This document shows, piece after piece, positions 1 to 64,000 of a DNA stretch of 64,000 nt. The first letter of the stretch is position 1. Each line of letters starts with the position of its first letter. Location of the stretch: positions 3,904,001 through 3,968,000 of the forward strand of contig OZ220696.1 in the NCBI GenBank assembly GCA_965116495.1, written 5' to 3'. This DNA is from Gammaproteobacteria bacterium. GTDB taxonomy: Bacteria; Pseudomonadota; Gammaproteobacteria; Eutrophobiales; Eutrophobiaceae. The notes below the pieces were generated by a model, which did no database searches, was not told the origin of the DNA, and was given only the letters and a program-made list of their open reading frames with translations. The position numbers were made by a program, and so were the translations under genes.

Positions 1-52
1 CCTGTCTGGCCGCAACTACCAGGCCGTCTTTCAAATCAATAACGGGTATGAT

Positions 53-1105
53 ATGCATGTGGAAAATTATACAGGTTGGGATATCGGCGGTGCACATTTA
101 AAGATCGCCAGTCTCGATAAAAACGGGGCCCTGCGTATCCTGGACCAGTTTGCCACTCCATTATGGCAAGGTATCGATATGCTGGAGGATCCGGTCAACC
201 GGGCGGTTGATTCTCTACCACCGGGTAACTGCGTCCATACCCTGACCATGACCGGGGAACTGGCGGACTGCTTTCCCGGGCGCCGGGACGGGGTGATACG
301 GCTGGTGGATTATATATCGGCCCGGCTTGGCCGTAATAACCCCATCTATGTATATGCGGGCAACAAAGGTCTGATTACGCCTGACCGGGTACATGACTGT
401 CATACCGACATCGCCTCAGCCAACTGGCATGCAACTGCGACATTTGTTGCCAAAGACCTGGGCTCGGGAATCCTGGTCGACCTGGGTACTACCACCACCG
501 ATATCATTCCTTTCCATGCACACCGGGTTTGCAGCCGCGGCTATACCGACCAGGAACGGCTGAGAACCGGTGAACTGGTGTATACGGGCATAACCAGGAC
601 GCCCGTTATGGCAGTCCTTGATCGCGTACCATACAAGGATGCGTGGCAATCAATCGCCGCGGAGTATTTTGCCGGCATGGCGGACGTATACCGTATCACC
701 GGAGACCTGGATGAGCACTGCGATTTAATGCCCGCGGCTGACGGAGGTGAGAAAACCCGCTACCATAGTGTTAAACGCCTGGCGAGAATGCTGGGAGCGG
801 AATATAAGGCGACAGATGCCATTGAGCCCTGGTTGGACGTAGCACACCATATTGCTGAAAAACAATTTGAACGAATCGACCAGGCTTTCAACACCGTTAC
901 GGACAGGCTGGGAAAAACCATACGGAACAACATCGTCGCTGCAGGAGCAGGGCGCTTTATTATTGAGAAACTGGCCCGGAAAAATAATTACGGAGTAACC
1001 GATTTTGAGGATTTATTACCGTCATCCGACAAGAAATTGCGCTTCGTTAATAATTGTTCCACAGCAGTGGCAGTCGCCGGGTTAACCCGGATATTGCGCC
1101 GTTGA
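53..1105 (+). CDS. Hydantoinase/oxoprolinase-family H4MPT-linked C1 pathway protein (Orf9 / MfnF-like)
   Basis: GWDIGGAHLK, TMTGELAD, ASANW, DLGTTTTDII, RLARMLG motifs typical of Orf9/MfnF; sits next to pabB and an Orf21-like kinase. Confidence 0.85.
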   Translation: MHVENYTGWDIGGAHLKIASLDKNGALRILDQFATPLWQGIDMLEDPVNRAVDSLPPGNCVHTLTMTGELADCFPGRRDGVIRLVDYISARLGRNNPIYVYAGNKGLITPDRVHDCHTDIASANWHATATFVAKDLGSGILVDLGTTTTDIIPFHAHRVCSRGYTDQERLRTGELVYTGITRTPVMAVLDRVPYKDAWQSIAAEYFAGMADVYRITGDLDEHCDLMPAADGGEKTRYHSVKRLARMLGAEYKATDAIEPWLDVAHHIAEKQFERIDQAFNTVTDRLGKTIRNNIVAAGAGRFIIEKLARKNNYGVTDFEDLLPSSDKKLRFVNNCSTAVAVAGLTRILRR

Positions 1106-1135
1106 GTATTATGACAAATTGTTGGGATATGCGTA

Positions 1136-2488
1136 ATGCGCCTGGTTGAACTGGATTATGCCCGTGACTCTGCGCTGTTGTTCAGCCGTATCGCCGCTGA
1201 GCCGTGGAGTATTTTCCTTGACAGCGGATATCCACTGATTGACAGGGGCCGTTACGACATAATGACTGCCCGGCCCTATCGTACCCTCGTCACCTGTGCA
1301 GATGAAACACGGATAGCCGACGGGGAATCGGTGCAATTCTCGGGGGAAGACCCGTTTGACCTGGTCAGACGGCAGTTGGGTGAACACCGTATCAATTTCT
1401 CCGGGCTCCCGTTTTCCGGCGGGGCGCTGGGGTATTTTTCCTACGACCTTGGACGCCGTATAGAACAGTTGCCGGCCCTGTGCCGGGACGACATCGGTAT
1501 ACCGGATATGGCCATAGGCCTGTATGACTGGGCGCTGATTGTCGATCACCACAGGAGACGAACCTGGTTGATTGCAGCTGAAGAGGCCAGGCTCGGCGTT
1601 GAGGACTGGAAGGGTTTGCAGGAGTTGTTCAGCACTGACGATACCCGGGAGATGGCGGGTCATTCGATAGGGTCGCGTATGTTGAATCACACTGGCAAGG
1701 AGCAGTACCGCGCCGCTTTTGACCGTATTCAATGCTATATCCACGACGGTGACTGCTACCAGGTCAACCTGGCCCAGCGTTTCAGCGTTGCCGTCACAGG
1801 TGATTCATGGAGCATTTACCGGCAGTTGAGAAAATCCAACCCTGCTCCCTATGCCTGCTTTTTCCGGCTCGAGCAGGGCTGCATCCTGAGTTCATCGCCG
1901 GAACGGTTCATTTCCGTATCCAATGATCAGGTGGAGACCAAGCCAATAAAGGGTACCATCAGGCGCTCCGATTATGCCTACGAGGACAAAGCCCTGGCAG
2001 AACAATTACTGGAGAGTGAAAAGGACCGGGCGGAGAACCTGATGATCGTGGACTTGCTGAGGAATGATATCGGCAAGAACTGCGAGATCGGCAGCGTCAT
2101 GGTCCCCAGGTTATTCGCCCTGGAAAGTTTTGCCACCGTACATCACCTGGTAAGCACTGTGACCGGCCGCCTGGCTCGGAGCAGACATGCGCTCGAGCTA
2201 TTACGAGGGGCTTTCCCGGGGGGTTCCATAACGGGCGCGCCCAAACTTCGCGCCATGCAAATCATCGAAGAACTGGAGGACTTTCGCCGTACCGTATATT
2301 GCGGCGCCATCGGCTATATCGGGTTTGACGGTAATATGGATACCAATATTGCGATTCGTACCCTGGTACATAAAGATGACAGAATTTACTTCTGGGCAGG
2401 CGGGGGAATAGTGGCTGACTCCATGCCTGAAAGTGAATACCGGGAGTGTTTTACCAAGGCTGAGGCTATTATGCGGCTGTTTGAGTAG
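1136..2488 (+). CDS. pabB: Aminodeoxychorismate synthase component I
   Basis: GDCYQVNLAQRF, SSSPERF, PIKGT, AENLMIVDLLRND, FPGGSITGAPK chorismate-binding motifs. Confidence 0.93.
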   Translation: MRLVELDYARDSALLFSRIAAEPWSIFLDSGYPLIDRGRYDIMTARPYRTLVTCADETRIADGESVQFSGEDPFDLVRRQLGEHRINFSGLPFSGGALGYFSYDLGRRIEQLPALCRDDIGIPDMAIGLYDWALIVDHHRRRTWLIAAEEARLGVEDWKGLQELFSTDDTREMAGHSIGSRMLNHTGKEQYRAAFDRIQCYIHDGDCYQVNLAQRFSVAVTGDSWSIYRQLRKSNPAPYACFFRLEQGCILSSSPERFISVSNDQVETKPIKGTIRRSDYAYEDKALAEQLLESEKDRAENLMIVDLLRNDIGKNCEIGSVMVPRLFALESFATVHHLVSTVTGRLARSRHALELLRGAFPGGSITGAPKLRAMQIIEELEDFRRTVYCGAIGYIGFDGNMDTNIAIRTLVHKDDRIYFWAGGGIVADSMPESEYRECFTKAEAIMRLFE

Positions 2489-2490
2489 AG

Positions 2491-3117
2491 ATGTGGGTAG
2501 TTAAGGTTGGCGGTAGTCTGGAAACGGCGCCCGGGTTAGGTGACCTGCTGGCGTTGCTGGTTGAATATGGGCATTCAAGGATCGTTATCGTGCCCGGTGG
2601 CGGACGATTTGCCGACCGGGTCCGGTCCGGTCAGGCTGAATTGAACCTGAGTGATGAAGCCGCTCACGTCATGGCCATACTGGCCATGGAACAGTTTGCC
2701 GGGGTATTGTGCGGCCTGAATCCGAATTTACACCCGATTGTCCATACAGGCGAAATTGGCGCCATAAACAACAAGGCGGCGATACCCGTCTGGCTTCCCG
2801 CTGAACTGCTTACCGGACAACCTGACATCCCGGTGAGCTGGCAGGTGACCTCCGACAGCCTGGCCCTGTGGTTTGCCGGAAAAATCGATGCAGACGCGCT
2901 AATACTGGTCAAATCGGCTAGCAACGAGACCCCGGACGCAGGACAACTGGCTGCGTCCGGCTACCTGGATGAATTTTTCCCGAAGATGCTTGCAAAAACA
3001 GAAGTGAAGAAAATTGCCTGTGTCTGTATCAATGACCTGGAAATCCTGCAACAGGCCCTGGTCTCTGGCACAATCCCACCTGAAATACGAATTGATACAA
3101 AAGGAAACGGAATTTAA
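2491..3117 (+). CDS. Amino-acid-kinase-family protein (Orf21 / MfnE-like)
   Basis: VVKVGGSL, VPGGGRFAD, AHVMAILAMEQ, SWQVTSDSLA. Confidence 0.85.
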   Translation: MWVVKVGGSLETAPGLGDLLALLVEYGHSRIVIVPGGGRFADRVRSGQAELNLSDEAAHVMAILAMEQFAGVLCGLNPNLHPIVHTGEIGAINNKAAIPVWLPAELLTGQPDIPVSWQVTSDSLALWFAGKIDADALILVKSASNETPDAGQLAASGYLDEFFPKMLAKTEVKKIACVCINDLEILQQALVSGTIPPEIRIDTKGNGI

Positions 3118-3141
3118 TTCCGTCCCCGTGCTACGAAGGGA

Positions 3142-3209
3142 TTTAACGCAGGATTTTATTTGTCAGACGAGGAAGACCAACGAAGGATGGCAAAAAAAGA
3201 CAAGTTAAA
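3142..3209 (+). repeat. Internally deleted copy of a dispersed MITE-like repeat (full copy at 43261-43387)
   Basis: TTTAACGCAGGATTT...TCAG.CGAGG...CCAACGAAG.ATG...AAAAAAAGACAAGTTAAA is shared with the minus strand of 43261-43387. Confidence 0.7.
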
Positions 3210-3217
3210 TTAAGAAG

Positions 3218-3251
3218 GCCTGGCGCCTGAAGGAGGTTGGAGGCGCCAGGC
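3218..3251 (-). terminator. Intrinsic terminator downstream of nrdB
   Basis: Perfect 11-bp stem GCCTGGCGCCT/AGGCGCCAGGC; on the minus strand followed by CTTCTTAATTT. Confidence 0.6.
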
Positions 3252-3322
3252 AATAGCCGAGCTCCTGCTGGGCTTCCCGCTGAAATCGTTTTATTCGGTC
3301 TGTTTAGTCGGAGCAGTCTCCG

Positions 3323-4534
3323 TCAGTCCCAGTTCAATACGCCGCCGGTCTGGTATTCGGTGACGCGTGTTTCAAAAAAGTTCTTTTCCTTGTTCAGGTC
3401 CATGAGTTCGCTCATCCAGGGAAAAGGGTTGCTGGCCCCGGAATATTGTTCACTCAAACCAATCTGGGCACAGCGTCGATTGGCGATGAACTTCAGGTAC
3501 TCCTCAAACATATTGGCATTCAGGCCCAGTACGCCCCGCGGCATGGTGTCGTAGGCGTAGCGGATTTCCAATTCCACTGACTCGCGCAGGATGGCAATGA
3601 TTTCCTCCTGGAATTCCGTGGTCCACAAGTGTGGGTTTTCGATTTTTATCTGGTTGATAACATCAATGCCGAAGTTCATGTGCATGGATTCATCCCGCAG
3701 GATGTATTGAAACTGCTCGGCGCAACCCGTCATTTTATTGCGCCGGCCCATGGACAGGACCTGTACGAAGCCGACGTAGAAGAAGATGCCTTCGAATACG
3801 ATATAGAAGGCAATCAGGTCTCGTAACAGGCGTTGGTCGGCCGCCGGCGTACCGGTATGGAACGCCGGGTCTCCCAGGCTGTGAGTGAAGCGCATGGCCC
3901 AGGACGCTTTGTCGTGTATGGATGGAACTTCACGATACATGTTGAATACTTCAGCCTCATCCAGCCCCAGGGATTCGACACAGTACTGGTAGGCATGGGT
4001 ATGCAATGCTTCTTCAAAAGCCTGCCGGAGCAGGTATTGGCGGCATTCCGGGTTGGTAATATGACGGTATACCGCGAGCACCAGGTTGTTGGCCACCAGT
4101 GAGTCCGCAGAAGCGAAAAACCCCAGGTTACGTTTTATGATGGTCCGTTCATCTTCAGTCAGGCCCTCAGGGTTTTTCCACAGCGCGATGTCCGCAGTCA
4201 TGTTGATTTCCTGGGGCATCCAGTGGTTGGCGCATGCGTCCAGGTATTTCTGCCAGGCCCATTTGTATTTGAACGGCACCAGTTGATTCAGGTCGGCGCG
4301 GCAGTTGATCATCTGTTTGTCATCGACACTGATCCTGCCGGCGCCGAATTCAACTTCCTCCAGGCCGGTAATTCCGCCTTGATCCTGCCCGTTCGCAATG
4401 ATCAGGTCCGGGCCGGATTGTGCAGCGCTGTCCGGTGCGCCCATTTCGGACTCTATGGCCGGCCGGAGCGGAAAGCTGTTTTCACTCTTCTCTTGTTTGA
4501 TACAGGCAATAGGATCATCCCAACTGGTCAGCAT
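3323..4534 (-). CDS. nrdB: Ribonucleotide reductase class Ia beta subunit
   Basis: [16 protein letters not shown] (radical Tyr), [23 protein letters not shown]-terminus; start taken at MLTSWDD. Confidence 0.95.
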
Positions 4535-4629
4535 AATTTTCACCCGTCATCATGATGGTTTACGTTTCCGACATGTATATAACCTGCCGGGAGCTTTGCA
4601 GAGACCTGTCCCAGGCACTTGTCCAATGG

Positions 4630-7560
4630 TTACTGGCATGACTCACACTCCGTGTCATCCAGCGTACATATGTTGGTATCTTCCTGCTCGGAGGCTACGC
4701 GCTCGACCGCAGCAAGCTTGTTTTCCCGGCCACCGCTCAGGGTGCTTTTCTCTACGTGCGTTGCGCCCAGGCTGCGCAGGTAGTAAGTTGTCTTGAGTCC
4801 GCGTATCCAGGCCAGTTTGTACAGGTTATCCATTTTTTTACCGTCCGGCGCGGACATGTACAAATTCAGTGACTGTGCCTGATCGATCCATTTCTGCCGG
4901 CGTGACGCGCATTCCACCAACCAGCGCGGGTCTACCTCAAAAGCGGTCGAATAAAGCATTTTCAAATCATCCGGTATGCGGTCTATCTGCTGCACGCTGC
5001 CGTCAAAATACTTGAGATCGCTGACCATGACGTCATCCCAGAGGCCGCGCTCCTTGAGATCGTTCACCATGTAAGGATTGACTACGGTGAACTCGCCGGA
5101 CAGGTTCGATTTGACGAACAGGTTCTGGTAGGTGGGCTCGATGGATTGCGCGACACCACAAATGTTGGAAATGGTTGCAGTGGGTGCAATGGCCATGCAA
5201 TTGGAATTACGCATACCCGTTTTTTTCACGCGTTTGCGTAACCCGGCCCAGTCCAGGTTCTGCGACTTGTCCATATCCAGTAAACCGTCGCGGTTTTTTT
5301 CAAGTATGTCGATGGAATCAATCGGTAAAATTCCCTTGCTCCAGAGTGAACCCTTGAAACTGGTATAAGTGCCGCGCTCTTCGGCCAGGTCGGTTGATGC
5401 CTTGATGGCGCAGTAACTGACCATCTCCATACTGCTGTCGGCGAACTCAATGGCTTCCCTGGACGCGTAGGGCAGGCGCAGTTTGTACAGTGCATCCTGA
5501 AACCCCATGATCCCCATACCTACCGGACGATGTTTCAGGTTGGAGCGGCGCGCCTGCGGCACACTGTAATAGTTGTAGTCGATTACGTTATCCAGCATAC
5601 GCATGGCGACGTTGACGGTGCGCTCCAGTTTTTCCTGGTCGAGCCCGTTTTCCGTCACATGCTGCGCCAGGTTGACGGAACCCAGGTTGCAGACGGCAAT
5701 CTCGTCATCCGAGGTGTTCAGCGTGATCTCGGTACACAGGTTGGATGAATGCACAACGCCGGTATGCTGTTGTGGTGAGCGCAGGTTGCAGGGATCCTTG
5801 AACGTGAGCCAGGGATGGCCGGTTTCGTACAGCATTGAAAGCAGCTTGCGCCACAGGTCAAGCGCCTTGAGGGTCTTGTGAAGTTTAAGCTCGCCGTCAG
5901 CAGCCATTTGCTCATATTCCACGTAGCGCCGATTAAATTCCCGCCCATACAGGTCATGTAAATCCTCGGTATCGTCCGGTGAGAACAGGGTCCAGTCGCC
6001 GCCTTCGCTGACCCGCTGCATGAACAGGTCGGGTATCCAGTTGGCGGTATTCATGTCATGGGTGCGGCGCCGGTCATCACCGGTATTTTTACGCAGTTCC
6101 AGGAACTCCTCGATATCGAGATGCCAGGTCTCCAGGTATGCGCACATGGCGCCCTTTCTTTTCCCACCTTGGTTAACTGCTACGGCGGTGTCGTTGGCAA
6201 CCTTGAGAAAGGGCACGACACCCTGGGATTTCCCGTTGGTTCCTTTAATATGCGCGCCCATTGAGCGCACCCGGCTCCAGTCATTGCCCAGGCCGCCGGC
6301 AAATTTGGATAACAGGGCGTCATCCTTGATCGCGCTGAAGATACCGTCCAGGTTGTCAGGTACCGTGCTCAGGTAGCAACTGGAAAGCTGCGGCCGGCAC
6401 GTTCCTGAATTAAACAGGGTAGGGGTGGAACTCATGAAGTCAAAGGAAGACAGCAGTTCATAAAACTCGATCGTCTTGCTTTCCCGGTCCAGTTCGTTAA
6501 TAGCCAGGCCCATCGCCACCCGCATGAAGAAAACCTGCGGCAGTTCGATACGGACCTGCTCATCGGTATGGATGAAGTAGCGGTCATACAGGGTTTGCAG
6601 GCCCAGGTAGGTGAATAAGTGGTCGCGCTCGGGTTTCAATGCCTTACCCAGGCGGTCCAGGTCGTATTTCACCAGTTCATGGCCCAGTAAATCCAGGGAA
6701 GAAGCCGCTTCAACATACTTGCGGAAATACAGTGGGTATTGTTCCGCCATCTGCGCCTGGGTCGCCTCCACGTCGCCCTGGTTGACATAGCTCAGGGCTT
6801 CCCTGCGTAAGCCGTCCAGCAACAGGCGGGCGGCGACATACGAGTAATTCGGTTCTTTCTCGATCAGCGCCCGGGCGCTCATGACCAATGCGGGATTCAC
6901 GTCAGCCTCATTGACCCCGTCGAATATATTACGCAGTGTGTCGTCAATAATCAGACTGCCGTCGACGTGTTCCAGGCCGCTACAGGCCTCGTTAACGACC
7001 GCGACCAGACGCTCCTTGTCCAGTTTTTTTAACGTACCATTCCTGGTTTTTACATTAATACCGTCCGTTGCATCGATTTGTTCGACGTCCGTCTCCTTTT
7101 CTTTTTCAACGCGGGCCCGGGCCCGTTCTTCCCTGTAGATCACGTACGCGCGCGCAACCTTCTGCTCGCCGGCGCGCATCAATGCCAGTTCGACCTGGTC
7201 CTGGATATCTTCAATATGCACGGTGCCGCCGCTGGACAGCCGGCGCGTCACGCCCCTGACCACCTGTTCGGCAAGCTCCTCTACTTTTTCGTGGACACGG
7301 GTTGATGCTGCGGCTGTTCCCCCTTCCACATCCAGGAACGCCTTGGTGATCGCTACACTGATCTTGGATGCGTCAAAGGCAGTCACTTTGCCGTTGCGGC
7401 GGATAACGTTGTATTCGCCGGGCTGGTAGGTGTTTAATACACCGGTATATTCGGGATTGAGCTGCTCGCCGTTCTGTCTGGCAGGCTCGTTGCCGGTGTG
7501 AATCCTGTCGGCACTTATGTCAACTACGGACTCCGCCACAACGGATTTTTCGCTTTGCAT
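4630..7560 (-). CDS. nrdA: Ribonucleotide reductase class Ia alpha subunit with two ATP-cone domains
   Basis: VIRRNG and VKTRNG ATP cones, TPTLFNSGT, SSNLCTEI, APTATIS, KTTYY, C-terminal CESC. Confidence 0.96.
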   Translation of the reverse strand: MQSEKSVVAESVVDISADRIHTGNEPARQNGEQLNPEYTGVLNTYQPGEYNVIRRNGKVTAFDASKISVAITKAFLDVEGGTAAASTRVHEKVEELAEQVVRGVTRRLSSGGTVHIEDIQDQVELALMRAGEQKVARAYVIYREERARARVEKEKETDVEQIDATDGINVKTRNGTLKKLDKERLVAVVNEACSGLEHVDGSLIIDDTLRNIFDGVNEADVNPALVMSARALIEKEPNYSYVAARLLLDGLRREALSYVNQGDVEATQAQMAEQYPLYFRKYVEAASSLDLLGHELVKYDLDRLGKALKPERDHLFTYLGLQTLYDRYFIHTDEQVRIELPQVFFMRVAMGLAINELDRESKTIEFYELLSSFDFMSSTPTLFNSGTCRPQLSSCYLSTVPDNLDGIFSAIKDDALLSKFAGGLGNDWSRVRSMGAHIKGTNGKSQGVVPFLKVANDTAVAVNQGGKRKGAMCAYLETWHLDIEEFLELRKNTGDDRRRTHDMNTANWIPDLFMQRVSEGGDWTLFSPDDTEDLHDLYGREFNRRYVEYEQMAADGELKLHKTLKALDLWRKLLSMLYETGHPWLTFKDPCNLRSPQQHTGVVHSSNLCTEITLNTSDDEIAVCNLGSVNLAQHVTENGLDQEKLERTVNVAMRMLDNVIDYNYYSVPQARRSNLKHRPVGMGIMGFQDALYKLRLPYASREAIEFADSSMEMVSYCAIKASTDLAEERGTYTSFKGSLWSKGILPIDSIDILEKNRDGLLDMDKSQNLDWAGLRKRVKKTGMRNSNCMAIAPTATISNICGVAQSIEPTYQNLFVKSNLSGEFTVVNPYMVNDLKERGLWDDVMVSDLKYFDGSVQQIDRIPDDLKMLYSTAFEVDPRWLVECASRRQKWIDQAQSLNLYMSAPDGKKMDNLYKLAWIRGLKTTYYLRSLGATHVEKSTLSGGRENKLAAVERVASEQEDTNICTLDDTECESCQ

Positions 7561-7661
7561 AGGCCCTATCCGCGCATCTTATTCTTGTTGAGTGCCGTTC
7601 GCGGGACTGGTCAGGAATCCGAAAACGGGATGAAGTTTGTTACGTAAGGCTCATTATTACA

Positions 7662-7708
7662 CCACCATATTGTGTGGTCAAGTATTATTTTACTACAATA
7701 TCTTGTGG
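7662..7708. promoter_or_regulatory. Tandem NrdR boxes
   Basis: CCACCATATTGTGTGG (7662-7677) and CTACAATATCTTGTGG (7693-7708), 31 bp apart, upstream of nrdA; match the NrdR consensus and its usual spacing. Confidence 0.8.
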
Positions 7709-7775
7709 ATTTTGTTGTGGTTTAGCGTTGAATTTCGTGTGGATAAGCTGAGTAAAAAGAAGGAGGTCAAAACAA

Positions 7776-9203
7776 ATGTCGACACAAAAAGCAAAAATAC
7801 GGGCGGATGTGGCGGTACTGGGATCCGGTCCCGGCGGCTACACGGCGGCATTCCGCGCCGCGGACCTGGGCATGAAGACCGTTCTGGTCGAGCGCTATCC
7901 CAGCCTGGGTGGCGTATGCCTGAACGTCGGCTGTATCCCCTCCAAAGCCCTACTGCATGTCGCCAGGGTGATCAGTGATGCCAGGGAGGCAGCCGCATAC
8001 GGGATTGAGTTCGGCGGACCGGATATAGATCGGACCAGGCTGCTGCGCTGGAAGGACAAGGTATTATCCCGGCTCACCACCGGCCTGAAAGGGTTGGCAG
8101 GAAAAAGAAAAGTTGCGCTGATCCAGGGTACGGGCCAGTTTGCCTCGCCCAACCGGATTACCGTAGACACCGGGGACGGAACACAGGATGTGGAATTCGA
8201 CAAAGCCATTATTGCCGTCGGGTCCCGATCGATAAGCCTGCCGGACTGCCCGGATGATCCCCGTGTGATGGATTCAACCGACGCCCTGGCTTTGCCGGAT
8301 ATACCGTCAAGGCTACTCATCATCGGCGGCGGGATCATCGGCCTGGAAATGGCTACGGTATACCACGAATTAGGCAGTAGGGTTACCGTGGTGGAACTGC
8401 TGGATAACCTGATGACGGGGGCCGACCCCGACCTGGTGAAACCCCTGCATAAACGCATAACCGGGCAATACGAGAATATTTACACGGGCACCCGCGTGAC
8501 CGGGATCAAGCCCTCCGAAAAAGGTTTGACGGTGGGCTTTTCCGGCTCCAGGGCGCCATCCGGGGACACCTTTGACCGGGTCCTGGTGGCGGTGGGCCGG
8601 CAGCCTGGCGGTAAACATATCGGCGCCGCTAACGCCGGTATCAATGTCGATGAGCGGGGATTTATCCCGGTGGACAAACAGCAGCGTACCAACGTTGCCA
8701 ATATCTTCGCCGTGGGTGACGTGGTCGGTGAACCCATGCTGGCCCACAAGGCCAGCCACGAGGGGAAGGTGGCCGCGCAGGTCGCCGCCGGGTTGAACAG
8801 CGCATTCGACGCCAGGGTTATCCCCTCGGTGGCCTATACGGACCCGGAGGTGGCCTGGATCGGCATCACGGAAGCGGAGGCGGAGCAGCAGGGGCTCAAT
8901 TACGGAAAGGGCGCGTTTCCCTGGGCGGCCAGCGGGCGTTCCCTGAGCCTGGGACGCAACGAGGGGTTGACCAAACTGCTGTTCGATGAACAGACCCGGC
9001 AGGTCATCGGCGCTGGCATCGTCGGTCCCAACGCCGGTGACCTGATCGCGGAAGTAGCCCTGGCCATAGAGATGGATTGCACTGCCGAAGACATCGGCCT
9101 GACCATCCATCCCCATCCCACCTTGTCGGAAACCGTCGCCTTCGCCGCCGACATGTACGAGGGGACCATTACGGATTTGTATGTGGGGGGTAAAGGGGAT
9201 TAG
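7776..9203 (+). CDS. lpdA: Dihydrolipoamide dehydrogenase (E3)
   Basis: GSGPGG, GGVCLNVGCIPSK redox disulfide, GGGIIGLE, HPHPTLSE. Confidence 0.95.
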   Translation: MSTQKAKIRADVAVLGSGPGGYTAAFRAADLGMKTVLVERYPSLGGVCLNVGCIPSKALLHVARVISDAREAAAYGIEFGGPDIDRTRLLRWKDKVLSRLTTGLKGLAGKRKVALIQGTGQFASPNRITVDTGDGTQDVEFDKAIIAVGSRSISLPDCPDDPRVMDSTDALALPDIPSRLLIIGGGIIGLEMATVYHELGSRVTVVELLDNLMTGADPDLVKPLHKRITGQYENIYTGTRVTGIKPSEKGLTVGFSGSRAPSGDTFDRVLVAVGRQPGGKHIGAANAGINVDERGFIPVDKQQRTNVANIFAVGDVVGEPMLAHKASHEGKVAAQVAAGLNSAFDARVIPSVAYTDPEVAWIGITEAEAEQQGLNYGKGAFPWAASGRSLSLGRNEGLTKLLFDEQTRQVIGAGIVGPNAGDLIAEVALAIEMDCTAEDIGLTIHPHPTLSETVAFAADMYEGTITDLYVGGKGD

Positions 9204-9342
9204 CAATTACGAATTGGGAATTCGTCCCTCACAAGCAAGGTCAAAGCTACGGCCGGTATGTCTCTGCAATTGTAAATTGTCAGGCGGGTCAATATACTTG
9301 CCGTGTAACAAGACTTAACAACCACTCAGAGGATGTCACGTC

Positions 9343-10095
9343 ATGCCAGCCACAACCGGAATTTACCGGTCGGATCGAATTTCCGAATCTATCGGATCTT
9401 TGCGCATCATCCTGTTATTGGCAGCATCGCTGCTGCTAGCCGCAGGTTGTACTACCACCCAGGATTTTTCCACCATATCGGCCCTGGAATCCCAGGATGA
9501 AGGAATAGAAATCGTATTAATGCCGTTGGACGTGGAGTTATCCGTCCTGACCATGGGCGGCATTCTGGAGCCCCGCGCCGACTGGACCAGGGATGCAAAA
9601 CAACACATATTGACTGCACTGGAGACGGAACAACAGACGCGCGGTTCCAGGATGCTGCATTATGAACAGCCCGATGGCAATGATCCCCTGGCCGAGCGCT
9701 TGGTGGAACTGGAGCGTTTACACGGCGCCGTGGGACTGGCAATACAAAAGCATCAATATGAAGGGATGAAGTTGCCCACAAAAAATGGTGCACTCGATTG
9801 GACCCTGGGGCCGGAAGTAACGACACTCGCACAAAAATACAATGCTGATTACGCCCTGTTTATACGAGTCAGGAACAGTTACAGCAGCGCCGGCCGTGTT
9901 CTGGCGAGACTGGCCGCCGCAGCGCTCGGCGTTTATATGCAAGGTGGCGAACAACAAGGGTTTGCTTCCCTGGTTGACCTGCGTAGCGGTGATATTGTCT
10001 GGTTCAATCGTTTAATCAGTATAGTTGGTGATTTGCGTACGGAAGAACCCGCGGCAAAGACAGTCTCACTGTTGCTGGAAGGTTTACCGCAATAA
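9343..10095 (+). CDS. Uncharacterised lipoprotein
   Basis: Lipobox LLLAAGC; ASLVDLRSGDIVWFN motif; first gene of a tight 3-gene operon; start uncertain. Confidence 0.65.
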   Translation: MPATTGIYRSDRISESIGSLRIILLLAASLLLAAGCTTTQDFSTISALESQDEGIEIVLMPLDVELSVLTMGGILEPRADWTRDAKQHILTALETEQQTRGSRMLHYEQPDGNDPLAERLVELERLHGAVGLAIQKHQYEGMKLPTKNGALDWTLGPEVTTLAQKYNADYALFIRVRNSYSSAGRVLARLAAAALGVYMQGGEQQGFASLVDLRSGDIVWFNRLISIVGDLRTEEPAAKTVSLLLEGLPQ

Positions 10096-10100
10096 ACATC

Positions 10101-11327
10101 GTGTTGGAGGGGATGCGGAGCATGTTTCGTAATAGCCTAGTCCTGTGTTGCATGTTGCTGGCCGGCCTCAGCGCGGCTGCTACGGAATTCCAGCCCTTGG
10201 ACACGAAAGTCAGTCCCGGACATGTACCTGATGCAGCGGGTATTGAGGCCGGTTTATGGATGCGGGTTGAGCAGCACGAAACGGATGTCAGAAACTCACC
10301 TCGGCGTATTCGCGACGACGCGATCAACCAGTATCTCTATGGTATTGTTTGTCGGTTATCTCCAGATTACTGCGAAGATATACGTTTGTACATCACCCGT
10401 GTGCCTTACTTCAATGCCACTATGGCGCCGAACGGATTGATGACGATTTGGTCCGGCTTGTTACTGAGAGTCCACAATGAGGCGCAGCTTGCCGCCATTC
10501 TGGGCCATGAGTTGGGTCATTATTTGCGCCAGCACGGTCTTGAAGACTTCAAGGATGCAAAGCTCAAATCCAACATAGGGGCATTGCTTGCCCTGGGCTT
10601 TGGATTTGCCACTATTACAGATATCTGGAATGCAGATATTTATTCTGATAGTAATAATATTGGACAATACATTTTGCTCGCGAGTCGGTATGCACATAGC
10701 CGATCCGCCGAGCGAGAAGCAGATCAATTTGGCATACAGTTGATGTCTGAAGCTGGTTACGATCCGTTCGAGGCTGCCAGGGTCTGGAAAAATATCATTG
10801 ATGAGGAAGAAGCGGCAAAACATGGCAAACTTCATGGCTCACTTTTCTTTGCGACACATCCGGCGCCCAGCGACCGCTTGATAACCCTGGATGCTTATGC
10901 TCGCATATTGACGTCAGGCGCAACGGAGCACGGAGAAGTGGCAACCGACAGGTTCATGCAGTATATGGCGCCGTACTGGAGGACATTGTTGGAGGATGAA
11001 TTGCGTTTGAACCAACCGGGGAAAACGAAATACATCCTCGACAATTTAATCGATAACAATGTTGTGCCCGGGATCGTACATTTTTACAAAGGGGAGTTGT
11101 ATAGACAGAGAAAGGAAACAGGCGACACCGACCTGGCGCGCCAACATTACCGGCAGGCGTTACAGGCCGATTATTTTCTTCCCGAAACCTACCGTTCGCT
11201 GGGCTTGTTGCACCTGAAGGAAAAACGCATGCCGGAGGCCAGGGAGAACCTGAAGCGGTACCTTGCGGCATCTCCTGACGCGGAAGACCGGGAAATGATT
11301 GAATACTACCTGACAATGGGGCAATAA
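10101..11327 (+). CDS. M48-family Zn metallopeptidase with C-terminal TPR repeats (BepA-like)
   Basis: FNA, AAILGHELGH, SRSAEREAD, THP motifs; signal peptide; TPR-like C-terminus. Confidence 0.88.
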   Translation: MLEGMRSMFRNSLVLCCMLLAGLSAAATEFQPLDTKVSPGHVPDAAGIEAGLWMRVEQHETDVRNSPRRIRDDAINQYLYGIVCRLSPDYCEDIRLYITRVPYFNATMAPNGLMTIWSGLLLRVHNEAQLAAILGHELGHYLRQHGLEDFKDAKLKSNIGALLALGFGFATITDIWNADIYSDSNNIGQYILLASRYAHSRSAEREADQFGIQLMSEAGYDPFEAARVWKNIIDEEEAAKHGKLHGSLFFATHPAPSDRLITLDAYARILTSGATEHGEVATDRFMQYMAPYWRTLLEDELRLNQPGKTKYILDNLIDNNVVPGIVHFYKGELYRQRKETGDTDLARQHYRQALQADYFLPETYRSLGLLHLKEKRMPEARENLKRYLAASPDAEDREMIEYYLTMGQ

Positions 11328-11330
11328 CAC

Positions 11331-11894
11331 ATGAACAGACTGCTCATTCTTGCCGGCGTCCTTCTGTTGAGCGCCTGTAACCAGTACACATTGGTTCAAC
11401 CCGGGCTTGTTGAGGTACAACAGATTGGGGTGTCTCCAACCAAACCCTGGAATGCAGCGCCTCCCGCGGATCGTATGGGGGGTTACCCGACCTGGACAAC
11501 TGACGGAGTTATCCTGAATTCTGTGACATTTTTCCCGGCGATAAAAAACGGGAAACCCCTGTTCAAATCAAGGCGTGATGATCCGTATCCGGCTTTTACT
11601 ACTGATTTGTTGCCGAATGAGATAGTGGAAATCGTCGAATCCTCCATCGCGAAAGAACTTGGGGCCACGATTTCCGGGAGCAGCGGATTAAAGCCGTTGA
11701 CGATTGACGGCAACCCGGGCTTTCAGTCAAGCTTTGATTTCATCGCCGGCGACGTTCCCCGGCGCGCTTTCGTTGCCGGCGCGGTAAAAGGGGAGGCATT
11801 GTACCTGATGCTTTACCAGGCAACAGATCTCTATTACTACGATAAATACCTGGAAGATGTCATGTCCATGGCTGCGGGGATGAGGTTGAATTAA
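11331..11894 (+). CDS. Uncharacterised lipoprotein
   Basis: Lipobox LLLSAC; starts 3 nt after the M48 stop. Confidence 0.7.
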   Translation: MNRLLILAGVLLLSACNQYTLVQPGLVEVQQIGVSPTKPWNAAPPADRMGGYPTWTTDGVILNSVTFFPAIKNGKPLFKSRRDDPYPAFTTDLLPNEIVEIVESSIAKELGATISGSSGLKPLTIDGNPGFQSSFDFIAGDVPRRAFVAGAVKGEALYLMLYQATDLYYYDKYLEDVMSMAAGMRLN

Positions 11895-12172
11895 GAGATT
11901 TTGACAAGTGCCATTGCCTCATCGTGGTCAGTATCCACGGATGGTGAGAATTCATCCCTGAGTCGGTTTAAACAAATCTGAAAAATTTTCTGTTCAATGC
12001 GTCCGGTTCGTTTTGCTTTCAGCAGGACATGGCGAATTTCGTACCAGAAAATGTACGGCACGATAATATCCTCGCTATCCGGTCGTTCCATTATTATCCG
12101 AGCGGAATCACTATGTTCCTCATCGCGTAATAACTGGGCTATCATCACCGAAGCGTCAATTACTATAGCCAT
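11891..12172 (-). pseudogene. PIN-domain (VapC-like) toxin, 3'-truncated
   Basis: MAIVIDASV...VPYIFWYEIRHVL; lacks the C-terminal YDA/TxD acidic motifs; ends against the convergent lipoprotein gene. Confidence 0.7.
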
Positions 12173-12490
12173 CAGCGCCGCCCTTCCTCTTTCCAACGTC
12201 GAATCTCTTCTTGAGTCACCGGTTTCATGGATGTCTTCAGTTCGCTTGAAGCTGTGAGGGCTCTTCTCAGGATAAAGGCGCGGAAAGTTGTATATTCATC
12301 ACTGAATTCGGATTGATTGATGCGCGTGTACCTCCAGATATCACCAGTGGTTTTACTTACACGCTTGCACCAATCCCGCGCCGCGGCGTCTTTCTCCCCG
12401 GTTCCTTCCCATACCCGGCCTTTGGTTTCGATAATCCAGTTTACCTCACCATCCCGGGTTTTCTGTACTGCCACCCAATCGGGATGGTTT
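12172..12490 (-). pseudogene. C-terminal fragment of a type III-like restriction endonuclease (Res) with an antitoxin-like tail
   Basis: PDWVAVQ...NWIIETKGRVW PD-(D/E)XK motif; ends TQEEIRRWKEEGRR, overlapping the PIN start (TGATG). Confidence 0.6.
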
Positions 12491-12601
12491 TCCCCGAGCC
12501 AGGTCCTGCAATTACGAGTAATGGGCCGCCCGCGTGGCCAACGATTTTACGTTGGGCGCTATTCAGGTCCGGGTAGTGCTTTTTTATATCAGACGCTATC
12601 G

Positions 12602-12853
12602 TCACAGCAGACCCTCCTTGCGGAAGCTGAAGACTTCTTGCGCTGATATTATCAGGTGGTCCAGGACTCGTAATTGAATAGTCTCGGCAGCCAGTACGAT
12701 AGCCCGAGTGAGGATTTTGTCATGTTCACTTGGTTGCACTCGGCCATTAGGGTGATTGTGTGCCAACACGATTGCTGCAGCTCCTCTCCTCATTGACGCC
12801 TCTACTACTCGGCGTGGATAAACTACCGCCCGGTCTACAGTTCCTTGATACAT
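12602..12853 (-). pseudogene. radC: RadC/JAB-domain C-terminal fragment
   Basis: GTVDRAVVYPR, LAHNHPNG...PSEHD, VLDHLII, FSFRKEGLL; N-terminus absent. Confidence 0.8.
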
Positions 12854-13074
12854 ACCAGCTTGTCCCGGTGCAGGGAAAGAAACGCCTCGGCATCCTGCAA
12901 CTGCGCCAGGTGTGAATGCCGTTCCAGGTCAAGGTACAATGAACCCGGCCAGGATGCCATCACAGACTTCGCCAGCGTAGTCTTCCCCACCTGCCTGGGC
13001 CCGAGAATGGCCACGGCAGGGAAATGCGCCAGGTCGTCGATAACGGTCTGTCTGGTTTCCCGTTCGATAAACAT
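12835..13074 (-). pseudogene. AAA_14/DUF4143 ATPase N-terminal fragment
   Basis: Walker A GPRQVGKTT; breaks off at LVCI just before Walker B DE, where the radC fragment begins. Confidence 0.8.
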
Positions 13075-13108
13075 GTGCTAATTATAAATCACATTTTCAA
13101 TTAGCACA
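13074..13108. promoter_or_regulatory. Inverted repeat over the start of the AAA_14 fragment
   Basis: TGTGCTAATT-N15-AATTAGCACA; minus-strand TATAAT lies 6 nt before ATG. Confidence 0.5.
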
Positions 13109-13164
13109 CAATGCAAGTTAGATTGGTGAATCTAAACCTCCTGTCCTGGTAGTGACATAGCCCG

Positions 13165-15648
13165 TCAGAAGCGCTTGCGCAGGGTCACGCCGTAGGTACG
13201 GGTCTCGCGCAGGTAGGAGGCGAGCTTTCCGTTCTGCAGTGGCACGTCGAACACGGGGCCAAACCAATCCTCATCCAGCAGGTTGCGCGCCCAGAAGGAG
13301 ACATCCAGGTCTAACGGCGTCAACACCAGCCCGGCGCGGGCATTGAGCAGGCCGAAACCGTCCTGCACCTTGATAGGGTCGGCATTCCCATCCATCACGA
13401 TGTCGCTCCGGTGGTTATAATCCGCATGGACATAGCCGCTCAGGTTGTCGCTGAATGAACGGGACAGGGTCGCGGACAGCAGCACGGTGTGTTCCGGGTT
13501 GCCGGCCAGGCGGTCGCCGGTACGATCACAGAAGGCATCGCCCGGGCTGGTCCTGCCCGGATCCGGCGTGCCGGTCAGGAACGGCGCCGCCACCCAGCAG
13601 TTGGCCATCTCGAACTTATCGTACTCGGCCTCGTTATAGATATATGCCGCACTCAACCTCAGGCCGTCGAGCGGCGCCCAGGCTACTTCCAACTCGCCAC
13701 CTTTGGCCTCCAGTTCGCCCGCATTGCGCAGGTTGAAGCCGGCGCCGGTGAACGAGTTGCTCTGGAAGTCCTCCACCGTCGTGTAGTGCAGCGCCAGGTT
13801 CACGCGCAGGTTCTGTTCCGGCAGGACCAGCTTCAGGCCGGCCTCGAACGAGTCCGACTTCTCGGCGCCGAACACCTGGCTGAACGCTGCGGGGATGCGG
13901 TCGGTATTGGTGCCGCCGGACTTGAATCCGGTGGCATACCCGGCGTACAGCAGCAGGTCATTGTGCGGTGTCCAGCTCAGCTTGACGTTCCAGGTAACCT
14001 GGTCGTCCTTGAGGGTCTCATCCACATCCGGGCGTGGCGCAAACACCGGCTGCAGGTAAAAACCCCAGCCCGGATACACCAGCGGCGCCAGCAATGACAG
14101 GTCCAGAGGCGCCAGGCCCTGGCTCGCCAGGAACAGGTTGGTGCCGATGGCCGTAAAGTCCGGCGGCGGACCGAAGTTGCCCTGAGTAAATGTGCCGTTC
14201 AGTTTTTTCTTCTCATCGGTATAGCGCAACCCGCCAGATACGGTCCACTGGTCATGCAACTGGACATCAACCTGGCTGAACAGCGCCCAGGCCTCATGGT
14301 CCTGCAGCATCACGTCCAGCGACCTGGCCCCGGGCAGAACAGCCGGACCGGTCATGGGGATAAACCCGCCGGTCAGCGCAGACAGGGCGTTGATGGTGCT
14401 GATCAAGGTGCCCAGTTGCGGATTACCGCCGAGAGCGAATGCTTCAAAATCCCCACCCAGCGTCGTCGTGGTCCAACTATTCAGATTCTGGTTGAAATAA
14501 TACGCCCCGGCCAGGTAATCTACCCGGCCCCGACTCCCCGACAGCCGCAACTCCTGGGAAAACATCTCCGACTCCCCGCGGTTATAGCGGTCCGCTATGT
14601 CCGCCGCATTGAAATCCACATCCGCATCGTCCGTCGTGTTGAACGTACGGTACGCGCTGATCGCCGTCAACGTGTCCCTGGCGCCGAGGTCCCAGTTCAG
14701 CTCCGCAGACACGCCACTGTCCTCGTTCCGCGACACCGGCAACCGGTTCATATGCACCACGTAGTTGGTGAATTGATCTTCGTTCACCAGCGGAATGCCC
14801 AGGCTCGCCAGCAGCGCGTCGGAACCGGGCCGGCCGTCGAACGAGAAATAATTGTTGCGGAACGTGGCCGCGGCGCAGCAGACCTCGTCGATCTCGGAAT
14901 AGTCCAGTATGACCCGCAGCGACACATCCTCCGTGGGCGTGTACAGCAGTTGCGCCCGCCCGCCGTAGCGATCCCGGTCATTGAGCAGGTTCCCGCCCTC
15001 ACCAAGCGCATCGACAAACCCGTCCCGGCTGGTCATGAACCCCGTCAACCGCACCGCCAGCACGTCCTCCACCAGGGAACCGCCGAAGGCGCCATTGGCG
15101 CTGAACAGGTCCAGGTTGCCGTAGCTCAGATCCAGGTAGCCGTCCGTCTCATGGGACGGCGCCACCGTGTTCAGCAACACCGCCCCGGCGGACGAGTTGC
15201 GCCCGAACAGCGTGCCCTGCGGGCCGCGCAACACTTCCACCCGCTCCATGTCCGCCAGTTCGTTGATCAGCGCACTCTGGCGCGCCCGGTAGACGCCGTC
15301 GACATACAGGCCGACCGAGGATTCGAGCCCGAAATTCTGGGAACTGGTGCCGATGCCGCGGATGTTGAAGTTCGCGGTGGTGGCGGTCTGGCTCTGTCCG
15401 ACATGAAGTGCCGGTGCGTTCTGCTGCAGGTCGAACGCGTCGGTAATCCCGTGTTCGATGAGTTGCTCGCCGGACAGGGCGGTGACGGCGACCGGGATGT
15501 CCTGGATGTTCTGCGCCCGTTTCTGCGCGGTGACGATGATCTCTTCAAGCAGGCCCTGTTCCTGGGCATACGGCGCCAGCATTACCGGGCAGAGTGATAT
15601 AGTCAATATTACGGCCGGCACCGCTCGTTGCCTGGTTCTGAACGACAT
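13165..15648 (-). CDS. TonB-dependent receptor
   Basis: EEIIVTAQKR TonB-box region, ERVEVLRGPQGTLFG plug, C-terminal F; start at MSFRT after a GGAG RBS. Confidence 0.92.
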   Translation of the reverse strand: MSFRTRQRAVPAVILTISLCPVMLAPYAQEQGLLEEIIVTAQKRAQNIQDIPVAVTALSGEQLIEHGITDAFDLQQNAPALHVGQSQTATTANFNIRGIGTSSQNFGLESSVGLYVDGVYRARQSALINELADMERVEVLRGPQGTLFGRNSSAGAVLLNTVAPSHETDGYLDLSYGNLDLFSANGAFGGSLVEDVLAVRLTGFMTSRDGFVDALGEGGNLLNDRDRYGGRAQLLYTPTEDVSLRVILDYSEIDEVCCAAATFRNNYFSFDGRPGSDALLASLGIPLVNEDQFTNYVVHMNRLPVSRNEDSGVSAELNWDLGARDTLTAISAYRTFNTTDDADVDFNAADIADRYNRGESEMFSQELRLSGSRGRVDYLAGAYYFNQNLNSWTTTTLGGDFEAFALGGNPQLGTLISTINALSALTGGFIPMTGPAVLPGARSLDVMLQDHEAWALFSQVDVQLHDQWTVSGGLRYTDEKKKLNGTFTQGNFGPPPDFTAIGTNLFLASQGLAPLDLSLLAPLVYPGWGFYLQPVFAPRPDVDETLKDDQVTWNVKLSWTPHNDLLLYAGYATGFKSGGTNTDRIPAAFSQVFGAEKSDSFEAGLKLVLPEQNLRVNLALHYTTVEDFQSNSFTGAGFNLRNAGELEAKGGELEVAWAPLDGLRLSAAYIYNEAEYDKFEMANCWVAAPFLTGTPDPGRTSPGDAFCDRTGDRLAGNPEHTVLLSATLSRSFSDNLSGYVHADYNHRSDIVMDGNADPIKVQDGFGLLNARAGLVLTPLDLDVSFWARNLLDEDWFGPVFDVPLQNGKLASYLRETRTYGVTLRKRF

Positions 15649-15885
15649 GAGTCTCCCCCACATGATCACCTATCCCCCTGAATAAAAGTATATCGTGAGA
15701 GGCTTGTCAAGACATATTATTTGCGGCCCGAAACCGGCGGCGCCGAACCTATATACAAAAGTATTGACAAGTTCCGTAAAAGGCACAGCATTCCATACCT
15801 GAGCAGGGATTACAAATCCTGCCCGCGCAGCGGTACGACGCGATGGTTTACTGTTCGCAGCACCTGCCAACATCAGGAAAATAAC

Positions 15886-16400
15886 ATGCAGCAACAAACA
15901 AACGACCCTCAAGACCGCAGCGCCCGTCCCGCGTGGTTCGGTTATGCCCAATTGGGTATTATTTTCATCCTGGTTGTAATTGCCTTGTACTTTGCCCGGG
16001 CGCCGGGTCGCGTCACCCTTGACACGGTGGCCGGTGAGGATGTGGACGCTGCCAAACCGGTCGTCAATGTAATCCGGCCCGAGCCCACCGAGCAGGCGCT
16101 GACGGTGAAGCTGACCGGCGCAGTCAGGGCATACAACCAGGTGGCTGTACGTTCCGAAGTAGCGGGACGCGCAGTCTGGGTAGCTCCCGAATTTGCCAAC
16201 GGCGGGTCCATTGTAGCGAACGAGACGTTCGTCAGGATTGACCCGGTACGCTACGAGCTCCAGGTGGAAGCGGCGGAAATGGCCGTCAGGGAAGCGGAAG
16301 CGCGGCTGTCCGCACAAAATTCCCGGAGCGCGGAGGCAAGACTTGGGGCAGCCCGGGCTGAACTGAAGCTTGCGCAACTTGACCTCGAGCGCACCCAGCA
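15886..16400 (+). pseudogene. RND efflux membrane-fusion (adaptor) protein, 5' part only
   Basis: TM anchor, VRSEVAGR lipoyl half-motif, coiled coil ending LAQLDLERT, after which homology is lost. Confidence 0.75.
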
Positions 16401-17006
16401 TATTCTCAGAAAATTCAATCCCGGCGCCTGGCGTCGGCAGGGCGGGAAGCTGTCGGGGCGGAAGTCAGGATAGTCGATGATGCGGGAGTTGAATTACCCG
16501 GCGGTGAGACAGGAGAAATCCTGGTCAAGAGCGAGTCGGTCATAACCGCTTACTGGAACAACCCGGAGGAAACCGCAAGCGCAATCAGGGACGGATGGTT
16601 CCATACCGGCGACCTGGGATACCTCGATGATGAGCGTTACTTGTTTGTCGTCGACAGGAAAAAGGATATAGTGGTCAGCGGTGGTATGAACGTCTATTCC
16701 AAGGAGATTGAGAGTGTGCTGTACCGCCACCCGGCAATACTTGAAGCGGCTGTGCTTGGCCTGCCGGACGAGGAGTGGGGAGAGATTGTAACAGCCGTGA
16801 TTGCATTGAAACCCGGGCAGGAGGTAAGCGGGGGGGATCTGGTTGAACTCTGCAAGGCGTCGCTGGCCGGTTACAAGAAACCCAGGAAAGTCTTTTTCCT
16901 GGACGAATTGCCGAAAAACCCGAGTGGGAAAATCCTGAAGCGGGTACTGCGGGATAACCTGGCAAATATTGTTATACATAGCGACATAAATAATGCCGCA
17001 TCATAG
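16401..17006 (+). pseudogene. Acyl-CoA synthetase C-terminal fragment
   Basis: Frame reads SAGR..EVRIVDD..GETGEI..GWFHTGDLG..DRKKDIVVSGG..LPKNPSGKILK; AMP-binding N-terminus missing. Confidence 0.8.
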
Positions 17007-17008
17007 TT

Positions 17009-17036
17009 CGTCATTCCCGCTCAGGCGGGAATCCAG
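17009..17036 (+). repeat. REP/RPE-type palindrome CGTCATTCCCGC..GCGGGAATCCAG
   Basis: Hairpin of a widespread REP family; related copies at 20806-20834 and 41645-41673. Confidence 0.7.
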
Positions 17037-17141
17037 TAAGCAAACATTCCTTTGCATTAGCGCAGATCATGGCGGGCGAGCTATCGCAGGATAGCGTAGT
17101 CAGGGAAATATGCGCCAGGATAAAACTGCCGGAAAAGTGCG

Positions 17142-18872
17142 ATGAGTAACAGCTATACGGCGCCGCTGGACGATACGTTATTTATTCTCCAGCATGTTAT
17201 CCGTTGGGAAACATTGTTCGATCTGCCGGCCTACCGGCACGCCGACAGCGACCTGGCCAGGGTGGTGTTGACGGAAGGCGCAAAATTCTGCGAGCAGGTG
17301 CTGGGACCCATTAACGCCGTTGGTGACGAACAGGGGAGTATGATACAGGATGGCAAGGTCAAGACTCCCAACGGGTACAGGGAAGCCTACAAGTCGTTCA
17401 CGGCGGCAGGCTGGCCGGGTCTGGACATGCCGGAAGAATTCGGCGGACAGCAACTGCCGCTGACCGTACAGGTTGCATTTGCGGAAATGCTCAACGGCGC
17501 TTGCCTGTCGTTTGCCATGCTGCCCCTGATGCTGCGCGCCGCCTCCAGGCTGCTGATCGACCATGCCGGTGAGGAATTAAAGCAGCAGGTAGTTCCCAGA
17601 CTGATCAAGGGCGAGTGGGGAGCAACAATCTGCATATCGGAAGCACAGGCCGGTTCAGACGTCGGCCGCATAAAAACCATGGCCGAAATTCAGGCCGACG
17701 GCAGCTACCGGTTAACCGGCACCAAGGTCTTTATCACCTATGCCGACCACGACCTCACCGGGCAGATAATCCACCTGGTGCTGGCCAGGACACCAGGCGC
17801 TCCGGCCGGGACCCGGGGAATCAGCCTGTTCCTGGTGCCCAAACTGATGTTCGACGGCGGGCAGGCCAACGGGGTGCGGGTCGAGCGGCTGGAAAAGAAA
17901 ATGGGCCTGAAGGCCTCGCCCACCTGCGTGATGCGTCTGGAACGCGCGACCGGTTACCGCATCGGTGAAGAAAACAGGGGTCTGAACGCCATGTTCACCA
18001 TGGTCAACCTGATGCGCCTGGAAGTGTCAGTTCAAGGCCCGGCAATTGGCGCCGCAGCCACGGCAAAGGCGTTGAAATATGCCGCTGAGCGACCCCAGGG
18101 CGGCGCGCCGGACGCCGGGGCAGTGAGTATCATCGAACACGCGGATGTGAAACGCATGCTGCTGCTCATGCACTGCAGGACCATGGCGATGCGCACCCTG
18201 GTATTTGAAGCGGCAAGCAATCTTGACCTCGCCCGCCACGGGGGAGATGAAGACAGTAGACAGCAAGCGCTGCAGCTGGCCGAATTTTTATTGCCGGTGT
18301 GCAAGGCCTGCGGTTCCGAAACCGGCTTCGACGTGGCCAGCCTGGCCGTGCAGGTATTCGGCGGGCATGGCTATATCACTGAGTCGGGCGTTGAGCAGTA
18401 TGTCAGGGATGTGCGGGTGGCAGCGATCTATGAAGGCACGAACGGCATCCAAGCGCTGGACCTGGTGACCCGTAAGCTGCTATGGGATCAGGGCGCCAGG
18501 TTCCAGGTGCTGACAGGAAAAATTGCGGCGACACTGGCTGACACCGACGCTGTGGAGCCGGTTGAACAGATTTACCTGGCGACGCAGACAGGACTGGCCG
18601 TGCTGGAACGTACCACAAGGCATGTTTTGCAAATGGCGTCGGATCAGCGATGGCCCGACGTAGAATTTATCGCAAAGGATTATTGCCTGCTCACGGGTCT
18701 TGTCGCCGGCGCATGGATGTGGTTGCGAATCGCCCATGCGACCGGTAGATATGACCGGGACAAGCTGTTAAACAATATCAACTGCGCCAGGTTTTACGCC
18801 GAATACCTGATGCCGGAGATGCATACCCTGGCGCATCGCATAAATATCAGTTTTTCGGAGATGGAGGGATAA
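17142..18872 (+). CDS. Acyl-CoA dehydrogenase (DmdC-like large subfamily)
   Basis: ICISEAQAGSD, GTKVFIT, KKMGLKASPT, QVFGGHGY, IYEGTNGIQALDL. Confidence 0.9.
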   Translation: MSNSYTAPLDDTLFILQHVIRWETLFDLPAYRHADSDLARVVLTEGAKFCEQVLGPINAVGDEQGSMIQDGKVKTPNGYREAYKSFTAAGWPGLDMPEEFGGQQLPLTVQVAFAEMLNGACLSFAMLPLMLRAASRLLIDHAGEELKQQVVPRLIKGEWGATICISEAQAGSDVGRIKTMAEIQADGSYRLTGTKVFITYADHDLTGQIIHLVLARTPGAPAGTRGISLFLVPKLMFDGGQANGVRVERLEKKMGLKASPTCVMRLERATGYRIGEENRGLNAMFTMVNLMRLEVSVQGPAIGAAATAKALKYAAERPQGGAPDAGAVSIIEHADVKRMLLLMHCRTMAMRTLVFEAASNLDLARHGGDEDSRQQALQLAEFLLPVCKACGSETGFDVASLAVQVFGGHGYITESGVEQYVRDVRVAAIYEGTNGIQALDLVTRKLLWDQGARFQVLTGKIAATLADTDAVEPVEQIYLATQTGLAVLERTTRHVLQMASDQRWPDVEFIAKDYCLLTGLVAGAWMWLRIAHATGRYDRDKLLNNINCARFYAEYLMPEMHTLAHRINISFSEMEG

Positions 18873-18882
18873 AACCGATCGA

Positions 18883-19077
18883 TCAGGTCAGTTTCATGAT
18901 CGCAACTGCAAGGCCGGCAATTCCCAGCATCCACTTAATCAATCTTACTTCCATGTTTGCCAGGTCCAGTTTTGTTGCTACATGTTCGGATCGGGCCACA
19001 TCGTTGGCTGCCGCAGCGGCCAGTTCTTCGTTTACACCTGCTTCCATTAACGCATTATAAAGTGAGATACAACTCAT
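18883..19077 (-). CDS. Small coiled-coil membrane protein (DUF1640-like)
   Basis: GGAGA RBS; LYNAL...ATKLDL...LIKWMLG hydrophobic C-terminus. Confidence 0.55.
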   Translation of the reverse strand: MSCISLYNALMEAGVNEELAAAAANDVARSEHVATKLDLANMEVRLIKWMLGIAGLAVAIMKLT

Positions 19078-19221
19078 TTGATTTCTCCATATGTCTTTAT
19101 CATTTGCCCAGTAGTACGCCACCGGAAAAATGATATCGTTATAGTCCTTATATCCCTTGCTTCAGGTACCTAATTATAGCATGGCAACCCCTGGTTGAGT
19201 CAGGGTTCCGAAAATACTCCA

Positions 19222-20112
19222 TCAATCCCGGCTGAACACGAATTTATCCTTTTCCCGCCGCACCGGCGGTTTGATCTTCGGACGCCCTTTCTGCAGTTTG
19301 CCAAGGGCATAGCCCTGTACCTTGGCGGCTTTGGCTATGATGGTGAACTTCATCAGCCAGCCGCCAGCCGTCGCCAGGATGCAGGCCAGTAACGCCAGCG
19401 GGTCGAGCAGGGCCGGCTGGACAATGACCGTGACCAGCAACAACAACGGCAGGGCGTTGCCCAGGATGACTTGCGGTCTGTCGATACCGTCCAGGATCTT
19501 CAGCGCGGCCGGGGGAGCGTTGTCGGCCGCCAGCCGTTGCCGGTAATTACGCCAGCTCACCAAGCGCCAGCCCAGCAGTCCCATCAGCAGGTACAGGAGC
19601 CATCCCTGTGCGGCATTGGAAACGATGAGCAGGATGGACAGGATGGCCGCGCCCTCTGCCAGCCCGGTACTGATGATCAGCGGCACCACCGCCGGCTCGC
19701 GCCAGGCCGGGATACCCTTGCTGGCCTTGAGGATCCTGCCCTGGCAGTAAAGGAACAGGAAACCCAGCAACCCTGCCGCGGCAAGCAGGCTGGGGGCCTG
19801 CATGAGTACGCCGGTAAACGTGGCGGCAAACAGCAGTACGGAGACGGACGCCTCCCGGGTCATCCAGGACGTCTGGGGATGAAAAAATACGTGCAGGAAA
19901 CGCCACGGGCGGCCGATCTCCAGCCATACCAGGAACAGTCCCAGGCCCACGAACACCAGGGAAGCCAGACCTATGACCAGGTTCGGCGTGCCGGGCCAGG
20001 AAGCGATGGCCGCCATGAGTATCAGAGCGCCGCCGCTGCCGCCGAACATGAAATTCCCCGCCGCGCGCCAGTCCCACTGGGTCTGCAGAGTATTGCCGAA
20101 CGTGTTGCTCAT
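19222..20112 (-). CDS. padD: Mo-enzyme membrane anchor (PadD/DmsC-like)
   Basis: QTQWDWRAAGNF, LEIGRPWRF, SWMTRE; multi-TM; ATGA-coupled to padC. Confidence 0.7.
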   Translation of the reverse strand: MSNTFGNTLQTQWDWRAAGNFMFGGSGGALILMAAIASWPGTPNLVIGLASLVFVGLGLFLVWLEIGRPWRFLHVFFHPQTSWMTREASVSVLLFAATFTGVLMQAPSLLAAAGLLGFLFLYCQGRILKASKGIPAWREPAVVPLIISTGLAEGAAILSILLIVSNAAQGWLLYLLMGLLGWRLVSWRNYRQRLAADNAPPAALKILDGIDRPQVILGNALPLLLLVTVIVQPALLDPLALLACILATAGGWLMKFTIIAKAAKVQGYALGKLQKGRPKIKPPVRREKDKFVFSRD

Positions 20113-20789
20113 TCCTGCATGTCCCCCTGCATGTCTTCCGGCGCTTCCTTGTCCCAGAGGTAGTAGAAACCGGGCTCGGTGCCCAGTTCCGCGTGCATCT
20201 GGAACCAGGTGTTCTCCGCCAGCAGTTCCGAGACGTTGCTGTCCTCATCTTCTATATCGCCGAAGCTCAGGGCATCGGCGATACAGGAATTCACACAACC
20301 CGGTGTGGCTTCGGGATCGATACCGGGGGTGAGGCCTTTTTCCACACCGGCATCCACCCGGTCGGAACAGAATGTGCATTTCTGCGCCACGCCCATGGTG
20401 CGTTCATCGAATTGAATCGCTTCGGTCTCGGTGGGGATATCGCCGTAGGCGAATTCCGGTTTATCCACCTTATAGCGGGCCTGGTAGGGGCAGGCCACGG
20501 TGCAGTAACTGCAGCCGATGCACAGGTCGTAATCGATGGTGACGATGCCATCCTCCCGTTGCGCCGTGGCGGTACTGGGGCAGACGTGCATGCAGGGCGG
20601 GTCCGCGCAATGCTGGCAGCCCACCGGCATGAACAGGCGTTGCACGTCGGGAAATTCGCCCCATTCGACGTCCAGCACCTTGCGCCATTGCACGCCCGGC
20701 GGGGTGGCGTTGGTGTGTTTGCAGGCGGCGGTGCAGGTCTGGCAGCCGACGCAGCGGTTAAGATCCGCAATCATGACATAGCGCGTCAT
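20109..20789 (-). CDS. padC: 4Fe-4S electron-transfer subunit (PadC/DmsB-like)
   Basis: CVGCQTC, CQHCADPPC..CP, CIGCSYC..CP, KCTFC..C..SC. Confidence 0.8.
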   Translation of the reverse strand: MTRYVMIADLNRCVGCQTCTAACKHTNATPPGVQWRKVLDVEWGEFPDVQRLFMPVGCQHCADPPCMHVCPSTATAQREDGIVTIDYDLCIGCSYCTVACPYQARYKVDKPEFAYGDIPTETEAIQFDERTMGVAQKCTFCSDRVDAGVEKGLTPGIDPEATPGCVNSCIADALSFGDIEDEDSNVSELLAENTWFQMHAELGTEPGFYYLWDKEAPEDMQGDMQE

Positions 20790-20860
20790 AGTCCAGCTCC
20801 CACAACCGCCATACCGGCAAAAGCCGGTATCCAGTTAGTTGGCAAAATACAATCAATCAT
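20786..20860 (-). other. 24-codon REP-derived bridging ORF MIDCILPTNWIPAFAGMAVVGAGL between padB and padC
   Basis: Starts in the padB ATGA and stops in the padC ATGA; flanked by a 15-bp duplication (20786-20800 / 20857-20871); contains a REP hairpin. Confidence 0.65.
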
Positions 20861-23604
20861 AGTCCTGCTCCTATCCGGGTTACATACACCTTGGTGCCGT
20901 CGATACTGGAACCGCCCCCATCCAGCGAGTCCACGTTCATGGGGACCAGGGCATTCAGCCCCGGCCGTTTCAGGTCTTTGGCAAACGGCATCTTCCACTG
21001 GCCGAACTGGGCTATCATCACCACCACGTCGGGCCGTACCCCCTGGCGCAGGCGGGCATACCCGCGGGTGGAATTTACCGGCGAGGTGACCTCGATGAGG
21101 TCGCCTTCCTCGATACCCATTTCCCTGGCCCTGCCGGCATTCATGACGACACCGTCGTGGCCGTAGACGTTGTCCGCCACTTCCTTTATCAGTTGGATGC
21201 CGACGTTACCGCCCCAGGCGTATTGCATGCTGCGCCCGGTCAACAGCCAGAACGGGTAGTCCGACGCCTTGACGTCGTGGTTGCGTTCGATGATCTCGTC
21301 CCAGAGTTTGTTCAGGTCCTTGGATTCGGGCAGGGGTTCGTATTCTTCCAGTTGCTTGTCCCACCAGTGCACCCCGGTCTCATGCAGGCGGTTGGCCAGT
21401 TGTTTGCCCATGCGGAAATAGCGTTCCTGGTACGGCAGTTCAAAACGCAGCCCCAGGTCCTCCAGCTTGTGGTACAGGTACCAGTTCAGGCGGGAGTAGG
21501 GGCGGGTCTTGAAACCGTTTTTCCTGAACCACTCCAGGTCCAGGATCTCCTTGCCCCCGGTCAGGTCATGGCTGGCGGCCTTGCTTACCGCGTTCCAGAT
21601 CTCATTCTGGGAGTGTTCCTTGTCCGGCTCCAGGGAGAAATCATAATCGTCGGTCTGCAGGGGGATGCCGCACACGCCGGCGTTGATCGCGCCGTTATAG
21701 GCTTCCAGCAAGCCGGTGCGCCGGGCCAGTTCATTGGCGATCCAGCTGAAGTCTTTCGCTTCGTGCAATGGCTCTATCACTGCCTGGCGCAGGGCCCAGC
21801 CTTCGGATTCCCAGTGGTTCTCCATGTAATGACCGCCGCCGATTCGGTGCAACTGGTCGCTCTCCAGGTCGGTCGCCTCCGGCATGATCACGTCGGCGAA
21901 GTGGTTAGTCTCATCCAGGGTGTAGGCGAACGCGGCGACAAAAGGAAACTCTGCCATCGCATCCCCCATCCTGTTTGTTTCGGAATGGGAAATGGCAGGG
22001 TTGCATTTATAGACAAACCAGATGTCGGGCGGGTTGGGTTTCGGCCAGCTCTCGGCCGCGCGTCCCTGTAACCGTAACCAGGCCAGGGTCGTGGAGCCGA
22101 ACAGTTGTGCGCCCATCTTGCTGCCGCCCATGGGAGTCAGGCTGTTGTGGGCATGGCGGGTAAAGGGATTGGCGTCCCAGCCTTCCTTGTCGGTCGGGGT
22201 AAACGTATGGGTCATGAAGCCGTCTTCCCCGGCTTCCACGGTCAGCGACCTTTCCCAGTCCGTATCGCCGGCCACGTGGGTGGTGCTGCCCAGCATGCCG
22301 CCGGACACCTCCAGCGCGCCCACCAGCACCTGCATCATGGTATGGGCCCAGACGCACTCGTACGCCCCCCAGCCGTTGTTGACCGACTTGCCCAGCACCG
22401 TCGCCACCGGACGGAACGGCAGTTCGCGCCCGTCCACTATCTCGGTCTCGCCGATATGGGCGTGGGCCAGGTATTCATTGGTGATGCGGCGGATGGTCGC
22501 GGCCGGGACTTCGGAAATCTCCGCAGCCCATTCCGGGGTTTTGTCGGCCAGCAGTTGCCGCGTTTTTTCCAGCCCGGTCGCGCCCTCGACGCGGTCGTAA
22601 CGCCAGATCTCCTCATCGGCGCCGACCTCGATTGCGCCGGTTACGGTAAACGTCCCGACCAGGGCCGGGTCCGCACCGGCCCAGTCGTAAGGCACGGCCC
22701 CGTTTGAGTTGTTGTCCCACAACAGCGGTTTTTTCGTTTCCGGGTCGCGCAGGTAGAAACCGTTGGGTCCCACCAAATAGGGGGATGCGGTGCGGTTCTT
22801 CAGGAATGGCACATCCAGCTTGTCGATGGGGGTCTCGTGCAGCAGCACGTGCAGCATGGAATACAGCACCGCGTTGTCGGTCTTGGTCTTGATGGGGATC
22901 CATTCCGCAGCGTTGGCACCGGTCACCGACAGGTGCGGTTCGAACTGTATGCGTTTCATGCCGCGCTTGCGCGCGTCGGCATGGCGCCGCACCCCGGTCA
23001 CGCCCCCGGAGGCGTCGATGTTCATGCCGAATGAAATAATGTACTCGCAGCGTGGCGTATCGGGCAGGATGGTAAAGGCCCGGTGCCAGAGTTCGCCGAA
23101 CATGTGCTCGGTGTGGTAACACTTGACCGTGCCGCCGGCGCCCAGGCTCTGGTCGAATGGACCCCAGGCGAACAGCAGGGCCGGGAAACTGCCCATGTAC
23201 TTGAACGGGGTGGCTGCGCCGCCGGTGGTGAAGGCCAGGCGCGGGTTGCCGTTCTCGTCCATGACGCCTTTGGCCCGGGTCGCGTTCATCTTCTGCGCGA
23301 CGATATCCAGGGCTTCGTCCCAACTTATCTCCACCCAGCCCGGCTCTTCGTGGCGGCCCTTGTTCGGGTTGGTGCGTTTCATGGGCCGTTTGATGCGGTC
23401 GGGATTATACAGTTTCTGCACCAGTCCGAAGGGCTTGACACAGACCTTGCCGTCGGCAGGGTGTTCCCCTTTCAGGTCGAAATTGGGCTCAATCTTGGTG
23501 GCTACACCGTCGACGGTTTCCACGGTCAGCAGGTCGGGACCGTTCACGCACTGGTAACAGTAGGTGGAAACCCGCTTTACTTCAGGTTCAACTTTGGCGT
23601 GCAT
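20857..23604 (-). CDS. padB: Molybdopterin oxidoreductase, phenylacetyl-CoA:acceptor oxidoreductase large-subunit-like
   Basis: TYCYQCVNGPD...CVK, KCYHTEH..GELWHRAF, PMKRTNP.KGR motifs recalled from PadB; no Tat signal. Confidence 0.75.
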   Translation of the reverse strand: MHAKVEPEVKRVSTYCYQCVNGPDLLTVETVDGVATKIEPNFDLKGEHPADGKVCVKPFGLVQKLYNPDRIKRPMKRTNPNKGRHEEPGWVEISWDEALDIVAQKMNATRAKGVMDENGNPRLAFTTGGAATPFKYMGSFPALLFAWGPFDQSLGAGGTVKCYHTEHMFGELWHRAFTILPDTPRCEYIISFGMNIDASGGVTGVRRHADARKRGMKRIQFEPHLSVTGANAAEWIPIKTKTDNAVLYSMLHVLLHETPIDKLDVPFLKNRTASPYLVGPNGFYLRDPETKKPLLWDNNSNGAVPYDWAGADPALVGTFTVTGAIEVGADEEIWRYDRVEGATGLEKTRQLLADKTPEWAAEISEVPAATIRRITNEYLAHAHIGETEIVDGRELPFRPVATVLGKSVNNGWGAYECVWAHTMMQVLVGALEVSGGMLGSTTHVAGDTDWERSLTVEAGEDGFMTHTFTPTDKEGWDANPFTRHAHNSLTPMGGSKMGAQLFGSTTLAWLRLQGRAAESWPKPNPPDIWFVYKCNPAISHSETNRMGDAMAEFPFVAAFAYTLDETNHFADVIMPEATDLESDQLHRIGGGHYMENHWESEGWALRQAVIEPLHEAKDFSWIANELARRTGLLEAYNGAINAGVCGIPLQTDDYDFSLEPDKEHSQNEIWNAVSKAASHDLTGGKEILDLEWFRKNGFKTRPYSRLNWYLYHKLEDLGLRFELPYQERYFRMGKQLANRLHETGVHWWDKQLEEYEPLPESKDLNKLWDEIIERNHDVKASDYPFWLLTGRSMQYAWGGNVGIQLIKEVADNVYGHDGVVMNAGRAREMGIEEGDLIEVTSPVNSTRGYARLRQGVRPDVVVMIAQFGQWKMPFAKDLKRPGLNALVPMNVDSLDGGGSSIDGTKVYVTRIGAGL

Positions 23605-23683
23605 CCTTCGTTCCCCCCTTAATCTCTTGACGTGGATAATCAGGATAAAGTTTAGTGGGTTTTATCCCCGCGTTCAATCATTG

Positions 23684-24091
23684 TCAAGAATTGACAACCG
23701 CCGTTGCGGTAATCTCGATCAGGAACTCCGGCATGGCCAGGGCCTGTATTCCCAGCAAGGTATTGGCCGGCACGTGCTCCGGGTCGAAATAGCGGCCCAT
23801 GGCCGCACCGATGGGCGGTATTTTGTCCGGGTTGTAGTCCACCACGTAAACATCCAGGCGCACCACGTCTTTCATGGTAGCACCCGCCGCGGCCAGGGTG
23901 GATTTTATGTTTTCCAGGGCCTGGGCCGTCTGCGCTTCCAGGTCGTCCCCGCCTACCAGGTTCATGTCCTTGTCCCAGGCAGTTTGCCCGGCGCAATGGA
24001 TGATCTTTGTCCCCGTGGAGACGACAACCTGGGAAAAACCGTATTGGGCGGAAGGCCAGACGTCGTCGGGTTGAATATGCTGGTTTGCCAT
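23684..24091 (-). CDS. RidA/YjgF/UK114 family protein
   Basis: GFSQVV, AGQTA, PANTLLGIQALA..LIEITATA. Confidence 0.85.
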   Translation of the reverse strand: MANQHIQPDDVWPSAQYGFSQVVVSTGTKIIHCAGQTAWDKDMNLVGGDDLEAQTAQALENIKSTLAAAGATMKDVVRLDVYVVDYNPDKIPPIGAAMGRYFDPEHVPANTLLGIQALAMPEFLIEITATAVVNS

Positions 24092-24191
24092 GTTTCACCT
24101 GTATAGTTGTGCAATTACAACGCTGTTGTAGAAAATGTTGCCATCAGATAATTATCATAGTATATTCGCATCGTTTACACGTAAGCTTTTT

Positions 24192-24210
24192 TATTGTATA
24201 AATTACAATA
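24192..24210. promoter_or_regulatory. Candidate operator palindrome in the divergent ridA/TBDR promoter
   Basis: TATTGTA-N5-TACAATA perfect 7-5-7 palindrome; regulator unknown. Confidence 0.35.
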
Positions 24211-24263
24211 GTCAATGCAATTTCAATATAACTTCAAATTTTAACGGATAGGTGGGGAAAATC

Positions 24264-26753
24264 ATGCTTCGTATTACTGTTATCGGCTCAGCCAGGGTGT
24301 TGAAACTCTCTTTAATCGCATTCCTGCTCAGCCCCGTCACGCTGGTATGGGCTCAGGGCAGCGCCCTTGAGGAAGTGATCGTTACCGCGCAGAAACGTGA
24401 GGAATCCATCCAGGACGTCGGCATCGCCATCACCGCGTTTTCCGGCGAGCAACTGGATGCCCTGGGTATCACTGACAGCACCGCTATCGCCGAGTTTACC
24501 CCGGGCGTGCACATTTCCGGCAACAACGCCGGCTATACGCAGCAGTTCACTATCCGCGGCGCCACCCAGAACGACTTCAACGACTTGGCCGAAGCACCGA
24601 ACGCGGTCTATATCGACGAAGCCTACCAGGCGGCCGGCCAGGCCCAGTTGTTCTCCCAGTTCGACATGGAGCGGGTGGAACTCCTGAAGGGCCCGCAGGG
24701 CACCCTGTTCGGCCGTAACGCAACCGGCGGACTGGTGCACTACCTCACCAGGAAACCGACGGACGAGTTTGAAGGCTATGGCGATATCCAGTACGGCCGT
24801 TTTGACACCATACGTTTCGAGGGGGCGGTCAGCGGTCCCCTGACCGAGGGTATCAAGGCCCGGGTCTCCGGCTTTTACCGTAGCAATGACCCGATGTTGA
24901 AGAATGTGTTCCAGCCCCAGGATGTCGCCCAGGGCGGCTACGGTCCATGGATAGGCAATACCGGCGGCCTGAATGGTTCAACGGACGGCCAGGCCGATAT
25001 GTGGGCGGAAGATTCCCATGCGATACGCGGCCAGTTATTGCTGGAGCCCAGCGATACGGTTGAGATACAGATGAAAGGCCAGTACGCCAAGCGCGTCACT
25101 ACATCCGGTCCCTACCAGAACGTCGCTACCATCAGTGAGGTCGATGCAAAGGGGCGGGTGGTAAATACCCTGTACTCCAACGCGACAACCAACCCCAACT
25201 CCTGCGAACAGTTGATTGTGGGCACCACCGACTGCATTCCCGGAGGGTCGCCGTTTGATCTGGATTTTAACGACACCAGACCGGCGCCGCATACGGACTT
25301 TTTCGGCTATCACGACCCGGACGGCTTGGAAGGGCTGACCATTTCCACGGACCATGCCCTTGATGACTATGATACGTACGAAATCTGGAGTGTGACCGGG
25401 AAAGTAACTATTGACTTTGATTTCGCTACCCTGGTGGCGGTGCTTAACTATTCCGACCAGGATAAAGATACCTCCCTGGATGTGGATTCCGGGCCCGGAC
25501 CGCAATTTATCGTGACCGGGGATTCGATCCTGGACTGGTATACCCAGGAGATACGGTTGGAAGGTGATACAGACAATTATCGTTGGATTTTCGGCACCTA
25601 TTACATGACCATCGACGGTGAGTTCTCCCAGAACCTGTCCGACACCATCGGCGGAATAAATACATTTGCTGCTCTTTTCGGCGGCCCACCGAAGTGGGGC
25701 GAGTTCTGGGATCTTTCATTTGATGCGTTCCTCAAGACCAAGTCCTTCTCCCTGTTCGGCCAGGTGGATTATGACCTGACCGACAAGTTGATGTTCTCCC
25801 TGGGCGGACGCGGCATCTGGGAGAAAAAGGATTACGAATTCAACAGCAACTTCTTCATCAATACCCGGGATGCGACAGTGGAAGGGCTGCGGAGCGGAGA
25901 CATACCGCTAGGTCCATCACCGTACCCCTACCACGAAGAAGAGACTGACGATTTTCTCTGGTCCGGCAGGGTCGGACTGCAGTATGCCCATAACGATGAC
26001 CTGATGCTCTATGCCAACTTCAACCGCGGCGTGAAAGCCGGGAGTTGCAACTCACCCTTGCTGACGTCCCTGGTACCGGATGAGTACTGTTACGATGAGG
26101 AGGTTTTGCTGGCCTACGAGGTGGGCTTCAAATCTACCGTGATGGACGGCAAGGCGAGGATTAATGGTTCCTTCTACTACTACGACTACTCCGATTACCA
26201 GGTGTTCCAGTTCATCGGCACCTCCGGCGCCGTGTTTAACGCCGATGCGAAGTACTACGGCGGCGAGGTGGAAATCTTTGCCAACCCTATCGATAACCTG
26301 GACGTGATACTGGGAATTGCCTATATAGACCCGACGGTGAAAGACGTAAGTGTCGCCAATTCGGGCGAACTCGATGGGAGCGGTAGGGTATTTCGCGACG
26401 TGGAACCGTCATTTACCCCGGAGGTACAGTTCAACGCTCTGGGCCGCTATACCTGGCCGTTGGCGGTGGGTGGCAGTGTGGTGGCGCAGGTGGATGGCAA
26501 CTATGCCTCGTCCGCATTCCACAATATCAACAATTTCGATACCCACTACATGCCCAGCTACTGGCGCGGCAACGCCAGCCTGTCCTGGTACAGTGCCGAC
26601 GAGCGCTGGGAAGTAACCGGGTTCATCGACAACTTCTCCGACACCCGCAACGTCAATATCGGCTTTGAACTGGCCGCAGTCTGTGGTTGCGACGAGCAGT
26701 CAGTCGGCTGGCCGCGTACTTACGGTGTCAAGCTGAGGTATAATTATTTCTAG
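24264..26753 (+). CDS. TonB-dependent receptor
   Basis: EEVIVTAQKREESIQDV, ERVELLKGPQGTLFG, C-terminal YNYF. Confidence 0.92.
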   Translation: MLRITVIGSARVLKLSLIAFLLSPVTLVWAQGSALEEVIVTAQKREESIQDVGIAITAFSGEQLDALGITDSTAIAEFTPGVHISGNNAGYTQQFTIRGATQNDFNDLAEAPNAVYIDEAYQAAGQAQLFSQFDMERVELLKGPQGTLFGRNATGGLVHYLTRKPTDEFEGYGDIQYGRFDTIRFEGAVSGPLTEGIKARVSGFYRSNDPMLKNVFQPQDVAQGGYGPWIGNTGGLNGSTDGQADMWAEDSHAIRGQLLLEPSDTVEIQMKGQYAKRVTTSGPYQNVATISEVDAKGRVVNTLYSNATTNPNSCEQLIVGTTDCIPGGSPFDLDFNDTRPAPHTDFFGYHDPDGLEGLTISTDHALDDYDTYEIWSVTGKVTIDFDFATLVAVLNYSDQDKDTSLDVDSGPGPQFIVTGDSILDWYTQEIRLEGDTDNYRWIFGTYYMTIDGEFSQNLSDTIGGINTFAALFGGPPKWGEFWDLSFDAFLKTKSFSLFGQVDYDLTDKLMFSLGGRGIWEKKDYEFNSNFFINTRDATVEGLRSGDIPLGPSPYPYHEEETDDFLWSGRVGLQYAHNDDLMLYANFNRGVKAGSCNSPLLTSLVPDEYCYDEEVLLAYEVGFKSTVMDGKARINGSFYYYDYSDYQVFQFIGTSGAVFNADAKYYGGEVEIFANPIDNLDVILGIAYIDPTVKDVSVANSGELDGSGRVFRDVEPSFTPEVQFNALGRYTWPLAVGGSVVAQVDGNYASSAFHNINNFDTHYMPSYWRGNASLSWYSADERWEVTGFIDNFSDTRNVNIGFELAAVCGCDEQSVGWPRTYGVKLRYNYF

Positions 26754-26761
26754 CAGGAACA

Positions 26762-26812
26762 GGGGACAGACCCCTGCTTACAACATGCAGGGGCATATTT
26801 AAATCTGTCCCC
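26762..26812. repeat. REP-like nested hairpin GGGGACAGA...TCTGTCCCC
   Basis: Terminal 9-bp inverted repeat with inner CCCCTGC/GCAGGGG; similar hairpins at 3103-3127 and 45481-45504. Confidence 0.5.
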
Positions 26813-26837
26813 CGGCCATTATAGAAAAAAACCGGGG

Positions 26838-27248
26838 TCATCCCCGGTTTTCGAATGGGTCCAATACGTCCACACCGAGTTGGGTGAAATCGTTGACGTT
26901 GCGGGTCACGACCGTCAGCCTGTGAATCACGGCTACCGCCGCGATCATGGCGTCTTCCATCAATGTATCTGTCCCCCGGTGTTTGAGCCGTGCCCATATT
27001 CGAAAGGCAGCCGCATCCATGGGCAATATGTTATAGGAAGTGAGCACCCTGCCAAGCCAGTCTTCCAGTTCTGCCGCCTTTGCGGAATCCTGTTCACGCG
27101 TCAGCTCGATACCTGCCTGGATCTCTCCAACAGTTACCGCGCAGAGGTAAAGCTGTTCGGGGGCTGCATCGGCGGTCCAGTTCAGGACTCCCTTATGTGG
27201 TCTGGGACGACGCAGTTCCGAAACGACGTTGGTGTCGAGAAGATACAC
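26838..27248 (-). CDS. vapC: VapC PIN-domain toxin
   Basis: YLLDTNVVSEL, TVGEIQAG, EDAMIAA, VVTRNVNDF. Confidence 0.9.
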   Translation of the reverse strand: MYLLDTNVVSELRRPRPHKGVLNWTADAAPEQLYLCAVTVGEIQAGIELTREQDSAKAAELEDWLGRVLTSYNILPMDAAAFRIWARLKHRGTDTLMEDAMIAAVAVIHRLTVVTRNVNDFTQLGVDVLDPFENRG

Positions 27249-27252
27249 CCGT

Positions 27253-27513
27253 TTACTCGAAGCTCGGCGATGTGCGGTGTCGGCGTTTCTCACGCGGCGG
27301 CGTCAAGGCGTCGGTCCTGGCTTCGGGTGCGAGCAGCAGTTCCTTGAGATCCGGTCTGGTCAATTGCTCCAATCGGCGCCACTGCTCGATCGGGACCAGC
27401 ACCGCCGCCTCCACGCCGCGTTTGGTTACGATTTGCGGCCCTTCGGCCAGGCTCGTCTCGAGGAGCTCGCTGAAGCGCGCCTTGGCGTCTTGTACTTGCC
27501 ATGTATTGTTCAT
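27253..27513 (-). CDS. Phd/YefM-family antitoxin
   Basis: WQVQDAKARFSELL, GPQIVTKRG; directly upstream of vapC. Confidence 0.9.
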   Translation of the reverse strand: MNNTWQVQDAKARFSELLETSLAEGPQIVTKRGVEAAVLVPIEQWRRLEQLTRPDLKELLLAPEARTDALTPPREKRRHRTSPSFE

Positions 27514-27542
27514 ATTTCCTCTAACATGTTTTAGTTTAATCT

Positions 27543-27562
27543 GACTAGACAGATAACTAGTC
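27543..27562. promoter_or_regulatory. TA autoregulatory operator candidate
   Basis: GACTAG-N8-CTAGTC palindrome 30 bp upstream of the antitoxin start. Confidence 0.55.
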
Positions 27563-27965
27563 CATATCAAAAAGTCAAGTTATATCAAAACGGGTCAACA
27601 GAAATCACCGTCAAATCAAAGGGGTAAATCGACGGGGTCAGACTCGATTGATCTTGTCAGAGGGGTCGGACCAACGTAACTCTCTGATTTTGCCATATAA
27701 AAGCCTGTTTATACCTCCGATTCAGGGCTTAGAATGCACTTTTGACGGTCAAAACAGTATGTTAAGACAGAGCGCGAGTAATTCAGGACATCCATAAATT
27801 TCCGGTCAACCTGCTTCCCAAAGGAAACTCTTCCTTAATTCTTAGACTGAATGTTCTCCCACCAGGAAATGTATCATGCCCCGGGAGCATGGAATTGAAT
27901 TTGATTTATCCAAACGCGTCTGTTAACTTCAGACGACATCAAACACGTAAAAGGAGACCGCCCTC

Positions 27966-28520
27966 ATGGACAATCAACTGCCTCAAGAACCCGCCACCCC
28001 CGAAGAGATCTGGGCCATTCTGCGAGAGGTATCCAAGACCCAAAAAGAAACCGCTCTGCAGATGAAGGAAACCGACCGCCGGTTGAAGAAGACGGAGGCG
28101 CTGTTTAACAGTCAATGGGGCAGGCTGGTAGAGAGTCTGGTGGAAGGCGACCTGGTTGCCTTGTTGCAGGGATACGGGATTGACGTGGAGTCGACGTCCC
28201 CCCGAGTCAAGGGACGCCGTAATGGTGAGCATTATGAATATGACATTCTGGCCGTTAACGGTGAGGAAGTGGTCGTGGTGGAAGTGAAGACCACCTTGCG
28301 GTCTGAGGATGTGACACATTTTCTGGGCAAGTTAGCCAAATTCACGGTACATCAACCGGTGTATAAGGGAAAGAAGATTTTCGGCGCCGTGGCATACCTG
28401 ACGGTGGATCATGATGTGGAGTTGTATGCGGAACGGCAGGGTTTGTTTGTCATCCGGGCCACCGGGAGCAGCGCCGGTATCATCAACCAGGCAGATTTCC
28501 AGCCTAGGGTATTCCACTGA
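27966..28520 (+). CDS. Coiled-coil + PD-(D/E)XK nuclease-like protein (DUF3782-like)
   Basis: QMKETDRR coiled coil, WGRLVE, EYDILAVNG, VVEVKTTL; AGGAG RBS. Confidence 0.7.
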   Translation: MDNQLPQEPATPEEIWAILREVSKTQKETALQMKETDRRLKKTEALFNSQWGRLVESLVEGDLVALLQGYGIDVESTSPRVKGRRNGEHYEYDILAVNGEEVVVVEVKTTLRSEDVTHFLGKLAKFTVHQPVYKGKKIFGAVAYLTVDHDVELYAERQGLFVIRATGSSAGIINQADFQPRVFH

Positions 28521-28546
28521 TTGACCAGTTTTCAGGTTATCCTGTT

Positions 28547-29743
28547 TTATGACAATGCCTTGAGCAATGCGCCATGCAGGTCCTCCCTGAGGTCTGCCAC
28601 GTCCTCGTGGCCGATGGACAGGCGGAGCAGGCCGGGTTCGATGCCGCTCCGGGCTTTCTCCTCATCCGTCAGCCGGTTGTGGGTGGTGGTGGCGGGGTGG
28701 GTAATGGTGCTCTTGCTGTCGCCGAGATTCGCGGTGATGGAGAACAGTTCGGTGTTGTCGATAAGCCGCCATGCCGTTTCTTTCCCGCCGTTGACGACGA
28801 AGCTGACGATGCCGCCGAAGTCCTTCTGCTGGCGCTGTGCCAGTTCGTGTTGCGGATGATCGGCAAGCCCCGGATAGTAAACCTTTTCTATTCCAGGCAG
28901 GCCTCGTAACCACTCGGCGATCTGCACAGCGTGGCGGCTGTGGGCCTGCATCCTCAGGCTCAGGGTTTCGAGCCCTTTCAGGAACACCCAGGCGTTGAAC
29001 GGGCTCATGGAGGGGCCGCCGTACTTGAGGACAGGGTATACGTTCTCTCCCAGTAGTTCATTACTGCCCAGCACACCGCCGCCGACGCAACGTCCCTGGC
29101 CGTCCAGGTATTTTGTCGCGGAATGGATAACGATGTCGGCCCCGTGCCGAAAAGGTTGCTGCAGGACGGGCGTACAGAAACAGTTGTCCACCACCAGCAA
29201 ACAGCCGTGGCGCCGGGCCATGTCGGCCAGACGCTGAATATCGGCAATTTCCGTCAAGGGATTGGAGGGGGTTTCGAGGTATAACAGCCGCGTTTTTGCG
29301 GTAATTGCGGCCTCCCAGGCGCCGTAGTCACTGAGCCCGACATAACTGGTCGCGATATCGAATTTACTGAGGATTTTATTGAACAGGTTCACTGTCGTAC
29401 CGAACACACTGTGGGAAGAGACGATATGATCGCCTGCTTGCAACAGGCCCAGGCACGTGCTCAGTATGGCGCCCATTCCGGAAGAAGTTGCAATACACCG
29501 CTCAGCGCCTTCCATCGCAGCCAGCCGCTCCTCGAAGATGCGCACCGTGGAATTGGTGAACCTGGAATAGATATTGCCCGGTTCTTCCTCGGCAAACCTG
29601 GCCGCGGCCTGGGCCGCGTCCCTGAATACGTAACTGGACGTCAGGAACAGCGGTTCACTGTGTTCGCCTTCCCCGGTAGGTTGCCGGCCGGCGCGCACTG
29701 CCAGGGTGTTCACCCCGTACCGATCAGGATCGATTTTAGCCAT
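28547..29743 (-). CDS. metZ: O-succinylhomoserine sulfhydrylase
   Basis: EHSEPLFLTSS, YSRFTN, VVDNCFCTP, HSATKYLDGQGR, ITANLGD, THPATTTH. Confidence 0.93.
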   Translation of the reverse strand: MAKIDPDRYGVNTLAVRAGRQPTGEGEHSEPLFLTSSYVFRDAAQAAARFAEEEPGNIYSRFTNSTVRIFEERLAAMEGAERCIATSSGMGAILSTCLGLLQAGDHIVSSHSVFGTTVNLFNKILSKFDIATSYVGLSDYGAWEAAITAKTRLLYLETPSNPLTEIADIQRLADMARRHGCLLVVDNCFCTPVLQQPFRHGADIVIHSATKYLDGQGRCVGGGVLGSNELLGENVYPVLKYGGPSMSPFNAWVFLKGLETLSLRMQAHSRHAVQIAEWLRGLPGIEKVYYPGLADHPQHELAQRQQKDFGGIVSFVVNGGKETAWRLIDNTELFSITANLGDSKSTITHPATTTHNRLTDEEKARSGIEPGLLRLSIGHEDVADLREDLHGALLKALS

Positions 29744-29869
29744 GTTACCTCCTCGACCCGTCTGTTTCCGGCAGTTCCACCGGAGAAAAACAGGTCTGAC
29801 AGTTGAAACAGCAAGAGACCACCTGTCGAAAGTACATGGCTGAGTGCGAGTTTTACTGGCGGAAGGCGC

Positions 29870-29905
29870 AAAAAAACCCGCATTCAGCTTGGACGCTAAA
29901 GCAGG
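29870..29905 (-). terminator. Riboswitch expression-platform terminator
   Basis: Minus strand CCUGCUUUAGC-GUCCAA-GCUGAAUGCGGG-UUUUUUU. Confidence 0.75.
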
Positions 29906-29911
29906 TTGGTT

Positions 29912-29964
29912 CTCTTTAGCCGTATTTATAATGCGCCCGCAAGCTGAATATCAAATCGGCGCAC
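29912..29964 (-). ncRNA. SAM-II riboswitch aptamer
   Basis: Minus strand GUGCGCCGAUUUGA...GCUUGCGGGCGCAUUAUAAAUACGGCUAAAGAG fits the SAM-II consensus; upstream of metZ. Confidence 0.85.
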
Positions 29965-30000
29965 AACTAAGAGCAACGGTATTACAATTACTGGTCCGTG

Positions 30001-31644
30001 TCAAACATTTTGGGCATTTTGGGCGAGGAGATAATCTCCGTATTGTTCCCGCAGAGTCAGTTTACTGACTTTTCCCGTGGCCGTGTGAGGTAATTCCTCA
30101 ACGAATATCACTGCATCGGGTTTCCACCAGCGCGCAACTTTATCGTCAAACCAGGCCAGCAGGTCTTCTCTGGACACGGTTTGATCGAGCTTTTTAACGG
30201 CTATCAGCAAGGGCCGCTCGGTCCACTTCTCATGTGCGGCGCTGATCACGGCGGCTTCGGCAATGGCGGGATGGGTCATGGCGCAGTTCTCAAGCTCTAT
30301 GGAACTGATCCACTCCCCGCCGGACTTGATCAGGTCCTTGGACCTGTCGGTGACCTGGATGGTACCGTCAGGGTCTATGGTTGCAACGTCCCCGGTCGTG
30401 AACCAGCCGTTTGCGTCAACACCGGATTCCGCTTCCGTTGCCCCGAAATAACTCTCGCATACAGTCAGGCCTTTCACCTTCAGGTGTCCGGCCGCGACGC
30501 CGTCCCAGGGCAGGGCGTTATCCCTATCATCGGTGATCTTTACCTCCAGGCCGAAGATGGGCTTGCCCTGTTTCAGCGGGTACTGCCTGCGTTGTTCCTC
30601 ATCAAGTAATTCAAAGTCCGGACCGGGCACATTCAATGTGCCGGCTGAGCAGAGTTCGGTCATCCCCCAGCCCTGGGCGAGTTCCACTCCATAATCGTCC
30701 CTGAAACGTTCGAACAAGGACAGCGGGGTGGCCGCGCCACCGACAACTGCCTTGCGCAAGGTATCCAAGTTGCCACCTGACCGGTCCAGGTGATCCAGCA
30801 GCATCTGCCAGATTGTCGGCACACTGACGCCGTAAGTGACTTTTTCCTGCGTGATAAGCCGGCCTACCACCTGCGGATTGCCCATGTAGCGGCCCGGGAA
30901 CACGATGCCGGCGCCGACCAGCGGCGCACGGAAAGGCAGGCCCCAGGCGTTGACATGAAACATCGGCACGAGCGGCATAATGACGTCGTTCGCGCCGGGG
31001 CCGCCGGCATCGAGTACCGCGGTGGACAGGGTGTGAAGCAGCAGCGACCTGTGGGAATACAGCACTCCTTTGGGGTTGCCGGTGGTGCCGGAGGTATAGC
31101 ACATGGCGCAGGCCGAGTTTTCACCCGGTTCCGGCCAGGCGCAGGTGTCATCCTGGCCGGCCAGCAGGTGTTCATAGACATGTACATTCCGGAAAGAGGC
31201 GCCCGCATCATCGTCTGTGTCCAGGACGACTATGCCGTTGACATGTTTGATCTGTGGTTTCAGCCGTTCCAGGGTTGGGATAAACTCCGGCTCGGTAAAT
31301 ATCCATTTGTCCTCCGCGTGGTTGATGATGTAAGCGATCTGGTCGTCGAACAGGCGCGGGTTGATGGTGTGCAGTACGTAACCTCCGCAGATGACCCCGT
31401 AATAGAGTTCAAGATGCTGCTGGTGATTCCATGCGAGTGTCGCAATGCGCTCACCCGGCCGGCAGCCAAGCGCCTGCAAGGCGTTAAACAGCTTGCGGGC
31501 GCGCCGGAATACACCGGAATATGATGTTCTCCGGACATCCTGTTCGGATACTGCGGATACGACTTCACGCTCGCCGTGGTACATTTCCGCATGGCGCATC
31601 ACCGTGGTGATGGTGAGCGGCATGTCCATCATTAATCCTTTCAT
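30001..31644 (-). CDS. Medium-chain acyl-CoA ligase (DmdB/AlkK-like)
   Basis: [55 protein letters not shown]. Confidence 0.9.
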
Positions 31645-31698
31645 ATCCGTTGTTCCGGGTGGGTGATTGAACCGTGAAACAGTGCGCGTCCCGGGAAC

Positions 31699-32580
31699 TT
31701 AAAGAGACCCGACAAACTCCAGGTATTGTTGAGCCAGGTCGTTCAAGAGTGTATCCACCTGTTCCGGCGATTTGGCATAATGCAGCAGTACAAGCTCATC
31801 CACCCCGAGTTCATGATACTGCCTGATCATCTCGCGGTCATATTCATGGTCGAAAGGGCAGACATAAACGGAAATCTCTTCCCTGGGGCGTCCTGCCTCT
31901 GCCAGCGCCGCTTCCAGGTTCTCAAGTTGTGGGGCCAGTTGCTCCGGGTCGGCGCCGATGGCAAACCAGCCCTGGCCTTGCTCCGCCACCCGCCTGAAGT
32001 TGGGCCGGCTGTTCCCGGCGAGAATGATAGGCGGATGAGGACGTTGCACCGGCTTCGGGTAGAATCGGCAAGGGGGCAAATCATAAAAATCATCGTGGTA
32101 CTCGGAAACGCGGTCACACCACAGGCGTTTTATCACTTCTATATAAGAGCGGGTGCGCGCCCCGCGTTGTTCAAACGGCGCGCCCACAACCTTGAATTCC
32201 TCGGCCATCCAGCCAAGGCCGACCCCGAATAACAGGCGCCCGTTGGAAAGCCAGTCAACGTTTCCGGCTTCTTTTGCGGTGTAAACAGGATTGCGTTGCG
32301 GCAGGACGCAAATTGCGCTGCCCAGGCGTATCCTGCCGGTGACCGCGGCGAGATAGGCCAGTGACGTGAATATATCCAATTCGACGTTGTCTTCCACGTT
32401 CTCCAACGGCATCTGGCCGTCTTCAGACACCGGGTAGTTTGCCTCGTAGTTATCCGTTATGACGACATGTTCGCCAATCCAGAGGGAATCAAAGCCCAGG
32501 GCTTCGGCGGTTATGCCGAACGTGCGAATTAATTCCGGGGTGGAGTAGAGATTGAGAGGAACCAGTACACCGAGTTTCAT
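31699..32580 (-). CDS. LLM-class (F420/FMN) oxidoreductase, Rv2161c-like, paralog 1
   Basis: GFDSLWIGEHVV, VLPQRNP, LSNGRL..GVGLGW..EEF, PKPVQ.PHPPI. Confidence 0.88.
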   Translation of the reverse strand: MKLGVLVPLNLYSTPELIRTFGITAEALGFDSLWIGEHVVITDNYEANYPVSEDGQMPLENVEDNVELDIFTSLAYLAAVTGRIRLGSAICVLPQRNPVYTAKEAGNVDWLSNGRLLFGVGLGWMAEEFKVVGAPFEQRGARTRSYIEVIKRLWCDRVSEYHDDFYDLPPCRFYPKPVQRPHPPIILAGNSRPNFRRVAEQGQGWFAIGADPEQLAPQLENLEAALAEAGRPREEISVYVCPFDHEYDREMIRQYHELGVDELVLLHYAKSPEQVDTLLNDLAQQYLEFVGSL

Positions 32581-32769
32581 ACTATGCTTCCTGATTAAAT
32601 AACAAGAGATTAGGCCATTCTTGTCCGGCAACCCGGCAACAATGGTTTATAACTTTATGATATATTGGGTTTTGGCCGCATCAAGGTTTTTATTTTAGGC
32701 CGACGCACTATTATTCGCAAGCATTTTTCGAGTATCATGCAACATCATGGGCGGATAAATACCGATATA

Positions 32770-33405
32770 ATGAACGCAGAACAACCGGAAAAACCGGACA
32801 AGCCACAATCGAACAATAAAGTCACCGGGACCAAGGGGCAGAAGCGCCGCCAGCAGATCATTGACGCGGCGAAGCAGGCCCTGATAGAGGGTGGCGCGAA
32901 CAGCCTGGTCCTGCGCGATGTCGCGGACCAGATTGGTATCACCCACGGCAATCTTCAATATTACTTCCCCACGAAAAACGATCTGCTGATAGCGATATTC
33001 GACCAGGCGGTAGAGAAATACACGGAGAGCATGAAGGTGGCAGTCTCCGAAACGTCCACCAGCAAGGGCAGGCTGGATGCCATCATCGATGCCGGTATCG
33101 CCGAGTTGAAAGCGCCCGAAACCGCGTTATGGCGCATGATGATGTCCCTAGCGGACCACAACACGGACATGGCCTCGATTTTGAAGAAGGAAAACGACCT
33201 GTATGAACAGGTCGTGGCGGAGGAATTGGAGTTAATTTCTCCAGGGCTGTCTATTCAACGCAGGCGCCATATCGCCCGGATCATCCACGCCATACTCGAC
33301 GGACTCGGCATCCAGTTCTCCTATGAAGATGCGGAAGGCCCGGAGATGCGGGCGCTGGCCAGCGAGATTAAGATAGCGTTATTCGCCATGCTGCAGGCGA
33401 GTTAG
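32770..33405 (+). CDS. TetR-family regulator
   Basis: RRQQIIDAA...LRDVADQIGITHGNLQYYFPTK HTH. Confidence 0.9.
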   Translation: MNAEQPEKPDKPQSNNKVTGTKGQKRRQQIIDAAKQALIEGGANSLVLRDVADQIGITHGNLQYYFPTKNDLLIAIFDQAVEKYTESMKVAVSETSTSKGRLDAIIDAGIAELKAPETALWRMMMSLADHNTDMASILKKENDLYEQVVAEELELISPGLSIQRRRHIARIIHAILDGLGIQFSYEDAEGPEMRALASEIKIALFAMLQAS

Positions 33406-34193
33406 CGTTTGCTAATCATAAACGAACGTAATTCTTCGGTAGTGTATGTCTTCTCTACTTTGCCGTAATTCAGCTCAGCATTGGCGCGGCCGTATTCGAA
33501 AGAAATCAACTCTTTGACGGGTAACATGGAATCGGAATGCGCGCCGAACTGCAGGTTCCCCGAACCGGTATAGACTTCTGCCTTCCCGTCCGAACCAATG
33601 ATCGGGTTGACCTGGTAGTTCAGTGTAACCATCTGTGCCAGAATTGGTAATTGCCCTCCTTCTGCGTCCGGTATAACGCGCAGACAGATAAGGGGTACCG
33701 CATCTCCGTCACTTGCCAGTTCATTCCTTGCCGGTTTCATCATGGCCCGGATGGCCCGGTCGTCAGGTTTGACATCCATCACTGCCTCTACATGACCGTC
33801 GCTGTGCTTGATAACGTCGATCCGGTGGGCGCGTTTTTTGCCAAATCCGTACAGTTCACGATCCACAATCTGTGAGGTTTCACTGGTACAGTACACCCCC
33901 GCCAGGTAGCCGTGGACTTTGCCTTGCCATTCACACAGGATACCGGTAAACACCTCGTTGTAGGCCCCTACAGTGCTCCAATGATTTCTCTCGATCACCA
34001 TGAATGCAGTGGCAGGTTCATGGAGTGAGAGAACGGGAGGCAGGATGTCAAGTATGGCGTCATCCTCAGTCTTCCAGGTGACGGTAACGGCTTCAAAATC
34101 GCGGAAATAGTAGGGACCTCTATGCACAGAAGGGCTGTGTAGAGGTGCGAATGCGCCCCATTTGTCAAAAGTGAGTCGTCCGGGTTTTGGCAT
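33402..34193 (-). CDS. Acetoacetate decarboxylase-like protein, paralog 1
   Basis: GPYYFRD, GAYNE, RELYGFGKK (Schiff-base Lys), LRVIPD. Confidence 0.8.
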   Translation of the reverse strand: MPKPGRLTFDKWGAFAPLHSPSVHRGPYYFRDFEAVTVTWKTEDDAILDILPPVLSLHEPATAFMVIERNHWSTVGAYNEVFTGILCEWQGKVHGYLAGVYCTSETSQIVDRELYGFGKKRAHRIDVIKHSDGHVEAVMDVKPDDRAIRAMMKPARNELASDGDAVPLICLRVIPDAEGGQLPILAQMVTLNYQVNPIIGSDGKAEVYTGSGNLQFGAHSDSMLPVKELISFEYGRANAELNYGKVEKTYTTEELRSFMISKR

Positions 34194-34218
34194 TGTATTA
34201 TTCTCGCAGGGTTGTCAG

Positions 34219-36465
34219 CTAAATTTGTGTTATCCGAACCGGAATAGCGTTCAGTACTGCTGTCCCGGATAAAGTATCCAGGTTCATGTCGTCTACCAGT
34301 ACATTCATGTTTGACCCCGGTTTCTGCCGGGCGATGTTCAAGCGCATACCTTCCCTGTTGTGTCCCCATCCATGAGGCATACTCACGACTCCCGGCATGA
34401 TATCTTCGGTAATCTCAACAGGTATTTCGATCTCCCCGGTATTTGTGCTCAATCTGGCCGGCCTGCCGTCATCCAGGGACAGCCGCTGCGCATCTTCCGG
34501 ATGAACCTGCAGGGTGCAACGGGATTGACCTTTCGCCAGAATATCAACGTTGTGACCCCATGAGTTGATACTGCGCAAATGCCGGCGTCCGATTAGTAAT
34601 AGTTCTTCCCCGGAAGGGTGTTGCAGCGGCGCCTGAAGCAATGTGCGGGCTTCTTCCATGAAGGCTGCGGGAGCCATCTCAATTTTTCCGTTGGGTGTGC
34701 GCAATACTTCGGGTAAGCGCGGTTGTAAAGCGCCAAAATCAACCCCGTCAGGTTTGGAAATTATTTTTTCCAGTGTTATACCGTCCGGGTTCGCGCCAAA
34801 TCCATCGCCATAGGGGCCGACTCTGAACCCGGCGTCCAATACCCGTTCCACACCGCGCTTGCCTGAGAGCCGGCTCATTGCAGAGGGAATATCAATACCG
34901 TGAGCTATGGAATACTCATCAGCCGCCGCTTCGGCGATAATTTCACTGATCATCCGGTCCTCCATTTCCTGTAAACCTTGTTCGTCCTGAACCCCAAGCC
35001 CGGCTGCTATAGCGCTGATTTGCAGTAATACATCCCAATCCGATACCCACTCCGCGGGTGACGTGAACAGGGCAGGGGAGAACCGGACAACATTCCGCAC
35101 TGCATACATGGCCGAAAAACTCCCGTAGTAGCATGTTTCGAAAGTAGGGGTTCCCGGCAGGATTACATCGGCATGGCGCGAGGTTTCGTTGATATAAATA
35201 TCCAGCGACAGGAAAAAATCCAGTCGGGACAGCGCCTTGTCCAGGCGTTCCGGGTTCGGGGCACTGGATACCGGATTTCCGCACATGGTAACCAGGGCGC
35301 GGATTTGTCCATCTCCAGGTGTTTCAATTTCTTCAGCCAGACAGGCAACCGGCAATTCACCACAGGTCGGCGGCATGTTGCGAACACGGCTACGGAACGT
35401 GGATTTGGGTAGCGGTTCACCTGTACCCGGTTTACCCTTTGTGTTGGCAGCAAACGATGGCGCCTTGGCAAACATCATACCGCCGGGTTTATCAAGATTG
35501 CCGGTCACGATGTTAATGACTTCAATTAACCAACTGGTAACCGTACCGTACTTCTGCGTGGTGGAGCCGACCCGGCCGTAAACGCCTGCTCTTTCCCTTG
35601 TCGCCAGTTCATGGGCGATTGTTTCAATGGATAAGGCATCTATCCCGCAGTTGGCCGACATTTGTTCCAGGGAAACCAGTTTTGCCAACGCTTCTATCGT
35701 ATCCAGGCCTGATATGAACGGGGCGATAGCGGCTGTTTTCGACAACCGGTCACGAAATATGACATGCAGCACGGCCAACAGGAAATACTGGTCCTGTCCC
35801 GGGCGAATGAACAAATGCCGGTCGGCAATTTTTGCCGTCTCAGTACGGCGAGGGTCCACAACAACCAACTTGCCGTTGCGCTTTTTCAAATCCCGCGCAC
35901 GTTTCCTGAAATTGGTTGCCAGCCATAAACTCCCGTTGGAAATTTCCGGGTTTGCACCGATGATGAGCAGGTAGTCAGTGCGGTCTATATCGGGTACGGG
36001 GTTGGTGGACTCATCACCATACATTTCGGTGCAAGTGAGTATCTTCGGGAGTGCATCGACAGAGTTGGCCGTATACAGATGAGGCGTAGCAAGGGCTTCG
36101 TACAGAAACAGAAAGCCGGTATTAAAAGCTGCGCTGCGTAAAGTGGCATTACCCACGTACAGGGCAACAGACTCCTTACCATATCGTTGTGTTACGTCTG
36201 ACAGTTTTTCATCGATAACCGCAAAGGCTTCATCCCAGCCGGCAGGCACAAGCTTGCCGTTTTTTCGCACCATTGGTGTCCTTAGCCGGTCCGGGTCATC
36301 TCCCAGTTCCATTAGTGCCACACCTTTAGGACAGACATGTCCCAGGGTCATCAGATCATTGTTATTGCCACGAATGCTGACTACCTTATTTTCTTCGAGC
36401 GTAAGTTCCAGCCCACAGATGGCTTCACAATTCGGACAGATGTAGTAGCTCTCCCGGCGGGACAT
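34219..36465 (-). CDS. Stand-alone molybdopterin oxidoreductase with N-terminal 4Fe-4S
   Basis: CPNCEAICG...CPKG, DPDRLRTP, GANPEISNGS, VDPRRTETA, LIGRRH, PHGWG. Confidence 0.88.
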   Translation of the reverse strand: MSRRESYYICPNCEAICGLELTLEENKVVSIRGNNNDLMTLGHVCPKGVALMELGDDPDRLRTPMVRKNGKLVPAGWDEAFAVIDEKLSDVTQRYGKESVALYVGNATLRSAAFNTGFLFLYEALATPHLYTANSVDALPKILTCTEMYGDESTNPVPDIDRTDYLLIIGANPEISNGSLWLATNFRKRARDLKKRNGKLVVVDPRRTETAKIADRHLFIRPGQDQYFLLAVLHVIFRDRLSKTAAIAPFISGLDTIEALAKLVSLEQMSANCGIDALSIETIAHELATRERAGVYGRVGSTTQKYGTVTSWLIEVINIVTGNLDKPGGMMFAKAPSFAANTKGKPGTGEPLPKSTFRSRVRNMPPTCGELPVACLAEEIETPGDGQIRALVTMCGNPVSSAPNPERLDKALSRLDFFLSLDIYINETSRHADVILPGTPTFETCYYGSFSAMYAVRNVVRFSPALFTSPAEWVSDWDVLLQISAIAAGLGVQDEQGLQEMEDRMISEIIAEAAADEYSIAHGIDIPSAMSRLSGKRGVERVLDAGFRVGPYGDGFGANPDGITLEKIISKPDGVDFGALQPRLPEVLRTPNGKIEMAPAAFMEEARTLLQAPLQHPSGEELLLIGRRHLRSINSWGHNVDILAKGQSRCTLQVHPEDAQRLSLDDGRPARLSTNTGEIEIPVEITEDIMPGVVSMPHGWGHNREGMRLNIARQKPGSNMNVLVDDMNLDTLSGTAVLNAIPVRITQI

Positions 36466-36481
36466 GGACAGAAATCATCAG

Positions 36482-37363
36482 TTAAATTGATGAAACGAAA
36501 TCCAGGTATTGTTCGGCTAACCTGTTTAACAGACTTTCGACCTCGGCTGCAGATGTTGCAAAGTGCAAAAGGACGAGTTCGTCGACACCCAGTTCCCTGT
36601 ATTCCTCAATCATTTCGTGGTCATAGTCATGTCCATAGGGACAGGCATAAACCTTAATCTCTTCTCTTGGCCGGTTCGCCTCAACAAGCGCGGCTTCCAG
36701 GTCCGCGATTTGCGGAGCCAGTTGTTCGGGATTGGCGCCGATGGCAAACCAGCCCTGGCACTGGTCTGCAACGCGCCTGAAACTGGGTTTACTGTTACCG
36801 GCAAAAATAATGGGCGGGTGGGGCGTTTGAACGGGCTTCGGATAGAAGCTGCAGGGGCGTAAGTCATAAAATTCATCATGGTATTCAGAGACAGGGTCGC
36901 ACCACAGGCGTTTTATCACCTCGATATACGAACGGGATCGCGCCCCGCGCTGTTCATAGGTGGCGCCGACAGCTTCAAACTCCTCTCTCTGCCACCCCAG
37001 CCCGACGCCGAGTTCCAGGCGCCCGTTTGAAAGCCAATCCACGTTTGCCGCTTCTTTTGCCGTGTAAACCGGATTGCGTTGCGGCAGCACGATGACAGCG
37101 GTGCCCAGCCGTATTCTGTCAGTGATCGAGGCAAGGTAAGCCAGGGAAGTGAATGCATCGAGTTCAGCATTATCGGCAGCTTCTTCGTACTCCATCCTGC
37201 CATCTTCGTATACGGGAAAGTTCGGATCGTAATCATCCACCATCACAACATGCTCACCGACCCACAGCGAGTTAAAACCCAGTTTCTCCGCAGTCGTTCC
37301 AAGCGCGCGCAGAAACTCCGGGGTTGCGGTAAGGTTAAGCGGGACCAGTACGCCTAATTTCAT
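36482..37363 (-). CDS. LLM-class (F420/FMN) oxidoreductase, paralog 2
   Basis: Same length (293 aa) and closely similar to 31699-32580. Confidence 0.88.
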   Translation of the reverse strand: MKLGVLVPLNLTATPEFLRALGTTAEKLGFNSLWVGEHVVMVDDYDPNFPVYEDGRMEYEEAADNAELDAFTSLAYLASITDRIRLGTAVIVLPQRNPVYTAKEAANVDWLSNGRLELGVGLGWQREEFEAVGATYEQRGARSRSYIEVIKRLWCDPVSEYHDEFYDLRPCSFYPKPVQTPHPPIIFAGNSKPSFRRVADQCQGWFAIGANPEQLAPQIADLEAALVEANRPREEIKVYACPYGHDYDHEMIEEYRELGVDELVLLHFATSAAEVESLLNRLAEQYLDFVSSI

Positions 37364-37493
37364 GGTTTATTCCCCCGATTTCCGCCAGGTGGCGTTCGAA
37401 GCCTGAAACAGCGGAAAAATACCCGGTACATGTTAACTCGAACCACCGTGTGGTCCGGGCCCATGTTCGTGTTACCGGCGGTTGCGCTCTTTC

Positions 37494-38249
37494 TCAGTAG
37501 GTCTTGAGAATTTTCCCGTAGGGCAGGTCGGCCGTCATCCTGACATATTTGGCGTCGACAATCTGCACTACCGGCAGATTCACATCGGATATTCTGTCAA
37601 CTTCCAGTGATGCCGAACCGTTGTATAACTCGTCCTTGCCATCAGGGCCCTTGTGGGGGACGCCGGTAAACAACACCGAGTTCAACTGCGCCACGGCGGG
37701 CGTATCGCTGCCCTCGACATCGGGTATGACTTTAAGGACCGCGAGCGGCAGTGCCGCCAGTTCCGAAGCGGGCAGGTTTCTATCCGGGAAGAAAAAGGTT
37801 TTGGCGACTATGTGGCCCGGTTTGACCTCTACAACACCCTCGATCTCACCGGTCCCGTGCTTGATCAACTCGATACGGTGGGCGAGTTTTTTTCCGAAAC
37901 CCCAGACTTCCCGGCCTATGATGAGGGCATTTTCCGTCGTCACGTATACGGCGTTGGTGTAACCGTATACCTGGCCTTCATGCATACACAGGATCCCGGT
38001 GTACACCTCGCCGTAAGGGCCGCCACTGGTACTGATATTATTGACTTCCAGCACCATGAACGCGGTTGCAGGTTCAATCAGTTCAAGCTCCGGCGGCATG
38101 ATATCAAGTGCCGCATCTTCATCGGTCAGGTAGGTAATCACCAGCGCTTCGGTATCGCGGTAATACCAGGGGCCTTTCTTATAAGAAGCATTGTGTGCGG
38201 GCATTGTTGAGCCCCATTGATCGGGTGTCAGTCTTCCCATTTTTGCCAT
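37494..38249 (-). CDS. Acetoacetate decarboxylase-like protein, paralog 2
   Basis: GPWYYRD, GPYGE, GREVWGFGKK, LKVIPD. Confidence 0.85.
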   Translation of the reverse strand: MAKMGRLTPDQWGSTMPAHNASYKKGPWYYRDTEALVITYLTDEDAALDIMPPELELIEPATAFMVLEVNNISTSGGPYGEVYTGILCMHEGQVYGYTNAVYVTTENALIIGREVWGFGKKLAHRIELIKHGTGEIEGVVEVKPGHIVAKTFFFPDRNLPASELAALPLAVLKVIPDVEGSDTPAVAQLNSVLFTGVPHKGPDGKDELYNGSASLEVDRISDVNLPVVQIVDAKYVRMTADLPYGKILKTY

Positions 38250-38539
38250 GATGATAATCTCCGCTGTTTCTTTGTCCTTTATGGGGAAAGAATGTGAGTC
38301 TTCAAAATAAATTATATTTGATAAAGCGTTGGTGAGTATAGGCCAAATTATTTATTTTTGCAAATCGTCCAGCAAATGAGTTAACCTACTGAATAGTATA
38401 TTAAATCATCGATTTTATAGTGTTAATTATGTAAATTATCATAAGATACCTATATTTAAATTAGGCCAATGGCATAATAATATTCATTATCCACAGGACG
38501 CTGGTCAATCAGCCGGTGCATGTATAGTTAAAAACGATA

Positions 38540-39697
38540 ATGCAGCATTCCAGTAAAAATTCTGATATTGCCTTAATAATTGCGGTCGCGGCCGGGACAT
38601 ATATCAGTATCACCTCGTCTAATTTCTCCCCGCTTTTAATCGGCATATTAGCGGATTCAGACATAGTAGCTGAAATTACCGGAGCCTATATTTTAGCACT
38701 TGAAATTTGTGCCATCCCTGTTGCGACGCTCGTAGTATTGCCTTTCATACAGCATGTTAATCGGCAAAGGTTAGCAATTGCAGGTGTTGTGTTCGCTACG
38801 ATTGCTCAATTGATCAGTCCGTTTTTCCTGGAGAATTATGAGCTCTTTATAACACGTTTTTGTGTTGGGCTTGGGCTGGGTTGTGTTTATGCCGCGGTCA
38901 ATTCAGTAGGCGCAACTTCCGAATATCCAGATAAGGTATTTGGCTATTCAACAGCTATTACATTTCTCCTGTACGCAATTACGCAACCACTGATGTCCAT
39001 GGTCATCGGGAGTTTTGGGTTTGGCGGTGCATGTATCTTTCTTACGGTAGCAGGATTGATTTCTCTGCTGTTTATTCGCAACTTTCCCAGTGAACCCAGC
39101 ATAGTCAAACAGCAAAAAATAGAGGTGCATTGGCGCTATTACATTGCCTTACTGATTACAATTATATTAATTAATCTTGCCGCCGGTACAACCTGGGCAT
39201 TTGTGGAAAGAGTAGGAGTTAGCAGGTTTGGATTGGATATTGAAATAATTGGTTTGATTCTCGGGATAGGAACAGCAGCCGGGGTAGTGGGGGCTTATTC
39301 AGCTTCATGGGCTTATACCCACCTGGGTCGCATAAATTCAATATTGTTTGGCTTGGTCTTGTTTGGAGCGACAAGTTACGGGATCACAAATTCAACTACA
39401 ATACCAGTCTATACCGGCAGTATAATTCTTTACTGGTTTATCTATCTGTTTCTTTATCCACTACTGTTCAGCGCTGCTGCTGAGCTGGATCGTTCCGGAC
39501 GTCTGGCTACCATTACCGGCGGTTTATTATGGCTTGCTGTTGGCATCGGACCTGCGGTTGGCGGACTGATTGCTTCTCGATATAGCTACGGCATGCTTGG
39601 ATGGTTCAGTTTTTTCTGTTGCGTTCTAGCAGTGCCTTTTTTCTATAGGGTAGGCCGGTACTTGGAGACCCGTTATGAAAGCTCTTCAAAAGCTTGA
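38540..39697 (+). CDS. MFS transporter
   Basis: About 12 hydrophobic helices; RFCVGLG and AELDRSGR motifs; AT-rich coding sequence. Confidence 0.8.
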   Translation: MQHSSKNSDIALIIAVAAGTYISITSSNFSPLLIGILADSDIVAEITGAYILALEICAIPVATLVVLPFIQHVNRQRLAIAGVVFATIAQLISPFFLENYELFITRFCVGLGLGCVYAAVNSVGATSEYPDKVFGYSTAITFLLYAITQPLMSMVIGSFGFGGACIFLTVAGLISLLFIRNFPSEPSIVKQQKIEVHWRYYIALLITIILINLAAGTTWAFVERVGVSRFGLDIEIIGLILGIGTAAGVVGAYSASWAYTHLGRINSILFGLVLFGATSYGITNSTTIPVYTGSIILYWFIYLFLYPLLFSAAAELDRSGRLATITGGLLWLAVGIGPAVGGLIASRYSYGMLGWFSFFCCVLAVPFFYRVGRYLETRYESSSKA

Positions 39698-39755
39698 GTT
39701 TTTTACCTTTGGTCAAGCGGACTACGAAAGGATAAAACAGGTGGTATTCAGTCCG

Positions 39756-40589
39756 TCAGCGAATCGCCCTTATTGCCTGTATGTTCCCCGCTGAGGCCTC
39801 TACCTCTGCAGCTTCGAACTCTTCCGCCGTGTAGGTCTTCAGGATCTTCGGGTACTCCAGCACGGAGTCATAGCGCGAAAATTTGAACGATGCAACACCG
39901 CGAATGGGCAACTGAAGGTCGGACGGCCACCCGAAGGCGAGATGTCCGGGGCCGCTATAGACCATGGCACGGCCCTGCGCATCAACGTGAGGATGGACCG
40001 GATACGGCTGAGAGACGAGTTGCGCCAAGGCAGGACGGTCTCCACCCTCAGAATCAGGGAATGTCTTGAGAAATATCATCGGAATAGACTGGTGCGCGCC
40101 CAGTGCTTCGGCCGACTCGTGCGTAGCCGGCCGCATTACGGCACATGCTGCCCGGTCACCGTTCTTGATCTCCATGATCGCCTGGATGTCTCCATCCTCG
40201 TGCTGAGTAACCTCGATGCGCTCAGCGGTCTTCTTGCCACATCCAACGATTTCCCGGGCAACCACCCGGGAAGCGACGCCGCTCGTGTACACGGCAGGGA
40301 TGTAACAGCAGTCTTCTCCCTGCCACTTGCACATGATGCCCATGTAGGCCTCGCTATAGGGCCCCAGCGTCGTCCAATGGTTGTCCGCAATTGAGACGAA
40401 TGCCGTCGCCGGCTCGACAAGCTCGAGATCGGGAGGCATGAGGCTGCGCGCCGCATCCTCGTCTGTTTCAAATTCAATGATGATCCCTTCGGTGTTGATA
40501 TAATACCAGGGACCCTTGGATGCACAGGAGTCATGAACCGGCGAGAATGGACCCCACTTGTCCAGCGTAAGCGTACCCGTTTTACCCAT
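39756..40589 (-). CDS. Acetoacetate decarboxylase-like protein, paralog 3
   Basis: GPWYY, GPYSE, REIVGCGKK, LKTFPD; start at MGKTG after GGGGAG. Confidence 0.8.
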   Translation of the reverse strand: MGKTGTLTLDKWGPFSPVHDSCASKGPWYYINTEGIIIEFETDEDAARSLMPPDLELVEPATAFVSIADNHWTTLGPYSEAYMGIMCKWQGEDCCYIPAVYTSGVASRVVAREIVGCGKKTAERIEVTQHEDGDIQAIMEIKNGDRAACAVMRPATHESAEALGAHQSIPMIFLKTFPDSEGGDRPALAQLVSQPYPVHPHVDAQGRAMVYSGPGHLAFGWPSDLQLPIRGVASFKFSRYDSVLEYPKILKTYTAEEFEAAEVEASAGNIQAIRAIR

Positions 40590-40750
40590 CTTTCTTATCT
40601 CCCCTGTTGATTGAGGTAAGTATGGAATATAGGCCATTGGCCGGGTCTTATCAAGTCGCAACATTGTTGATGCCAGGTCCGTTGCTTATAATGTTAATAA
40701 AACTGAACAAACTGTTCGCAGTAACATAAGACTTTTGGAAAGGTATTATT

Positions 40751-41545
40751 ATGCATATTGATCTGAGTGATAAGCGTGCGCTGGTTACTGGAGGAGCTTC
40801 AGGTATTGGCGCTGCGATTGCCGAAGTATTTGCTGACTCGGGGGCACATGTCGCCGTTCATGCCCGTACCCTTGCGAAAGCGGAAGCAACTGTAGAACAG
40901 ATTAAGGCGGGTGGCGGGCAGGCCTTTGCTGTTGAAGCCGACCTGACCGACCCGGCGGCTATCGAAGCCATGTGTGATGCCGGGGTCAAGGGACTCGGCG
41001 GCATCGACATCGTCATGAATAATGCCGGCCTGTATATCCCGGAAGCAATGGTGGAAAGTGACATCGATACCTGGCGCAGGACCATGGCGGTCAACCTGGA
41101 AGCGCCGCAACTCATCACCAGGATTACGCTTCAAACCATGATCGAACAGGGCACGGGGGGAAGGCAGTTATATGTCTCGTCGGTAAGCGCAATCATGGCG
41201 GAAGTGCTGGGTAGCCCTTATTGCGCTTCCAAGGCAGGGCTGAATGCCCTGGTCCGATGCCTGGCCGTAGAAGTCGGCCAATACGGCATAACCGCAAACA
41301 GCATCAACCCCGGCTGGGTGGATACGCCTATGGCGAGGAAGGCGTTTGAGGATATGAAGGAAGAAGGGCAGACGCTTGAAGAGATAATTGAAGAGAGTAT
41401 GAGTGATAATACCCTTGGTGTTGTCATCAAGCCGGCGGATATTGCCGCCATGGCGGCCTATCTCGCCAGTGAGCATGGTCGTTGTATTACCGGGCAGGAT
41501 ATCAATATCTGCGCCGGCTTGAGCCTCGTACGCTACGGAGACTGA
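40751..41545 (+). CDS. SDR oxidoreductase
   Basis: TGGASGIG, NNAG, YCASK, PGWVDT. Confidence 0.9.
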   Translation: MHIDLSDKRALVTGGASGIGAAIAEVFADSGAHVAVHARTLAKAEATVEQIKAGGGQAFAVEADLTDPAAIEAMCDAGVKGLGGIDIVMNNAGLYIPEAMVESDIDTWRRTMAVNLEAPQLITRITLQTMIEQGTGGRQLYVSSVSAIMAEVLGSPYCASKAGLNALVRCLAVEVGQYGITANSINPGWVDTPMARKAFEDMKEEGQTLEEIIEESMSDNTLGVVIKPADIAAMAAYLASEHGRCITGQDINICAGLSLVRYGD

Positions 41546-41560
41546 TTACAACGTATAGTT

Positions 41561-41673
41561 GGGGTCAGAGTAAAATCTTGAAGAACATTGCCGGTGGCAG
41601 GGTCAAGGGTGATTTTACTCTGACCTCGAGTATTATCCCCTGTTCGTCATTCCGGGCTTGACCCGGAATGACG
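41561..41673. repeat. Two adjacent REP-like hairpins
   Basis: GGGGTCAGAGTAAAATC/GATTTTACTCTGACCTC (41561-41627) and CGTCATTCCGGG/CCCGGAATGACG (41645-41673) between convergent genes. Confidence 0.7.
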
Positions 41674-41714
41674 ACATAAACAGTGCGACGCTATTTATGT
41701 CGTTATGTATAGAA

Positions 41715-42860
41715 TCAAACAGCGTCCTTCAGACGCCTGGCCAGGTAACGCTGAAAATAAAAGAGGCAGGCTTCCTTGACGCTGAGGGGACCTGCTTCAG
41801 CGTAGCGTGAGCCGATGGTTCTTTGCAGCCGCCAGGTGGCCTGGTAATCCTCCGGGTTGAGCACCTCGAAAAATTCCCTGTTGTAGCGGCTTAACTCGTC
41901 ATTCAGTTCTTCTTCAGGTACCAGGGCGCCCATCATTACGCGGGTACGGTCGATGCTGAGGGGCAGGATCCGTTTCCAGAAGACAATCCCCGGGGATGCA
42001 TCGACGGTGCTTGACGGATAAATTACATAGGTCAGCGTCTCTTCCCTGTCCCGTGGTTCGATGTCTGCGCTCCAGCGCTCCATCAGGTCGGCGTAGATCG
42101 GCGCTTCGGCGCGTACCAGGTCCAGCATCAGTGGGGTACGCAACAGGCTCCAGTCCTGCTCATCCTCGCCGCAGTGCGAGTCGTCGCCAGGCATCCACGG
42201 CTGCAGGGTCTCCGGGTGCAGGGTACGGTGATGGTGCGCCTCGGCGTTGTTTTCCATGGTCAGCTTCCAGTTCCCCTCCCATATTTCGTCGTACATCGAG
42301 GAAATCCGCATCCTGTCGATGTGGTAAGGAGCCAGCCGCTCACCCAGTTCCTGCAACCGCGGCGCCAGGGGTTCTGCGTCGGGGTCGAGATTGACAAAAA
42401 TGAAACCGAGCCAGGTTTCCAGCTTGAATTCCGGCAGTCGGCAGTTGTCCTTATCCAGGATACGGCTTTCACTCATGTTGGTTGCGCCCATCAACCTGCC
42501 GTCAAGCTGGTAGGTCCAGCCGTGGTAGGGGCAGGACAACCGCCCTGCGCTCCCTTGCCCCATGACAACCTGCATATAGCGGTGGCGGCAGACGTTGGAG
42601 AGCACCCGCAGCCTGTTATCGGTCCCGCGTACCACGACCAGCGGTTCGCCGGCCAGTTCGATGGTGAAGTAATCCCCCGGGTTCTCAGCTTCTTCTTCGC
42701 GTCCGACGCAGATCCAGTCGCGGCGGAACAGGTGTTCGAGTTCGAGTTCGTAGAACTCTTCGGACAGGTATGCCTGCGGCGGCAGGCCCCGGGCTTCCTC
42801 AAGGGGAGTGGAGAGCGACTTTATCAGCGTGTCGATTAACACTCGGGTTGCAGCTTGCAT
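41715..42860 (-). CDS. Rieske non-heme iron oxygenase alpha subunit (choline monooxygenase/GbcA/CntA-like group)
   Basis: CRH...CPYHGW Rieske motif, NWKL..EN..EAHH..LH, ED iron ligands. Confidence 0.88.
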   Translation of the reverse strand: MQAATRVLIDTLIKSLSTPLEEARGLPPQAYLSEEFYELELEHLFRRDWICVGREEEAENPGDYFTIELAGEPLVVVRGTDNRLRVLSNVCRHRYMQVVMGQGSAGRLSCPYHGWTYQLDGRLMGATNMSESRILDKDNCRLPEFKLETWLGFIFVNLDPDAEPLAPRLQELGERLAPYHIDRMRISSMYDEIWEGNWKLTMENNAEAHHHRTLHPETLQPWMPGDDSHCGEDEQDWSLLRTPLMLDLVRAEAPIYADLMERWSADIEPRDREETLTYVIYPSSTVDASPGIVFWKRILPLSIDRTRVMMGALVPEEELNDELSRYNREFFEVLNPEDYQATWRLQRTIGSRYAEAGPLSVKEACLFYFQRYLARRLKDAV

Positions 42861-42904
42861 TTCAACCAGTATCCCGGTTCAGGACTACACAGTTCCGGAG
42901 CGCC

Positions 42905-43249
42905 TTAACGCCATTCCACCGGTTTATCCGATACCAGCATGGTGATGTCTTCAAAGTCATCGCTCATTTCGAAATCGATAGTAGTCCCTTCTTCAACATA
43001 CAGGATGTCGCCTACGCCTATCGAAAAGTTCTCACCTCCATGGACATTGACTTTGGCGGAACCCTTGAGTACGAAGGCAAATTCGTCAAAGGGGTAGGTA
43101 AAGGTGTGTTTTCCGGCTTCCTTGAAAGCAACGACTGCCCGTGTCTTGTCGGCTGACCGGTAGAAAACATGTTCCCCGCCGCCGAATTCCGGTGTCAGTT
43201 CCCAATCAACGTCTTTCATGTTAAAGCGTAAGGCTTTTGGTGTGTTCAT
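42905..43249 (-). CDS. Cupin (EutQ/DUF861-like)
   Basis: YPFDEFAFVLKG...GDILYVEEG. Confidence 0.75.
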   Translation of the reverse strand: MNTPKALRFNMKDVDWELTPEFGGGEHVFYRSADKTRAVVAFKEAGKHTFTYPFDEFAFVLKGSAKVNVHGGENFSIGVGDILYVEEGTTIDFEMSDDFEDITMLVSDKPVEWR

Positions 43250-43260
43250 GCTTCACTCCC

Positions 43261-43387
43261 ATTTTAACTTGTCTTTTTTTCATCATGCTTCGTTGGGTTT
43301 CCTCATTCGGTCGGTCATGTACATAAGTACACTCCCTCCCTCTCTCGTCGCCCGCCTCGCCTGATGAAAAAAATCCTGCGTTAAAAT
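43261..43387. mobile_element. MITE-like palindromic dispersed repeat
   Basis: Imperfect terminal IR ATTTTAAC..TTTTTTTCATCA / TGATGAAAAAAA..GTTAAAAT; internal TGTAC..GTACA stem; deleted copy at 3142-3209. Confidence 0.65.
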
Positions 43388-43410
43388 TCTCAAAATAAAT
43401 CGGTAACAAT

Positions 43411-45369
43411 CTATGTATTTATTATTTCCATAACCTGTAGCGCCGCGCGCTCCCCATGTTCAACTGCGCCAAACCACTCCTGGATGCCCTTGTGTTCCGA
43501 GTGACCAAAGGCAATACGCCCGAATGGCCTGGTAATAACCTGCTGCAGGGCCGGCTTGCCATCGTTACCATGGAATAATCCCGGGACTGCAGCGACATAG
43601 GAGTGGCCCCAGCGGTTCACGATAATGCCGGCGATATCTTTTTCATCATCGAAACCCAGCGGGCCAAACATGGTGGTCAACTGTCGGCGCACCGACGCTT
43701 CGATATCGGCATAGCTTTTTGACATCAGTTCCCATCTTATTGCCGCCGCTTGTTCCTTTGCAGGTAATCCCGGTTTGGTAAACCCGGCATAAAAGGTCAG
43801 GACAACCGGTTTTTCGGGGTTGAGCGGGGGCTGGTTGTCACCAAAAACCAACGGCCGCCTGATATTGCAGAATCCGCCAAGGCCATTGTCCGTGAAGAAA
43901 TGACAGGCACTCACCCCTAATTTTGCCATTGGCTTCCAGTTCCTGAGCGCTACATTGATGATCATGTTGGAACCATAAACCATTTGACCGAAAGCATCTT
44001 CATATGCGCCGGGCAGGTCCTGGATAATATGCTTGTTTACCCAGCCGCCAATAGCAGACACGGCGCCTTTGGCCCTGACACGATAGACTTTGCCATCCTG
44101 TTGATAATAGACCGTAACACTCTCTGCCCTGGCCGGGTCACCATCATGCTCGACACGAACAGCTGTAGCGTTTAAACGGATTCTCACCGGGTTGCCCGGG
44201 TTATCAAAATTATCAAACCGATATGCCGAATCATGAATCTCTGCAAAGCGCGTCCCCCCTGAAATCGCGTTCGGCAACACCTTCTTCAGCATGAGACGAT
44301 AGATCGCATCGTTGCCTCCGGGGAACGAGAAAATGCCGGCAACCTCCTTGTCATCAGAAGGCACCCGGTACAGTGATTTGTCACCGAAGCCTTTATCAAA
44401 CCCCGGTAATGCAGACATCATTGCGTAGCGAGCGGAAATTGCATCGCAACCCATCCCCGAGGTGGTAGAGAGGGTTATGGACAGCAGTTTGATTACACGG
44501 GGTTGAATCTGGAGGACGTCTTCCAGATATTCCCGGTAGGTGATACTGTCCAGCCACTGCGACCAGTCGTCTCCGGCTTTATTGACGCCGGTTCCCTCAC
44601 GCAGGCGCTTCAGGTCCGCTTTCTCAGCCGCTGAAAAAGCCGTGTTTGCATAAGCATTCTGACTTGAATCCCTGTCCCAGTAGGATTCCTCCAGACCGAA
44701 GGTCTCGTCGTCAAAGAAGTAACCCGCGCTAGCCGCCTGTTCGGCAATGCCCAGCATAGGCAGGTAATTTGTCGGAGATAATCTCAGATCACCCTTGTAG
44801 CCTTCCAGGGTCTGGAATTCCGGGTGGCGCGGGATTTCCAAATCATTAAACAACTCGTCATACCAGTCACCCTTGACAGCGGGAACCACGGTAAGGTTCG
44901 ACCCTTGCGGACCGGTGATTTTATAGCCGTCGACGATAAATTCGTTACGCTTTGCTTCGCCGCCCGGAAGGGCGTGGTTTTCCAGGATAAGGCACGTTTG
45001 TCCCGGCCTGGATTCCTTCAGGAATGTGCGGGCGGCCGACAAGCCGGCGAAACCACCGCCGATGATGACAAGATCGTATGCTTCTCCGGTGTCGACCGCA
45101 CCACGCAGTATCCCGTCAATTTGTTTGTCACGTATCAGGTGGGCGGCGCTGGTGGTATTGTCAGTGTTGCCGTTTGCGCGGGCGTAATCGCCGACACCGG
45201 CATAGCCGTCCCAGGGGTGAACCGTTTCCGCGTGATGTTGTGCTGCTGTATCGCCCGGCCTGGCTGTGGCCGTATTGGGCGCCGGCATGCTCAACAGCAT
45301 GGCGCCGGAACCGATCAGCGTTCCTTTGACGAAGTCACGGCGGGTAATATCGCTGTCATATTTCCTCAT
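43411..45369 (-). CDS. Tat-exported FAD-dependent amine dehydrogenase (spermidine dehydrogenase SpdH-like)
   Basis: TRRDFVKG Tat motif, IIGGGFAGL, GGEAKRNEF, FPGGN, DIAGIIVNRWGHSY. Confidence 0.8.
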   Translation of the reverse strand: MRKYDSDITRRDFVKGTLIGSGAMLLSMPAPNTATARPGDTAAQHHAETVHPWDGYAGVGDYARANGNTDNTTSAAHLIRDKQIDGILRGAVDTGEAYDLVIIGGGFAGLSAARTFLKESRPGQTCLILENHALPGGEAKRNEFIVDGYKITGPQGSNLTVVPAVKGDWYDELFNDLEIPRHPEFQTLEGYKGDLRLSPTNYLPMLGIAEQAASAGYFFDDETFGLEESYWDRDSSQNAYANTAFSAAEKADLKRLREGTGVNKAGDDWSQWLDSITYREYLEDVLQIQPRVIKLLSITLSTTSGMGCDAISARYAMMSALPGFDKGFGDKSLYRVPSDDKEVAGIFSFPGGNDAIYRLMLKKVLPNAISGGTRFAEIHDSAYRFDNFDNPGNPVRIRLNATAVRVEHDGDPARAESVTVYYQQDGKVYRVRAKGAVSAIGGWVNKHIIQDLPGAYEDAFGQMVYGSNMIINVALRNWKPMAKLGVSACHFFTDNGLGGFCNIRRPLVFGDNQPPLNPEKPVVLTFYAGFTKPGLPAKEQAAAIRWELMSKSYADIEASVRRQLTTMFGPLGFDDEKDIAGIIVNRWGHSYVAAVPGLFHGNDGKPALQQVITRPFGRIAFGHSEHKGIQEWFGAVEHGERAALQVMEIINT

Positions 45370-45548
45370 CTGCAACCACCTGTATGAACTACTGCATGAT
45401 AATCATTAACTGAAGTAAGCGGCAATAAAAAAAGCCATGACACACTCCTTGTGCCATGGCTTTTTTGCTGTGTAACTTCCGGGGGCAGAATTAATCCTGT
45501 CCCCGGCAACGTGCAATATACCAATTCCCGTCTGTCACTGATATGTCA

Positions 45549-47708
45549 TCAGAAGCTATATCCGATGCTTCCACCAACCCAACGTTTAGGGGCAAAAACG
45601 TCCTCTCCGGAACCAAAGAACAGGCTTGCGTCAACCCCGAAGGTTCGATACTCTTCATCGGTCAGGTTATTAACAAAAATGGCCGCGCTCCAGGCCTCAT
45701 CACCGCTCGTGAAATCCAGTCTGGCGTTTACTATGCCATAAGAACTTTCAGTGACAATTTCGGATTCAGATAAATTAAATTTTTGGTCATCAGTCCAACG
45801 AAAATCCCCTTGCAGCGCCAGTTGCCCACCAAAAGCAGACCACGAATAACGCACCAGGCCATTAAAAGTAACGTCAGGCGCTAATGGCGCTTTTTCTTTT
45901 CCGGTTGGGTAAGTTTGGGCAGGAGCGAAAGTGACAGGGTCCAAGGAATTAAAATCGGTAGGCAGGCCGGTTATCTCGGTGTCACTGAAAGATGCCCCCA
46001 GCAGAATATCCAGTCCCTCAACAGGATTCGCGACCAACTCAATCTCACCACCGTAGAATTCTGCTTCTGCATTGAACAGTAGTGCATTAAAGAAAGGATC
46101 GATGTTATAGGCTTGATAATCATCATAGTCATAATAATAAACCGATACATTCAGACGCGTGGTATCGCTTAAACTTGCTTTAAATCCTGCTTCGTACGAG
46201 GTGAGTACTTCACCACTGTAAGGTAAAACATCGCCGCTGACCGGCGTCAGTGGAAAATTAAAACCGCCGGACTTGATGCCCCGGTTCCAACCTGCATACA
46301 ACAACCAGTCATCATTCAGGTTATAGTCAAGCTGTACCTTTGCGTTAAAGTCGTCTTCATTAAGTGAGCCTGTGTAAGTCGGGAACCCGAAGTCAGGCGC
46401 AGTTAACGTATAGTCCTTATCGTCATCGTTGTAGCGCACACCGAGTATCAGGGCAAGTTGATCAGTAAGATCAAATTCTGTTTGCCCGAAAATCGCATAG
46501 GTTGTCGTGCTCTGAACGGCGAACTCATCGAAAATATCAGGACCAAAATAAAACAGCCCGGATTGCTCGGTGGAAAAATCGCCATCAATGTCTAAATAGT
46601 ACACACCAATGACAGAACGATGTCGTTCACCTTCCCAACTCAAACGAAGTTCCTGGGAAATTTGTTCAATATCAGCAGTCTGGGTGTAGTGGTAAACGCT
46701 GTCGGGTGTTGAGTCTGAATCTTCAGCGTAATCATGTTCAATATCCTGGTAATCAGTGATAGAGGTCACTGTAAAGCCACCAAGGTCCCAGCTGATTTTG
46801 CCATACAAATTGATGACTTCAGTCTTTTGATAAAAGTCGAAATCATTGGAAATGGTGTAAGGATTACCGTCTATTTCATCTACATAACCAAAAAAATCAG
46901 TTGCGTTATATGACGGCACATTTAACGTCCACCCATTTGGCGCAGCGTCTTCGTCCGCATATTGCGCTTTCAACAAGATGCTTAGCTCTTCAGAGGGTTC
47001 AATCAACAATTGTCCCCGCACCGCCCAATCATCAGCTTGCTGCGCATCGGTGCCAATGTCATTATCGAGGAGACCATCATCCTCGTTATAGACCATCGAC
47101 AGGCGACCCGAAACCTGGTCGGTCAGACCGCCACCTGCAGCAGCTTCAACCCGTCTACGTCCTTCTTCACCCAGGGTCACATCAACAAACCCCCCAAATT
47201 CCTGTGATGGTTTGGTGGTGATGTAATGTACCAACCCCCCCGTGGAGTTGCGCCCGAACAAGGTGCCCTGGGGGCCGCGTAAAACCTCTGCACGCTCGAC
47301 ATCGAACATGCTGAAGCGCGTAGTGACGTTAGAACTCTGGTAGGCCTCATCTATATATAAGGCAACCGGCGCTTCCTGATTCGCCGTGTAATCGTTTTGA
47401 CCAACACCACGAACGTTAAATGAGGCGATCGCACCGCCGCCATAACCGGATACTTCAAGGCCGGGAGTTTGCGCAATCAAATCATTGGATTCAACGAAAC
47501 CCAGCTTTCTCATTTGCGCACCACTGAAAGCCGTTACCGAAACACCGATGTCCTGCAGGTTCTGTTCACGTTTTTGTGCCGTGACTACGACTTCTTCCAG
47601 TACCGCGGCAAATAAAGTGCCTGATGCAAAAACAAGTACAAAAGCCGCTGAAATACAGGTGAACAAGCTTGACCGTAGAGGGACCAGTAATTCACGAGGA
47701 TTATTCAT
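45549..47708 (-). CDS. TonB-dependent receptor
   Basis: EEVVVTAQKREQNLQD, ERAEVLRGPQGTLFG, C-terminal YSF. Confidence 0.92.
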   Translation of the reverse strand: MNNPRELLVPLRSSLFTCISAAFVLVFASGTLFAAVLEEVVVTAQKREQNLQDIGVSVTAFSGAQMRKLGFVESNDLIAQTPGLEVSGYGGGAIASFNVRGVGQNDYTANQEAPVALYIDEAYQSSNVTTRFSMFDVERAEVLRGPQGTLFGRNSTGGLVHYITTKPSQEFGGFVDVTLGEEGRRRVEAAAGGGLTDQVSGRLSMVYNEDDGLLDNDIGTDAQQADDWAVRGQLLIEPSEELSILLKAQYADEDAAPNGWTLNVPSYNATDFFGYVDEIDGNPYTISNDFDFYQKTEVINLYGKISWDLGGFTVTSITDYQDIEHDYAEDSDSTPDSVYHYTQTADIEQISQELRLSWEGERHRSVIGVYYLDIDGDFSTEQSGLFYFGPDIFDEFAVQSTTTYAIFGQTEFDLTDQLALILGVRYNDDDKDYTLTAPDFGFPTYTGSLNEDDFNAKVQLDYNLNDDWLLYAGWNRGIKSGGFNFPLTPVSGDVLPYSGEVLTSYEAGFKASLSDTTRLNVSVYYYDYDDYQAYNIDPFFNALLFNAEAEFYGGEIELVANPVEGLDILLGASFSDTEITGLPTDFNSLDPVTFAPAQTYPTGKEKAPLAPDVTFNGLVRYSWSAFGGQLALQGDFRWTDDQKFNLSESEIVTESSYGIVNARLDFTSGDEAWSAAIFVNNLTDEEYRTFGVDASLFFGSGEDVFAPKRWVGGSIGYSF

Positions 47709-48020
47709 TAAATTCTCTCCGGGTGATATGTAAGTTAAAGCCAAAATATTGATATTGCAGTCACTCAACAAAATATTCAGCGAGTATAGGCCAGAGTATA
47801 GTTTATTTCAACAATTGTTTAAAATTGATAAGTCATTAATATACAATGTATTAAACAATTTTAAATTAGAATTATCAAAAAACAGGATTTAACGATGGGA
47901 TTAATAATAGGCCAGCGGCTTATAGTTTTTACGCGTGAATGTTAAAAGGGAACGCGTAACGCCACATTTGTCGGTAATTTACTTGTCCTGAAGCCATAAA
48001 AAACCACCCGGGATAGCAGG

Positions 48021-50114
48021 ATGAAAACCATTCTCGTAACAATCATCGCATTCATGGTTACATTTCAAAAACCGGCTTTTGCTCTCGATACTGATCTGCC
48101 CGGTTATACCTATGAGCAGGCGCAACTGGGCAGGGCAGTCTATAAACAATCCTGTGAGTTGTGTCACGGGGCAAATTTAAATGATGGTTCGTCACCACCG
48201 ATTACCGGTGACCTTTTCTATAGTATATGGGGTGGACGTTCTGCAGGAGAGTTACTGCAGTATATTGAAACAGAGATGCCGACCGGTTCACCGGGAACAC
48301 TTGACAGTAAACAATACCGGCAAGTTCTGGCTTATATGTTCCAGGTGAGCGGTTTTCCTGCGAGGGATGGTGAACTGTCACAAAATCCGGATGAGTATGA
48401 TACTGCGCGTTTACCGATACCGTCCGGAGGCCGGATTTCTGCAGATATTGTCGCCATACCACCGCCACCCGATCCACGGGCGAACCCGCTTGATAAAATC
48501 ACAAGGGTAAGCAGTCAAACATTGGCGCAAGCGCCCGCCGGGGACTGGTTAATGTGGCGTCGAACATACGACGCAAAGGGCTTCAGTCCATTAAAAAATA
48601 TCAGCGCGAAAAATGTGACGGACCTGAAGGTGGCATGGGCATGGACAATGCCCGATGGCAGGAACATTTCAACACCATTAGTCCATGATGGGGTTATGTT
48701 CATGTATGGTGCGGGCAGCCTCGTGTATGCGTTTGATGCTGTTACGGGGGATATTCTTTGGCGTTATGAGAGGGAGAAGAAGTGGCACTCTCCACGTTCT
48801 TTTGGTCCGCGCGCCATATCAATTTATAACGACAAAATCATTCTGACCACCGATGACGGAAATATCGTCGCACTCAACGTAAAGACCGGCAAAGTCGAAT
48901 GGGATAAATCCGTATTAAGTGCTACCACCCTTTGGTTTTCCGCGGGTACCCTGGTTGCCGATGAAAAAATTCTCATCGGCACGGCTACTGCCAGCGCACC
49001 CGGCATGAACTTTATCGCAGCGTTTGATGTACATACCGGTGATGAATTATGGCGCTTCCATACCATCCCACAGGATGGACAGCAGGGTAGTGATAGCTGG
49101 AATGGGGTTGCAACAGGGCAACGCCAGGGTGCGGGCGTCTGGGTACCAGGTAGCTATGATCCGGAATCAAATCTGGTTTTCTTTGGTACCGGTAATACTT
49201 ACAGGCCACAACTTTTGAGAATATTGGCCGAAGGCGCCGCAAGCAATGATGGGCTTTACACCAATTCCACACTCGCGCTTGATATAGATAGCGGAAAACT
49301 GAAATGGCATTTCCAACATCTACCGAATGATCAATGGAATTATGATTGGGCCTTTGAACGAACAGTTGTGGTCTTACCTGTCAACGGAGTTCACAAAAAA
49401 GTGGTCATTACAGGCGGTAAGCAAGCCATTTTTGAAGCCTTGCAGGTTAGTAATGGTGAGTATCATTTCTCGATAGATACAGGTTTGCAAACTGTGATCA
49501 AGGCAATAGAGCCACTGACGGGCACTAAAAGAATAGCTGCGAATGTATTACCTGAAAAAAATCAAACGCGTTTTGTCTGCCCCGATTCCCTGGGGGCCAG
49601 GAACTGGCAGCCAACATCATTCAACAGTGAAACAAATACACTCTTCACGCCATATAGAGAGTCGTGCATGAAAATACGATCGCCATTATTACCCGGTGAT
49701 ACTCCGCACGGACTTTTTGGCCAGAAACCTTATCCGGCACCGGGTAGCGACGGTAACTTTGCCGGCCTGCGGGCTATAAACCTGGAAAGCCAGGAAATAT
49801 TGTGGTCAACCCGTAAACGGGCAGAGCTGAGTACCGGCGTATTGGCGACCGCGGGAGGGTTGATATTCTCGGGTTCGCGGGACCGGGTATTTTCTGCCTA
49901 TGATCAATCTGGTGGTACAGAATTATGGCAAGTTCGTCTCAATGGAGTTCCCAGCGGTGGCCCCATCAGTTTTATGGTAGAAGGTAAACAGTACATCGCG
50001 GTTACTACCGGTGACTCTGAAGGTTTCGGTGAATACAATTTGGGTGAAGGAGATCAAAATCCAAAAAAGAGCAGTGCAACTATTTGGGTATTTGAGTTAC
50101 GTGATTCCAGTTAG
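48021..50114 (+). CDS. PQQ-type beta-propeller dehydrogenase with N-terminal cytochrome c
   Basis: Signal peptide, CELCH heme motif, W-motif propeller repeats, GARNWQP, KQYIAV. Confidence 0.85.
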   Translation: MKTILVTIIAFMVTFQKPAFALDTDLPGYTYEQAQLGRAVYKQSCELCHGANLNDGSSPPITGDLFYSIWGGRSAGELLQYIETEMPTGSPGTLDSKQYRQVLAYMFQVSGFPARDGELSQNPDEYDTARLPIPSGGRISADIVAIPPPPDPRANPLDKITRVSSQTLAQAPAGDWLMWRRTYDAKGFSPLKNISAKNVTDLKVAWAWTMPDGRNISTPLVHDGVMFMYGAGSLVYAFDAVTGDILWRYEREKKWHSPRSFGPRAISIYNDKIILTTDDGNIVALNVKTGKVEWDKSVLSATTLWFSAGTLVADEKILIGTATASAPGMNFIAAFDVHTGDELWRFHTIPQDGQQGSDSWNGVATGQRQGAGVWVPGSYDPESNLVFFGTGNTYRPQLLRILAEGAASNDGLYTNSTLALDIDSGKLKWHFQHLPNDQWNYDWAFERTVVVLPVNGVHKKVVITGGKQAIFEALQVSNGEYHFSIDTGLQTVIKAIEPLTGTKRIAANVLPEKNQTRFVCPDSLGARNWQPTSFNSETNTLFTPYRESCMKIRSPLLPGDTPHGLFGQKPYPAPGSDGNFAGLRAINLESQEILWSTRKRAELSTGVLATAGGLIFSGSRDRVFSAYDQSGGTELWQVRLNGVPSGGPISFMVEGKQYIAVTTGDSEGFGEYNLGEGDQNPKKSSATIWVFELRDSS

Positions 50115-50314
50115 GAAATGATCTGTACAACTGTGTTAGTAAATATTAGGCCAACACATAGTATTTTACGAAAAAATTTACTAATTATATAACTATATGA
50201 TAAACATATAATAAATAAAAATATTAATAAGATTATATAACTCATAATATTAATATTTTGACTAATAATAGGCCATTATATTATAATAAGAACTTGTTGA
50301 ACAGGAGAAAGCCA

Positions 50315-51373
50315 ATGTCAGACACACAAAATGAACACCCACTAAGCCTGGACCACGCCGCAATCTGGGTCGAAGACATGGAAAAAACAGTCGGCTTCCT
50401 CACTGACGTGGTAGGCTGGCGGCGCCATCCCATGGAGATTATGGTGAGTGACGAGGACGAAACCACCGGCGGCATGGAGGCCGTGTTCGTCGACGCCAAC
50501 GGCATATGGCTGGAAATGATATTACCCACGTCACCCGGTCCGGGCATGGACATCCTCAAGGAAAAAGGCGACGGCGCCATCATTGAGATCAACTTCGAGC
50601 CCGGCAATTACGATGCAGTGCTGGATGACATGAAGGCCAGGGGCATCCCGATGTTCAACATGGACGGTTCTCCCCTGGGTGAAGACGGCGGAGTCATCAA
50701 GGAAGGCGTGGTCGATGAAGGCGATTTCGAGCATACCGGCCAGCGCATTGCCTATTGGTCCACCGAACTGAGTCGGGGGACGGTCGTCGAGATCTTCGAG
50801 GTGATCAAGGGTGACGAACTCAACCTGATCAGCCAGCGCGATCGGCAGTGGGAAAAGGAGAGCCTGCAACAGCAAGGGCCGCGCATGAGCCACATTTCCA
50901 TCGTCGTTGCGGACCTGGAGCGCACGGCCGGTTTCTATACCGATGTTATGGGGCTGAAACGGCACCCGATGCAACTGGGCATTGACGGCGCTTCCAACGA
51001 GGAGATCGGCGGCATGAAGGCCGCGTTCATCGATGCGGGCGATGTCTGGCTGGAACTGTTCCAGCCTGTCGGTCCCGGACCGCTCATGGACCTGCTGAAT
51101 GAAAAAGGCGACGGTTACGTAGCGGAATTGTGTACCGAAGTCGATGACCTGGCTGCGTATTACGACGAAATGAAAGCAAAAGGCGTGCAGATGGTGGGCA
51201 TCGACGGAACACCGCTGGATGACAGTGAAAAGTATTACGTGCTCGACCCCTATGGCGAGAAGATAGCCTATTTCCCCGCTGAGGTGAGCCGCGGCATGAC
51301 CATCGAAGTCATCGAGAGAGGGCCCCGGGAGACCAGCATCCTGCACCGGCGCGATGATGCGTGGAAAGACTGA
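50315..51373 (+). CDS. Tandem VOC/glyoxalase (methylmalonyl-CoA epimerase-like) protein
   Basis: Two similar halves: LDHAAIWVED..WLEM..PGPG and MSHISIVVAD..WLEL..GPGP. Confidence 0.75.
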   Translation: MSDTQNEHPLSLDHAAIWVEDMEKTVGFLTDVVGWRRHPMEIMVSDEDETTGGMEAVFVDANGIWLEMILPTSPGPGMDILKEKGDGAIIEINFEPGNYDAVLDDMKARGIPMFNMDGSPLGEDGGVIKEGVVDEGDFEHTGQRIAYWSTELSRGTVVEIFEVIKGDELNLISQRDRQWEKESLQQQGPRMSHISIVVADLERTAGFYTDVMGLKRHPMQLGIDGASNEEIGGMKAAFIDAGDVWLELFQPVGPGPLMDLLNEKGDGYVAELCTEVDDLAAYYDEMKAKGVQMVGIDGTPLDDSEKYYVLDPYGEKIAYFPAEVSRGMTIEVIERGPRETSILHRRDDAWKD

Positions 51374-51451
51374 TCGGGAATAACCCGTATTCTCTCCTGC
51401 TCAATGATTCAGGCTGGGATGCATTCGTGCTAATCTACTGATTGGTGAGAT

Positions 51452-52801
51452 ATGCAGGCTAGCAGTTTGGATGTTATCCAACAGGACATTTTCACGGCCT
51501 ACCGGAAACTGACCCCCGCGTCCGGGGCATACTATCAACGCGCCCGCCAGTCATTGGCCGGTGGCACTACCGGGAATTTACGTTTTTTCCCGCCATATCC
51601 TGTTTATGAAACCGGTGGCCGGGGCGCCAGGGTCACGGATCTGGACGGTAACGAGTACATCGACTGTTTTCTCTGCAACGGTCCTCTTCTGCTGGGCCAT
51701 AATCATCCGGATGTGATCGCCACTATAGCAAGGCACAGCAAAACGGGTCCGCTGGTCGTCAACCCCCCCATCATTGCAGAGGCCGCGGAACTGGTGCAGG
51801 AAACTGTCCCCTGCGCCGAGCGGGTGCGATTCCTGAACAGCGGCACCGAGGCCGTCATTATGGCCGTGCGCTATGCGCGGGCCTTCACCGGCAACAGCAA
51901 GCTCGTTAAATTCTACGGCCACTACCACGGCCAGGCTGACCAGTTCCTGACCGGACTTGGGCCGACCGCTGAACCGTTCGGCGCCGGTGTTCCCGGTGAG
52001 GCGGCAAGCAACACCTTATTGACCGGCTATGGCGATATCGATGCATTGGCAAAACTTATGGAAAACCACGATGACATCGCAGCCGTCATCCTGGATCCGG
52101 CAATGCACGCGGGAGGGTTGTGGGGTAGCAACGGATCATTCCTGCAAGCCGTTAGATCTCTCACGTTGGCGCGTAACATCGTACTCATATTCGATGAAGT
52201 GATTACCGGTTTTCGCCTGGCGCTGGGTGGCGGTCAGGCTTACTACGGCGTGACGCCGGATTTAACCACTCTCGGCAAGGCCCTTGCTGCGGGAGAGAAG
52301 CTGGCCGCGGTTGCAGGTAAAGAGGAAATCATGCGCGTGGTTGATCCCCTGGCGGCTTCCGGTACGCCGCGTGTTTTCCAGTCCGGCACAGGTAACGACG
52401 GTAGCGCGGGCATTGCAGGCGCCATCGGCGCAATCAGGACATACCAGCAACTGAATGAGAGGGGAGAATACAGTCACCTGTTCAATATCGGTGAAGCGCT
52501 GGCCGAAGGTATCCACCAGGCATTTTCGTCCCGGGAGATACCTTGTCATGTGAACCGGTTGGGGCCCATGCTGCAGCTTTTCCTCTCGGCAGAAGAACCC
52601 GGTTTCGAGCGCTTTTCCTTACTGGACATGAAGGTGTTATCACTATTCTTTCTGGCGCTCATTAACGAAGGGGTGATCCTGACATTGCCCACCTCGCACC
52701 ACATTTACCTGTCTTTTATGCATAGCAGCGAGGACATCGACGTCATCATTGACAGGACGAACCTGGTTCTGGATAAATATGATTTCAGATCACTGTTATA
52801 G
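51452..52801 (+). CDS. Class III PLP aminotransferase (GSA-aminomutase-like)
   Basis: DLDGNEYID, NSGTEA, YHG, FDEVITGFR, PDL..LGK. Confidence 0.88.
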   Translation: MQASSLDVIQQDIFTAYRKLTPASGAYYQRARQSLAGGTTGNLRFFPPYPVYETGGRGARVTDLDGNEYIDCFLCNGPLLLGHNHPDVIATIARHSKTGPLVVNPPIIAEAAELVQETVPCAERVRFLNSGTEAVIMAVRYARAFTGNSKLVKFYGHYHGQADQFLTGLGPTAEPFGAGVPGEAASNTLLTGYGDIDALAKLMENHDDIAAVILDPAMHAGGLWGSNGSFLQAVRSLTLARNIVLIFDEVITGFRLALGGGQAYYGVTPDLTTLGKALAAGEKLAAVAGKEEIMRVVDPLAASGTPRVFQSGTGNDGSAGIAGAIGAIRTYQQLNERGEYSHLFNIGEALAEGIHQAFSSREIPCHVNRLGPMLQLFLSAEEPGFERFSLLDMKVLSLFFLALINEGVILTLPTSHHIYLSFMHSSEDIDVIIDRTNLVLDKYDFRSLL

Positions 52802-52860
52802 AATTCATCCCTGGCTGCAGGGATTAACTCGCGTTTTCAACATACAACCGGAGTACTACC

Positions 52861-54294
52861 ATGACTGACACGAGCAAAGCGGAGCTGGACAGGCTGTTTG
52901 AACAACAAAAAGCTGCCTTCCTGGCCGACAACAATCCCTCCTATGAACAACGGATGGAATGGCTGCAGGCCATGGAGAAGATGATGGTCGACTTGCGTCA
53001 GCCCATCCGTGATGCGCTGGGCCGGGATTTTGACTCTCACCCGGAGTTGATTACCGACCTGTTTGAAACCGGCGGGGTACTGGGCCGTTGTCGCAATGCC
53101 ATGGTCCATTTGCAGGAATGGATGGCCCCGGAAGAGCGGCCTTTGCTGGATATAATTCATGGGTCATCACGTTGTGAAATCGTCAAACAACCCAAAGGCG
53201 TGATGGGTAACATAGCACCCTGGAATTTTCCCATTGAGTGTTCCCTGGTCATGGTCGTTGACATGCTGGCGGCCGGCAACCGCGTTATCGTCAAGATGTC
53301 TGAACTGGCCCCGGTAACCGCAGACCTTATCCGGGAGAGTGTCGGCAAGTATTTTCCGGAAGACGTGCTGGCCGTCGTTATCGGCGATGTTGAGTTTTCC
53401 GAGTATTTTTCCGAATTACGTTGGGACCACCTGACCTATACGGGCAACACCAACGTGGGACGGCTGGTCATGCAGGCGGCGGCAAAGAACCTGACCCCGG
53501 TGACCCTGGAACTGGGCGGCAAGAATCCGACCATTTTCCTTGAAGATGGAGTCGACGAGCAACTGATCAAGGAATACCTGAGCTTCAAGTTCTGCAAGAA
53601 CGGACAAATTTGTACATCCCCCGACTATGCCCTGGTACCTGAAGGCTTGCTGGATACCTGGCTGGAACTGGCCAGGAAGGTATGGAAGGAAGCCTATCCC
53701 ACCTATATCGGCCATCCTGATGTAACCGGCATCATCAATGAACGCCATTATGACCGCATCATCAAATCCCTCGAAGAAGCGGGCAACAGCGGCGCCCAGG
53801 TGATTAACCTGAGTGATGAAGAACCGGACCGTGCACGGCGTCAAATCCCGATGTACCTGGTGGTGAACCCTGCAGATGACCAGGAAGTCATGCGCGAAGA
53901 AACCTTTGGCCCTGTTACGCCGGTGCGGACCTACAAGACCCTGGACGAGGCTTATGCCTACATTAACAGCCGCGAGCGCCCCCTGGCTTCTTACCTGGTG
54001 ACCATGGCCCGTGAGCCGGAAACGGTCGAGCAATTCAAGCGTGGTATTGTTTCAGGCGGCGCCGGCATCAATGTCTTTGGTTTCCAGGCAGCGGAGCCGA
54101 CCGCACCCTTCGGCGGGATTGGATCCAGCGGTACCGGGTGTCATGGCGGCCCCCAGGGATTTAACAATTATTCCCATTCCAAGACCGTGTATAACTGTTC
54201 CCAGGACAATCCCCTGAAGATGTCCGTCTGCGCGCCCTATGGTGAGATCACACAGGCCTTTGCGGATGGCATTTTTGCCGTGCATGAACAATAG
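52861..54294 (+). CDS. Aldehyde dehydrogenase (coniferyl-aldehyde DH-like)
   Basis: PWNFP, LELGGK, GQICTSPDY, EETFGP, PFGGIG.SG. Confidence 0.9.
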   Translation: MTDTSKAELDRLFEQQKAAFLADNNPSYEQRMEWLQAMEKMMVDLRQPIRDALGRDFDSHPELITDLFETGGVLGRCRNAMVHLQEWMAPEERPLLDIIHGSSRCEIVKQPKGVMGNIAPWNFPIECSLVMVVDMLAAGNRVIVKMSELAPVTADLIRESVGKYFPEDVLAVVIGDVEFSEYFSELRWDHLTYTGNTNVGRLVMQAAAKNLTPVTLELGGKNPTIFLEDGVDEQLIKEYLSFKFCKNGQICTSPDYALVPEGLLDTWLELARKVWKEAYPTYIGHPDVTGIINERHYDRIIKSLEEAGNSGAQVINLSDEEPDRARRQIPMYLVVNPADDQEVMREETFGPVTPVRTYKTLDEAYAYINSRERPLASYLVTMAREPETVEQFKRGIVSGGAGINVFGFQAAEPTAPFGGIGSSGTGCHGGPQGFNNYSHSKTVYNCSQDNPLKMSVCAPYGEITQAFADGIFAVHEQ

Positions 54295-55083
54295 ATGAAC
54301 AGTTCCGTCAACCCCCTTTCCCAGGAGTCCAAGGTTGCCCTGGTCACCGGCGCCGCCGGTGGTATCGGCAGCGCAGTGGCTATTACCCTGGCGCAACAGG
54401 GGGCATCCATTATTCTTACCGATCAGGAATCCGAGTCAGACAGGCTGACCCAAACCAGGCAATCCATAGAGAAGCTTGGGCAACCGGTTACCGCGCTGTT
54501 CGCTGACCTGGCCGCCGGAGAGCAGATTGATGTACTGGTAGAGCGTGCCTACGAGGAATTCGGATCCATCGACGTGCTGGTGAACGTTGCAGCCATCCAC
54601 CGTTATCCTGATCCCTTGCTGAAAATAAGCGAAGCGGACTGGGACCTGGTCCAGAACGTAAATTTCAAGAGCTGTTTACGCCTGTGCCAGCGCATTGTAC
54701 CCAACATGGTCAAACAAGGCTCCGGCAACGTGATAACTGTTGCTTCGGACAGCGCCTTTGATGTTATTGCCGGGGAAGGGCCTTACGGTATTTCCAAGAT
54801 CAGCCTGACCAAGCTCGCCGCCTATCTTGCCAAAGAAATTGCCGGCTCGGGTGTGCGTATAAACGCCATTGCCCCCGGTTGGGTAAGAACACCCTTGATA
54901 GAACAATACTGGTCGGATCCCGAATTCATGCGGGAAGCCAAGGCCGGCATTCCTTTGCAGCGCATTGCCGAACCCGAAGAAATTGCAAACGTGGTCCTGT
55001 TCCTGGCCTCGGACCTGGCAAGCTATGTCCATGGCCATTGCATGGTGGTAGACGGCGGGCGTATTGCCGGCGTGCCCTGTTAG
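54295..55083 (+). CDS. SDR oxidoreductase
   Basis: TGAAGGIG, YGISK, PGWVRT, VDGG. Confidence 0.9.
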   Translation: MNSSVNPLSQESKVALVTGAAGGIGSAVAITLAQQGASIILTDQESESDRLTQTRQSIEKLGQPVTALFADLAAGEQIDVLVERAYEEFGSIDVLVNVAAIHRYPDPLLKISEADWDLVQNVNFKSCLRLCQRIVPNMVKQGSGNVITVASDSAFDVIAGEGPYGISKISLTKLAAYLAKEIAGSGVRINAIAPGWVRTPLIEQYWSDPEFMREAKAGIPLQRIAEPEEIANVVLFLASDLASYVHGHCMVVDGGRIAGVPC

Positions 55084-55122
55084 TCAGGGTCCATGATAGA
55101 AGTGCCTGTCTGAACATCGCTT

Positions 55123-55501
55123 ATGCAGGAATTTGTCAGCAAGGTGGCGCTGGTAACCGGAGCAGGTTCGGGTATTGGGCGCGCCACATCCTTGGGCTTT
55201 GCCAGGTGCGGCGCAAAAGTAGTGGTTGCCGATATCAACCTTTCGGCTGCGGACGATACGGTAAAGATCATCAAATCAGAAGGTGGACAGGCGACGGCGA
55301 TGCAGGTTGATGTGTCCAGTTTGCCCGCCGTCGAGGACATGGTAGCGCAGACTGTTGCCTAAAGCGCTGGAATCCGAGCCCATAGGACGTTTCGGCCAAC
55401 CGGGGGAGGTGGCCAATGCAGTCATCTGGCTCTGCTCCGAGCAGGCCTCCTTTGTCACAGGTCACGCGTTGGCCGTGGACGGTGGTTACGTAGCTCAATA
55501 A
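55123..55501 (+). pseudogene. SDR with large internal deletion
   Basis: N-part TGAGSGIG stops at 55362; C-part [11 protein letters not shown]...VDGGYVAQ* resumes immediately; NNAG and YxxxK missing. Confidence 0.85.
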
Positions 55502-55687
55502 AACACTTTATAATTTGGCGGATGCCTGGTATCACAAATTAAAGATACTATTTTCTCGAAGGTCAATATTGGCTGGAAAGGGTGCGGGTTTTGAGGGATG
55601 GGTAGTTTAACTACAGAGGGCAAGTCCGTCCCGGGATTGCCCGTTGGCCCTCAGAAACATATGTGGGTATAAGTAGAGAAACAATAT

Positions 55688-56090
55688 ATGGCTGTAAATT
55701 TACGGCGCCCCTCAATCAGCACATCTTTCATAGAAAATTTTGATTTTCTAAAGCGGTTCCTGACGCGCTATTTTTCAGAACGGCAGGATATTGAGGATGT
55801 GGTGCAGGAAACCTATTTACGTGCCTACGGCGCCGAGCAGAAAAAAGTCATTGAACATCCCAGGGCATTTCTCTTTCAAATTGCCAAAAACCTGGCCCTG
55901 ACGGAGTTGAAAAAAAGTCCAGACAGATTTACGATTACATTGATGATTACGATTTGCCCCTGGCCATTGGCCAGGATGACCCTGTGCAGGGAGAAGTTGA
56001 GGCAAAGCAGAATATCGGACTCTACTGTGAAGCCGTAGCCGCCCTGCCGGAACAATGTCGACGTGTCTTTCTGTTACGTACACTGATTAA
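55688..56090 (+). pseudogene. ECF (FecI-like) sigma factor, frameshifted and 3'-truncated
   Basis: EDVVQETYLR, AFLFQIAKN; frameshift at A7 (55910-55916), after which LPEQCRRVFLL follows; region-4 HTH replaced by an IS-end remnant. Confidence 0.8.
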
Positions 56091-56091
56091 A

Positions 56092-56278
56092 GGGCGCCTC
56101 TAAAAATTAGAGGCGCCCGTGCAGTGTATGGACGTGCTGCCATTTAATCATGACATTCATCCTGAAGCGTCACCCTTCGGGCAGCCTGTGCTGTACCAAT
56201 CGGCGGTCATGCCGATTGGTCACGCAAGTGATTGAAAATGAAGGAAACGGAAAATCAACATTTTTAGAGGTTCCTTAA
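56092..56278. mobile_element. IS-end-derived MITE/remnant (IS5-like termini)
   Basis: GGCGCCTCTAAAAA (56093) inverted to TTTTTAGAGGTTCC (56261-56274), followed by TTAA; left end is itself a palindrome (56092-56118). Confidence 0.55.
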
Positions 56279-56373
56279 ATCTCATAGGCTCAGGAAATAT
56301 TAGAACATTTCTTCCGGTATATCCAGGCAGGTGGTATCTGGCCCGGATAGCAATACTGCCATCGCTTCCATCA

Positions 56374-57468
56374 TTAACCCTTTCGTATCTGTTTCATTAT
56401 GCCTGCAGTGGTTTGATACGTGGTTCCCTTACCGCGCCCCTGTTTCCTGATTACCCCTTTGTCGACAAGCCGTTTGAGCAGGGTTTTGAGGCCGGAACGG
56501 GTCATATCCGTATTTTCCAGTATGTAAGCGATTTTGCACTCGCCGACGCCTTCAATGACCTGGAATACGTGTTTTTCGTTGGCGTTCATCACCCCGACAG
56601 GCGCTTCCTTCATAATTGTACTGTTTAAATAGTCGGCCTGTATTGAAAGGGTTGTTAAAAAGAAGTCAAGCCAGTCTCCGTACTCTGGCTGTGCGGCTTC
56701 CAGTGTGGATTGTGTGTTTCTCAGGCTCACATAGTAACGTTCTTTATTATCCTCAACGATCTTTTCGTGTGAAGCATATTGGGCCCACCTGTAACCATGC
56801 CGCAATAAAAGCAAGGTGGTAAGGAGACGGCTCAATCTGCCGTTGCCGTCACGAAATGGATGAATCGCAAGGAAATGAACGATGAACCCGCCAATAACAA
56901 TGAGCGGGTGACACTCATCGCCTGAGACAAGTTCGTTGTATCCGGATACAAGACCGGTCATTGCCGCCTGGGTGGCCGGGCCGGGTAATGTCGTTTTAAA
57001 CCATGTTCTGATCACTTCACCTGTTGCGCTGTCGATTTCAACGACATCGTTGATGATATCCTTGTATGCGCCCCTCTGTTTTGAGGGGAGTTGATCTTCC
57101 GTTAATTTATTCGTAAGCAACTGGTGCAGTTCCCTGATCGTTTTTTCGGAGATGGTGAGTTTTTCAAAATTATCATAAATATAATTTAATGCCTGAACGT
57201 ATCCTGCTACTTCTCTCTCGGACCTGGACGAGATGTCTGTTATCCGGCAACCTTTTTCCACCAGTTCCCTGACTTGCTCATCGCTCAGTACGGCGCCTTC
57301 AATCCTGGTGGACGCGCCGGAAGAAGTGATGATGGAGGCCTGTTTAAGGCTCTCCACAAGAGCGGGCCGTTGAAACCAGGTTGCCTCAAAGGTTCCCTGG
57401 AACCTTTCGATTCTGGAAATGAGGGAAGCCTGGTAACCTGTAATTGCCAGGTGGTTAATCTTCTTCAT
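56374..57468 (-). CDS. Fic-family protein (class II) with C-terminal wHTH
   Basis: HPFRDGNGRLSR catalytic motif; STRIEG inhibitory motif; LVDKG..G.GKGT.Y wHTH end. Confidence 0.9.
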   Translation of the reverse strand: MKKINHLAITGYQASLISRIERFQGTFEATWFQRPALVESLKQASIITSSGASTRIEGAVLSDEQVRELVEKGCRITDISSRSEREVAGYVQALNYIYDNFEKLTISEKTIRELHQLLTNKLTEDQLPSKQRGAYKDIINDVVEIDSATGEVIRTWFKTTLPGPATQAAMTGLVSGYNELVSGDECHPLIVIGGFIVHFLAIHPFRDGNGRLSRLLTTLLLLRHGYRWAQYASHEKIVEDNKERYYVSLRNTQSTLEAAQPEYGDWLDFFLTTLSIQADYLNSTIMKEAPVGVMNANEKHVFQVIEGVGECKIAYILENTDMTRSGLKTLLKRLVDKGVIRKQGRGKGTTYQTTAGIMKQIRKG

Positions 57469-57768
57469 GGCTAACATCCAAAAAGCACCCATATAACATC
57501 CATATTTTAACACGTGAAACAGCCAAATAACAGCTAAAAAGTGTTGCCGCCGACAATAACGGAAGGATGGGGTTGCTGCACCGGCTTGGGATAGAAGCGA
57601 CAGGCGGGCAGACTATAAAATTCATCCTGATACCCGGTGCGCCAGCATCGCCCAGAGACGTCGCAGGGTTGTTCCCGGGGTTTGCACGCCGAGTGGACCA
57701 GGGCGCGTTCGACCTATTACCATGAAAATTCGGTGATTACTGCTGATATTTCAGTGTAGTGACAGCTT

Positions 57769-58938
57769 TTATATCCTTGGCCGCAGTTCGATATTTTGGA
57801 TCAGTTTCAGAGGCAATGCGGTGATTGTCCCAGTGAGGGCATACTTCTGCTCACCGGGATAGACTACCCACAAGCGCTCCAGCCCCAGGTCTTCGATGAC
57901 CACGTGCATGGACTTCGTCGTGCGCGGTGCGTCGGTGCATTTGAACTCGAAGCCCCAGCGCTGTCCCCGTCGCAACAACATCAGGTCCAACTCAGCGCCG
58001 CGCTGGGTCCTGTAGAAATAAGCCTCGCGTTCACCATGCGCAATGAGCGTCTGCTCCAGGGCGAATCCTTCCCAGCTAGCGCCGTAGCGCGGGTGTACCT
58101 GCAACTCCTTCATTTCTTCCAACCCCATCAGGAAGTGCAGGATTCCGCTGTCACGCAGGAATACTTTTGGCGCCTTGATCAAGCGCTTGCCGAGTTTTTC
58201 GTACCAGGGCGGCAGTACGCGCAACATGAAAGAACCTGTCAGCAGGTCGCGGTAGTGGTTTACCGCGGTAACGCTCACGTCCATTGAGCGTCCCAGCTCC
58301 GCTGCATTCCAGGTTTGTCCGTGATAATGCGCCAGCATCCTCCAGAAGCGGCCCAGTGCTTCAGGTGATACCTTCGATCCCAGCCCGGGAATGTCCCGCT
58401 CCAGGAACGTGCGCGTAAACGATTGCATCCAACGTGCCCACGCCGGTGTTGACGCCGCCAGCCAGGCCCGTGGAAAACCGCCCCGCATCCACAGGCTGTC
58501 CTGGTTTTGTGGGCCCGCCTCGGCCAGTGAGAAGCCTCCCACGTCCACAAAGAGAATCCGCCCGGCCAGCGTTTCAGACACCCCCTTGATCAAGTCCAGA
58601 GAGGCACTTCCCAACAGCAGAAAGACCGCTTTCCGGCTTTGGCTGTCACAGATTGGACGCAGTAATTCAAAAAGCGCCGGCATTCGTTGCACTTCGTCGA
58701 GAATAACCAGGCCTTGGCTCTCACGCAGCAGTTTCTCGGGAGTCATGGACAGCGCTTCCCGCGTCGCGGCGACCTCGAGGTCGAAAATTGTGAATGGGCC
58801 CGACCACGCTGACGCCACCTGCCCGGCGAGAGTAGTCTTGCCAACCTGGCGGGCTCCCAGCAATGCTACTACCGGGGCCTCGGAGAGGCCTCCGATAACA
58901 GCAGAGAGGAGGTCTGCTCGTGTTATATATTGTTGCAT
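57769..58938 (-). CDS. AAA_14 ATPase with DUF4143 domain
   Basis: GARQVGKTT, LDEVQ, ETLAGR, RGGFP, KAPKVFLRDSG, GASWEG, ELDL..FEFK. Confidence 0.9.
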   Translation of the reverse strand: MQQYITRADLLSAVIGGLSEAPVVALLGARQVGKTTLAGQVASAWSGPFTIFDLEVAATREALSMTPEKLLRESQGLVILDEVQRMPALFELLRPICDSQSRKAVFLLLGSASLDLIKGVSETLAGRILFVDVGGFSLAEAGPQNQDSLWMRGGFPRAWLAASTPAWARWMQSFTRTFLERDIPGLGSKVSPEALGRFWRMLAHYHGQTWNAAELGRSMDVSVTAVNHYRDLLTGSFMLRVLPPWYEKLGKRLIKAPKVFLRDSGILHFLMGLEEMKELQVHPRYGASWEGFALEQTLIAHGEREAYFYRTQRGAELDLMLLRRGQRWGFEFKCTDAPRTTKSMHVVIEDLGLERLWVVYPGEQKYALTGTITALPLKLIQNIELRPRI

Positions 58939-59067
58939 ATCTGATTTATAAAATAAGATATTCAACAATTAAATCACGAGAGTCATGTTCTGTCAATGCA
59001 CCCATCGAAACACCATATTCCGCATAAGCTCTTCCGATGGCTTCATTTTCGGTCGCAGGCGCCCGCT

Positions 59068-59335
59068 GGCGCAAAACAGCCTTAAACAGATCAGCAGATA
59101 CACCACTGAAAATTTCGGAGAGCAGCAGAAAAGGAAATATATAAAACTCCTACGAGATAAGATGCGTAGTGCGGCTAAAAGTCCCGATAAGGGCCAAAGG
59201 CGCGGTGAGATCAAAGAGGGCTATCACAGTATCCGGGCAGGAAAGCACCATATTTACTATCGTATTCAAGAAACACATATTGAAATCACCGGCGCGCTGC
59301 ACCAATCGATGGAACCAGACCTGCATCCAACGGGT
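59068..59335 (+). pseudogene. ParE/RelE toxin, 5'-truncated, no antitoxin
   Basis: LKQISRYT.ENFGEQQ..KY, GKHHIYYRI, LHQSM motifs; N-terminal beta strand replaced by a repeat fragment. Confidence 0.7.
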
Positions 59336-60268
59336 CTATGTCGCCTTACCCCTGCGTATACGCCAGCCGTCAAGAAACACGGCAATAATTATCACTCCCC
59401 CCGTTATCAGGCGTTTTGCCGGTTCGGATACGCCTAGCTGCGCCAGTCCGTTCTGTAGTACTGCGACGATCAGGACGCCTGCGAATGCGCCGATAACGGT
59501 GCCGCGACCCCCCATTAAACTTGTGCCGCCGATAACCGCCGCAGCAATTGCAGCCAGTTCCATGCCGGAACCGGCATTCGGATCGGCCGACCCCAGGTAG
59601 GCTGCATTGAATACGCCTCCGAGACCTGCCAGGGCGCCGGACACGGCCAGTACCAGCAGGCGGTAGAGCCTTGTATTGATCCCGGACATGCGCGCTGCAT
59701 TGGCATTGGTGCCCGTGGCGGTGATGTAGCGTCCCAGCACTGTCCTGGTCAAAATAAACTGGCCCGCGATGACCGTCACAAGGGCAATGATTAATGCAAC
59801 GGAAACGCCGGTCCCTGTAATCGGCAACGCGAGTTTCTGGATCGAGGCGCCTATATACATAGTTTGTGAGTTCGTCGTGATATAGGCCAGTCCACGCGCC
59901 ATTTCCAGCATCCCCAGGGTGACGATAAATGAGGGAAGAGAAAGATAGGCCACCAGAATGCCGTTCATGGTGCCGCAGAGAAAACCTGCGCCTATTCCGA
60001 TCAGGCAGGCAGCATACAGGGGAAGGCCCCAGTTGAGCAGCGCCACTCCCACGACCGTGGCGCTGAAACCGAGTACGGAACCAACCGACAAATCGATGCC
60101 CCCGACAATCAGGACAAGCGTCATGCCGACAGTGACGATTGTCAGTGCGGGCAGCTGGTTAAGGATTGTTGTGAGTGTTACGAATGAAAAGAAATTGTCC
60201 GAAGCAAGGCTGAAAAACAGGATCAGCAGGACCAGGGAAACCAGGATAAAGTTTTCTCTAGCCCGCAT
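59336..60268 (-). CDS. rbsC: Ribose-type ABC transporter permease
   Basis: GGIDLSVGS, PSFIVTLG, ELAAIAAAVIGGTSL.GG; ATG supplied by a MITE inverted repeat. Confidence 0.85.
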   Translation of the reverse strand: MRARENFILVSLVLLILFFSLASDNFFSFVTLTTILNQLPALTIVTVGMTLVLIVGGIDLSVGSVLGFSATVVGVALLNWGLPLYAACLIGIGAGFLCGTMNGILVAYLSLPSFIVTLGMLEMARGLAYITTNSQTMYIGASIQKLALPITGTGVSVALIIALVTVIAGQFILTRTVLGRYITATGTNANAARMSGINTRLYRLLVLAVSGALAGLGGVFNAAYLGSADPNAGSGMELAAIAAAVIGGTSLMGGRGTVIGAFAGVLIVAVLQNGLAQLGVSEPAKRLITGGVIIIAVFLDGWRIRRGKAT

Positions 60269-60502
60269 TTCTCACCAGGTGATGCGATGATTACGCCGGA
60301 TTTTTGCCGCCAGCGGGTGCCTGCGACCGAAAGCATAGCAGTAGCTCTGGTTGAGGGAGCACGTGCCCGCTGGCGGCAAAAAGACAAGTAAGGACGCATC
60401 AAGCGCAGTCTGTAATGTTGACATAGTAAAAACATTACCATAGCTTGTTGACAGCAAATAAATATACGATGGCAACAAGCGACCTGGTGAGAAATGCGGG
60501 CT
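60260..60502. mobile_element. 243-bp MITE with perfect 21-bp terminal inverted repeats
   Basis: AGCCCGCATTTCTCACCAGGT (60260-60280) / ACCTGGTGAGAAATGCGGGCT (60482-60502); three internal hairpins. Confidence 0.85.
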
Positions 60503-60562
60503 GTTATGAGTCTTGAAAAACTGGATGTAGTCCATGCCGTAACCGTGTTGGCGCATCTCTGG

Positions 60563-62089
60563 TCAGTGTGTAACGCCTGCAACCCGCGTGGTGAATTCGC
60601 TGAAAGAAGCCGCAAGTATGTCCGCTTCGGACCAGTTATCCCGGTTAAATTCCCTGACGAGTTTCCGGTCCGATAATACAAGTATGCGATCGCTTACCAG
60701 CATGATCTCTTCAATCTCGCTTGATGTGAATAATATGGTTTTCCCCTTGTCCCGCAAATCATGGACGAGGTTGTAGATGGTGTTTTTCGCGCCCACGTCG
60801 ATCCCTCTCGTGGGTTCGTCAAACAGCAATATGTCCGCTTCGCAGTGCAGCCAGCGTGCGATAAGCACTTTCTGTTGATTCCCCCCGCTGAGCTGGTCTA
60901 TATCCTGGCCCAGACCCTGGCATTTAATGTCCAGCGCCCCGGCCAGTTCGTCGCCTGCTTGTTTTTCGCGGCTGTAATCCAGCAGGGTTAATGGTGTCAA
61001 TCCACGTGTAGCGCCCGGGATCATCATATTCGTCAGAATTGAGTGGCCTGAAAATAACCCCATGGACTGCCGGTCTTCACCCAGGTATGCCATCCCTGCC
61101 GTTATTGCCGTGGTCGGGTTCCTGATCCCTGTTTTTCCATGGGCAGTATGCCGAGTGATACTGCCTCCTGCCAGTGGAGTCAAGCCGAACAGTGCATTGA
61201 GTAATTCGCTGCGTCCGGAGCCGGACAGGCCGGAGATACCGATTACTTCCCCTGCGCGGCACGAAAAACTTATTTCATGGGGCAGACCTGCGCTGGTTAT
61301 GCGCTTGACTTCCAGGACAACCGGGCGGCTTGCTGCCGGCGCGGGTGACCTGCTGTTTTGCTGGTGGATATGGCCACTCATATATTCCATGAGCCGCGCC
61401 ACACTCAGAGTCTTTGCCGGCGCGCTCGTTATGATTCGTCCGTCCCTGAGCACCGTGACCGTATCGGATACTTCAAGCACGTCCCGCAACCGGTGGCTGA
61501 TGTATATTACCGATGTGCCTGAATTCGCCACGTCAGTAATGACCTTGTGCAGGTGGGCGGTCTGCGGCGCCGTGAGCGCAGCCGTCGGTTCATCCAGGAT
61601 CAACACCTTGCAATCCATGCAAAGCGCCTTGGCCAGTTCCACCAGTTGGCGTTCGGCAATGCCCAGTGTTTCCGTTCTTGTATCCGGACTGAGATGGTCA
61701 AGACCGACAACCCGGAGCAATGACCGTGCCTGTCGTTCAAGATCCTGTTTCAATATTACGGAACGGTATTGAGGTAATTTCCTCAGCGCGATGTTTTCCG
61801 CGACACTGAGCGTATCAACCAGGCTGAATTCCTGGGTGGCACAGGATATGCCGGCGTTGAACGCATCCCTGGGGCCGGCCGGTTCGTAATCTGTTTCATC
61901 AAGAACGATTTTGCCGCTGTCCTTGTGCAGAAAGCCTGCGAGAATACTGCCCAGGGTTGTTTTGCCGGCGCCGTTTTCGCCTACGACCGCGTGTATTTCG
62001 CCGCGTGCGATGGTCAGGGTGATACCGGTAAGAACGGGCGTTGAAAACGACTTGTTGAGGTTCGAAATACGTAAACGGGCAGATGCCAT
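60563..62089 (-). CDS. rbsA: Ribose-type ABC transporter ATPase
   Basis: GENGAGKT, LDEPT, ISHRL, LSGGNQQK, DEPTRGIDVGAK. Confidence 0.9.
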   Translation of the reverse strand: MASARLRISNLNKSFSTPVLTGITLTIARGEIHAVVGENGAGKTTLGSILAGFLHKDSGKIVLDETDYEPAGPRDAFNAGISCATQEFSLVDTLSVAENIALRKLPQYRSVILKQDLERQARSLLRVVGLDHLSPDTRTETLGIAERQLVELAKALCMDCKVLILDEPTAALTAPQTAHLHKVITDVANSGTSVIYISHRLRDVLEVSDTVTVLRDGRIITSAPAKTLSVARLMEYMSGHIHQQNSRSPAPAASRPVVLEVKRITSAGLPHEISFSCRAGEVIGISGLSGSGRSELLNALFGLTPLAGGSITRHTAHGKTGIRNPTTAITAGMAYLGEDRQSMGLFSGHSILTNMMIPGATRGLTPLTLLDYSREKQAGDELAGALDIKCQGLGQDIDQLSGGNQQKVLIARWLHCEADILLFDEPTRGIDVGAKNTIYNLVHDLRDKGKTILFTSSEIEEIMLVSDRILVLSDRKLVREFNRDNWSEADILAASFSEFTTRVAGVTH

Positions 62090-62096
62090 CTCCCGG

Positions 62097-63068
62097 TTAC
62101 TCTACGGAGACCCTGGTTACCAGGTCCAGGGGGGTAGTTTTATCTGCTATTGTCGAACCGGAAGATAATGCCTCAAGTGCATATTCGATGCCATACACGG
62201 CCAGTAAATCTGCATGCTGATCGATGGTTGCCAGTACTTCTTCTGCCCTGATGAGGTTATGGATTGCGGAAATATTGTCGAAACCGACTATTTTTATCCC
62301 GCCCTTCTTCCCGGCCTGGGCAACAGCCGCCGCGGCGCCCAGGGCCATGTTGTCGTTTGCGCACAGGATGGCCGCCAGGTCAGGATGTTGTACCAGCATG
62401 GCCGCCGTTACCGTCACCGCCAAGGTCTGGTCCCATTGGGCACTCTGTTGCGCCACGATATCCATTCCCGCATCGGTCATTGCCTTGCGCAACCCGGCCG
62501 TACGCCGTTGCGAGTTAAAAGCAGTAGGTACGCCTTCAAGTATGGCGACCTGGTCGCCGGCGTTCAGTTTTGACACAAGGTATTTGCCGACTGTCTCAGC
62601 GCCCTGGAAATTGTCCGGTCCGACAAACGGAATTTCAAGGTCATATTCGCTGAGTACCTTTTTTTCCAGCCGGTTGTCTATATTGATAATGGCAATCCCT
62701 GCGGAATGCGCTCTCGCCAGTGCGGGGACAACCGCCTTGGAGTCAGCCGGTGCGATCACAATGGCGTCCACCCTGGAGGCAATCATCTGGTCGATCAGGG
62801 CAACCTGCTGGGCGAGGTCAACCTCATTCTTTATGCCGTTGATGATCAGGTTGTAACGCTCTTGGTTCGCGGCCTGGTGTGCCTTTGCCCCTTCCGCCAT
62901 GGTGACGAAAAATTCATTTGCGAGGGATTTCATTACCAGCGCAATCACCGGGCGTTCCTTGTCCAGGCTGCCCTGGCCGGCACCCCGGCCTGTCCGTTCA
63001 GGGTCGCCGCAGGAAATGACGACCAATAAGCAAAGTGCCGCCGTTACGGCGCTCTTTGTGTGTTGCAT
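62097..63068 (-). CDS. rbsB: Sugar ABC substrate-binding lipoprotein
   Basis: Lipobox VISC; KSLANEFF, APADS, CANDNMALG, VGFD; ribose specificity inferred from context only. Confidence 0.8.
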   Translation of the reverse strand: MQHTKSAVTAALCLLVVISCGDPERTGRGAGQGSLDKERPVIALVMKSLANEFFVTMAEGAKAHQAANQERYNLIINGIKNEVDLAQQVALIDQMIASRVDAIVIAPADSKAVVPALARAHSAGIAIINIDNRLEKKVLSEYDLEIPFVGPDNFQGAETVGKYLVSKLNAGDQVAILEGVPTAFNSQRRTAGLRKAMTDAGMDIVAQQSAQWDQTLAVTVTAAMLVQHPDLAAILCANDNMALGAAAAVAQAGKKGGIKIVGFDNISAIHNLIRAEEVLATIDQHADLLAVYGIEYALEALSSGSTIADKTTPLDLVTRVSVE

Positions 63069-63345
63069 GATAAACCCGGGAAGCTGTCTGTACAGTTGGT
63101 TTGTTATATAGTCTGATCTTTCCGCCGGACCAGGTCCACAGCTGTTGAGGATAATCGATCATATCATGCTGCCTGCCGGTCGAACACAGCGGAAGGCATG
63201 TGACTTCTTGGCAGGCGCCTGAGGAATTCATGACATGGCCCCACTATGCTAAACTCCGGTCATCTGTCGTGTCCCGGGCAGCAGGCGGCATCCAGTTGAA
63301 CCGGCCGGCCGTGAATCTACCGCAAAACCAAAGTCAGACATCATT

Positions 63346-64000
63346 ATGAAACCCGGACGGGTAATAGTAGTCGGCGCTATAAATATCGATATGGTTATTA
63401 CCGCGCCGCATCTTCCCGCCCCGGGCGAGACAGTCGTCGGCGACGGGTTACAGGTGTTCGGGGGTGGTAAAGGGGCAAATGCTGCGGTGGCCGCCGCCCG
63501 CGCCGGCGCAGATGTAATGCTGGTTGGCGCAGTCGGCGCCGACGAGACCGGTAACCAGGCGCTCGCGTTATTGCAGAGTGACGGCGTTGATACCAGCGGG
63601 GTAGACGCGCTCACCGGCGAACCGACCGGCACGGCGTTAATCGTTGTTGATGAGCAGGGTGAAAATCAAATCGCGTTGGGTCCGGGTGCAAATCATGCGG
63701 TATCACCGGAACATGTACGCACCGTTTTAGCCGGTTTAATGCCCGTTGCCGATCTGGTACTGGTGAGTACGGAAATTCAATACGGCGCGGTAGCCGCAGC
63801 TATTTCCGCGGCGCAGACAGCAGGGGTGGCGTGTGTACTGAATCCTGCGCCGGTTGTTTCCGGGCTCATTGATTTATTGCCTTTGCGCCCTGTGCTTACG
63901 CCGAATGAAATTGAACTGGGTGAACTGGTTCATGACATTACCGGCTCTCCGGCAAAAGGCGAGGGTGATGAAGTGATTACGGAGAACCTCCGTATTTTAA
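63346..64000 (+). CDS. rbsK: Ribokinase (partial, runs off the window)
   Basis: Manual translation: MKPGRVIVVGAINIDMV..PGETV..GGKGANAAVAAAR..LNPAP..TPNE. Confidence 0.88.
   Translation, partial: MKPGRVIVVGAINIDMVITAPHLPAPGETVVGDGLQVFGGGKGANAAVAAARAGADVMLVGAVGADETGNQALALLQSDGVDTSGVDALTGEPTGTALIVVDEQGENQIALGPGANHAVSPEHVRTVLAGLMPVADLVLVSTEIQYGAVAAAISAAQTAGVACVLNPAPVVSGLIDLLPLRPVLTPNEIELGELVHDITGSPAKGEGDEVITENLRIL

Follow-up and report, generated by a model that had tools for sequence, protein, structure and literature searches.

A recurring core of about eight genes, comprising an ADC-like enzyme, a GSAM-like aminotransferase, an aldehyde dehydrogenase (ALDH), a TonB receptor, a tandem VOC protein, a TetR repressor and a reductase slot, lies within a 19-gene locus of a Gammaproteobacteria bacterium. 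Its gene content suggests, tentatively, a TetR-controlled set for an unsaturated or cyclic amine, which would pass through a carbonyl, a double-bond shift, reduction and an acid to β-oxidation. The type of system is familiar, a TonB-fed, TetR-controlled catabolic cluster, while the enzyme set and operator appear to match nothing found described. The sequence-only reading of this DNA had recognised no known pathway, and no description of the cluster was found in the literature that we searched, mostly without subscription papers. We regard as evenly balanced the wider proposition of a pathway, not yet described, for an amine that is widespread in nature, with a new TetR operator, a non-decarboxylating ADC reaction, a tandem-VOC family and, in Gammaproteobacteria, an F420H2-dependent LLM in place of an NADPH reductase. 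It would point to an organic nitrogen compound with a dedicated consumption route in unrelated marine, lake and sponge bacteria, and work on it would assign reactions to the ADC subfamily, the tandem-VOC family and the F420-dependent LLM in Proteobacteria. The system is now open to experiment, with a core of some eight genes, a defined operator on which a reporter for screening ligands could be built, and two carriers in culture.

Gene content, recurrence and history of the locus

The window is the whole 64,000-nucleotide stretch that was analysed. All 19 ORFs named earlier were borne out, spanning 30001–55083, with their families as named. Starts were corrected from Shine-Dalgarno-like sequence and homolog alignment for TetR (32770), LLM1 (32580), ADC3 (40589), the SpdH-like protein (45369), the TonB-dependent receptor (TBDR, 47708) and VOC (50315).

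30001..31644, minus: acyl-CoA ligase, DmdB/PRK06187-like, AMP-binding; accessory (3/28 non-genus loci at threshold)
31699..32580, minus: LLM1, F420-dependent LLM class TIGR03619 (241.6 bits, cut-off 166.9)
32610..32617, plus: operator half-site TTAGGCCA, 85 bp to next site; weak (matrix <9 bits)
32693..32713: predicted operator, top matrix score of the genome (22.4 bits), 57 nt upstream of tetR
32770..33405, plus: TetR repressor, BetI-type C-terminus (family match, homolog alignment)
33402..34193, minus: ADC1, ADC-family Schiff-base enzyme; accessory, travelling partner of the Mo enzyme
34219..36465, minus: molybdopterin oxidoreductase (Mo enzyme), N-terminal 4Fe-4S motif; accessory (4/10 congener loci, 0/28 non-genus)
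36482..37363, minus: LLM2, second TIGR03619 LLM (240.6 bits, cut-off 166.9)
37494..38249, minus: ADC2, core ADC-family enzyme; K120, K121 and E81 present, Thr33, Met65
38336..38479: predicted operator pair (38336–38356 and 38459–38479), 123 bp apart, ADC2/MFS divergent promoter
38540..39697, plus: MFS transporter; accessory, co-travels with ADC3 (family match, congener comparison)
39756..40589, minus: ADC3, third ADC paralog; accessory (family match, congener comparison)
40627..40647: predicted operator ATAGGCCATTGGCC, ADC3/SDR1 divergent promoter (matrix match)
40751..41545, plus: SDR1, genus add-on (1/28 non-genus loci)
41715..42860, minus: Rieske oxygenase alpha subunit, genus add-on; closest solved relative carnitine monooxygenase CntA
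42905..43249, minus: EutQ-like cupin (family match)
43411..45369, minus: SpdH-like flavoprotein, Tat signal (SpdH homology; ortholog in 5/28 non-genus loci)
45549..47708, minus: TBDR, core (23/28 non-genus loci)
47784..47925: predicted operator pair, 121 bp apart, TBDR/cytochrome-PQQ divergent promoter
48021..50114, plus: cytochrome c and PQQ-fold protein, non-canonical active-site motif; accessory (family match)
50144..50286: predicted operator pair, 122 bp apart, upstream of the VOC-AT3-ALDH-SDR2 run
50315..51373, plus: tandem VOC protein, core (19/28 non-genus loci)
51452..52801, plus: AT3, GSAM-like class III aminotransferase, core (24/28 non-genus loci)
52861..54294, plus: class-3-type ALDH, core (25/28 non-genus loci)
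54295..55083, plus: SDR2; EthD protein in its place in some non-genus loci
55117..55530, plus: relic of an SDR gene, broken, with its N- and C-terminal parts in separate frames

The core was defined from 28 ADC-anchored, non-genus genome loci of at least 12 kb, with orthology by identity cut-offs that we set. ALDH is present in 25, AT3 in 24, TBDR in 23, VOC and TetR in 19 each, MDR in 17, LLM in seven and an AraC regulator in six; the Mo enzyme and cytochrome-PQQ protein occur in none, Rieske and SDR1 in one each, and these four are mostly genus add-ons. Independent anchoring on VOC in 27 metagenome loci recovered AT3 and ALDH (21 each), MDR (20), TetR (19) and ADC (18). Of the genes whose co-occurrence with ADC the sequence-only reading had proposed to check, VOC is present in 19/28 of the ADC-anchored loci, LLM in 7/28 and the SpdH-like gene in 5/28. 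EthD and SDR2 alternate in the non-genus loci, and EthD matches methylmuconolactone isomerase weakly (E 0.3 or worse).

Core-locus hosts are scattered through marine and freshwater Gamma- and Alphaproteobacteria and include Halieaceae, SAR86, Steroidobacteraceae and Sphingomonadales; four MAG labels that look unreliable (L038, L048, L054, L071) were left out of this range. In the amine-pathway reading these four groups and a sponge-associated gammaproteobacterial genus are the carriers. Two carriers are cultured, Sphingosinicella xenopeptidilytica (L073) and Pseudomaricurvus alkylphenolicus (L047). The system is rare, being found in 0 of 400 sampled genomes of the phylum, and the family size is a lower bound. 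A plasmid search returned distant ADCs only, the best rows at about 30–34%. One locus (L061) carries a sugar-type ABC transporter in place of the TonB receptor, a swap that bears on the earlier claim of a 'bulky' substrate.

Among 23 genomes of the genus, ADC, VOC and AT3 are all present in 11 and all absent in 10; G021 (77% complete) has ADC only, while G001 retains only fragments of VOC and AT3 in a part-deleted locus. The Mo enzyme with ADC1, MFS with ADC3, LLM2 and the cytochrome-PQQ protein are each variably present among congeners. Three of five ADC-negative congeners checked retain terminal-gene fragments at the metZ-flanked site. Because of these deletion relics, what had been called an island looks like an ancestral, often-deleted locus rather than a recent arrival. 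No tRNA was found in the window, no integrase was noticed among its ORFs (part of which were family-scanned), and the combination of an integrase or tRNA site with an empty site in relatives was not found. GC content per 2 kb is 0.45–0.58 against a genome mean of 0.547.

About 12 kb beyond SDR2, the host genome (G000) carries a kinase and an ACAD11 homolog (E 3e-131, from congener G002). This block has no copy of the operator in G000, persists in congeners that lack the locus and occurs in only 4–6 of the 28 non-genus loci; it is accessory. An ACAD11-like dehydrogenase, separate kinase, SDR and CoA ligase flank the cluster here, gene types known from the Pseudomonas putida lva levulinate pathway and ACAD10-11, for which the excerpts of PMC11342911 give an LvaA/LvaC-type 4-hydroxyacyl-CoA route; here the lva-type genes are split around the locus and lack the operator, and lva, in those excerpts, has no amine-handling genes.

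The promoter palindrome and its regulator

A shared promoter motif had been proposed to tie the units together, and it proved to be the palindrome TAGGCC-N3-GGCCTA, which recurs in distant loci. The extended half-site W-W-TAGGCCA occurs eight times in the locus, where the genome-wide rate predicts 0.35, and WTAGGCCA matches the window 12 times against 3.56 ± 2.0 in shuffled sequence (0/100 shuffles reach 12). Half-sites gave 175 strand-counted matches at a spacer of 3 against 0–5 at other spacers. A matrix trained on distant bacteria placed eight sites of the locus within the genome's top 14, a test that is not fully independent since the left half of the motif was first spotted in this window. 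In total, 130 distinct sites were found in 62 of 116 loci, eight of them deep within core genes.

The motif follows TetR, being present in 15 of 19 held-out TetR loci and 0 of 10 AraC loci; a site above 14 bits is missing from four of 41 TetR loci. The 85-bp pair ahead of tetR is kept in 10/10 congener loci, and the right site of the 50144..50286 pair falls between the two boxes of a sigma-70 match (11/12). Across 61 homologs the TetR helix ITHGNLQYYF is conserved to at least 90%. Thus a palindromic promoter operator tracks its regulator, as in a TetR-repressed regulon, and the TetR protein of the cluster is predicted to bind it. We also considered whether the motif arose by duplication at an insertion or as an integron site; the dissimilar 121–123 bp interiors and the full palindrome in distant loci led us to reject both. 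A wider regulon in G000 was rejected as well: the six best matrix matches elsewhere lie within genes or without an evident promoter. The shared operator and the co-occurrence across classes support the earlier view of one co-regulated catabolic unit, but the 19 genes do not form a single, inseparable pathway.

Enzymes and a candidate route

The three ADC proteins fall in PF06314 and score 69.7, 96.8 and 59.1 bits, below the NCBIfam NF002614 cut-off of 150. ADC2 has the fold of the acetoacetate decarboxylases 3bh2, 3bgt and 3c8w (TM 0.79–0.82, 24–29% identity), and its K120, K121 and E81 align with the Schiff-base pair K115 and K116 and with E76 of 3bh2 (TM 0.81); K120 and E81 are kept in 45/45 alignment rows. 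Differences lie at carboxylate-binding Arg29 and at Glu61, which we take to be active-site residues of true ADC: these positions hold Thr in 44/45 rows (Thr33 in ADC2) and Met in 40/45 (Met65).

By description, not sequence, ADC2 may act like CLA-DC of Lactiplantibacillus plantarum, which in the excerpts of PMC13365329 is an ADC-family double-bond isomerase placed between the SDR CLA-DH and the enone reductase CLA-ER, in series on an unsaturated ketone. Both systems link an ADC-family protein to an SDR and a reductase; here 50 of the 63 loci carry MDR or LLM, and SDR genes are common in the neighbourhood. The present one has in addition an aminotransferase, ALDH, tandem VOC, TBDR and TetR, and the oleate hydratase CLA-HY of the cla entry step is absent from the 19 genes and from the recurrent neighbour families. 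The closest solved folds to ADC2 are true decarboxylases, which counts against an isomerase.

The reductase slot of the 63 loci holds MDR only in 39, LLM only in 10, both in one and, in the DNA at hand, neither in 13. MDR belongs to a double-bond reductase family and has no ortholog in G000, where cofD, cofE and cofH score above cut-off, indicating F420 synthesis by gene content. LLM1 and LLM2 are 73% identical, with a best PDB match of E 1e-22. Genomes with LLM loci carry cofE in 10/10 cases against 8/20 for MDR loci, from few independent events. The alternation itself rests on few events, since the non-genus LLM loci all fall within one ADC clade of a provisional quick tree, and in the congeners G002 and G014 LLMs coexist with EthD and with an alkenal reductase of lower similarity (at most 39% to the MDR family). 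The family assignment given earlier for the LLMs stands; they more likely serve as F420H2 reductases, standing in for the alkenal reductase, than as oxygenases. Luciferase-like hydride transferases (LLHTs) capable of reducing C=C and C=N bonds appear in the excerpts of PMC8498797; F420H2-dependent Apd6, LxmJ and fPKR share with our LLMs the TIGR03619 family (above cut-off here) and an F420-making host, whereas the LLMs have no close characterised relative and sit in a catabolic setting in Gammaproteobacteria.

On the amine side, AT3 stays below both HemL models (319 bits, NF000818 cut-off 398; 312.5 bits, TIGR00713 cut-off 527) and its alignment misses the KAGSG gating-loop stretch of GSAM. 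The closest solved relatives of ALDH are steroid, benzaldehyde and fatty aldehyde dehydrogenases. The SpdH-like protein, a predicted periplasmic amine dehydrogenase, matches Pseudomonas aeruginosa SpdH over its full length (E 2e-54), has a twin-arginine N-terminus and aligns His78 and His590 with what we take to be the heme ligands of SpdH; the two are distant in sequence. Three further SpdH-like genes of G000 likewise adjoin class III aminotransferases. The earlier call of an amine substrate draws support from the aminotransferase adjoining ALDH, the SpdH-like flavoprotein and the CntA-type Rieske protein, but 'bulky' and 'polyamine conjugate' found no direct support.

No partner reductase gene for the Rieske protein was found in the locus, and no export signal was seen in the Mo enzyme. 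The cytochrome-PQQ protein scores 325.9 bits against the TIGR03075 cut-off of 480 and is also below that of TIGR04528. It departs from canonical PQQ alcohol dehydrogenases in lacking the Cys-Cys vicinal disulfide and in having WNYD where WDYD is the usual motif; pqqC is present in the genome. In VOC, the N-half residues H14, E67, E91 and E159 are kept in 41–42 of 42 homologs. Its structure was uninformative as to function: the model (pLDDT 92.8) matches only two-domain VOC folds (HMS, HPPD; TM about 0.6, 11–17% identity), and the Atlas gave glyoxalase clusters only.

We propose that the amine would be taken up through TBDR, optionally undergo periplasmic C–N oxidation by the SpdH-like protein, and be imported by MFS. 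AT3 would remove the amine to leave a carbonyl, and the Schiff-base lysine of the ADC-family enzyme would convert a β,γ-enal or enone to its conjugated form, as in CLA-DC. The double bond would then be saturated by the F420H2-dependent LLM here, or by an NADPH alkenal reductase elsewhere; VOC, SDR2 or EthD might adjust tautomer or oxidation state, and ALDH would yield the acid. This acid end product is likely activated by the acyl-CoA ligase and could be finished by the nearby ACAD/ACAD11-like/kinase block. In this genus, the Rieske protein, the Mo enzyme, the additional ADCs and the cytochrome-PQQ protein might broaden what can be degraded, N-methylated or N-oxidised variants being examples. 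From the chemistry alone, the substrate may be a sphingoid base, 2-substituted pyrrolidine, tetrahydropyridine sponge alkaloid, aminosteroid, queuine-type aminocyclitol, mycosporine or Adda.

Two metatranscriptome runs of one study gave contigs over 25 and 23 of 30 bins of the locus, against 24 and 12 of 30 for a control stretch. This control coverage and one RNA contig across a divergent intergenic region indicate possible DNA carry-over, and the expression evidence was therefore set aside.

Other readings of the gene set

Within the same regulon, ADC could instead cleave a C–C bond, by Schiff-base retro-aldol or hydration/retro-aldol after transamination of an amino-alcohol such as a sphingoid base or aminocyclitol, passing the freed aldehyde or enal to LLM/MDR and ALDH. 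We consider this unlikely. Loss of Arg29 suits a neutral ketone, and fatty aldehyde dehydrogenase, alkenal reductase and CoA ligase presumably resemble the back half of sphingoid catabolism. The ADC-superfamily aldolase-dehydratases MppR, Sbi_00515 and Swit_4259 share the fold (TM about 0.72 for MppR and Sbi_00515) and Schiff-base chemistry, with an aldolase role given for MppR in the excerpts of PMC7820114; ADC2 is nevertheless nearer true ADCs, with 14–20% identity to these enzymes, no phmmer match at E 0.1 and another gene context. No ceramidase or glycosidase was found among 71 neighbouring ORFs scanned (119 picked), and literature on sphingosine catabolism gave no match for this gene set.

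Less probable again is that a β-keto acid, formed by AT3 from a β-amino acid or by a 2-amino-3-oxo acid route, is decarboxylated by the ADCs, with VOC as α-carbon epimerase or glyoxalase. Acetoacetate decarboxylases are the closest solved folds, and the top NCBIfam match of VOC, below cut-off, is methylmalonyl-CoA epimerase. However, Thr and Met stand in place of Arg29 and Glu61, the tightly linked ALDH would have no task if the product were a methyl ketone, and AT3, although its matches include β-transaminases (E 5e-45), is closer to GSAM and D-phenylglycine aminotransferase. Adda-type catabolism would be the analogue, and S. xenopeptidilytica is among the carriers; no mlr genes were found among the neighbours scanned. 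Adda catabolism in Sphingopyxis sp. YF1 likewise proceeds by an aminotransferase, then CoA ligation and β-oxidation, but the excerpts of the review (PMC11446756) name no ADC, VOC or reductase.

It is improbable that the regulon mainly detoxifies reactive carbonyls and electrophiles (enals, 4-hydroxyalkenals, glyoxals) and amine adducts rather than supporting growth. The alkenal reductase, class 3 ALDH, VOC and 4-hydroxyacyl-CoA route suit lipid-peroxidation aldehydes, and the operator presumably resembles the E. coli NemR box; the TonB receptor in 23/28 loci and the MFS or ABC importers point instead to uptake, and the rarity of the system is unlike housekeeping detoxification.

Finally, a chance assembly of scavenging modules with no common function, in a genome well stocked with genes of these kinds, or plain polyamine catabolism, is very improbable and for the core already largely refuted: although paralogs abound in G000 (about 30 Rieske, at least 60 TBDR matches, six SpdH-like genes, of which three further ones also adjoin class III aminotransferases) and modules vary among congeners, ADC and VOC occur in G000 at this locus only, Gamma- and Alphaproteobacteria share the core together with its operator, and distant SpdH-like orthologs are 55–78% identical against about 40% for the in-genome paralogs.

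Recurrence of the island genes beyond the genus

All 19 ORFs listed for the island (30001-55083) were confirmed, as were their named families by Pfam and NCBIfam. A profile search with the ADC-family Schiff-base enzymes (ADC) returned 51 genome loci, 41 of them outside the genus, and one with the tandem VOC protein returned at least 80 metagenome loci. Gene content was counted, by identity thresholds that we set, in 28 genome loci from outside the genus that are at least 12 kb long; 13 shorter loci were excluded. Most frequent were ALDH (25 loci), the GSAM-like class III aminotransferase AT3 (24), the TonB-dependent receptor (TBDR, 23), VOC and TetR (19 each), the alkenal reductase MDR (17) and EthD, which alternates with SDR2 (13). 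These were followed by luciferase-like LLM proteins (7), AraC, cupin and SDR2 (6 each), SpdH-like proteins (5), and Rieske and SDR1 (1 each), while the Mo enzyme and cytochrome-PQQ protein were found in none of the 28. The 27 VOC-anchored metagenome loci of at least 10 kb held AT3 and ALDH (21 each), MDR (20), TetR (19), ADC (18) and TBDR (15). Co-occurrence elsewhere, a refuting check that the sequence-only reading had set for the island, held for a core of about eight genes and failed for the full 19.

Labels of the carriers include Halieaceae, SAR86, Steroidobacteraceae, Caulobacterales, Sphingomonadaceae and Hyphomicrobiales; two carriers, L047 and L073, are cultured strains. In a sample of 400 genomes from the phylum none had the system, which is thus rare. 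Labels and content look inconsistent in four metagenome-assembled genomes (L038, L048, L054, L071), probably through mis-binning; the ADCs of L048 and L049 are identical despite different phylum labels, and L038 has 64% GC under an enterobacterial name. One cluster (L061:10647-14534) includes a sugar-type ABC transporter at the place of the TBDR in others, which hints at a small, fairly polar substrate. Segments resembling signal peptides or membrane spans are present at the N-terminus of some VOC homologs (P0149, P0223, P0230), and 10 loci share a single-domain VOC whose N-terminus is hydrophobic (e.g. L076:15082-15786), suggesting that there may be periplasmic copies.

A shared operator and variation within the genus

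The shared promoter motif noted at the outset proved to be real: the island has eight copies of W-W-TAGGCCA where 0.35 would be expected, and the window has 12 of WTAGGCCA where shuffles gave 3.56. Paired sites are spaced 121-123 bp from each other at three promoters and 85 bp from each other ahead of tetR, with a single site before SDR1; they overlap sigma-70-like boxes and are present again in all 10 congener loci examined. Distant loci revealed the full palindrome, TAGGCC-N3-GGCCTA, for which the spacer of 3 gave 175 strand-counted matches and other spacers 0-5. Overall, 62 of 116 non-genus loci hold 130 distinct sites, mostly near VOC, SDR, AT3 and ADC starts, and eight of these sites lie deep inside core genes. 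A matrix was built from 62 sites belonging to 24 loci outside the genus, the left half-site having first been noticed in this window, and its genome-wide ranking placed island sites as seven of the top 10 and eight of the top 14. Sites above 14 bits were found in 37 of 41 TetR loci, and in 15 of 19 TetR loci outside training, whereas none of the 10 loci with AraC instead of TetR had one. TetR, whose recognition helix shows 90% or higher conservation across 61 homologs, is the predicted binder. We consider a single co-regulated system very likely.

Nearly all of the 23 genus genomes carry either the full trio of ADC, VOC and AT3 (11 genomes) or none of it (10); the exceptions are G021 (77% complete), with ADC only, and the internally deleted G001, with fragments only. 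Synteny beside metZ is conserved. The stable part runs LLM1-TetR-ADC2-SDR1-Rieske-cupin-SpdH-TBDR-VOC-AT3-ALDH-SDR2. The optional genes are Mo+ADC1 (4 of 10 congener loci, some cut by contig ends), MFS+ADC3 (5 of 10), LLM2 and cytochrome-PQQ. Five congeners without ADC were checked: pieces of the terminal CoA ligase or SDR2 remain at the site in three and no remnant in two. With these fragments, no tRNA in the window and unremarkable GC, the locus reads as ancestral and repeatedly lost. The operator pairs at 47784-47925 and 50144-50286 resemble one duplicated divergent promoter, and in two congeners without cytochrome-PQQ (G005, G009) the TBDR abuts VOC with a single operator pair.

Enzymes and a proposed route

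Arg29 of acetoacetate decarboxylase binds the substrate carboxylate. The predicted ADC2 model (pLDDT 90.2) has a fold like the true decarboxylases (TM 0.79-0.82), and K120 and E81 are kept in 45 of 45 aligned rows. However, 44 of the 45 rows have Thr in place of Arg29, so decarboxylation by ADC2 appears doubtful; the Glu61 position is mostly Met. CLA-DC, described in PMC13365329 as an ADC-family double-bond isomerase whose step lies between those of an SDR and of an enone reductase, provides a precedent for isomerization, and ADC2 likewise accompanies reductase genes.

Two reductase types occur. The LLMs score above the cut-off for F420-dependent TIGR03619 proteins, and MDR, of which the host genome has no ortholog, groups with double-bond reductases. 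F420-dependent enzymes of the LLM kind reduce double bonds of both the C=C and the C=N type (PMC8498797). Among 63 non-genus loci of at least 8 kb, one has both, 10 LLM only, 39 MDR only and 13 neither. The F420 synthesis gene cofE was found in 21 of 34 carrier genomes searched. It is present in all 10 LLM-locus genomes versus 8 of 20 MDR-locus genomes. The host has cofD, cofE and cofH matches above cut-off (3757627-3759386 and 4223372-4225609), the last in an 850-aa frame that is probably fbiC. In a quick tree of ADC, all non-genus LLM loci fall into a single clade, and the alternation therefore represents few events. Against an exchange, LLMs stand alongside EthD and an alkenal reductase of more distant kinship in congeners G002 and G014. 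They are also the exceptions to the alternation of EthD and SDR2, which outside the genus occur together in no locus, EthD alone in 21 and SDR2 alone in 14. Their clusters (L168:3039-7073 and L165:14048-18059) contain EthD, a canonical PQQ alcohol dehydrogenase and the distant alkenal reductase, with an additional LLM between VOC and AT3.

AT3 falls under the HemL cut-offs. ALDH is closest to steroid, benzaldehyde and fatty aldehyde dehydrogenases, Rieske has CntA as its nearest relative and no partner reductase in the island, and H14/E67/E91/E159 in the first half of VOC form a likely, conserved metal site. Five further SpdH-like genes in the host (near 1820200, 712400, 1531800, 2728900 and 395300) include three adjoining class III aminotransferases and two directly beside TBDRs. 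By gene content these loci would be a repeated amine-scavenging module; the outer SpdH-aminotransferase architecture shows a recurring theme in this genome, and the pairs support an amine substrate.

We tentatively propose that the substrate is taken up, optionally undergoes C-N oxidation in the periplasm, and is transaminated; a Schiff-base shift of a double bond would follow, then reduction of the shifted bond, oxidation to an acid and entry into beta-oxidation. This order has slightly less than an even chance of being right in full. Just beyond the window (3969529-3973788) are genes for an ACAD, an ACAD11-like dehydrogenase and a kinase, which fit the route by which 4-hydroxyacyl-CoA enters beta-oxidation (PMC11342911). 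This block lacks the operator and survives in genomes without the island, and its link is therefore loose. C-C cleavage of an amino-alcohol is an unlikely alternative. Somewhat less likely still is transamination of a beta-amino acid with decarboxylation, which AT3 could begin and for which ADC2 would need the activity doubted here. Electrophile detoxification is improbable. Very improbable are a mosaic, set against the shared operator, and ordinary polyamine breakdown.

The first reading had matched the island to no pathway. Our literature search, mostly outside subscription journals, found no published description of the cluster; related background is given by PMC7820114 on MppR and PMC11446756 on Adda. 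The system is real and apparently an undescribed variant of a familiar kind, now narrowed to a core that can be tested, for which an operator and hosts in culture are at hand.

Host genome and flanking genes

Scavenging genes abound in the host genome, a single contig of 4.34 Mb that is 99.5% complete: tblastn gave about 30 matches for Rieske proteins and at least 60 for TBDRs, and there are six SpdH-like genes. ADC and tandem VOC are confined to the island locus. Extended stretches of a closely related genome were present in a sponge metagenome run (share 0.40), on contigs that reach about 3 kb and differ little. Around the island lie (window coordinates):

53-3117: three ORFs, by appearance hydantoinase-like, PabB-like and amino-acid-kinase-like, resembling H4MPT/methanofuran-linked C1 genes
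19222-24091: operon of a 915-aa molybdopterin enzyme, 4Fe-4S subunit and membrane anchor, with a RidA gene; presumably PadBCD-like
26838-28520: PIN-type toxin-antitoxin-like pair and PD-(D/E)XK-like ORF
55688-58968: truncated ECF sigma factor, Fic-like ORF and AAA ORF

In these last two flanks the family scan covered the sigma factor alone. The molybdopterin/RidA operon is kept upstream of the island in congeners.

What the first reader, a model, noticed from the sequence alone, without database searches (positions are those of the whole stretch)
32607..50283. Island-wide motif A-N-W-W-TAGGCCA, three times as direct pairs 121-123 bp apart
TAGGCC(A/G) starts at 32611, 32696, 38339, 38462, 40630, 47787, 47908, 50147 and 50269. 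All nine are intergenic in island promoter regions and on the same strand. The pairs 38339/38462, 47787/47908 and 50147/50269 are spaced 123, 121 and 122 bp. They enclose very AT-rich DNA with IHF-like words (TAAGTCATTAATA at 47829, TAACTATATGATA at 50190). Some sites extend toward a TAGGCCA-N-TGGCCTA palindrome (38462, 40630, 47908); others overlap a minus-strand -10 (TATACT). This suggests one regulator acting through a fixed-length DNA loop. It could be the local TetR or a direct-repeat binder of MocR/GntR type.
Basis: seen in the sequence. Interest (0 to 1): 0.75.

Follow-up and report, generated by a model that had tools for sequence, protein, structure and literature searches.

The report
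TetR operators inside back-to-back promoters
The repeated word is one half of a 15-base palindrome that sits inside predicted promoters of a 25-kb cluster of breakdown-type genes and is most likely the docking site of the TetR-type repressor encoded there; this is an ordinary kind of switch, apparently not yet described for this regulator, and the 121-123-base spacing is probably not a fixed DNA loop.

Summary
In detail: all nine sites and the 123/121/122-bp pairs are present, intergenic, unique in the 4.34-Mb genome, and conserved in congeners while the DNA between them has diverged. The interpretation needs revision. The unit is a 15-bp dyad, TAGGCCR-N-YGGCCTA. It occurs perfectly 39 times in 31 of 72 metagenome loci of homologues of the local TetR (recognition helix THGNLQYY), often in the tetR promoter itself, and never with another spacer. 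A matrix trained on those distant loci ranks 38462 and 47908 first and second genome-wide. Each site fills the 17-bp spacer of a predicted sigma70 promoter. Right sites are near-full dyads; left sites are half-sites whose 'A-N-W-W-TA' prefix is the opposite strand's -10 box. An IHF-consensus box sits at a fixed +40 or +43/44 in this clade only. Family-wide spacings run from 47 to 174 bp, with no helical phasing between 103 and 122, so a fixed loop is not supported, and MocR/GntR and sigma54 readings fail. Verdict: a real, apparently undescribed TetR regulon of about 19 catabolic genes, a new member of a known kind. An IHF-assisted loop, best at the 85-bp tetR pair, is not excluded.

The parts
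32770..33405 (+). TetR-family regulator, 211 aa, recognition helix ITHGNLQYYF; likely binder of all sites
   Evidence: Pfam TetR_N and TetR_C_6 over cut-off; model pLDDT 87 matching TetR folds; helix HGNLQYY invariant in 36 homologues
32611..32625 (+). A1: half-site operator, probably in the 5' leader of the leftward LLM gene (not in promoter register)
   Evidence: conserved in 10 of 10 loci, 85 bp from A2; -35/-10 match only 1.2/3.3 of 6
32650..32662 (-). IHF-consensus box at +40 from A1, near the midpoint of the 85-bp pair
   Evidence: 1 mismatch; 13 of 15 columns invariant in 10 genomes; also at +40 in L088 and L124
32696..32710 (+). A2: near-dyad operator overlapping predicted promoters in both directions (LLM leftward, tetR rightward); likely autoregulatory site
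   Evidence: matrix rank 5 in genome; -10 match 5.3 of 6 on both strands; minus-strand promoter 32720-32692
38339..38353 (+). B1: half-site in the spacer of the predicted leftward promoter (TTGCAA-17-TATACT) of ADC-LLM-Moco-ADC
38382..38394 (-). IHF-consensus box at +44 from B1 (2 mismatches here, 1-2 in orthologues)
38462..38476 (+). B2: near-perfect dyad upstream of the MFS transporter gene
   Evidence: matrix rank 1 in genome; its -35/-10 fit in the usual register is poor (2.5/2.8 of 6)
40630..40644 (+). C: near-dyad in the spacer of the predicted leftward promoter (TTGATA-17-TATATT) of the third ADC gene
   Evidence: rank 15
40674..40688 (+). degenerate tenth site in the same register in the predicted rightward SDR promoter, 44 bp from C
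   Evidence: best secondary matrix hit at +44 in 6 of 6 loci, low score 0.6-4.7 bits
47787..47801 (+). D1: half-site in the spacer of the predicted leftward promoter (TTGAAA-17-TATACT) of TBDT-SpdH-like-cupin-Rieske
47829..47841 (-). IHF-consensus box at +43 from D1
   Evidence: 0-1 mismatch in 7 of 7 loci
47908..47922 (+). D2: near-perfect dyad ending in the -10 (TATAGT) of the predicted PQQ-dehydrogenase promoter
   Evidence: matrix rank 2 in genome
50147..50161 (+). E1: half-site kept although no leftward gene start is adjacent (33 bp after the PQQ-dehydrogenase stop)
   Evidence: 7 of 7 motif columns invariant in 7 genomes against 12 of 68 other columns
50190..50202 (-). IHF-consensus box at +44 from E1
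   Evidence: 0-2 mismatches, four of seven perfect
50269..50283 (+). E2: site in the spacer of the best sigma70-like promoter of the region (TTGACT-18-TATAAT, 50258-50287) for VOC-aminotransferase-ALDH-SDR
   Evidence: rank 98
30001..55083 (.). predicted regulon of about 19 genes: CoA ligase, 2 LLM oxidoreductases, TetR, 3 ADC-family, Moco oxidoreductase, MFS, 2 SDR, Rieske oxygenase, cupin, SpdH-like flavoprotein, TBDT, PQQ dehydrogenase, VOC, class III aminotransferase, ALDH
   Evidence: operon grouping inferred from gene order

Best explanation
TAGGCCA is one half of a 15-bp palindrome, TAGGCCR-N-YGGCCTA, that is likely the operator of the TetR-family protein at 32770-33405, which would repress a roughly 19-gene catabolic cluster by sitting in the spacer of each predicted sigma70 promoter. 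Shown in sequence: the dyad, its link to this TetR subfamily, and its register (-35 box, 4 bp, 15-bp site whose last TA is the first two bases of the -10). Inferred: a TetR dimer there blocks RNA polymerase until a pathway substrate or intermediate binds and releases it; A2 gives autoregulation. The pairs arise because two promoters sit back to back, each with its own operator. The right one is a strong near-dyad and the left one a weak half-site (often TAGGCCA-N4-AWWG-TTTT), so the perfect halves point the same way and look like a direct repeat. Weak sites on the transporter and entry-enzyme promoters would allow basal expression (inferred). In this clade IHF probably binds about 55-65 bp upstream of the leftward start and bends the DNA as an architectural co-factor; the 121-123 spacing is likely inherited from one duplicated promoter module. 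The substrate is unknown; SpdH-like oxidase, aminotransferase, ALDH and CoA ligase point to an amine-containing organic compound (inferred).
For: Perfect dyad 39 times in 31 of 72 loci of TetR homologues (720 kb; 34 distinct contexts), 0 with spacers 0 or 2-7. A half-site lies within 400 nt upstream of tetR in 23 of 26 loci where tetR has its own promoter, against 130 of 3539 ORFs genome-wide and 0 of 9 other TetR-like genes of this genome. A matrix trained on 184 sites from the metagenome loci (the one own-genus locus left out) ranks 38462, 47908, 32696 and 40630 at 1, 2, 5 and 15 in 4.34 Mb. In those 184 sites TTG falls at the -35 position in 21% (right) and 17% (left) against 0-9% at shifted registers. 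Right-site second halves read Y.92 G.76 G.69 C.69 T.67 T1.0 A1.0. tetR, ADC, TBDT and the motif co-occur across the genus: tetR in 12 of 23 genomes; pattern in 10 of 11 other tetR-positive and 1 of 11 tetR-negative genomes. The genome encodes IhfA and IhfB over cut-off.
Against: No binding was measured. The distant loci were fetched by the TetR, so its presence there is by construction, and related loci are not independent. No perfect dyad exists in this genome, and the left sites score poorly (ranks about 5,000-67,000), so whether a dimer binds them alone is open. B2 does not fit the promoter register well. E1 is conserved without an adjacent leftward gene start, and direct orientation predominates among distant pairs (28 direct, 6 inverted, 11 with a perfect dyad); neither is fully explained by independent operators. 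Promoters are consensus predictions only (28 found against 22.4 +/- 5.1 in shuffles).
Confidence: 0.85

Rival explanations
1. Same TetR, but the weak and strong sites cooperate: IHF bends the DNA between them and two dimers close a repression loop, most plausibly at the 85-bp tetR pair and at E1/E2. This adds to the best explanation rather than replacing it.
For: IHF-consensus box at a fixed offset in 37 of 38 congeneric intervals (2 or fewer mismatches), across four promoter classes; the interiors of B, D and E are no more alike than shuffled. In the 85-bp pair it lies near the midpoint and A1 is outside promoter register. 11 of 45 distant pairs fall at 84-87 bp, about 8 turns. E1 is invariant in tandem gene context.
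Against: No phasing among 19 spacings of 103-122 bp; 85 and 122 differ by 3.5 turns. The IHF box tracks the left site, not the midpoint, and is found at that offset in only 6 of 31 distant pairs. 7 of 17 AWWG-type half-sites have no strong partner within 200 bp. E1's own -35/-10 decays only modestly (3.7/4.3 against 4.0-4.2/5.0-5.2), so it may still be an antisense promoter. The 84-87 class is largely one homologous promoter.
Confidence: 0.2
2. The TetR is dual-acting like Vibrio LuxR: it represses at symmetric sites and, with IHF, activates at the asymmetric left sites.
For: LuxR binds symmetric sites at repressed genes and asymmetric sites at activated genes through an N-terminal arm (PMC8034623, abstract and passages) and works with IHF (PMC7145609, passages). 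Here K22, G23 and R27 of the N-terminal arm are invariant, and left sites form a recurring asymmetric class (17 of 48 weak sites).
Against: The left sites overlap the first two bases of the -10 box and the spacer of promoters with good -35/-10 matches, a position that normally blocks polymerase (general knowledge). LuxR is only 18% identical. The regulon is local.
Confidence: 0.08
3. A direct-repeat binder (MocR/GntR type) or a global factor encoded elsewhere binds TAGGCCA as a monomeric unit.
For: Only half-sites are perfect in this genome and all point one way. In three loci of 29-30% identical homologues TAGGCCG occurs as direct repeats 22 bp apart.
Against: Perfect 1-bp-spaced dyads beside tetR homologues in many lineages. 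No other regulator family recurs in the loci. No comparable AT-rich pairs elsewhere in the genome.
Confidence: 0.04
4. The word is a promoter element: a sigma54 -24 box (with IHF) or an extended -10.
For: TGGC resembles the sigma54 -24 box and IHF boxes are typical there (PMC6524683, passages). The TA end is shared with the -10 hexamer.
Against: GC at the required -12 position in only 6 of 85 sites. The motif is not general upstream of genes (3.7% of ORFs). The dyad symmetry is unexplained by a promoter element.
Confidence: 0.02

Closest known systems
RutR of E. coli (TetR family; consensus TTGACCAnnTGGTCAA, PMC2475637, passages read)
   Same: TetR family, divergent from a catabolic operon, dyad of 7-bp halves ending CCA...TGG; the same table lists TAGACCGACTGGTCTA at ydhM, one base from this half-site
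   Different: 2-bp centre (16 bp) against 1-bp centre (15 bp) here; only a weak sequence match to the protein (E 3e-4); pyrimidine ligand
Tn10 TetR/tetO and local TetR-family catabolic repressors such as KstR, FadR/YsiA, BetI (operator features recalled)
   Same: fold and HTH; palindromic operator with a central base pair overlapping divergent promoters including its own
   Different: 17-23% identity to the listed structures; below every NCBIfam equivalog cut-off, e.g. BetI 62.6 against 201.3 bits; different operator; operator locked into the 17-bp spacer register
Vibrio LuxR/SmcR/HapR with IHF (PMC8034623, PMC7145609; abstracts and passages)
   Same: TetR family, symmetric and asymmetric sites, basic N-terminal arm, IHF nearby
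   Different: global activator/repressor with a degenerate motif; here a local regulon with sites inside promoters
GalR two-operator repression loop, IHF-facilitated looping (PMC6524683, passages)
   Same: two sites 85-123 bp apart with a bending-protein box between them
   Different: LacI family, not TetR; phasing not found for 103-122 bp; bridging by this TetR untested

Membership tests
TetR-family regulator and operator | N-terminal TetR HTH and helical C-terminal domain | tested here: met
   PF00440 38.8 bits (cut-off 24), PF13977 27.5 (27); nine-helix model, top fold hits all TetR family
TetR-family regulator and operator | palindromic operator in or near its own promoter | tested here: met
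   dyad 39 times in 31 of 72 homologue loci; half-site upstream of tetR in 23 of 26 own-promoter loci; A2 in the window
TetR-family regulator and operator | protein binds the operator and is released by a ligand | not testable with these tools
   needs EMSA, footprint or reporter assay
BetI, KstR, FadR, RutR or other named TetR equivalog | score over the curated cut-off | tested here: not met
   all NCBIfam hits of the window protein far below cut-off; same families, weak E-values, for 36 homologues
MocR/GntR direct-repeat regulator | GntR-type gene conserved with the regulon; direct repeat as binding unit | tested here: not met
   a GntR-like ORF (read by eye) in one congener only; unit is a dyad
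sigma54 promoter with IHF | GG at -24 and GC at -12 with fixed spacing | tested here: not met
   6 of 85 sites
two-operator repression loop (GalR/LacI type) | helical phasing of inter-operator distance | tested here: inconclusive
   not met for 103-122 bp (p about 0.7); 11 of 45 distant pairs at 84-87 bp, but not independent
two-operator repression loop (GalR/LacI type) | repressor bridges two sites (tetramer or dimer-dimer contact) | not tested
   no complex prediction sent: its score would not separate a dimer from a tetramer
IHF binding site | WATCAAnnnnTTR consensus (PMC1874591, passages) and IHF genes in the genome | tested here: met
   2 or fewer mismatches at a fixed offset in 37 of 38 intervals; ihfA and ihfB; binding itself untested

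The most novel reading that the evidence does not exclude
This TetR subfamily pairs a full dyad with a conserved asymmetric half-site (TAGGCCA-N4-AWWG) and, in this clade, uses IHF at a fixed offset to fold the two into one repression complex. That would be an IHF-assisted TetR loop built as a portable module, copied four times in one cluster, with two binding modes for one repressor.
Probability: 0.2. Interest if true: 0.55.

Novelty: new member of a known kind. Interest (0 to 1): 0.3.

Why it matters
It assigns a likely operator to a widespread TetR subfamily that matches no named family here (318 proteins at E <= 1e-20). It also outlines a conserved catabolic cluster (TBDT, SpdH-like oxidase, aminotransferase, ALDH, ADC-family, VOC, cupin) of unknown substrate. 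The repressor-operator pair gives a ready reporter for finding that substrate. The kind of switch is ordinary; only a demonstrated IHF-dependent loop or second binding mode would interest specialists.

Tried and rejected
A PuuR/XRE-cupin reading (recalled motif; search listing only) was dropped: no such gene is conserved in the loci and a tail-to-tail arrangement with spacer 4 occurs once. GGCC-methylation switch: GGCC is only mildly depleted (O/E 0.82) and the dyad explains the word; methyltransferases were not searched. sigma54: rejected. Recent duplication of the three intervals: interiors 55-62% alike, equal to the shuffled baseline of 57-60%. Genome-wide regulon: no convincing outside sites; other top matrix hits are mostly coding. 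Metatranscriptome contigs of four runs from one study (small word share, mostly 95-99% alike) cover pieces of cluster genes but cannot show starts, strand or level, so they are not used as evidence. Literature: six exact 15-mers gave 0 papers; TAGGCCA plus TetR gave only irrelevant listings; TetR looping searches gave no direct case in the listings; a search with an unverified habitat guess gave one irrelevant paper. The library lacks most subscription journals, and supplements and motif databases such as RegPrecise were not searched, so 'undescribed' is limited to these searches. Earlier scan findings held nothing for this genome or protein. The operon classification was unreliable and was redone, where 39 of 65 loci fell in the co-directional-or-too-short class (10 with a site) and were left out of the 23-of-26 count. 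No complex prediction was sent.
Full report
Observation. The nine sites are at the stated coordinates, all on the + strand, with spacings 123, 121 and 122. The 7-mer alone is near chance in the window (20 against 14.3 +/- 3.8), but the pairs are not. Of 228 TAGGCCA in the 4.34-Mb genome only 8 direct pairs lie within 400 bp, and the three here are the only AT-rich ones among those within 200 bp (P about 4e-4). The surrounding genes are a catabolic cluster at 30001-55083 with one regulator, a TetR. It is not clearly an island: GC is 52.2% against 54.7%, there is no tRNA, and it lies beside metZ in 8 congeners.

Conservation in the genus. tetR is found in 12 of 23 genomes of the genus, and close ADC and TBDT orthologues only in tetR-positive ones. 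The pairs recur at 85 bp in 10 of 10 loci for 32611/32696; 122-123 in 9 of 10 and 114 in 1 for 38339/38462; 121-122 in 7 of 7 for 47787/47908; and 120-123 in 7 of 7 for 50147/50269. Interior identity to the window falls to about 60%. In two congeners the TBDT-side left site pairs directly with the VOC-side right site (121 and 123 bp), and others pair the ADC site with an SDR gene. The pair thus behaves as a promoter module that is re-used with different flanking genes.

The unit is a dyad. Right-hand sites continue as N-YGGCTTA. A scan with an alignment of TetR homologues gave 73 metagenome loci; one from the own genus was left out. In the other 72 (720 kb) the perfect dyad TAGGCCR-N-YGGCCTA occurs 39 times in 31 loci, and never with spacers 0 or 2-7; by my arithmetic about 0.01 would be expected. 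It often lies directly upstream of tetR. A half-site is within 400 nt in 23 of 26 loci where tetR has its own promoter, against 3.7% of ORFs and 0 of 9 other TetR-like genes in this genome. The recognition helix HGNLQYY is invariant. A symmetric matrix trained on 184 sites from those loci ranks 38462, 47908, 32696, 40630 and 50269 at 1, 2, 5, 15 and 98 genome-wide. The left sites 32611, 38339, 47787 and 50147 rank in the thousands or worse, so they are half-sites. These loci were fetched by the TetR and are related, so the counts overstate independence.

Register. The 15-mer fills a sigma70 spacer: -35 box, 4 bp, 15-mer, with its last TA forming the first two bases of the -10. Left sites do this for the leftward gene (TTGCAA-17-TATACT at 38339, TTGAAA-17-TATACT at 47787, TTGATA-17-TATATT at 40630). 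Right sites do it for the rightward gene (TTGACT-18-TATAAT at 50269), and 32696 does it in both directions. In the independent set TTG peaks at the expected -35 position (21% and 17% against 0-9% at shifted registers). Exceptions are 32611, outside register and probably in the LLM leader, and 38462, which fits poorly. A degenerate tenth site at 40674 keeps the register. sigma54 geometry fails (6 of 85).

IHF. A WATCAAnnnnTTR match (consensus from PMC1874591, passages) lies in one orientation at +40 in the 85-bp class and +43/44 in the others. It has 2 or fewer mismatches in 37 of 38 congeneric intervals, although the B, D and E interiors are no more alike than shuffled sequence. The genome has ihfA and ihfB. 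The box is also in L088 and L124 (TetR 71-75% identical) but at that offset in only 6 of 31 distant pairs. It follows the left site, not the midpoint, except in the 85-bp pair.

Loop or not. Among 45 distant pairs the spacing runs from 47 to 174 bp; 28 are direct, 6 inverted and 11 include a perfect dyad. Nineteen spacings of 103-122 bp show no phasing at 10, 10.5 or 11 bp per turn (p about 0.7). A fixed 121-123 loop is therefore not a property of the family. Three results keep a loop open. Eleven of the 45 pairs lie at 84-87 bp, though most are one homologous promoter. Site 50147 stays invariant in 7 genomes although no leftward gene start is adjacent, though its own -35/-10 decays only modestly. 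And a recurring asymmetric class, TAGGCCA-N4-AWWG-TTTT, makes up 17 of 48 weak sites, 7 of them without a strong partner. The bias to direct orientation is not explained beyond common descent.

Mechanism. Most likely (0.85) the TetR dimer represses each promoter by occupying its spacer, autoregulates through 32696, and is released by a substrate or intermediate. Strong sites would guard the rightward units, and weak ones would allow basal expression of the transporter and entry enzymes. The dyad, register and co-occurrence are shown in sequence; binding, repression, ligand and IHF occupancy are inferred. The cluster holds a protein similar to spermidine dehydrogenase (E 2e-54), a class III aminotransferase, ALDH, CoA ligase and ADC-family proteins. 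Distant loci add an NADP-dependent oxidoreductase, acyl-CoA dehydrogenase and an APH-family kinase. This suggests breakdown of an amine-containing compound through an aldehyde, acid and acyl-CoA; the substrate is not determined.

Comparison. The protein is a TetR by profile and fold but below every named family's cut-off, and 17-23% identical to the listed structures. The operator resembles the RutR consensus TTGACCAnnTGGTCAA (PMC2475637, passages) with a 1-bp centre. Vibrio LuxR shows that a TetR can use symmetric and asymmetric sites and act with IHF (PMC8034623, abstract and passages; PMC7145609, passages), but it is a global activator. Six exact 15-mers found no paper in the held library; supplements and motif databases were not searched. 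Earlier scan reports on other genomes describe similar local TetR regulons with other motifs; they are unchecked and show only that this kind of finding is common.

Verdict. A real, conserved and apparently undescribed TetR operator and regulon: new member of a known kind, interest 0.3. The IHF-assisted loop or two-mode binding has probability about 0.2 and would deserve about 0.55.

Noticed in passing
L159:4883-4911, L161:1212-1240, L162:9334-9362: Distant TetR homologues (29-30% identical, same THGNLQYY helix) have TAGGCCG as direct repeats exactly 22 bp apart upstream, hinting at a different binding geometry.
   Followed up: no
L141:570-602, L142:669-701, L144:9872-9904, L153:1847-1879: Two 15-bp sites side by side, 18 bp apart, with outer halves perfect and one inner half doubling as a -35 box; L141 and L153 add sites 42-43 bp further on. 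Suggests adjacent dimers at the tetR promoter.
   Followed up: partly
L128:6392-6541, L134:4522-4668: Two perfect dyads 135 and 132 bp apart upstream of tetR.
   Followed up: no
window 48021-50114; L042:19793-19920, L045:367-496: The cytochrome c-PQQ dehydrogenase gene and one promoter module are absent between TBDT and VOC in two congeners, so the gene was gained with a module duplication or lost by recombination between modules.
   Followed up: partly
window 55688-56038: 116-aa ORF with only sigma-70 region 2 of an ECF-type sigma factor; looks truncated or frameshifted.
   Followed up: no
window 26838-27293, 56374-57513, 57769-58968: PIN/VapC-like, Fic-domain and AAA_14-DUF4143 genes flank the cluster; similar Fic or AAA genes lie at cluster edges in several congeners.
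   Followed up: no
L057:685-777: In one congener two left-type sites, both with leftward -35/-10 matches, lie 86 bp apart upstream of a TBDT-like gene without the IHF box.
   Followed up: no
L043:5586-12154, L050:9212-14132, L055:3956-8782: Acyl-CoA dehydrogenase-like genes, a phosphotransferase-like gene (read by eye; APH confirmed only for an L092 protein) and an SDR follow the cluster in several congeners but not in this window; possibly the lower pathway.
   Followed up: no
window 31699-32580, 36482-37363; 33402-34193, 37494-38249, 39756-40589: Two LLM-class and three ADC-family paralogues; their number varies among congeners.
   Followed up: no

Follow-up and report, generated by a model that had tools for sequence, protein, structure and literature searches.

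A MITE with IS1380-type ends inside an rbsC-like permease gene probably provides the gene with a new start codon

The window, by which we mean the whole stretch of 64,000 nucleotides that was analysed, belongs to a gammaproteobacterial genome (G000, the genome under study) and carries the genes of a sugar ABC transporter on its minus strand. An rbsB-like gene for a sugar-binding protein (62097-63068) and an rbsA-like ATPase gene (60563-62089), both intact, lie upstream of a permease gene (59336-60268). The permease gene encodes 310 residues with a PF02653 domain when read from an ATG at 60268, which is located in the terminal inverted repeat (TIR) of an inserted element. Its role in sugar transport is assigned from PF02653, the neighbouring ATPase and binding protein genes and an opposite PfkB kinase gene. 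The original prediction named it rbsC. It is a sugar ABC permease, but it scored 188 bits against the RbsC NCBIfam model, which has a cut-off of 398, and therefore we refer to it only as rbsC-like. No second match to the permease was found in G000. Elsewhere in the window, at 55123-56103, the appearance of the translations alone points to a broken short-chain dehydrogenase-like gene and a sigma-factor-like ORF.

The interval 60260-60502, predicted to be a MITE that entered the permease gene near its 5' end, is delimited by a perfect inverted repeat of 21 nt (60260-60280 and 60482-60502), and we agree with that assignment. The element is short, has TIRs but no transposase gene, is dispersed in multiple copies, and is accompanied by a target duplication and by empty sites. 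The non-coding MITE proper, with IS1380-type ends, spans 60262-60500 and has a length of 239 bp with perfect TIRs of 19 bp; the remaining 4 of the 243 bp are likely one copy of a YTAR target duplication. The permease-facing TIR (60262-60280, minus strand) contains a Shine-Dalgarno (SD)-like GGTGA at 60276-60272, a TGA at 60274-60272 and the new ATG at 60268-60266. The second TIR (60482-60500, plus strand) carries an outward ATG at 60494, which opens a 60-codon ORF only, antisense to the ATPase gene and uncalled as a gene. In a 4-bp duplication model, the target duplication on the permease side is CTAG (60258-60261), and the one on the upstream side (60501-60504) is decayed or non-canonical. 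Between the TIRs lie a long inner hairpin with 39-nt arms that are 77% complementary (60301-60382) and a second one with 18-nt arms (60443-60480). On the strand read by the gene, the element is predicted to fold with -119.7 kcal/mol (z = -10.3; none of 200 shuffles was equally stable). A comparison of 59000-61500 with Rfam gave no matches at E<=1. A 30-bp piece resembling the inner hairpin of the MITE (59047-59076) lies inside a ParE-family ORF (58985-59437) immediately downstream of the permease gene, where it apparently replaces the N-terminus.

Public sequencing runs contain both states of the locus. In contigs from four of the seven public runs (X6, X12, X14 and X18) the site is empty, in frame, and exactly 243 bp shorter, which bears out the expectation that removal of exactly this length would join the two parts of the gene in frame. 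The element is present in the other three runs (X1, X5 and X8), and the contigs of X5 bridge both of its junctions, so that it is not an assembly artefact. The empty sites in the runs read CCAG, not YTAR (window positions 60256-60506, with X6, X8, X12, X14 and X18 compared). On the minus strand of the source genome, the upstream ORF crosses the element and ends at the TGA 60274-60272, and the ATG 60268 follows after 3 nt; the predicted read-through, stop in the far TIR and restart ATG are thus all present in the sequence.

The old start was implied to be the ATG at 60556, and here the comparison with G007, the closest genome (93% protein identity), led to another choice. G007 has no element; it has a GTG at the position of 60535 and no in-frame start at that of 60556, indicating that the ancestral start is the ATG 60535 and that the insertion fell at codon 11/12. 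The ATG 60556 was rejected since it is unconserved in G007; X18 also has indels between the two ATGs. The orphaned 5' end of the permease gene, 11 codons from ATG 60535, forms together with the element a leader ORF of 87 residues (60272-60535), which ends 3 nt upstream of the new ATG; its 94-residue form had no match in Pfam. The first eleven residues of the permease would thereby be replaced by three element-derived ones. A start with MRARE in orthologues lacking the element would have spoken against the insertion, and none of the 16 full-length orthologues begins so. Seven of the 16 begin five residues before the R/K-E-N/H-F motif, suggesting that a short N-terminus is normal in this permease.

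The element belongs to a family that is widespread in the genus. A TIR profile scan of G000 detected 107 ends, comprising 28 pairs of 35-461 bp and, for the remainder, lone TIRs; the profile gave 2 matches on one strand of a shuffled genome, and the low-scoring ends include chance matches. When 22 further genomes of the genus were compared, 20 contained matches to the element, as against none of 18 genomes from other genera. From the relatives, 100 loci were taken from the top matches, which favours intact copies, and 97 copies were resolved (L243, L252 and L310 were dropped because their ends remained unresolved). The 243-bp unit accounts for 83 of the 97. Longer copies contain one to three 72-bp modules at fixed points of this unit; in G000 they are found at 532948, 786797, 1089368, 2696355, 2973662, 3421937, 3435021 and 3892882, some with GCAGAT words. 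The motif GGTGAG-AA-ATG, which had been attributed to each TIR, is indeed on both TIRs of the permease copy, but in the wider family the ATG is found at just 48 of the 107 G000 ends and at 101 of 194 ends in the relatives.

YTAR flanks both sides of 59 copies in the relatives; in 45 of them the two flanks agree fully, and in 14 a single base differs in a way that leaves the arms complementary. Among the agreeing pairs, 14 are non-palindromic. A 4-bp YTAR duplication around a 239-bp element is likely the best fit; a TA duplication, as in IS630 or ERIC, is possible and would likewise remove 243 bp, and 14 other copies are compatible with either model. We set the TA duplication aside because of the 14 identical non-palindromic 4-bp flanks, and because the same is seen in the copies of a related insertion sequence (IS) described below. 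Across the TIRs of 106 copies, 180 of 280 non-majority positions were still complementary between the arms, a figure that pools differences between subfamilies with any correction of one arm by the other. In G011, two or three MITE units stand head to tail and share one target copy (L301, L302, L305 and L309), and an IS1182 copy in G000 adjoins a MITE with a CTAG flank common to both (L108, 2694724-2696814).

A cognate transposase was also sought. At 11 of the 30 IS1380 loci listed for the relatives, we found elements of 1.74-1.78 kb that carry an IS1380-family transposase (NF033539/PF13701) between the same TIRs. The IS1380 TIR differs from that of the permease copy by 1 mismatch in 16 nt, and eight of the 11 copies lie between direct 4-bp flanks of NTAR type. 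IS1380 members of the ISEcp1 type have outward promoters. The MITE, though alike in TIRs and 4-bp flanks, has no transposase; a BLAST search with the element against the 11 IS1380 loci gave no match at E<0.01, only the ends are shared, and we do not regard the interior as derived from the IS by deletion. Mobilisation of the MITE in trans by an IS1380-family transposase is likely, to judge from the shared ends. G000 has no IS1380 element above the family cut-off; it does contain an internally deleted 458-bp IS1380 copy (L360, 4194325-4194782), 92% like L317, a locus in G005 where an IS1380 element occurs in tandem with one target copy shared. The autonomous IS1380 ends exist in ATG and ATC forms, suggesting that the MITE did not invent the ATG, which would be one variant form of the transposase site. 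IS1634 was considered as a partner on account of the same YTAR target, and rejected: its TIRs share only the first three bases, and none of the 30 loci had a profile match at the ends. A REP/REPIN-RAYT origin, which would call for REPs that begin with GTAG around a RAYT gene, was likewise rejected; in most copies TA is preceded by C or T, and no TIR was found near the 3 Y1_Tnp matches in G000.

With gene calls from our own dicodon caller, we then compared the frames in which TIR ends lead into genes of G000. The ATG ends (n=48) fell into frames 0/1/2 in 19/2/2 cases, and the non-ATG ends (n=59) in 8/8/3. When a restart was defined as a frame-0 end with no ATG or GTG within 7 codons, 16 of 48 ATG ends qualified as against 1 of 59 non-ATG ends (p=6e-6). 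The difference was 11/18 versus 1/33 for lone TIRs, and 5/30 versus 0/26 for paired ones (p=0.055). YTAR sites inside genes come in two phases only, at 269:238 in codons 2-16, and the rescuing phase holds 16 of 17 early-gene ATG ends (p=3e-4; 16/18 gives 1.5e-3). The p-values are indicative, since related genomes are not independent. An in-frame bias of the TIR ATG, which the original prediction had asked to be examined across copies, is thus present genome-wide in G000.

The 16 TIR-started genes include leuC, mrcB, pstA, rsmD, holC, pcm, trmB, sdhE and a gene in the window at 51452. In the latter case a lone TIR relic (51440-51460, plus strand), shared with other species, provides the ATG 51452 that opens a class III aminotransferase gene (51452-52801). 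Start-bearing relics common to several species are those of pstA, holC, pcm and this aminotransferase. Five of the 16 genes have intact copies (leuC, sdhE, a potC-like gene, mrcB and the rbsC-like permease), and in all five the first codons of the gene are kept on the far side of the element, matching the N-termini of orthologues. For leuC, 22 of 22 orthologues start at that same codon without a TIR there. Some orthologues have the same M-R-A codons with no TIR upstream (pcm in three genomes, mrcB in G008), and native starts or excision footprints may therefore account for a few of the 16. The 3' ends of genes are affected too: the stop codon lies on the duplicated site at 14 of 107 TIR ends, compared to 3.7% of YTAR sites. 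Two ATC-type TIR relics near gene 5' ends (G000:119689 and 1827337) are apparently read through in frame, a third fate.

In the relatives, where 101 of 194 ends carry the ATG, the plain frame count is unbiased (21 vs 17 for ATG ends and 11 vs 10 for the others), which argues against a simple interpretation. The two groups separate only under the filter for no near start, which retained 20 of 101 ATG ends versus 3 of 93 others. A few ends, at L219, L249, L273 and L295, interrupt genes in the non-rescuing phase. An in-frame start was present on the far side, 2-8 codons up, in 13 of 21 such cases, and the genes with the old start kept upstream include glnS, atpC, holC, prpC, a CdsA-family gene and hldE.

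At the new start of the permease, a duplex energy of -7.4 kcal/mol was calculated for GGTGA with the genome's own 16S tail; about 77% of the 1886 called starts pair more weakly, and the values at the two upstream ATGs are -2.9 and -1.7 kcal/mol. By our own count the aligned spacing between GGTGA and ATG is 14, and the optimum is given as 14 in the passages available (PMC9841429). In the modelled free mRNA both the SD box and the ATG are fully paired, with an opening cost of 34.7 kcal/mol. When a ribosome-sized stretch was forced open, either across the 5' TIR or directly before the SD box, the cost fell to about 0.4, and with an opening in mid-element the SD box and the ATG stayed locked. With the new start predicted to be held shut by the TIR stem, initiation would most likely depend on ribosomes arriving from the old start. 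A stop at -8 to +10 nt from a start is taken as predictive of re-initiation, and 2-nt stop-start gaps cost 5-70%, in the parts of PMC10666635 available to us; the stop of the permease leader, at +3 nt, lies inside this range.

We propose that the element targets and duplicates YTAR sites. When it enters a stop codon (YTAA or YTAG), the duplication would retain the stop. When it enters an xYT-ARx codon junction near a gene 5' end, the TIR ATG would come to lie in frame and add M-R-A or M-R-V. The ATG would be a by-product of the transposase binding site, with host survival filtering for the rescued insertions, and the element may often be deleted later to the start-bearing TIR. At the permease, a ribosome that had started at ATG 60535 would pass through the element and open the stem, then terminate 3 nt upstream of ATG 60268 and re-initiate there. 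Taken as a whole, the best explanation, in which we have considerable confidence, is that a MITE inserted at codon 11/12 and that the permease is likely functional through the SD box and in-frame ATG of the TIR. Use of this ATG, by translational coupling, is the most likely reading of the models. Most likely too, judging from sequence comparison, the TIR supplies the start of the permease and of up to fifteen other genes, as an outcome of host survival and not of demonstrated design.

The original prediction went further and regarded the element as a portable, non-polar restart cassette. The stop, the SD-like box and the in-frame ATG are all in place at the permease, but we find no support for reading them as a design that is general or under selection: of the two in-gene YTAR phases just one is rescued, and about half of the TIRs have no ATG. 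It seems to us improbable that the length, the open frame and the TGA-GAA-ATG have been kept by selection on the element, even if several features would fit. The prevalent 243-bp unit is a multiple of three, as are the 72-bp modules added in longer copies; in one orientation only, the majority sequence can be read in the frame set by the target without a stop as far as the terminal TGA; the spacing of the SD box at the TIR is near optimal; and all four full-length same-orientation rescues in the relatives are open, as is the permease copy. Against this, 41 of 88 copies are open, which equals the neutral expectation of 41.4 +/- 4.6 from random placement of the same changes, and the autonomous IS ends show the same two end variants. 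Read-through to the far TGA occurs in just 4 of the 21 rescued genes of the relatives, while 14 of 21 have the element in the opposite orientation with internal stops; read-through is therefore a trait of the permease copy, not a rule. The padB/padC junction, named as the other case of translation-preserving insertion in the window, has no TIR of the MITE family. At 20789-20857, the junction of a molybdopterin oxidoreductase and a 4Fe-4S subunit gene has a short hairpin between two near-identical SD-ATG stretches and no TIR of the family.

Two other accounts of the permease were weighed. One is that the gene has been knocked out or is nearly silent, a young undecayed pseudogene in which the TIR stem blocks the new start. 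The fold model, with SD box and ATG fully sequestered, is in favour of it, the sugar permease is likely dispensable, and the empty allele in four of seven runs could reflect loss or purging. We nevertheless hold it to be unlikely, as neither the ORF nor the two operon genes upstream are broken and G000 has no second match, and as the same layout is found on glnS, atpC, holC and mrcB, which would hardly tolerate silencing. Over 953 nt, X8, which keeps the element, shows 64 differences from the source, without gaps; third positions account for 26 of the 37 differences listed, with 26 synonymous and 7 conservative codon changes. These may be older or younger than the insertion, given that X8 shares 34 of the 37 listed alleles with the empty-site strains; either one old insertion followed by loss or recombination, or two insertions, would produce this pattern. 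The other account, which we regard as possible though clearly second to coupling, is that ribosomes initiate afresh at the TIR ATG, uncoupled from the old start, on mRNA cleaved within the element by RNase III/E acting on the stem or transcribed from a promoter inside it. The repeat hairpins of Correia and ERIC elements are processed by RNases. Loss of the 5' TIR would halve the opening cost, from 34.7 to 16.0 kcal/mol; lone TIR relics, with no partner arm, are the commonest TIR-started class (11/16); and most rescues in the relatives do without read-through. A search of 60200-60620, which is a weak test, found no sigma-70-like promoter and no terminator, and the 3-nt distance from stop to ATG is what re-initiation would lead one to expect. 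We retain re-initiation by ribosomes from the old start as the preferred reading.

Fusions of MITEs to gene 5' ends are already in print as scattered cases, and the restarts at these genes are a larger-scale version of a known kind of event. The nearest parallel is MITEAba12 of Acinetobacter, also a non-autonomous, IS-derived element with outward start codons in its TIR, of which three copies are reported to provide the neighbouring gene with its first four residues, MQQS (PMC6382973). The available passages on MITEAba12 describe three cases, a relation to ISAba12 and an outward promoter, and contain no ribosome-binding site or frame test; the present family differs in its IS1380-type ends, its near-optimal SD box, the 16 genes in one genome, the old starts, the phase bias and the shared relics. 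Neisseria REP2 and Borrelia IR-A repeats position a ribosome-binding site, together with an ATG, ahead of many genes, and 5' extensions of genes by repeats have been reviewed (PMC3184786, as far as the accessible text goes). The MITE likewise puts both signals in front of genes, but REP2 is described there with a promoter and no TIRs, in contrast to the MITE, which has TIRs and no promoter that we could find, inserts within coding sequence and takes the place of the native start. The Chunjie MITE of Geobacter uraniireducens, compared here by its description in the same partly available review, is 178-235 bp long with 21-bp TIRs and a very stable fold, overlaps genes and, according to its title, inserts in an operon without disturbing it; it has 9-bp direct repeats, as opposed to the 4-bp YTAR of our family. 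ERIC, RUP and Correia are listed in that text (PMC3184786). Our MITE differs from these three in its IS1380-type ends and in its flanks, for which a 4-bp YTAR duplication is the better fit. Hairpin MITEs such as ERIC, RUP and Correia sit at gene boundaries, often over stop codons, give rise to ORF fusions and duplicate TA. Our literature search, which left most subscription papers and supplements outside, found no genome-wide account of TIR-derived starts.

It is tempting to speculate that the IS1380/MITE lineage repairs both gene ends, with stop codons restored by the YTAR duplication and an optimally spaced SD box and ATG by the TIR, and has rewritten the starts of dozens of housekeeping and essential genes in the genus, an idea that we put forward as tentative. 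If true, a hairpin-gated control by a leader ORF would come first, followed, after deletion, by a domesticated 20-bp start site, and a transposase binding site would have become a standard ribosome-binding site of the genus. Our findings indicate that one family may lie behind as many as 16 gene starts in a single genome and behind further ones in sister species, with glnS, atpC, holC and mrcB among the affected genes, and with before-and-after states and a measurable phase bias. For annotation this means that starts with MRA, MRV or MQA in this genus often mark an insertion and not an ancestral N-terminus. The predicted opening of a hairpin-locked start by translation of a leader ORF would represent a control step, and the family as a whole offers a testable case in which mobile DNA is tolerated in core genes and its ends are kept as translation signals.
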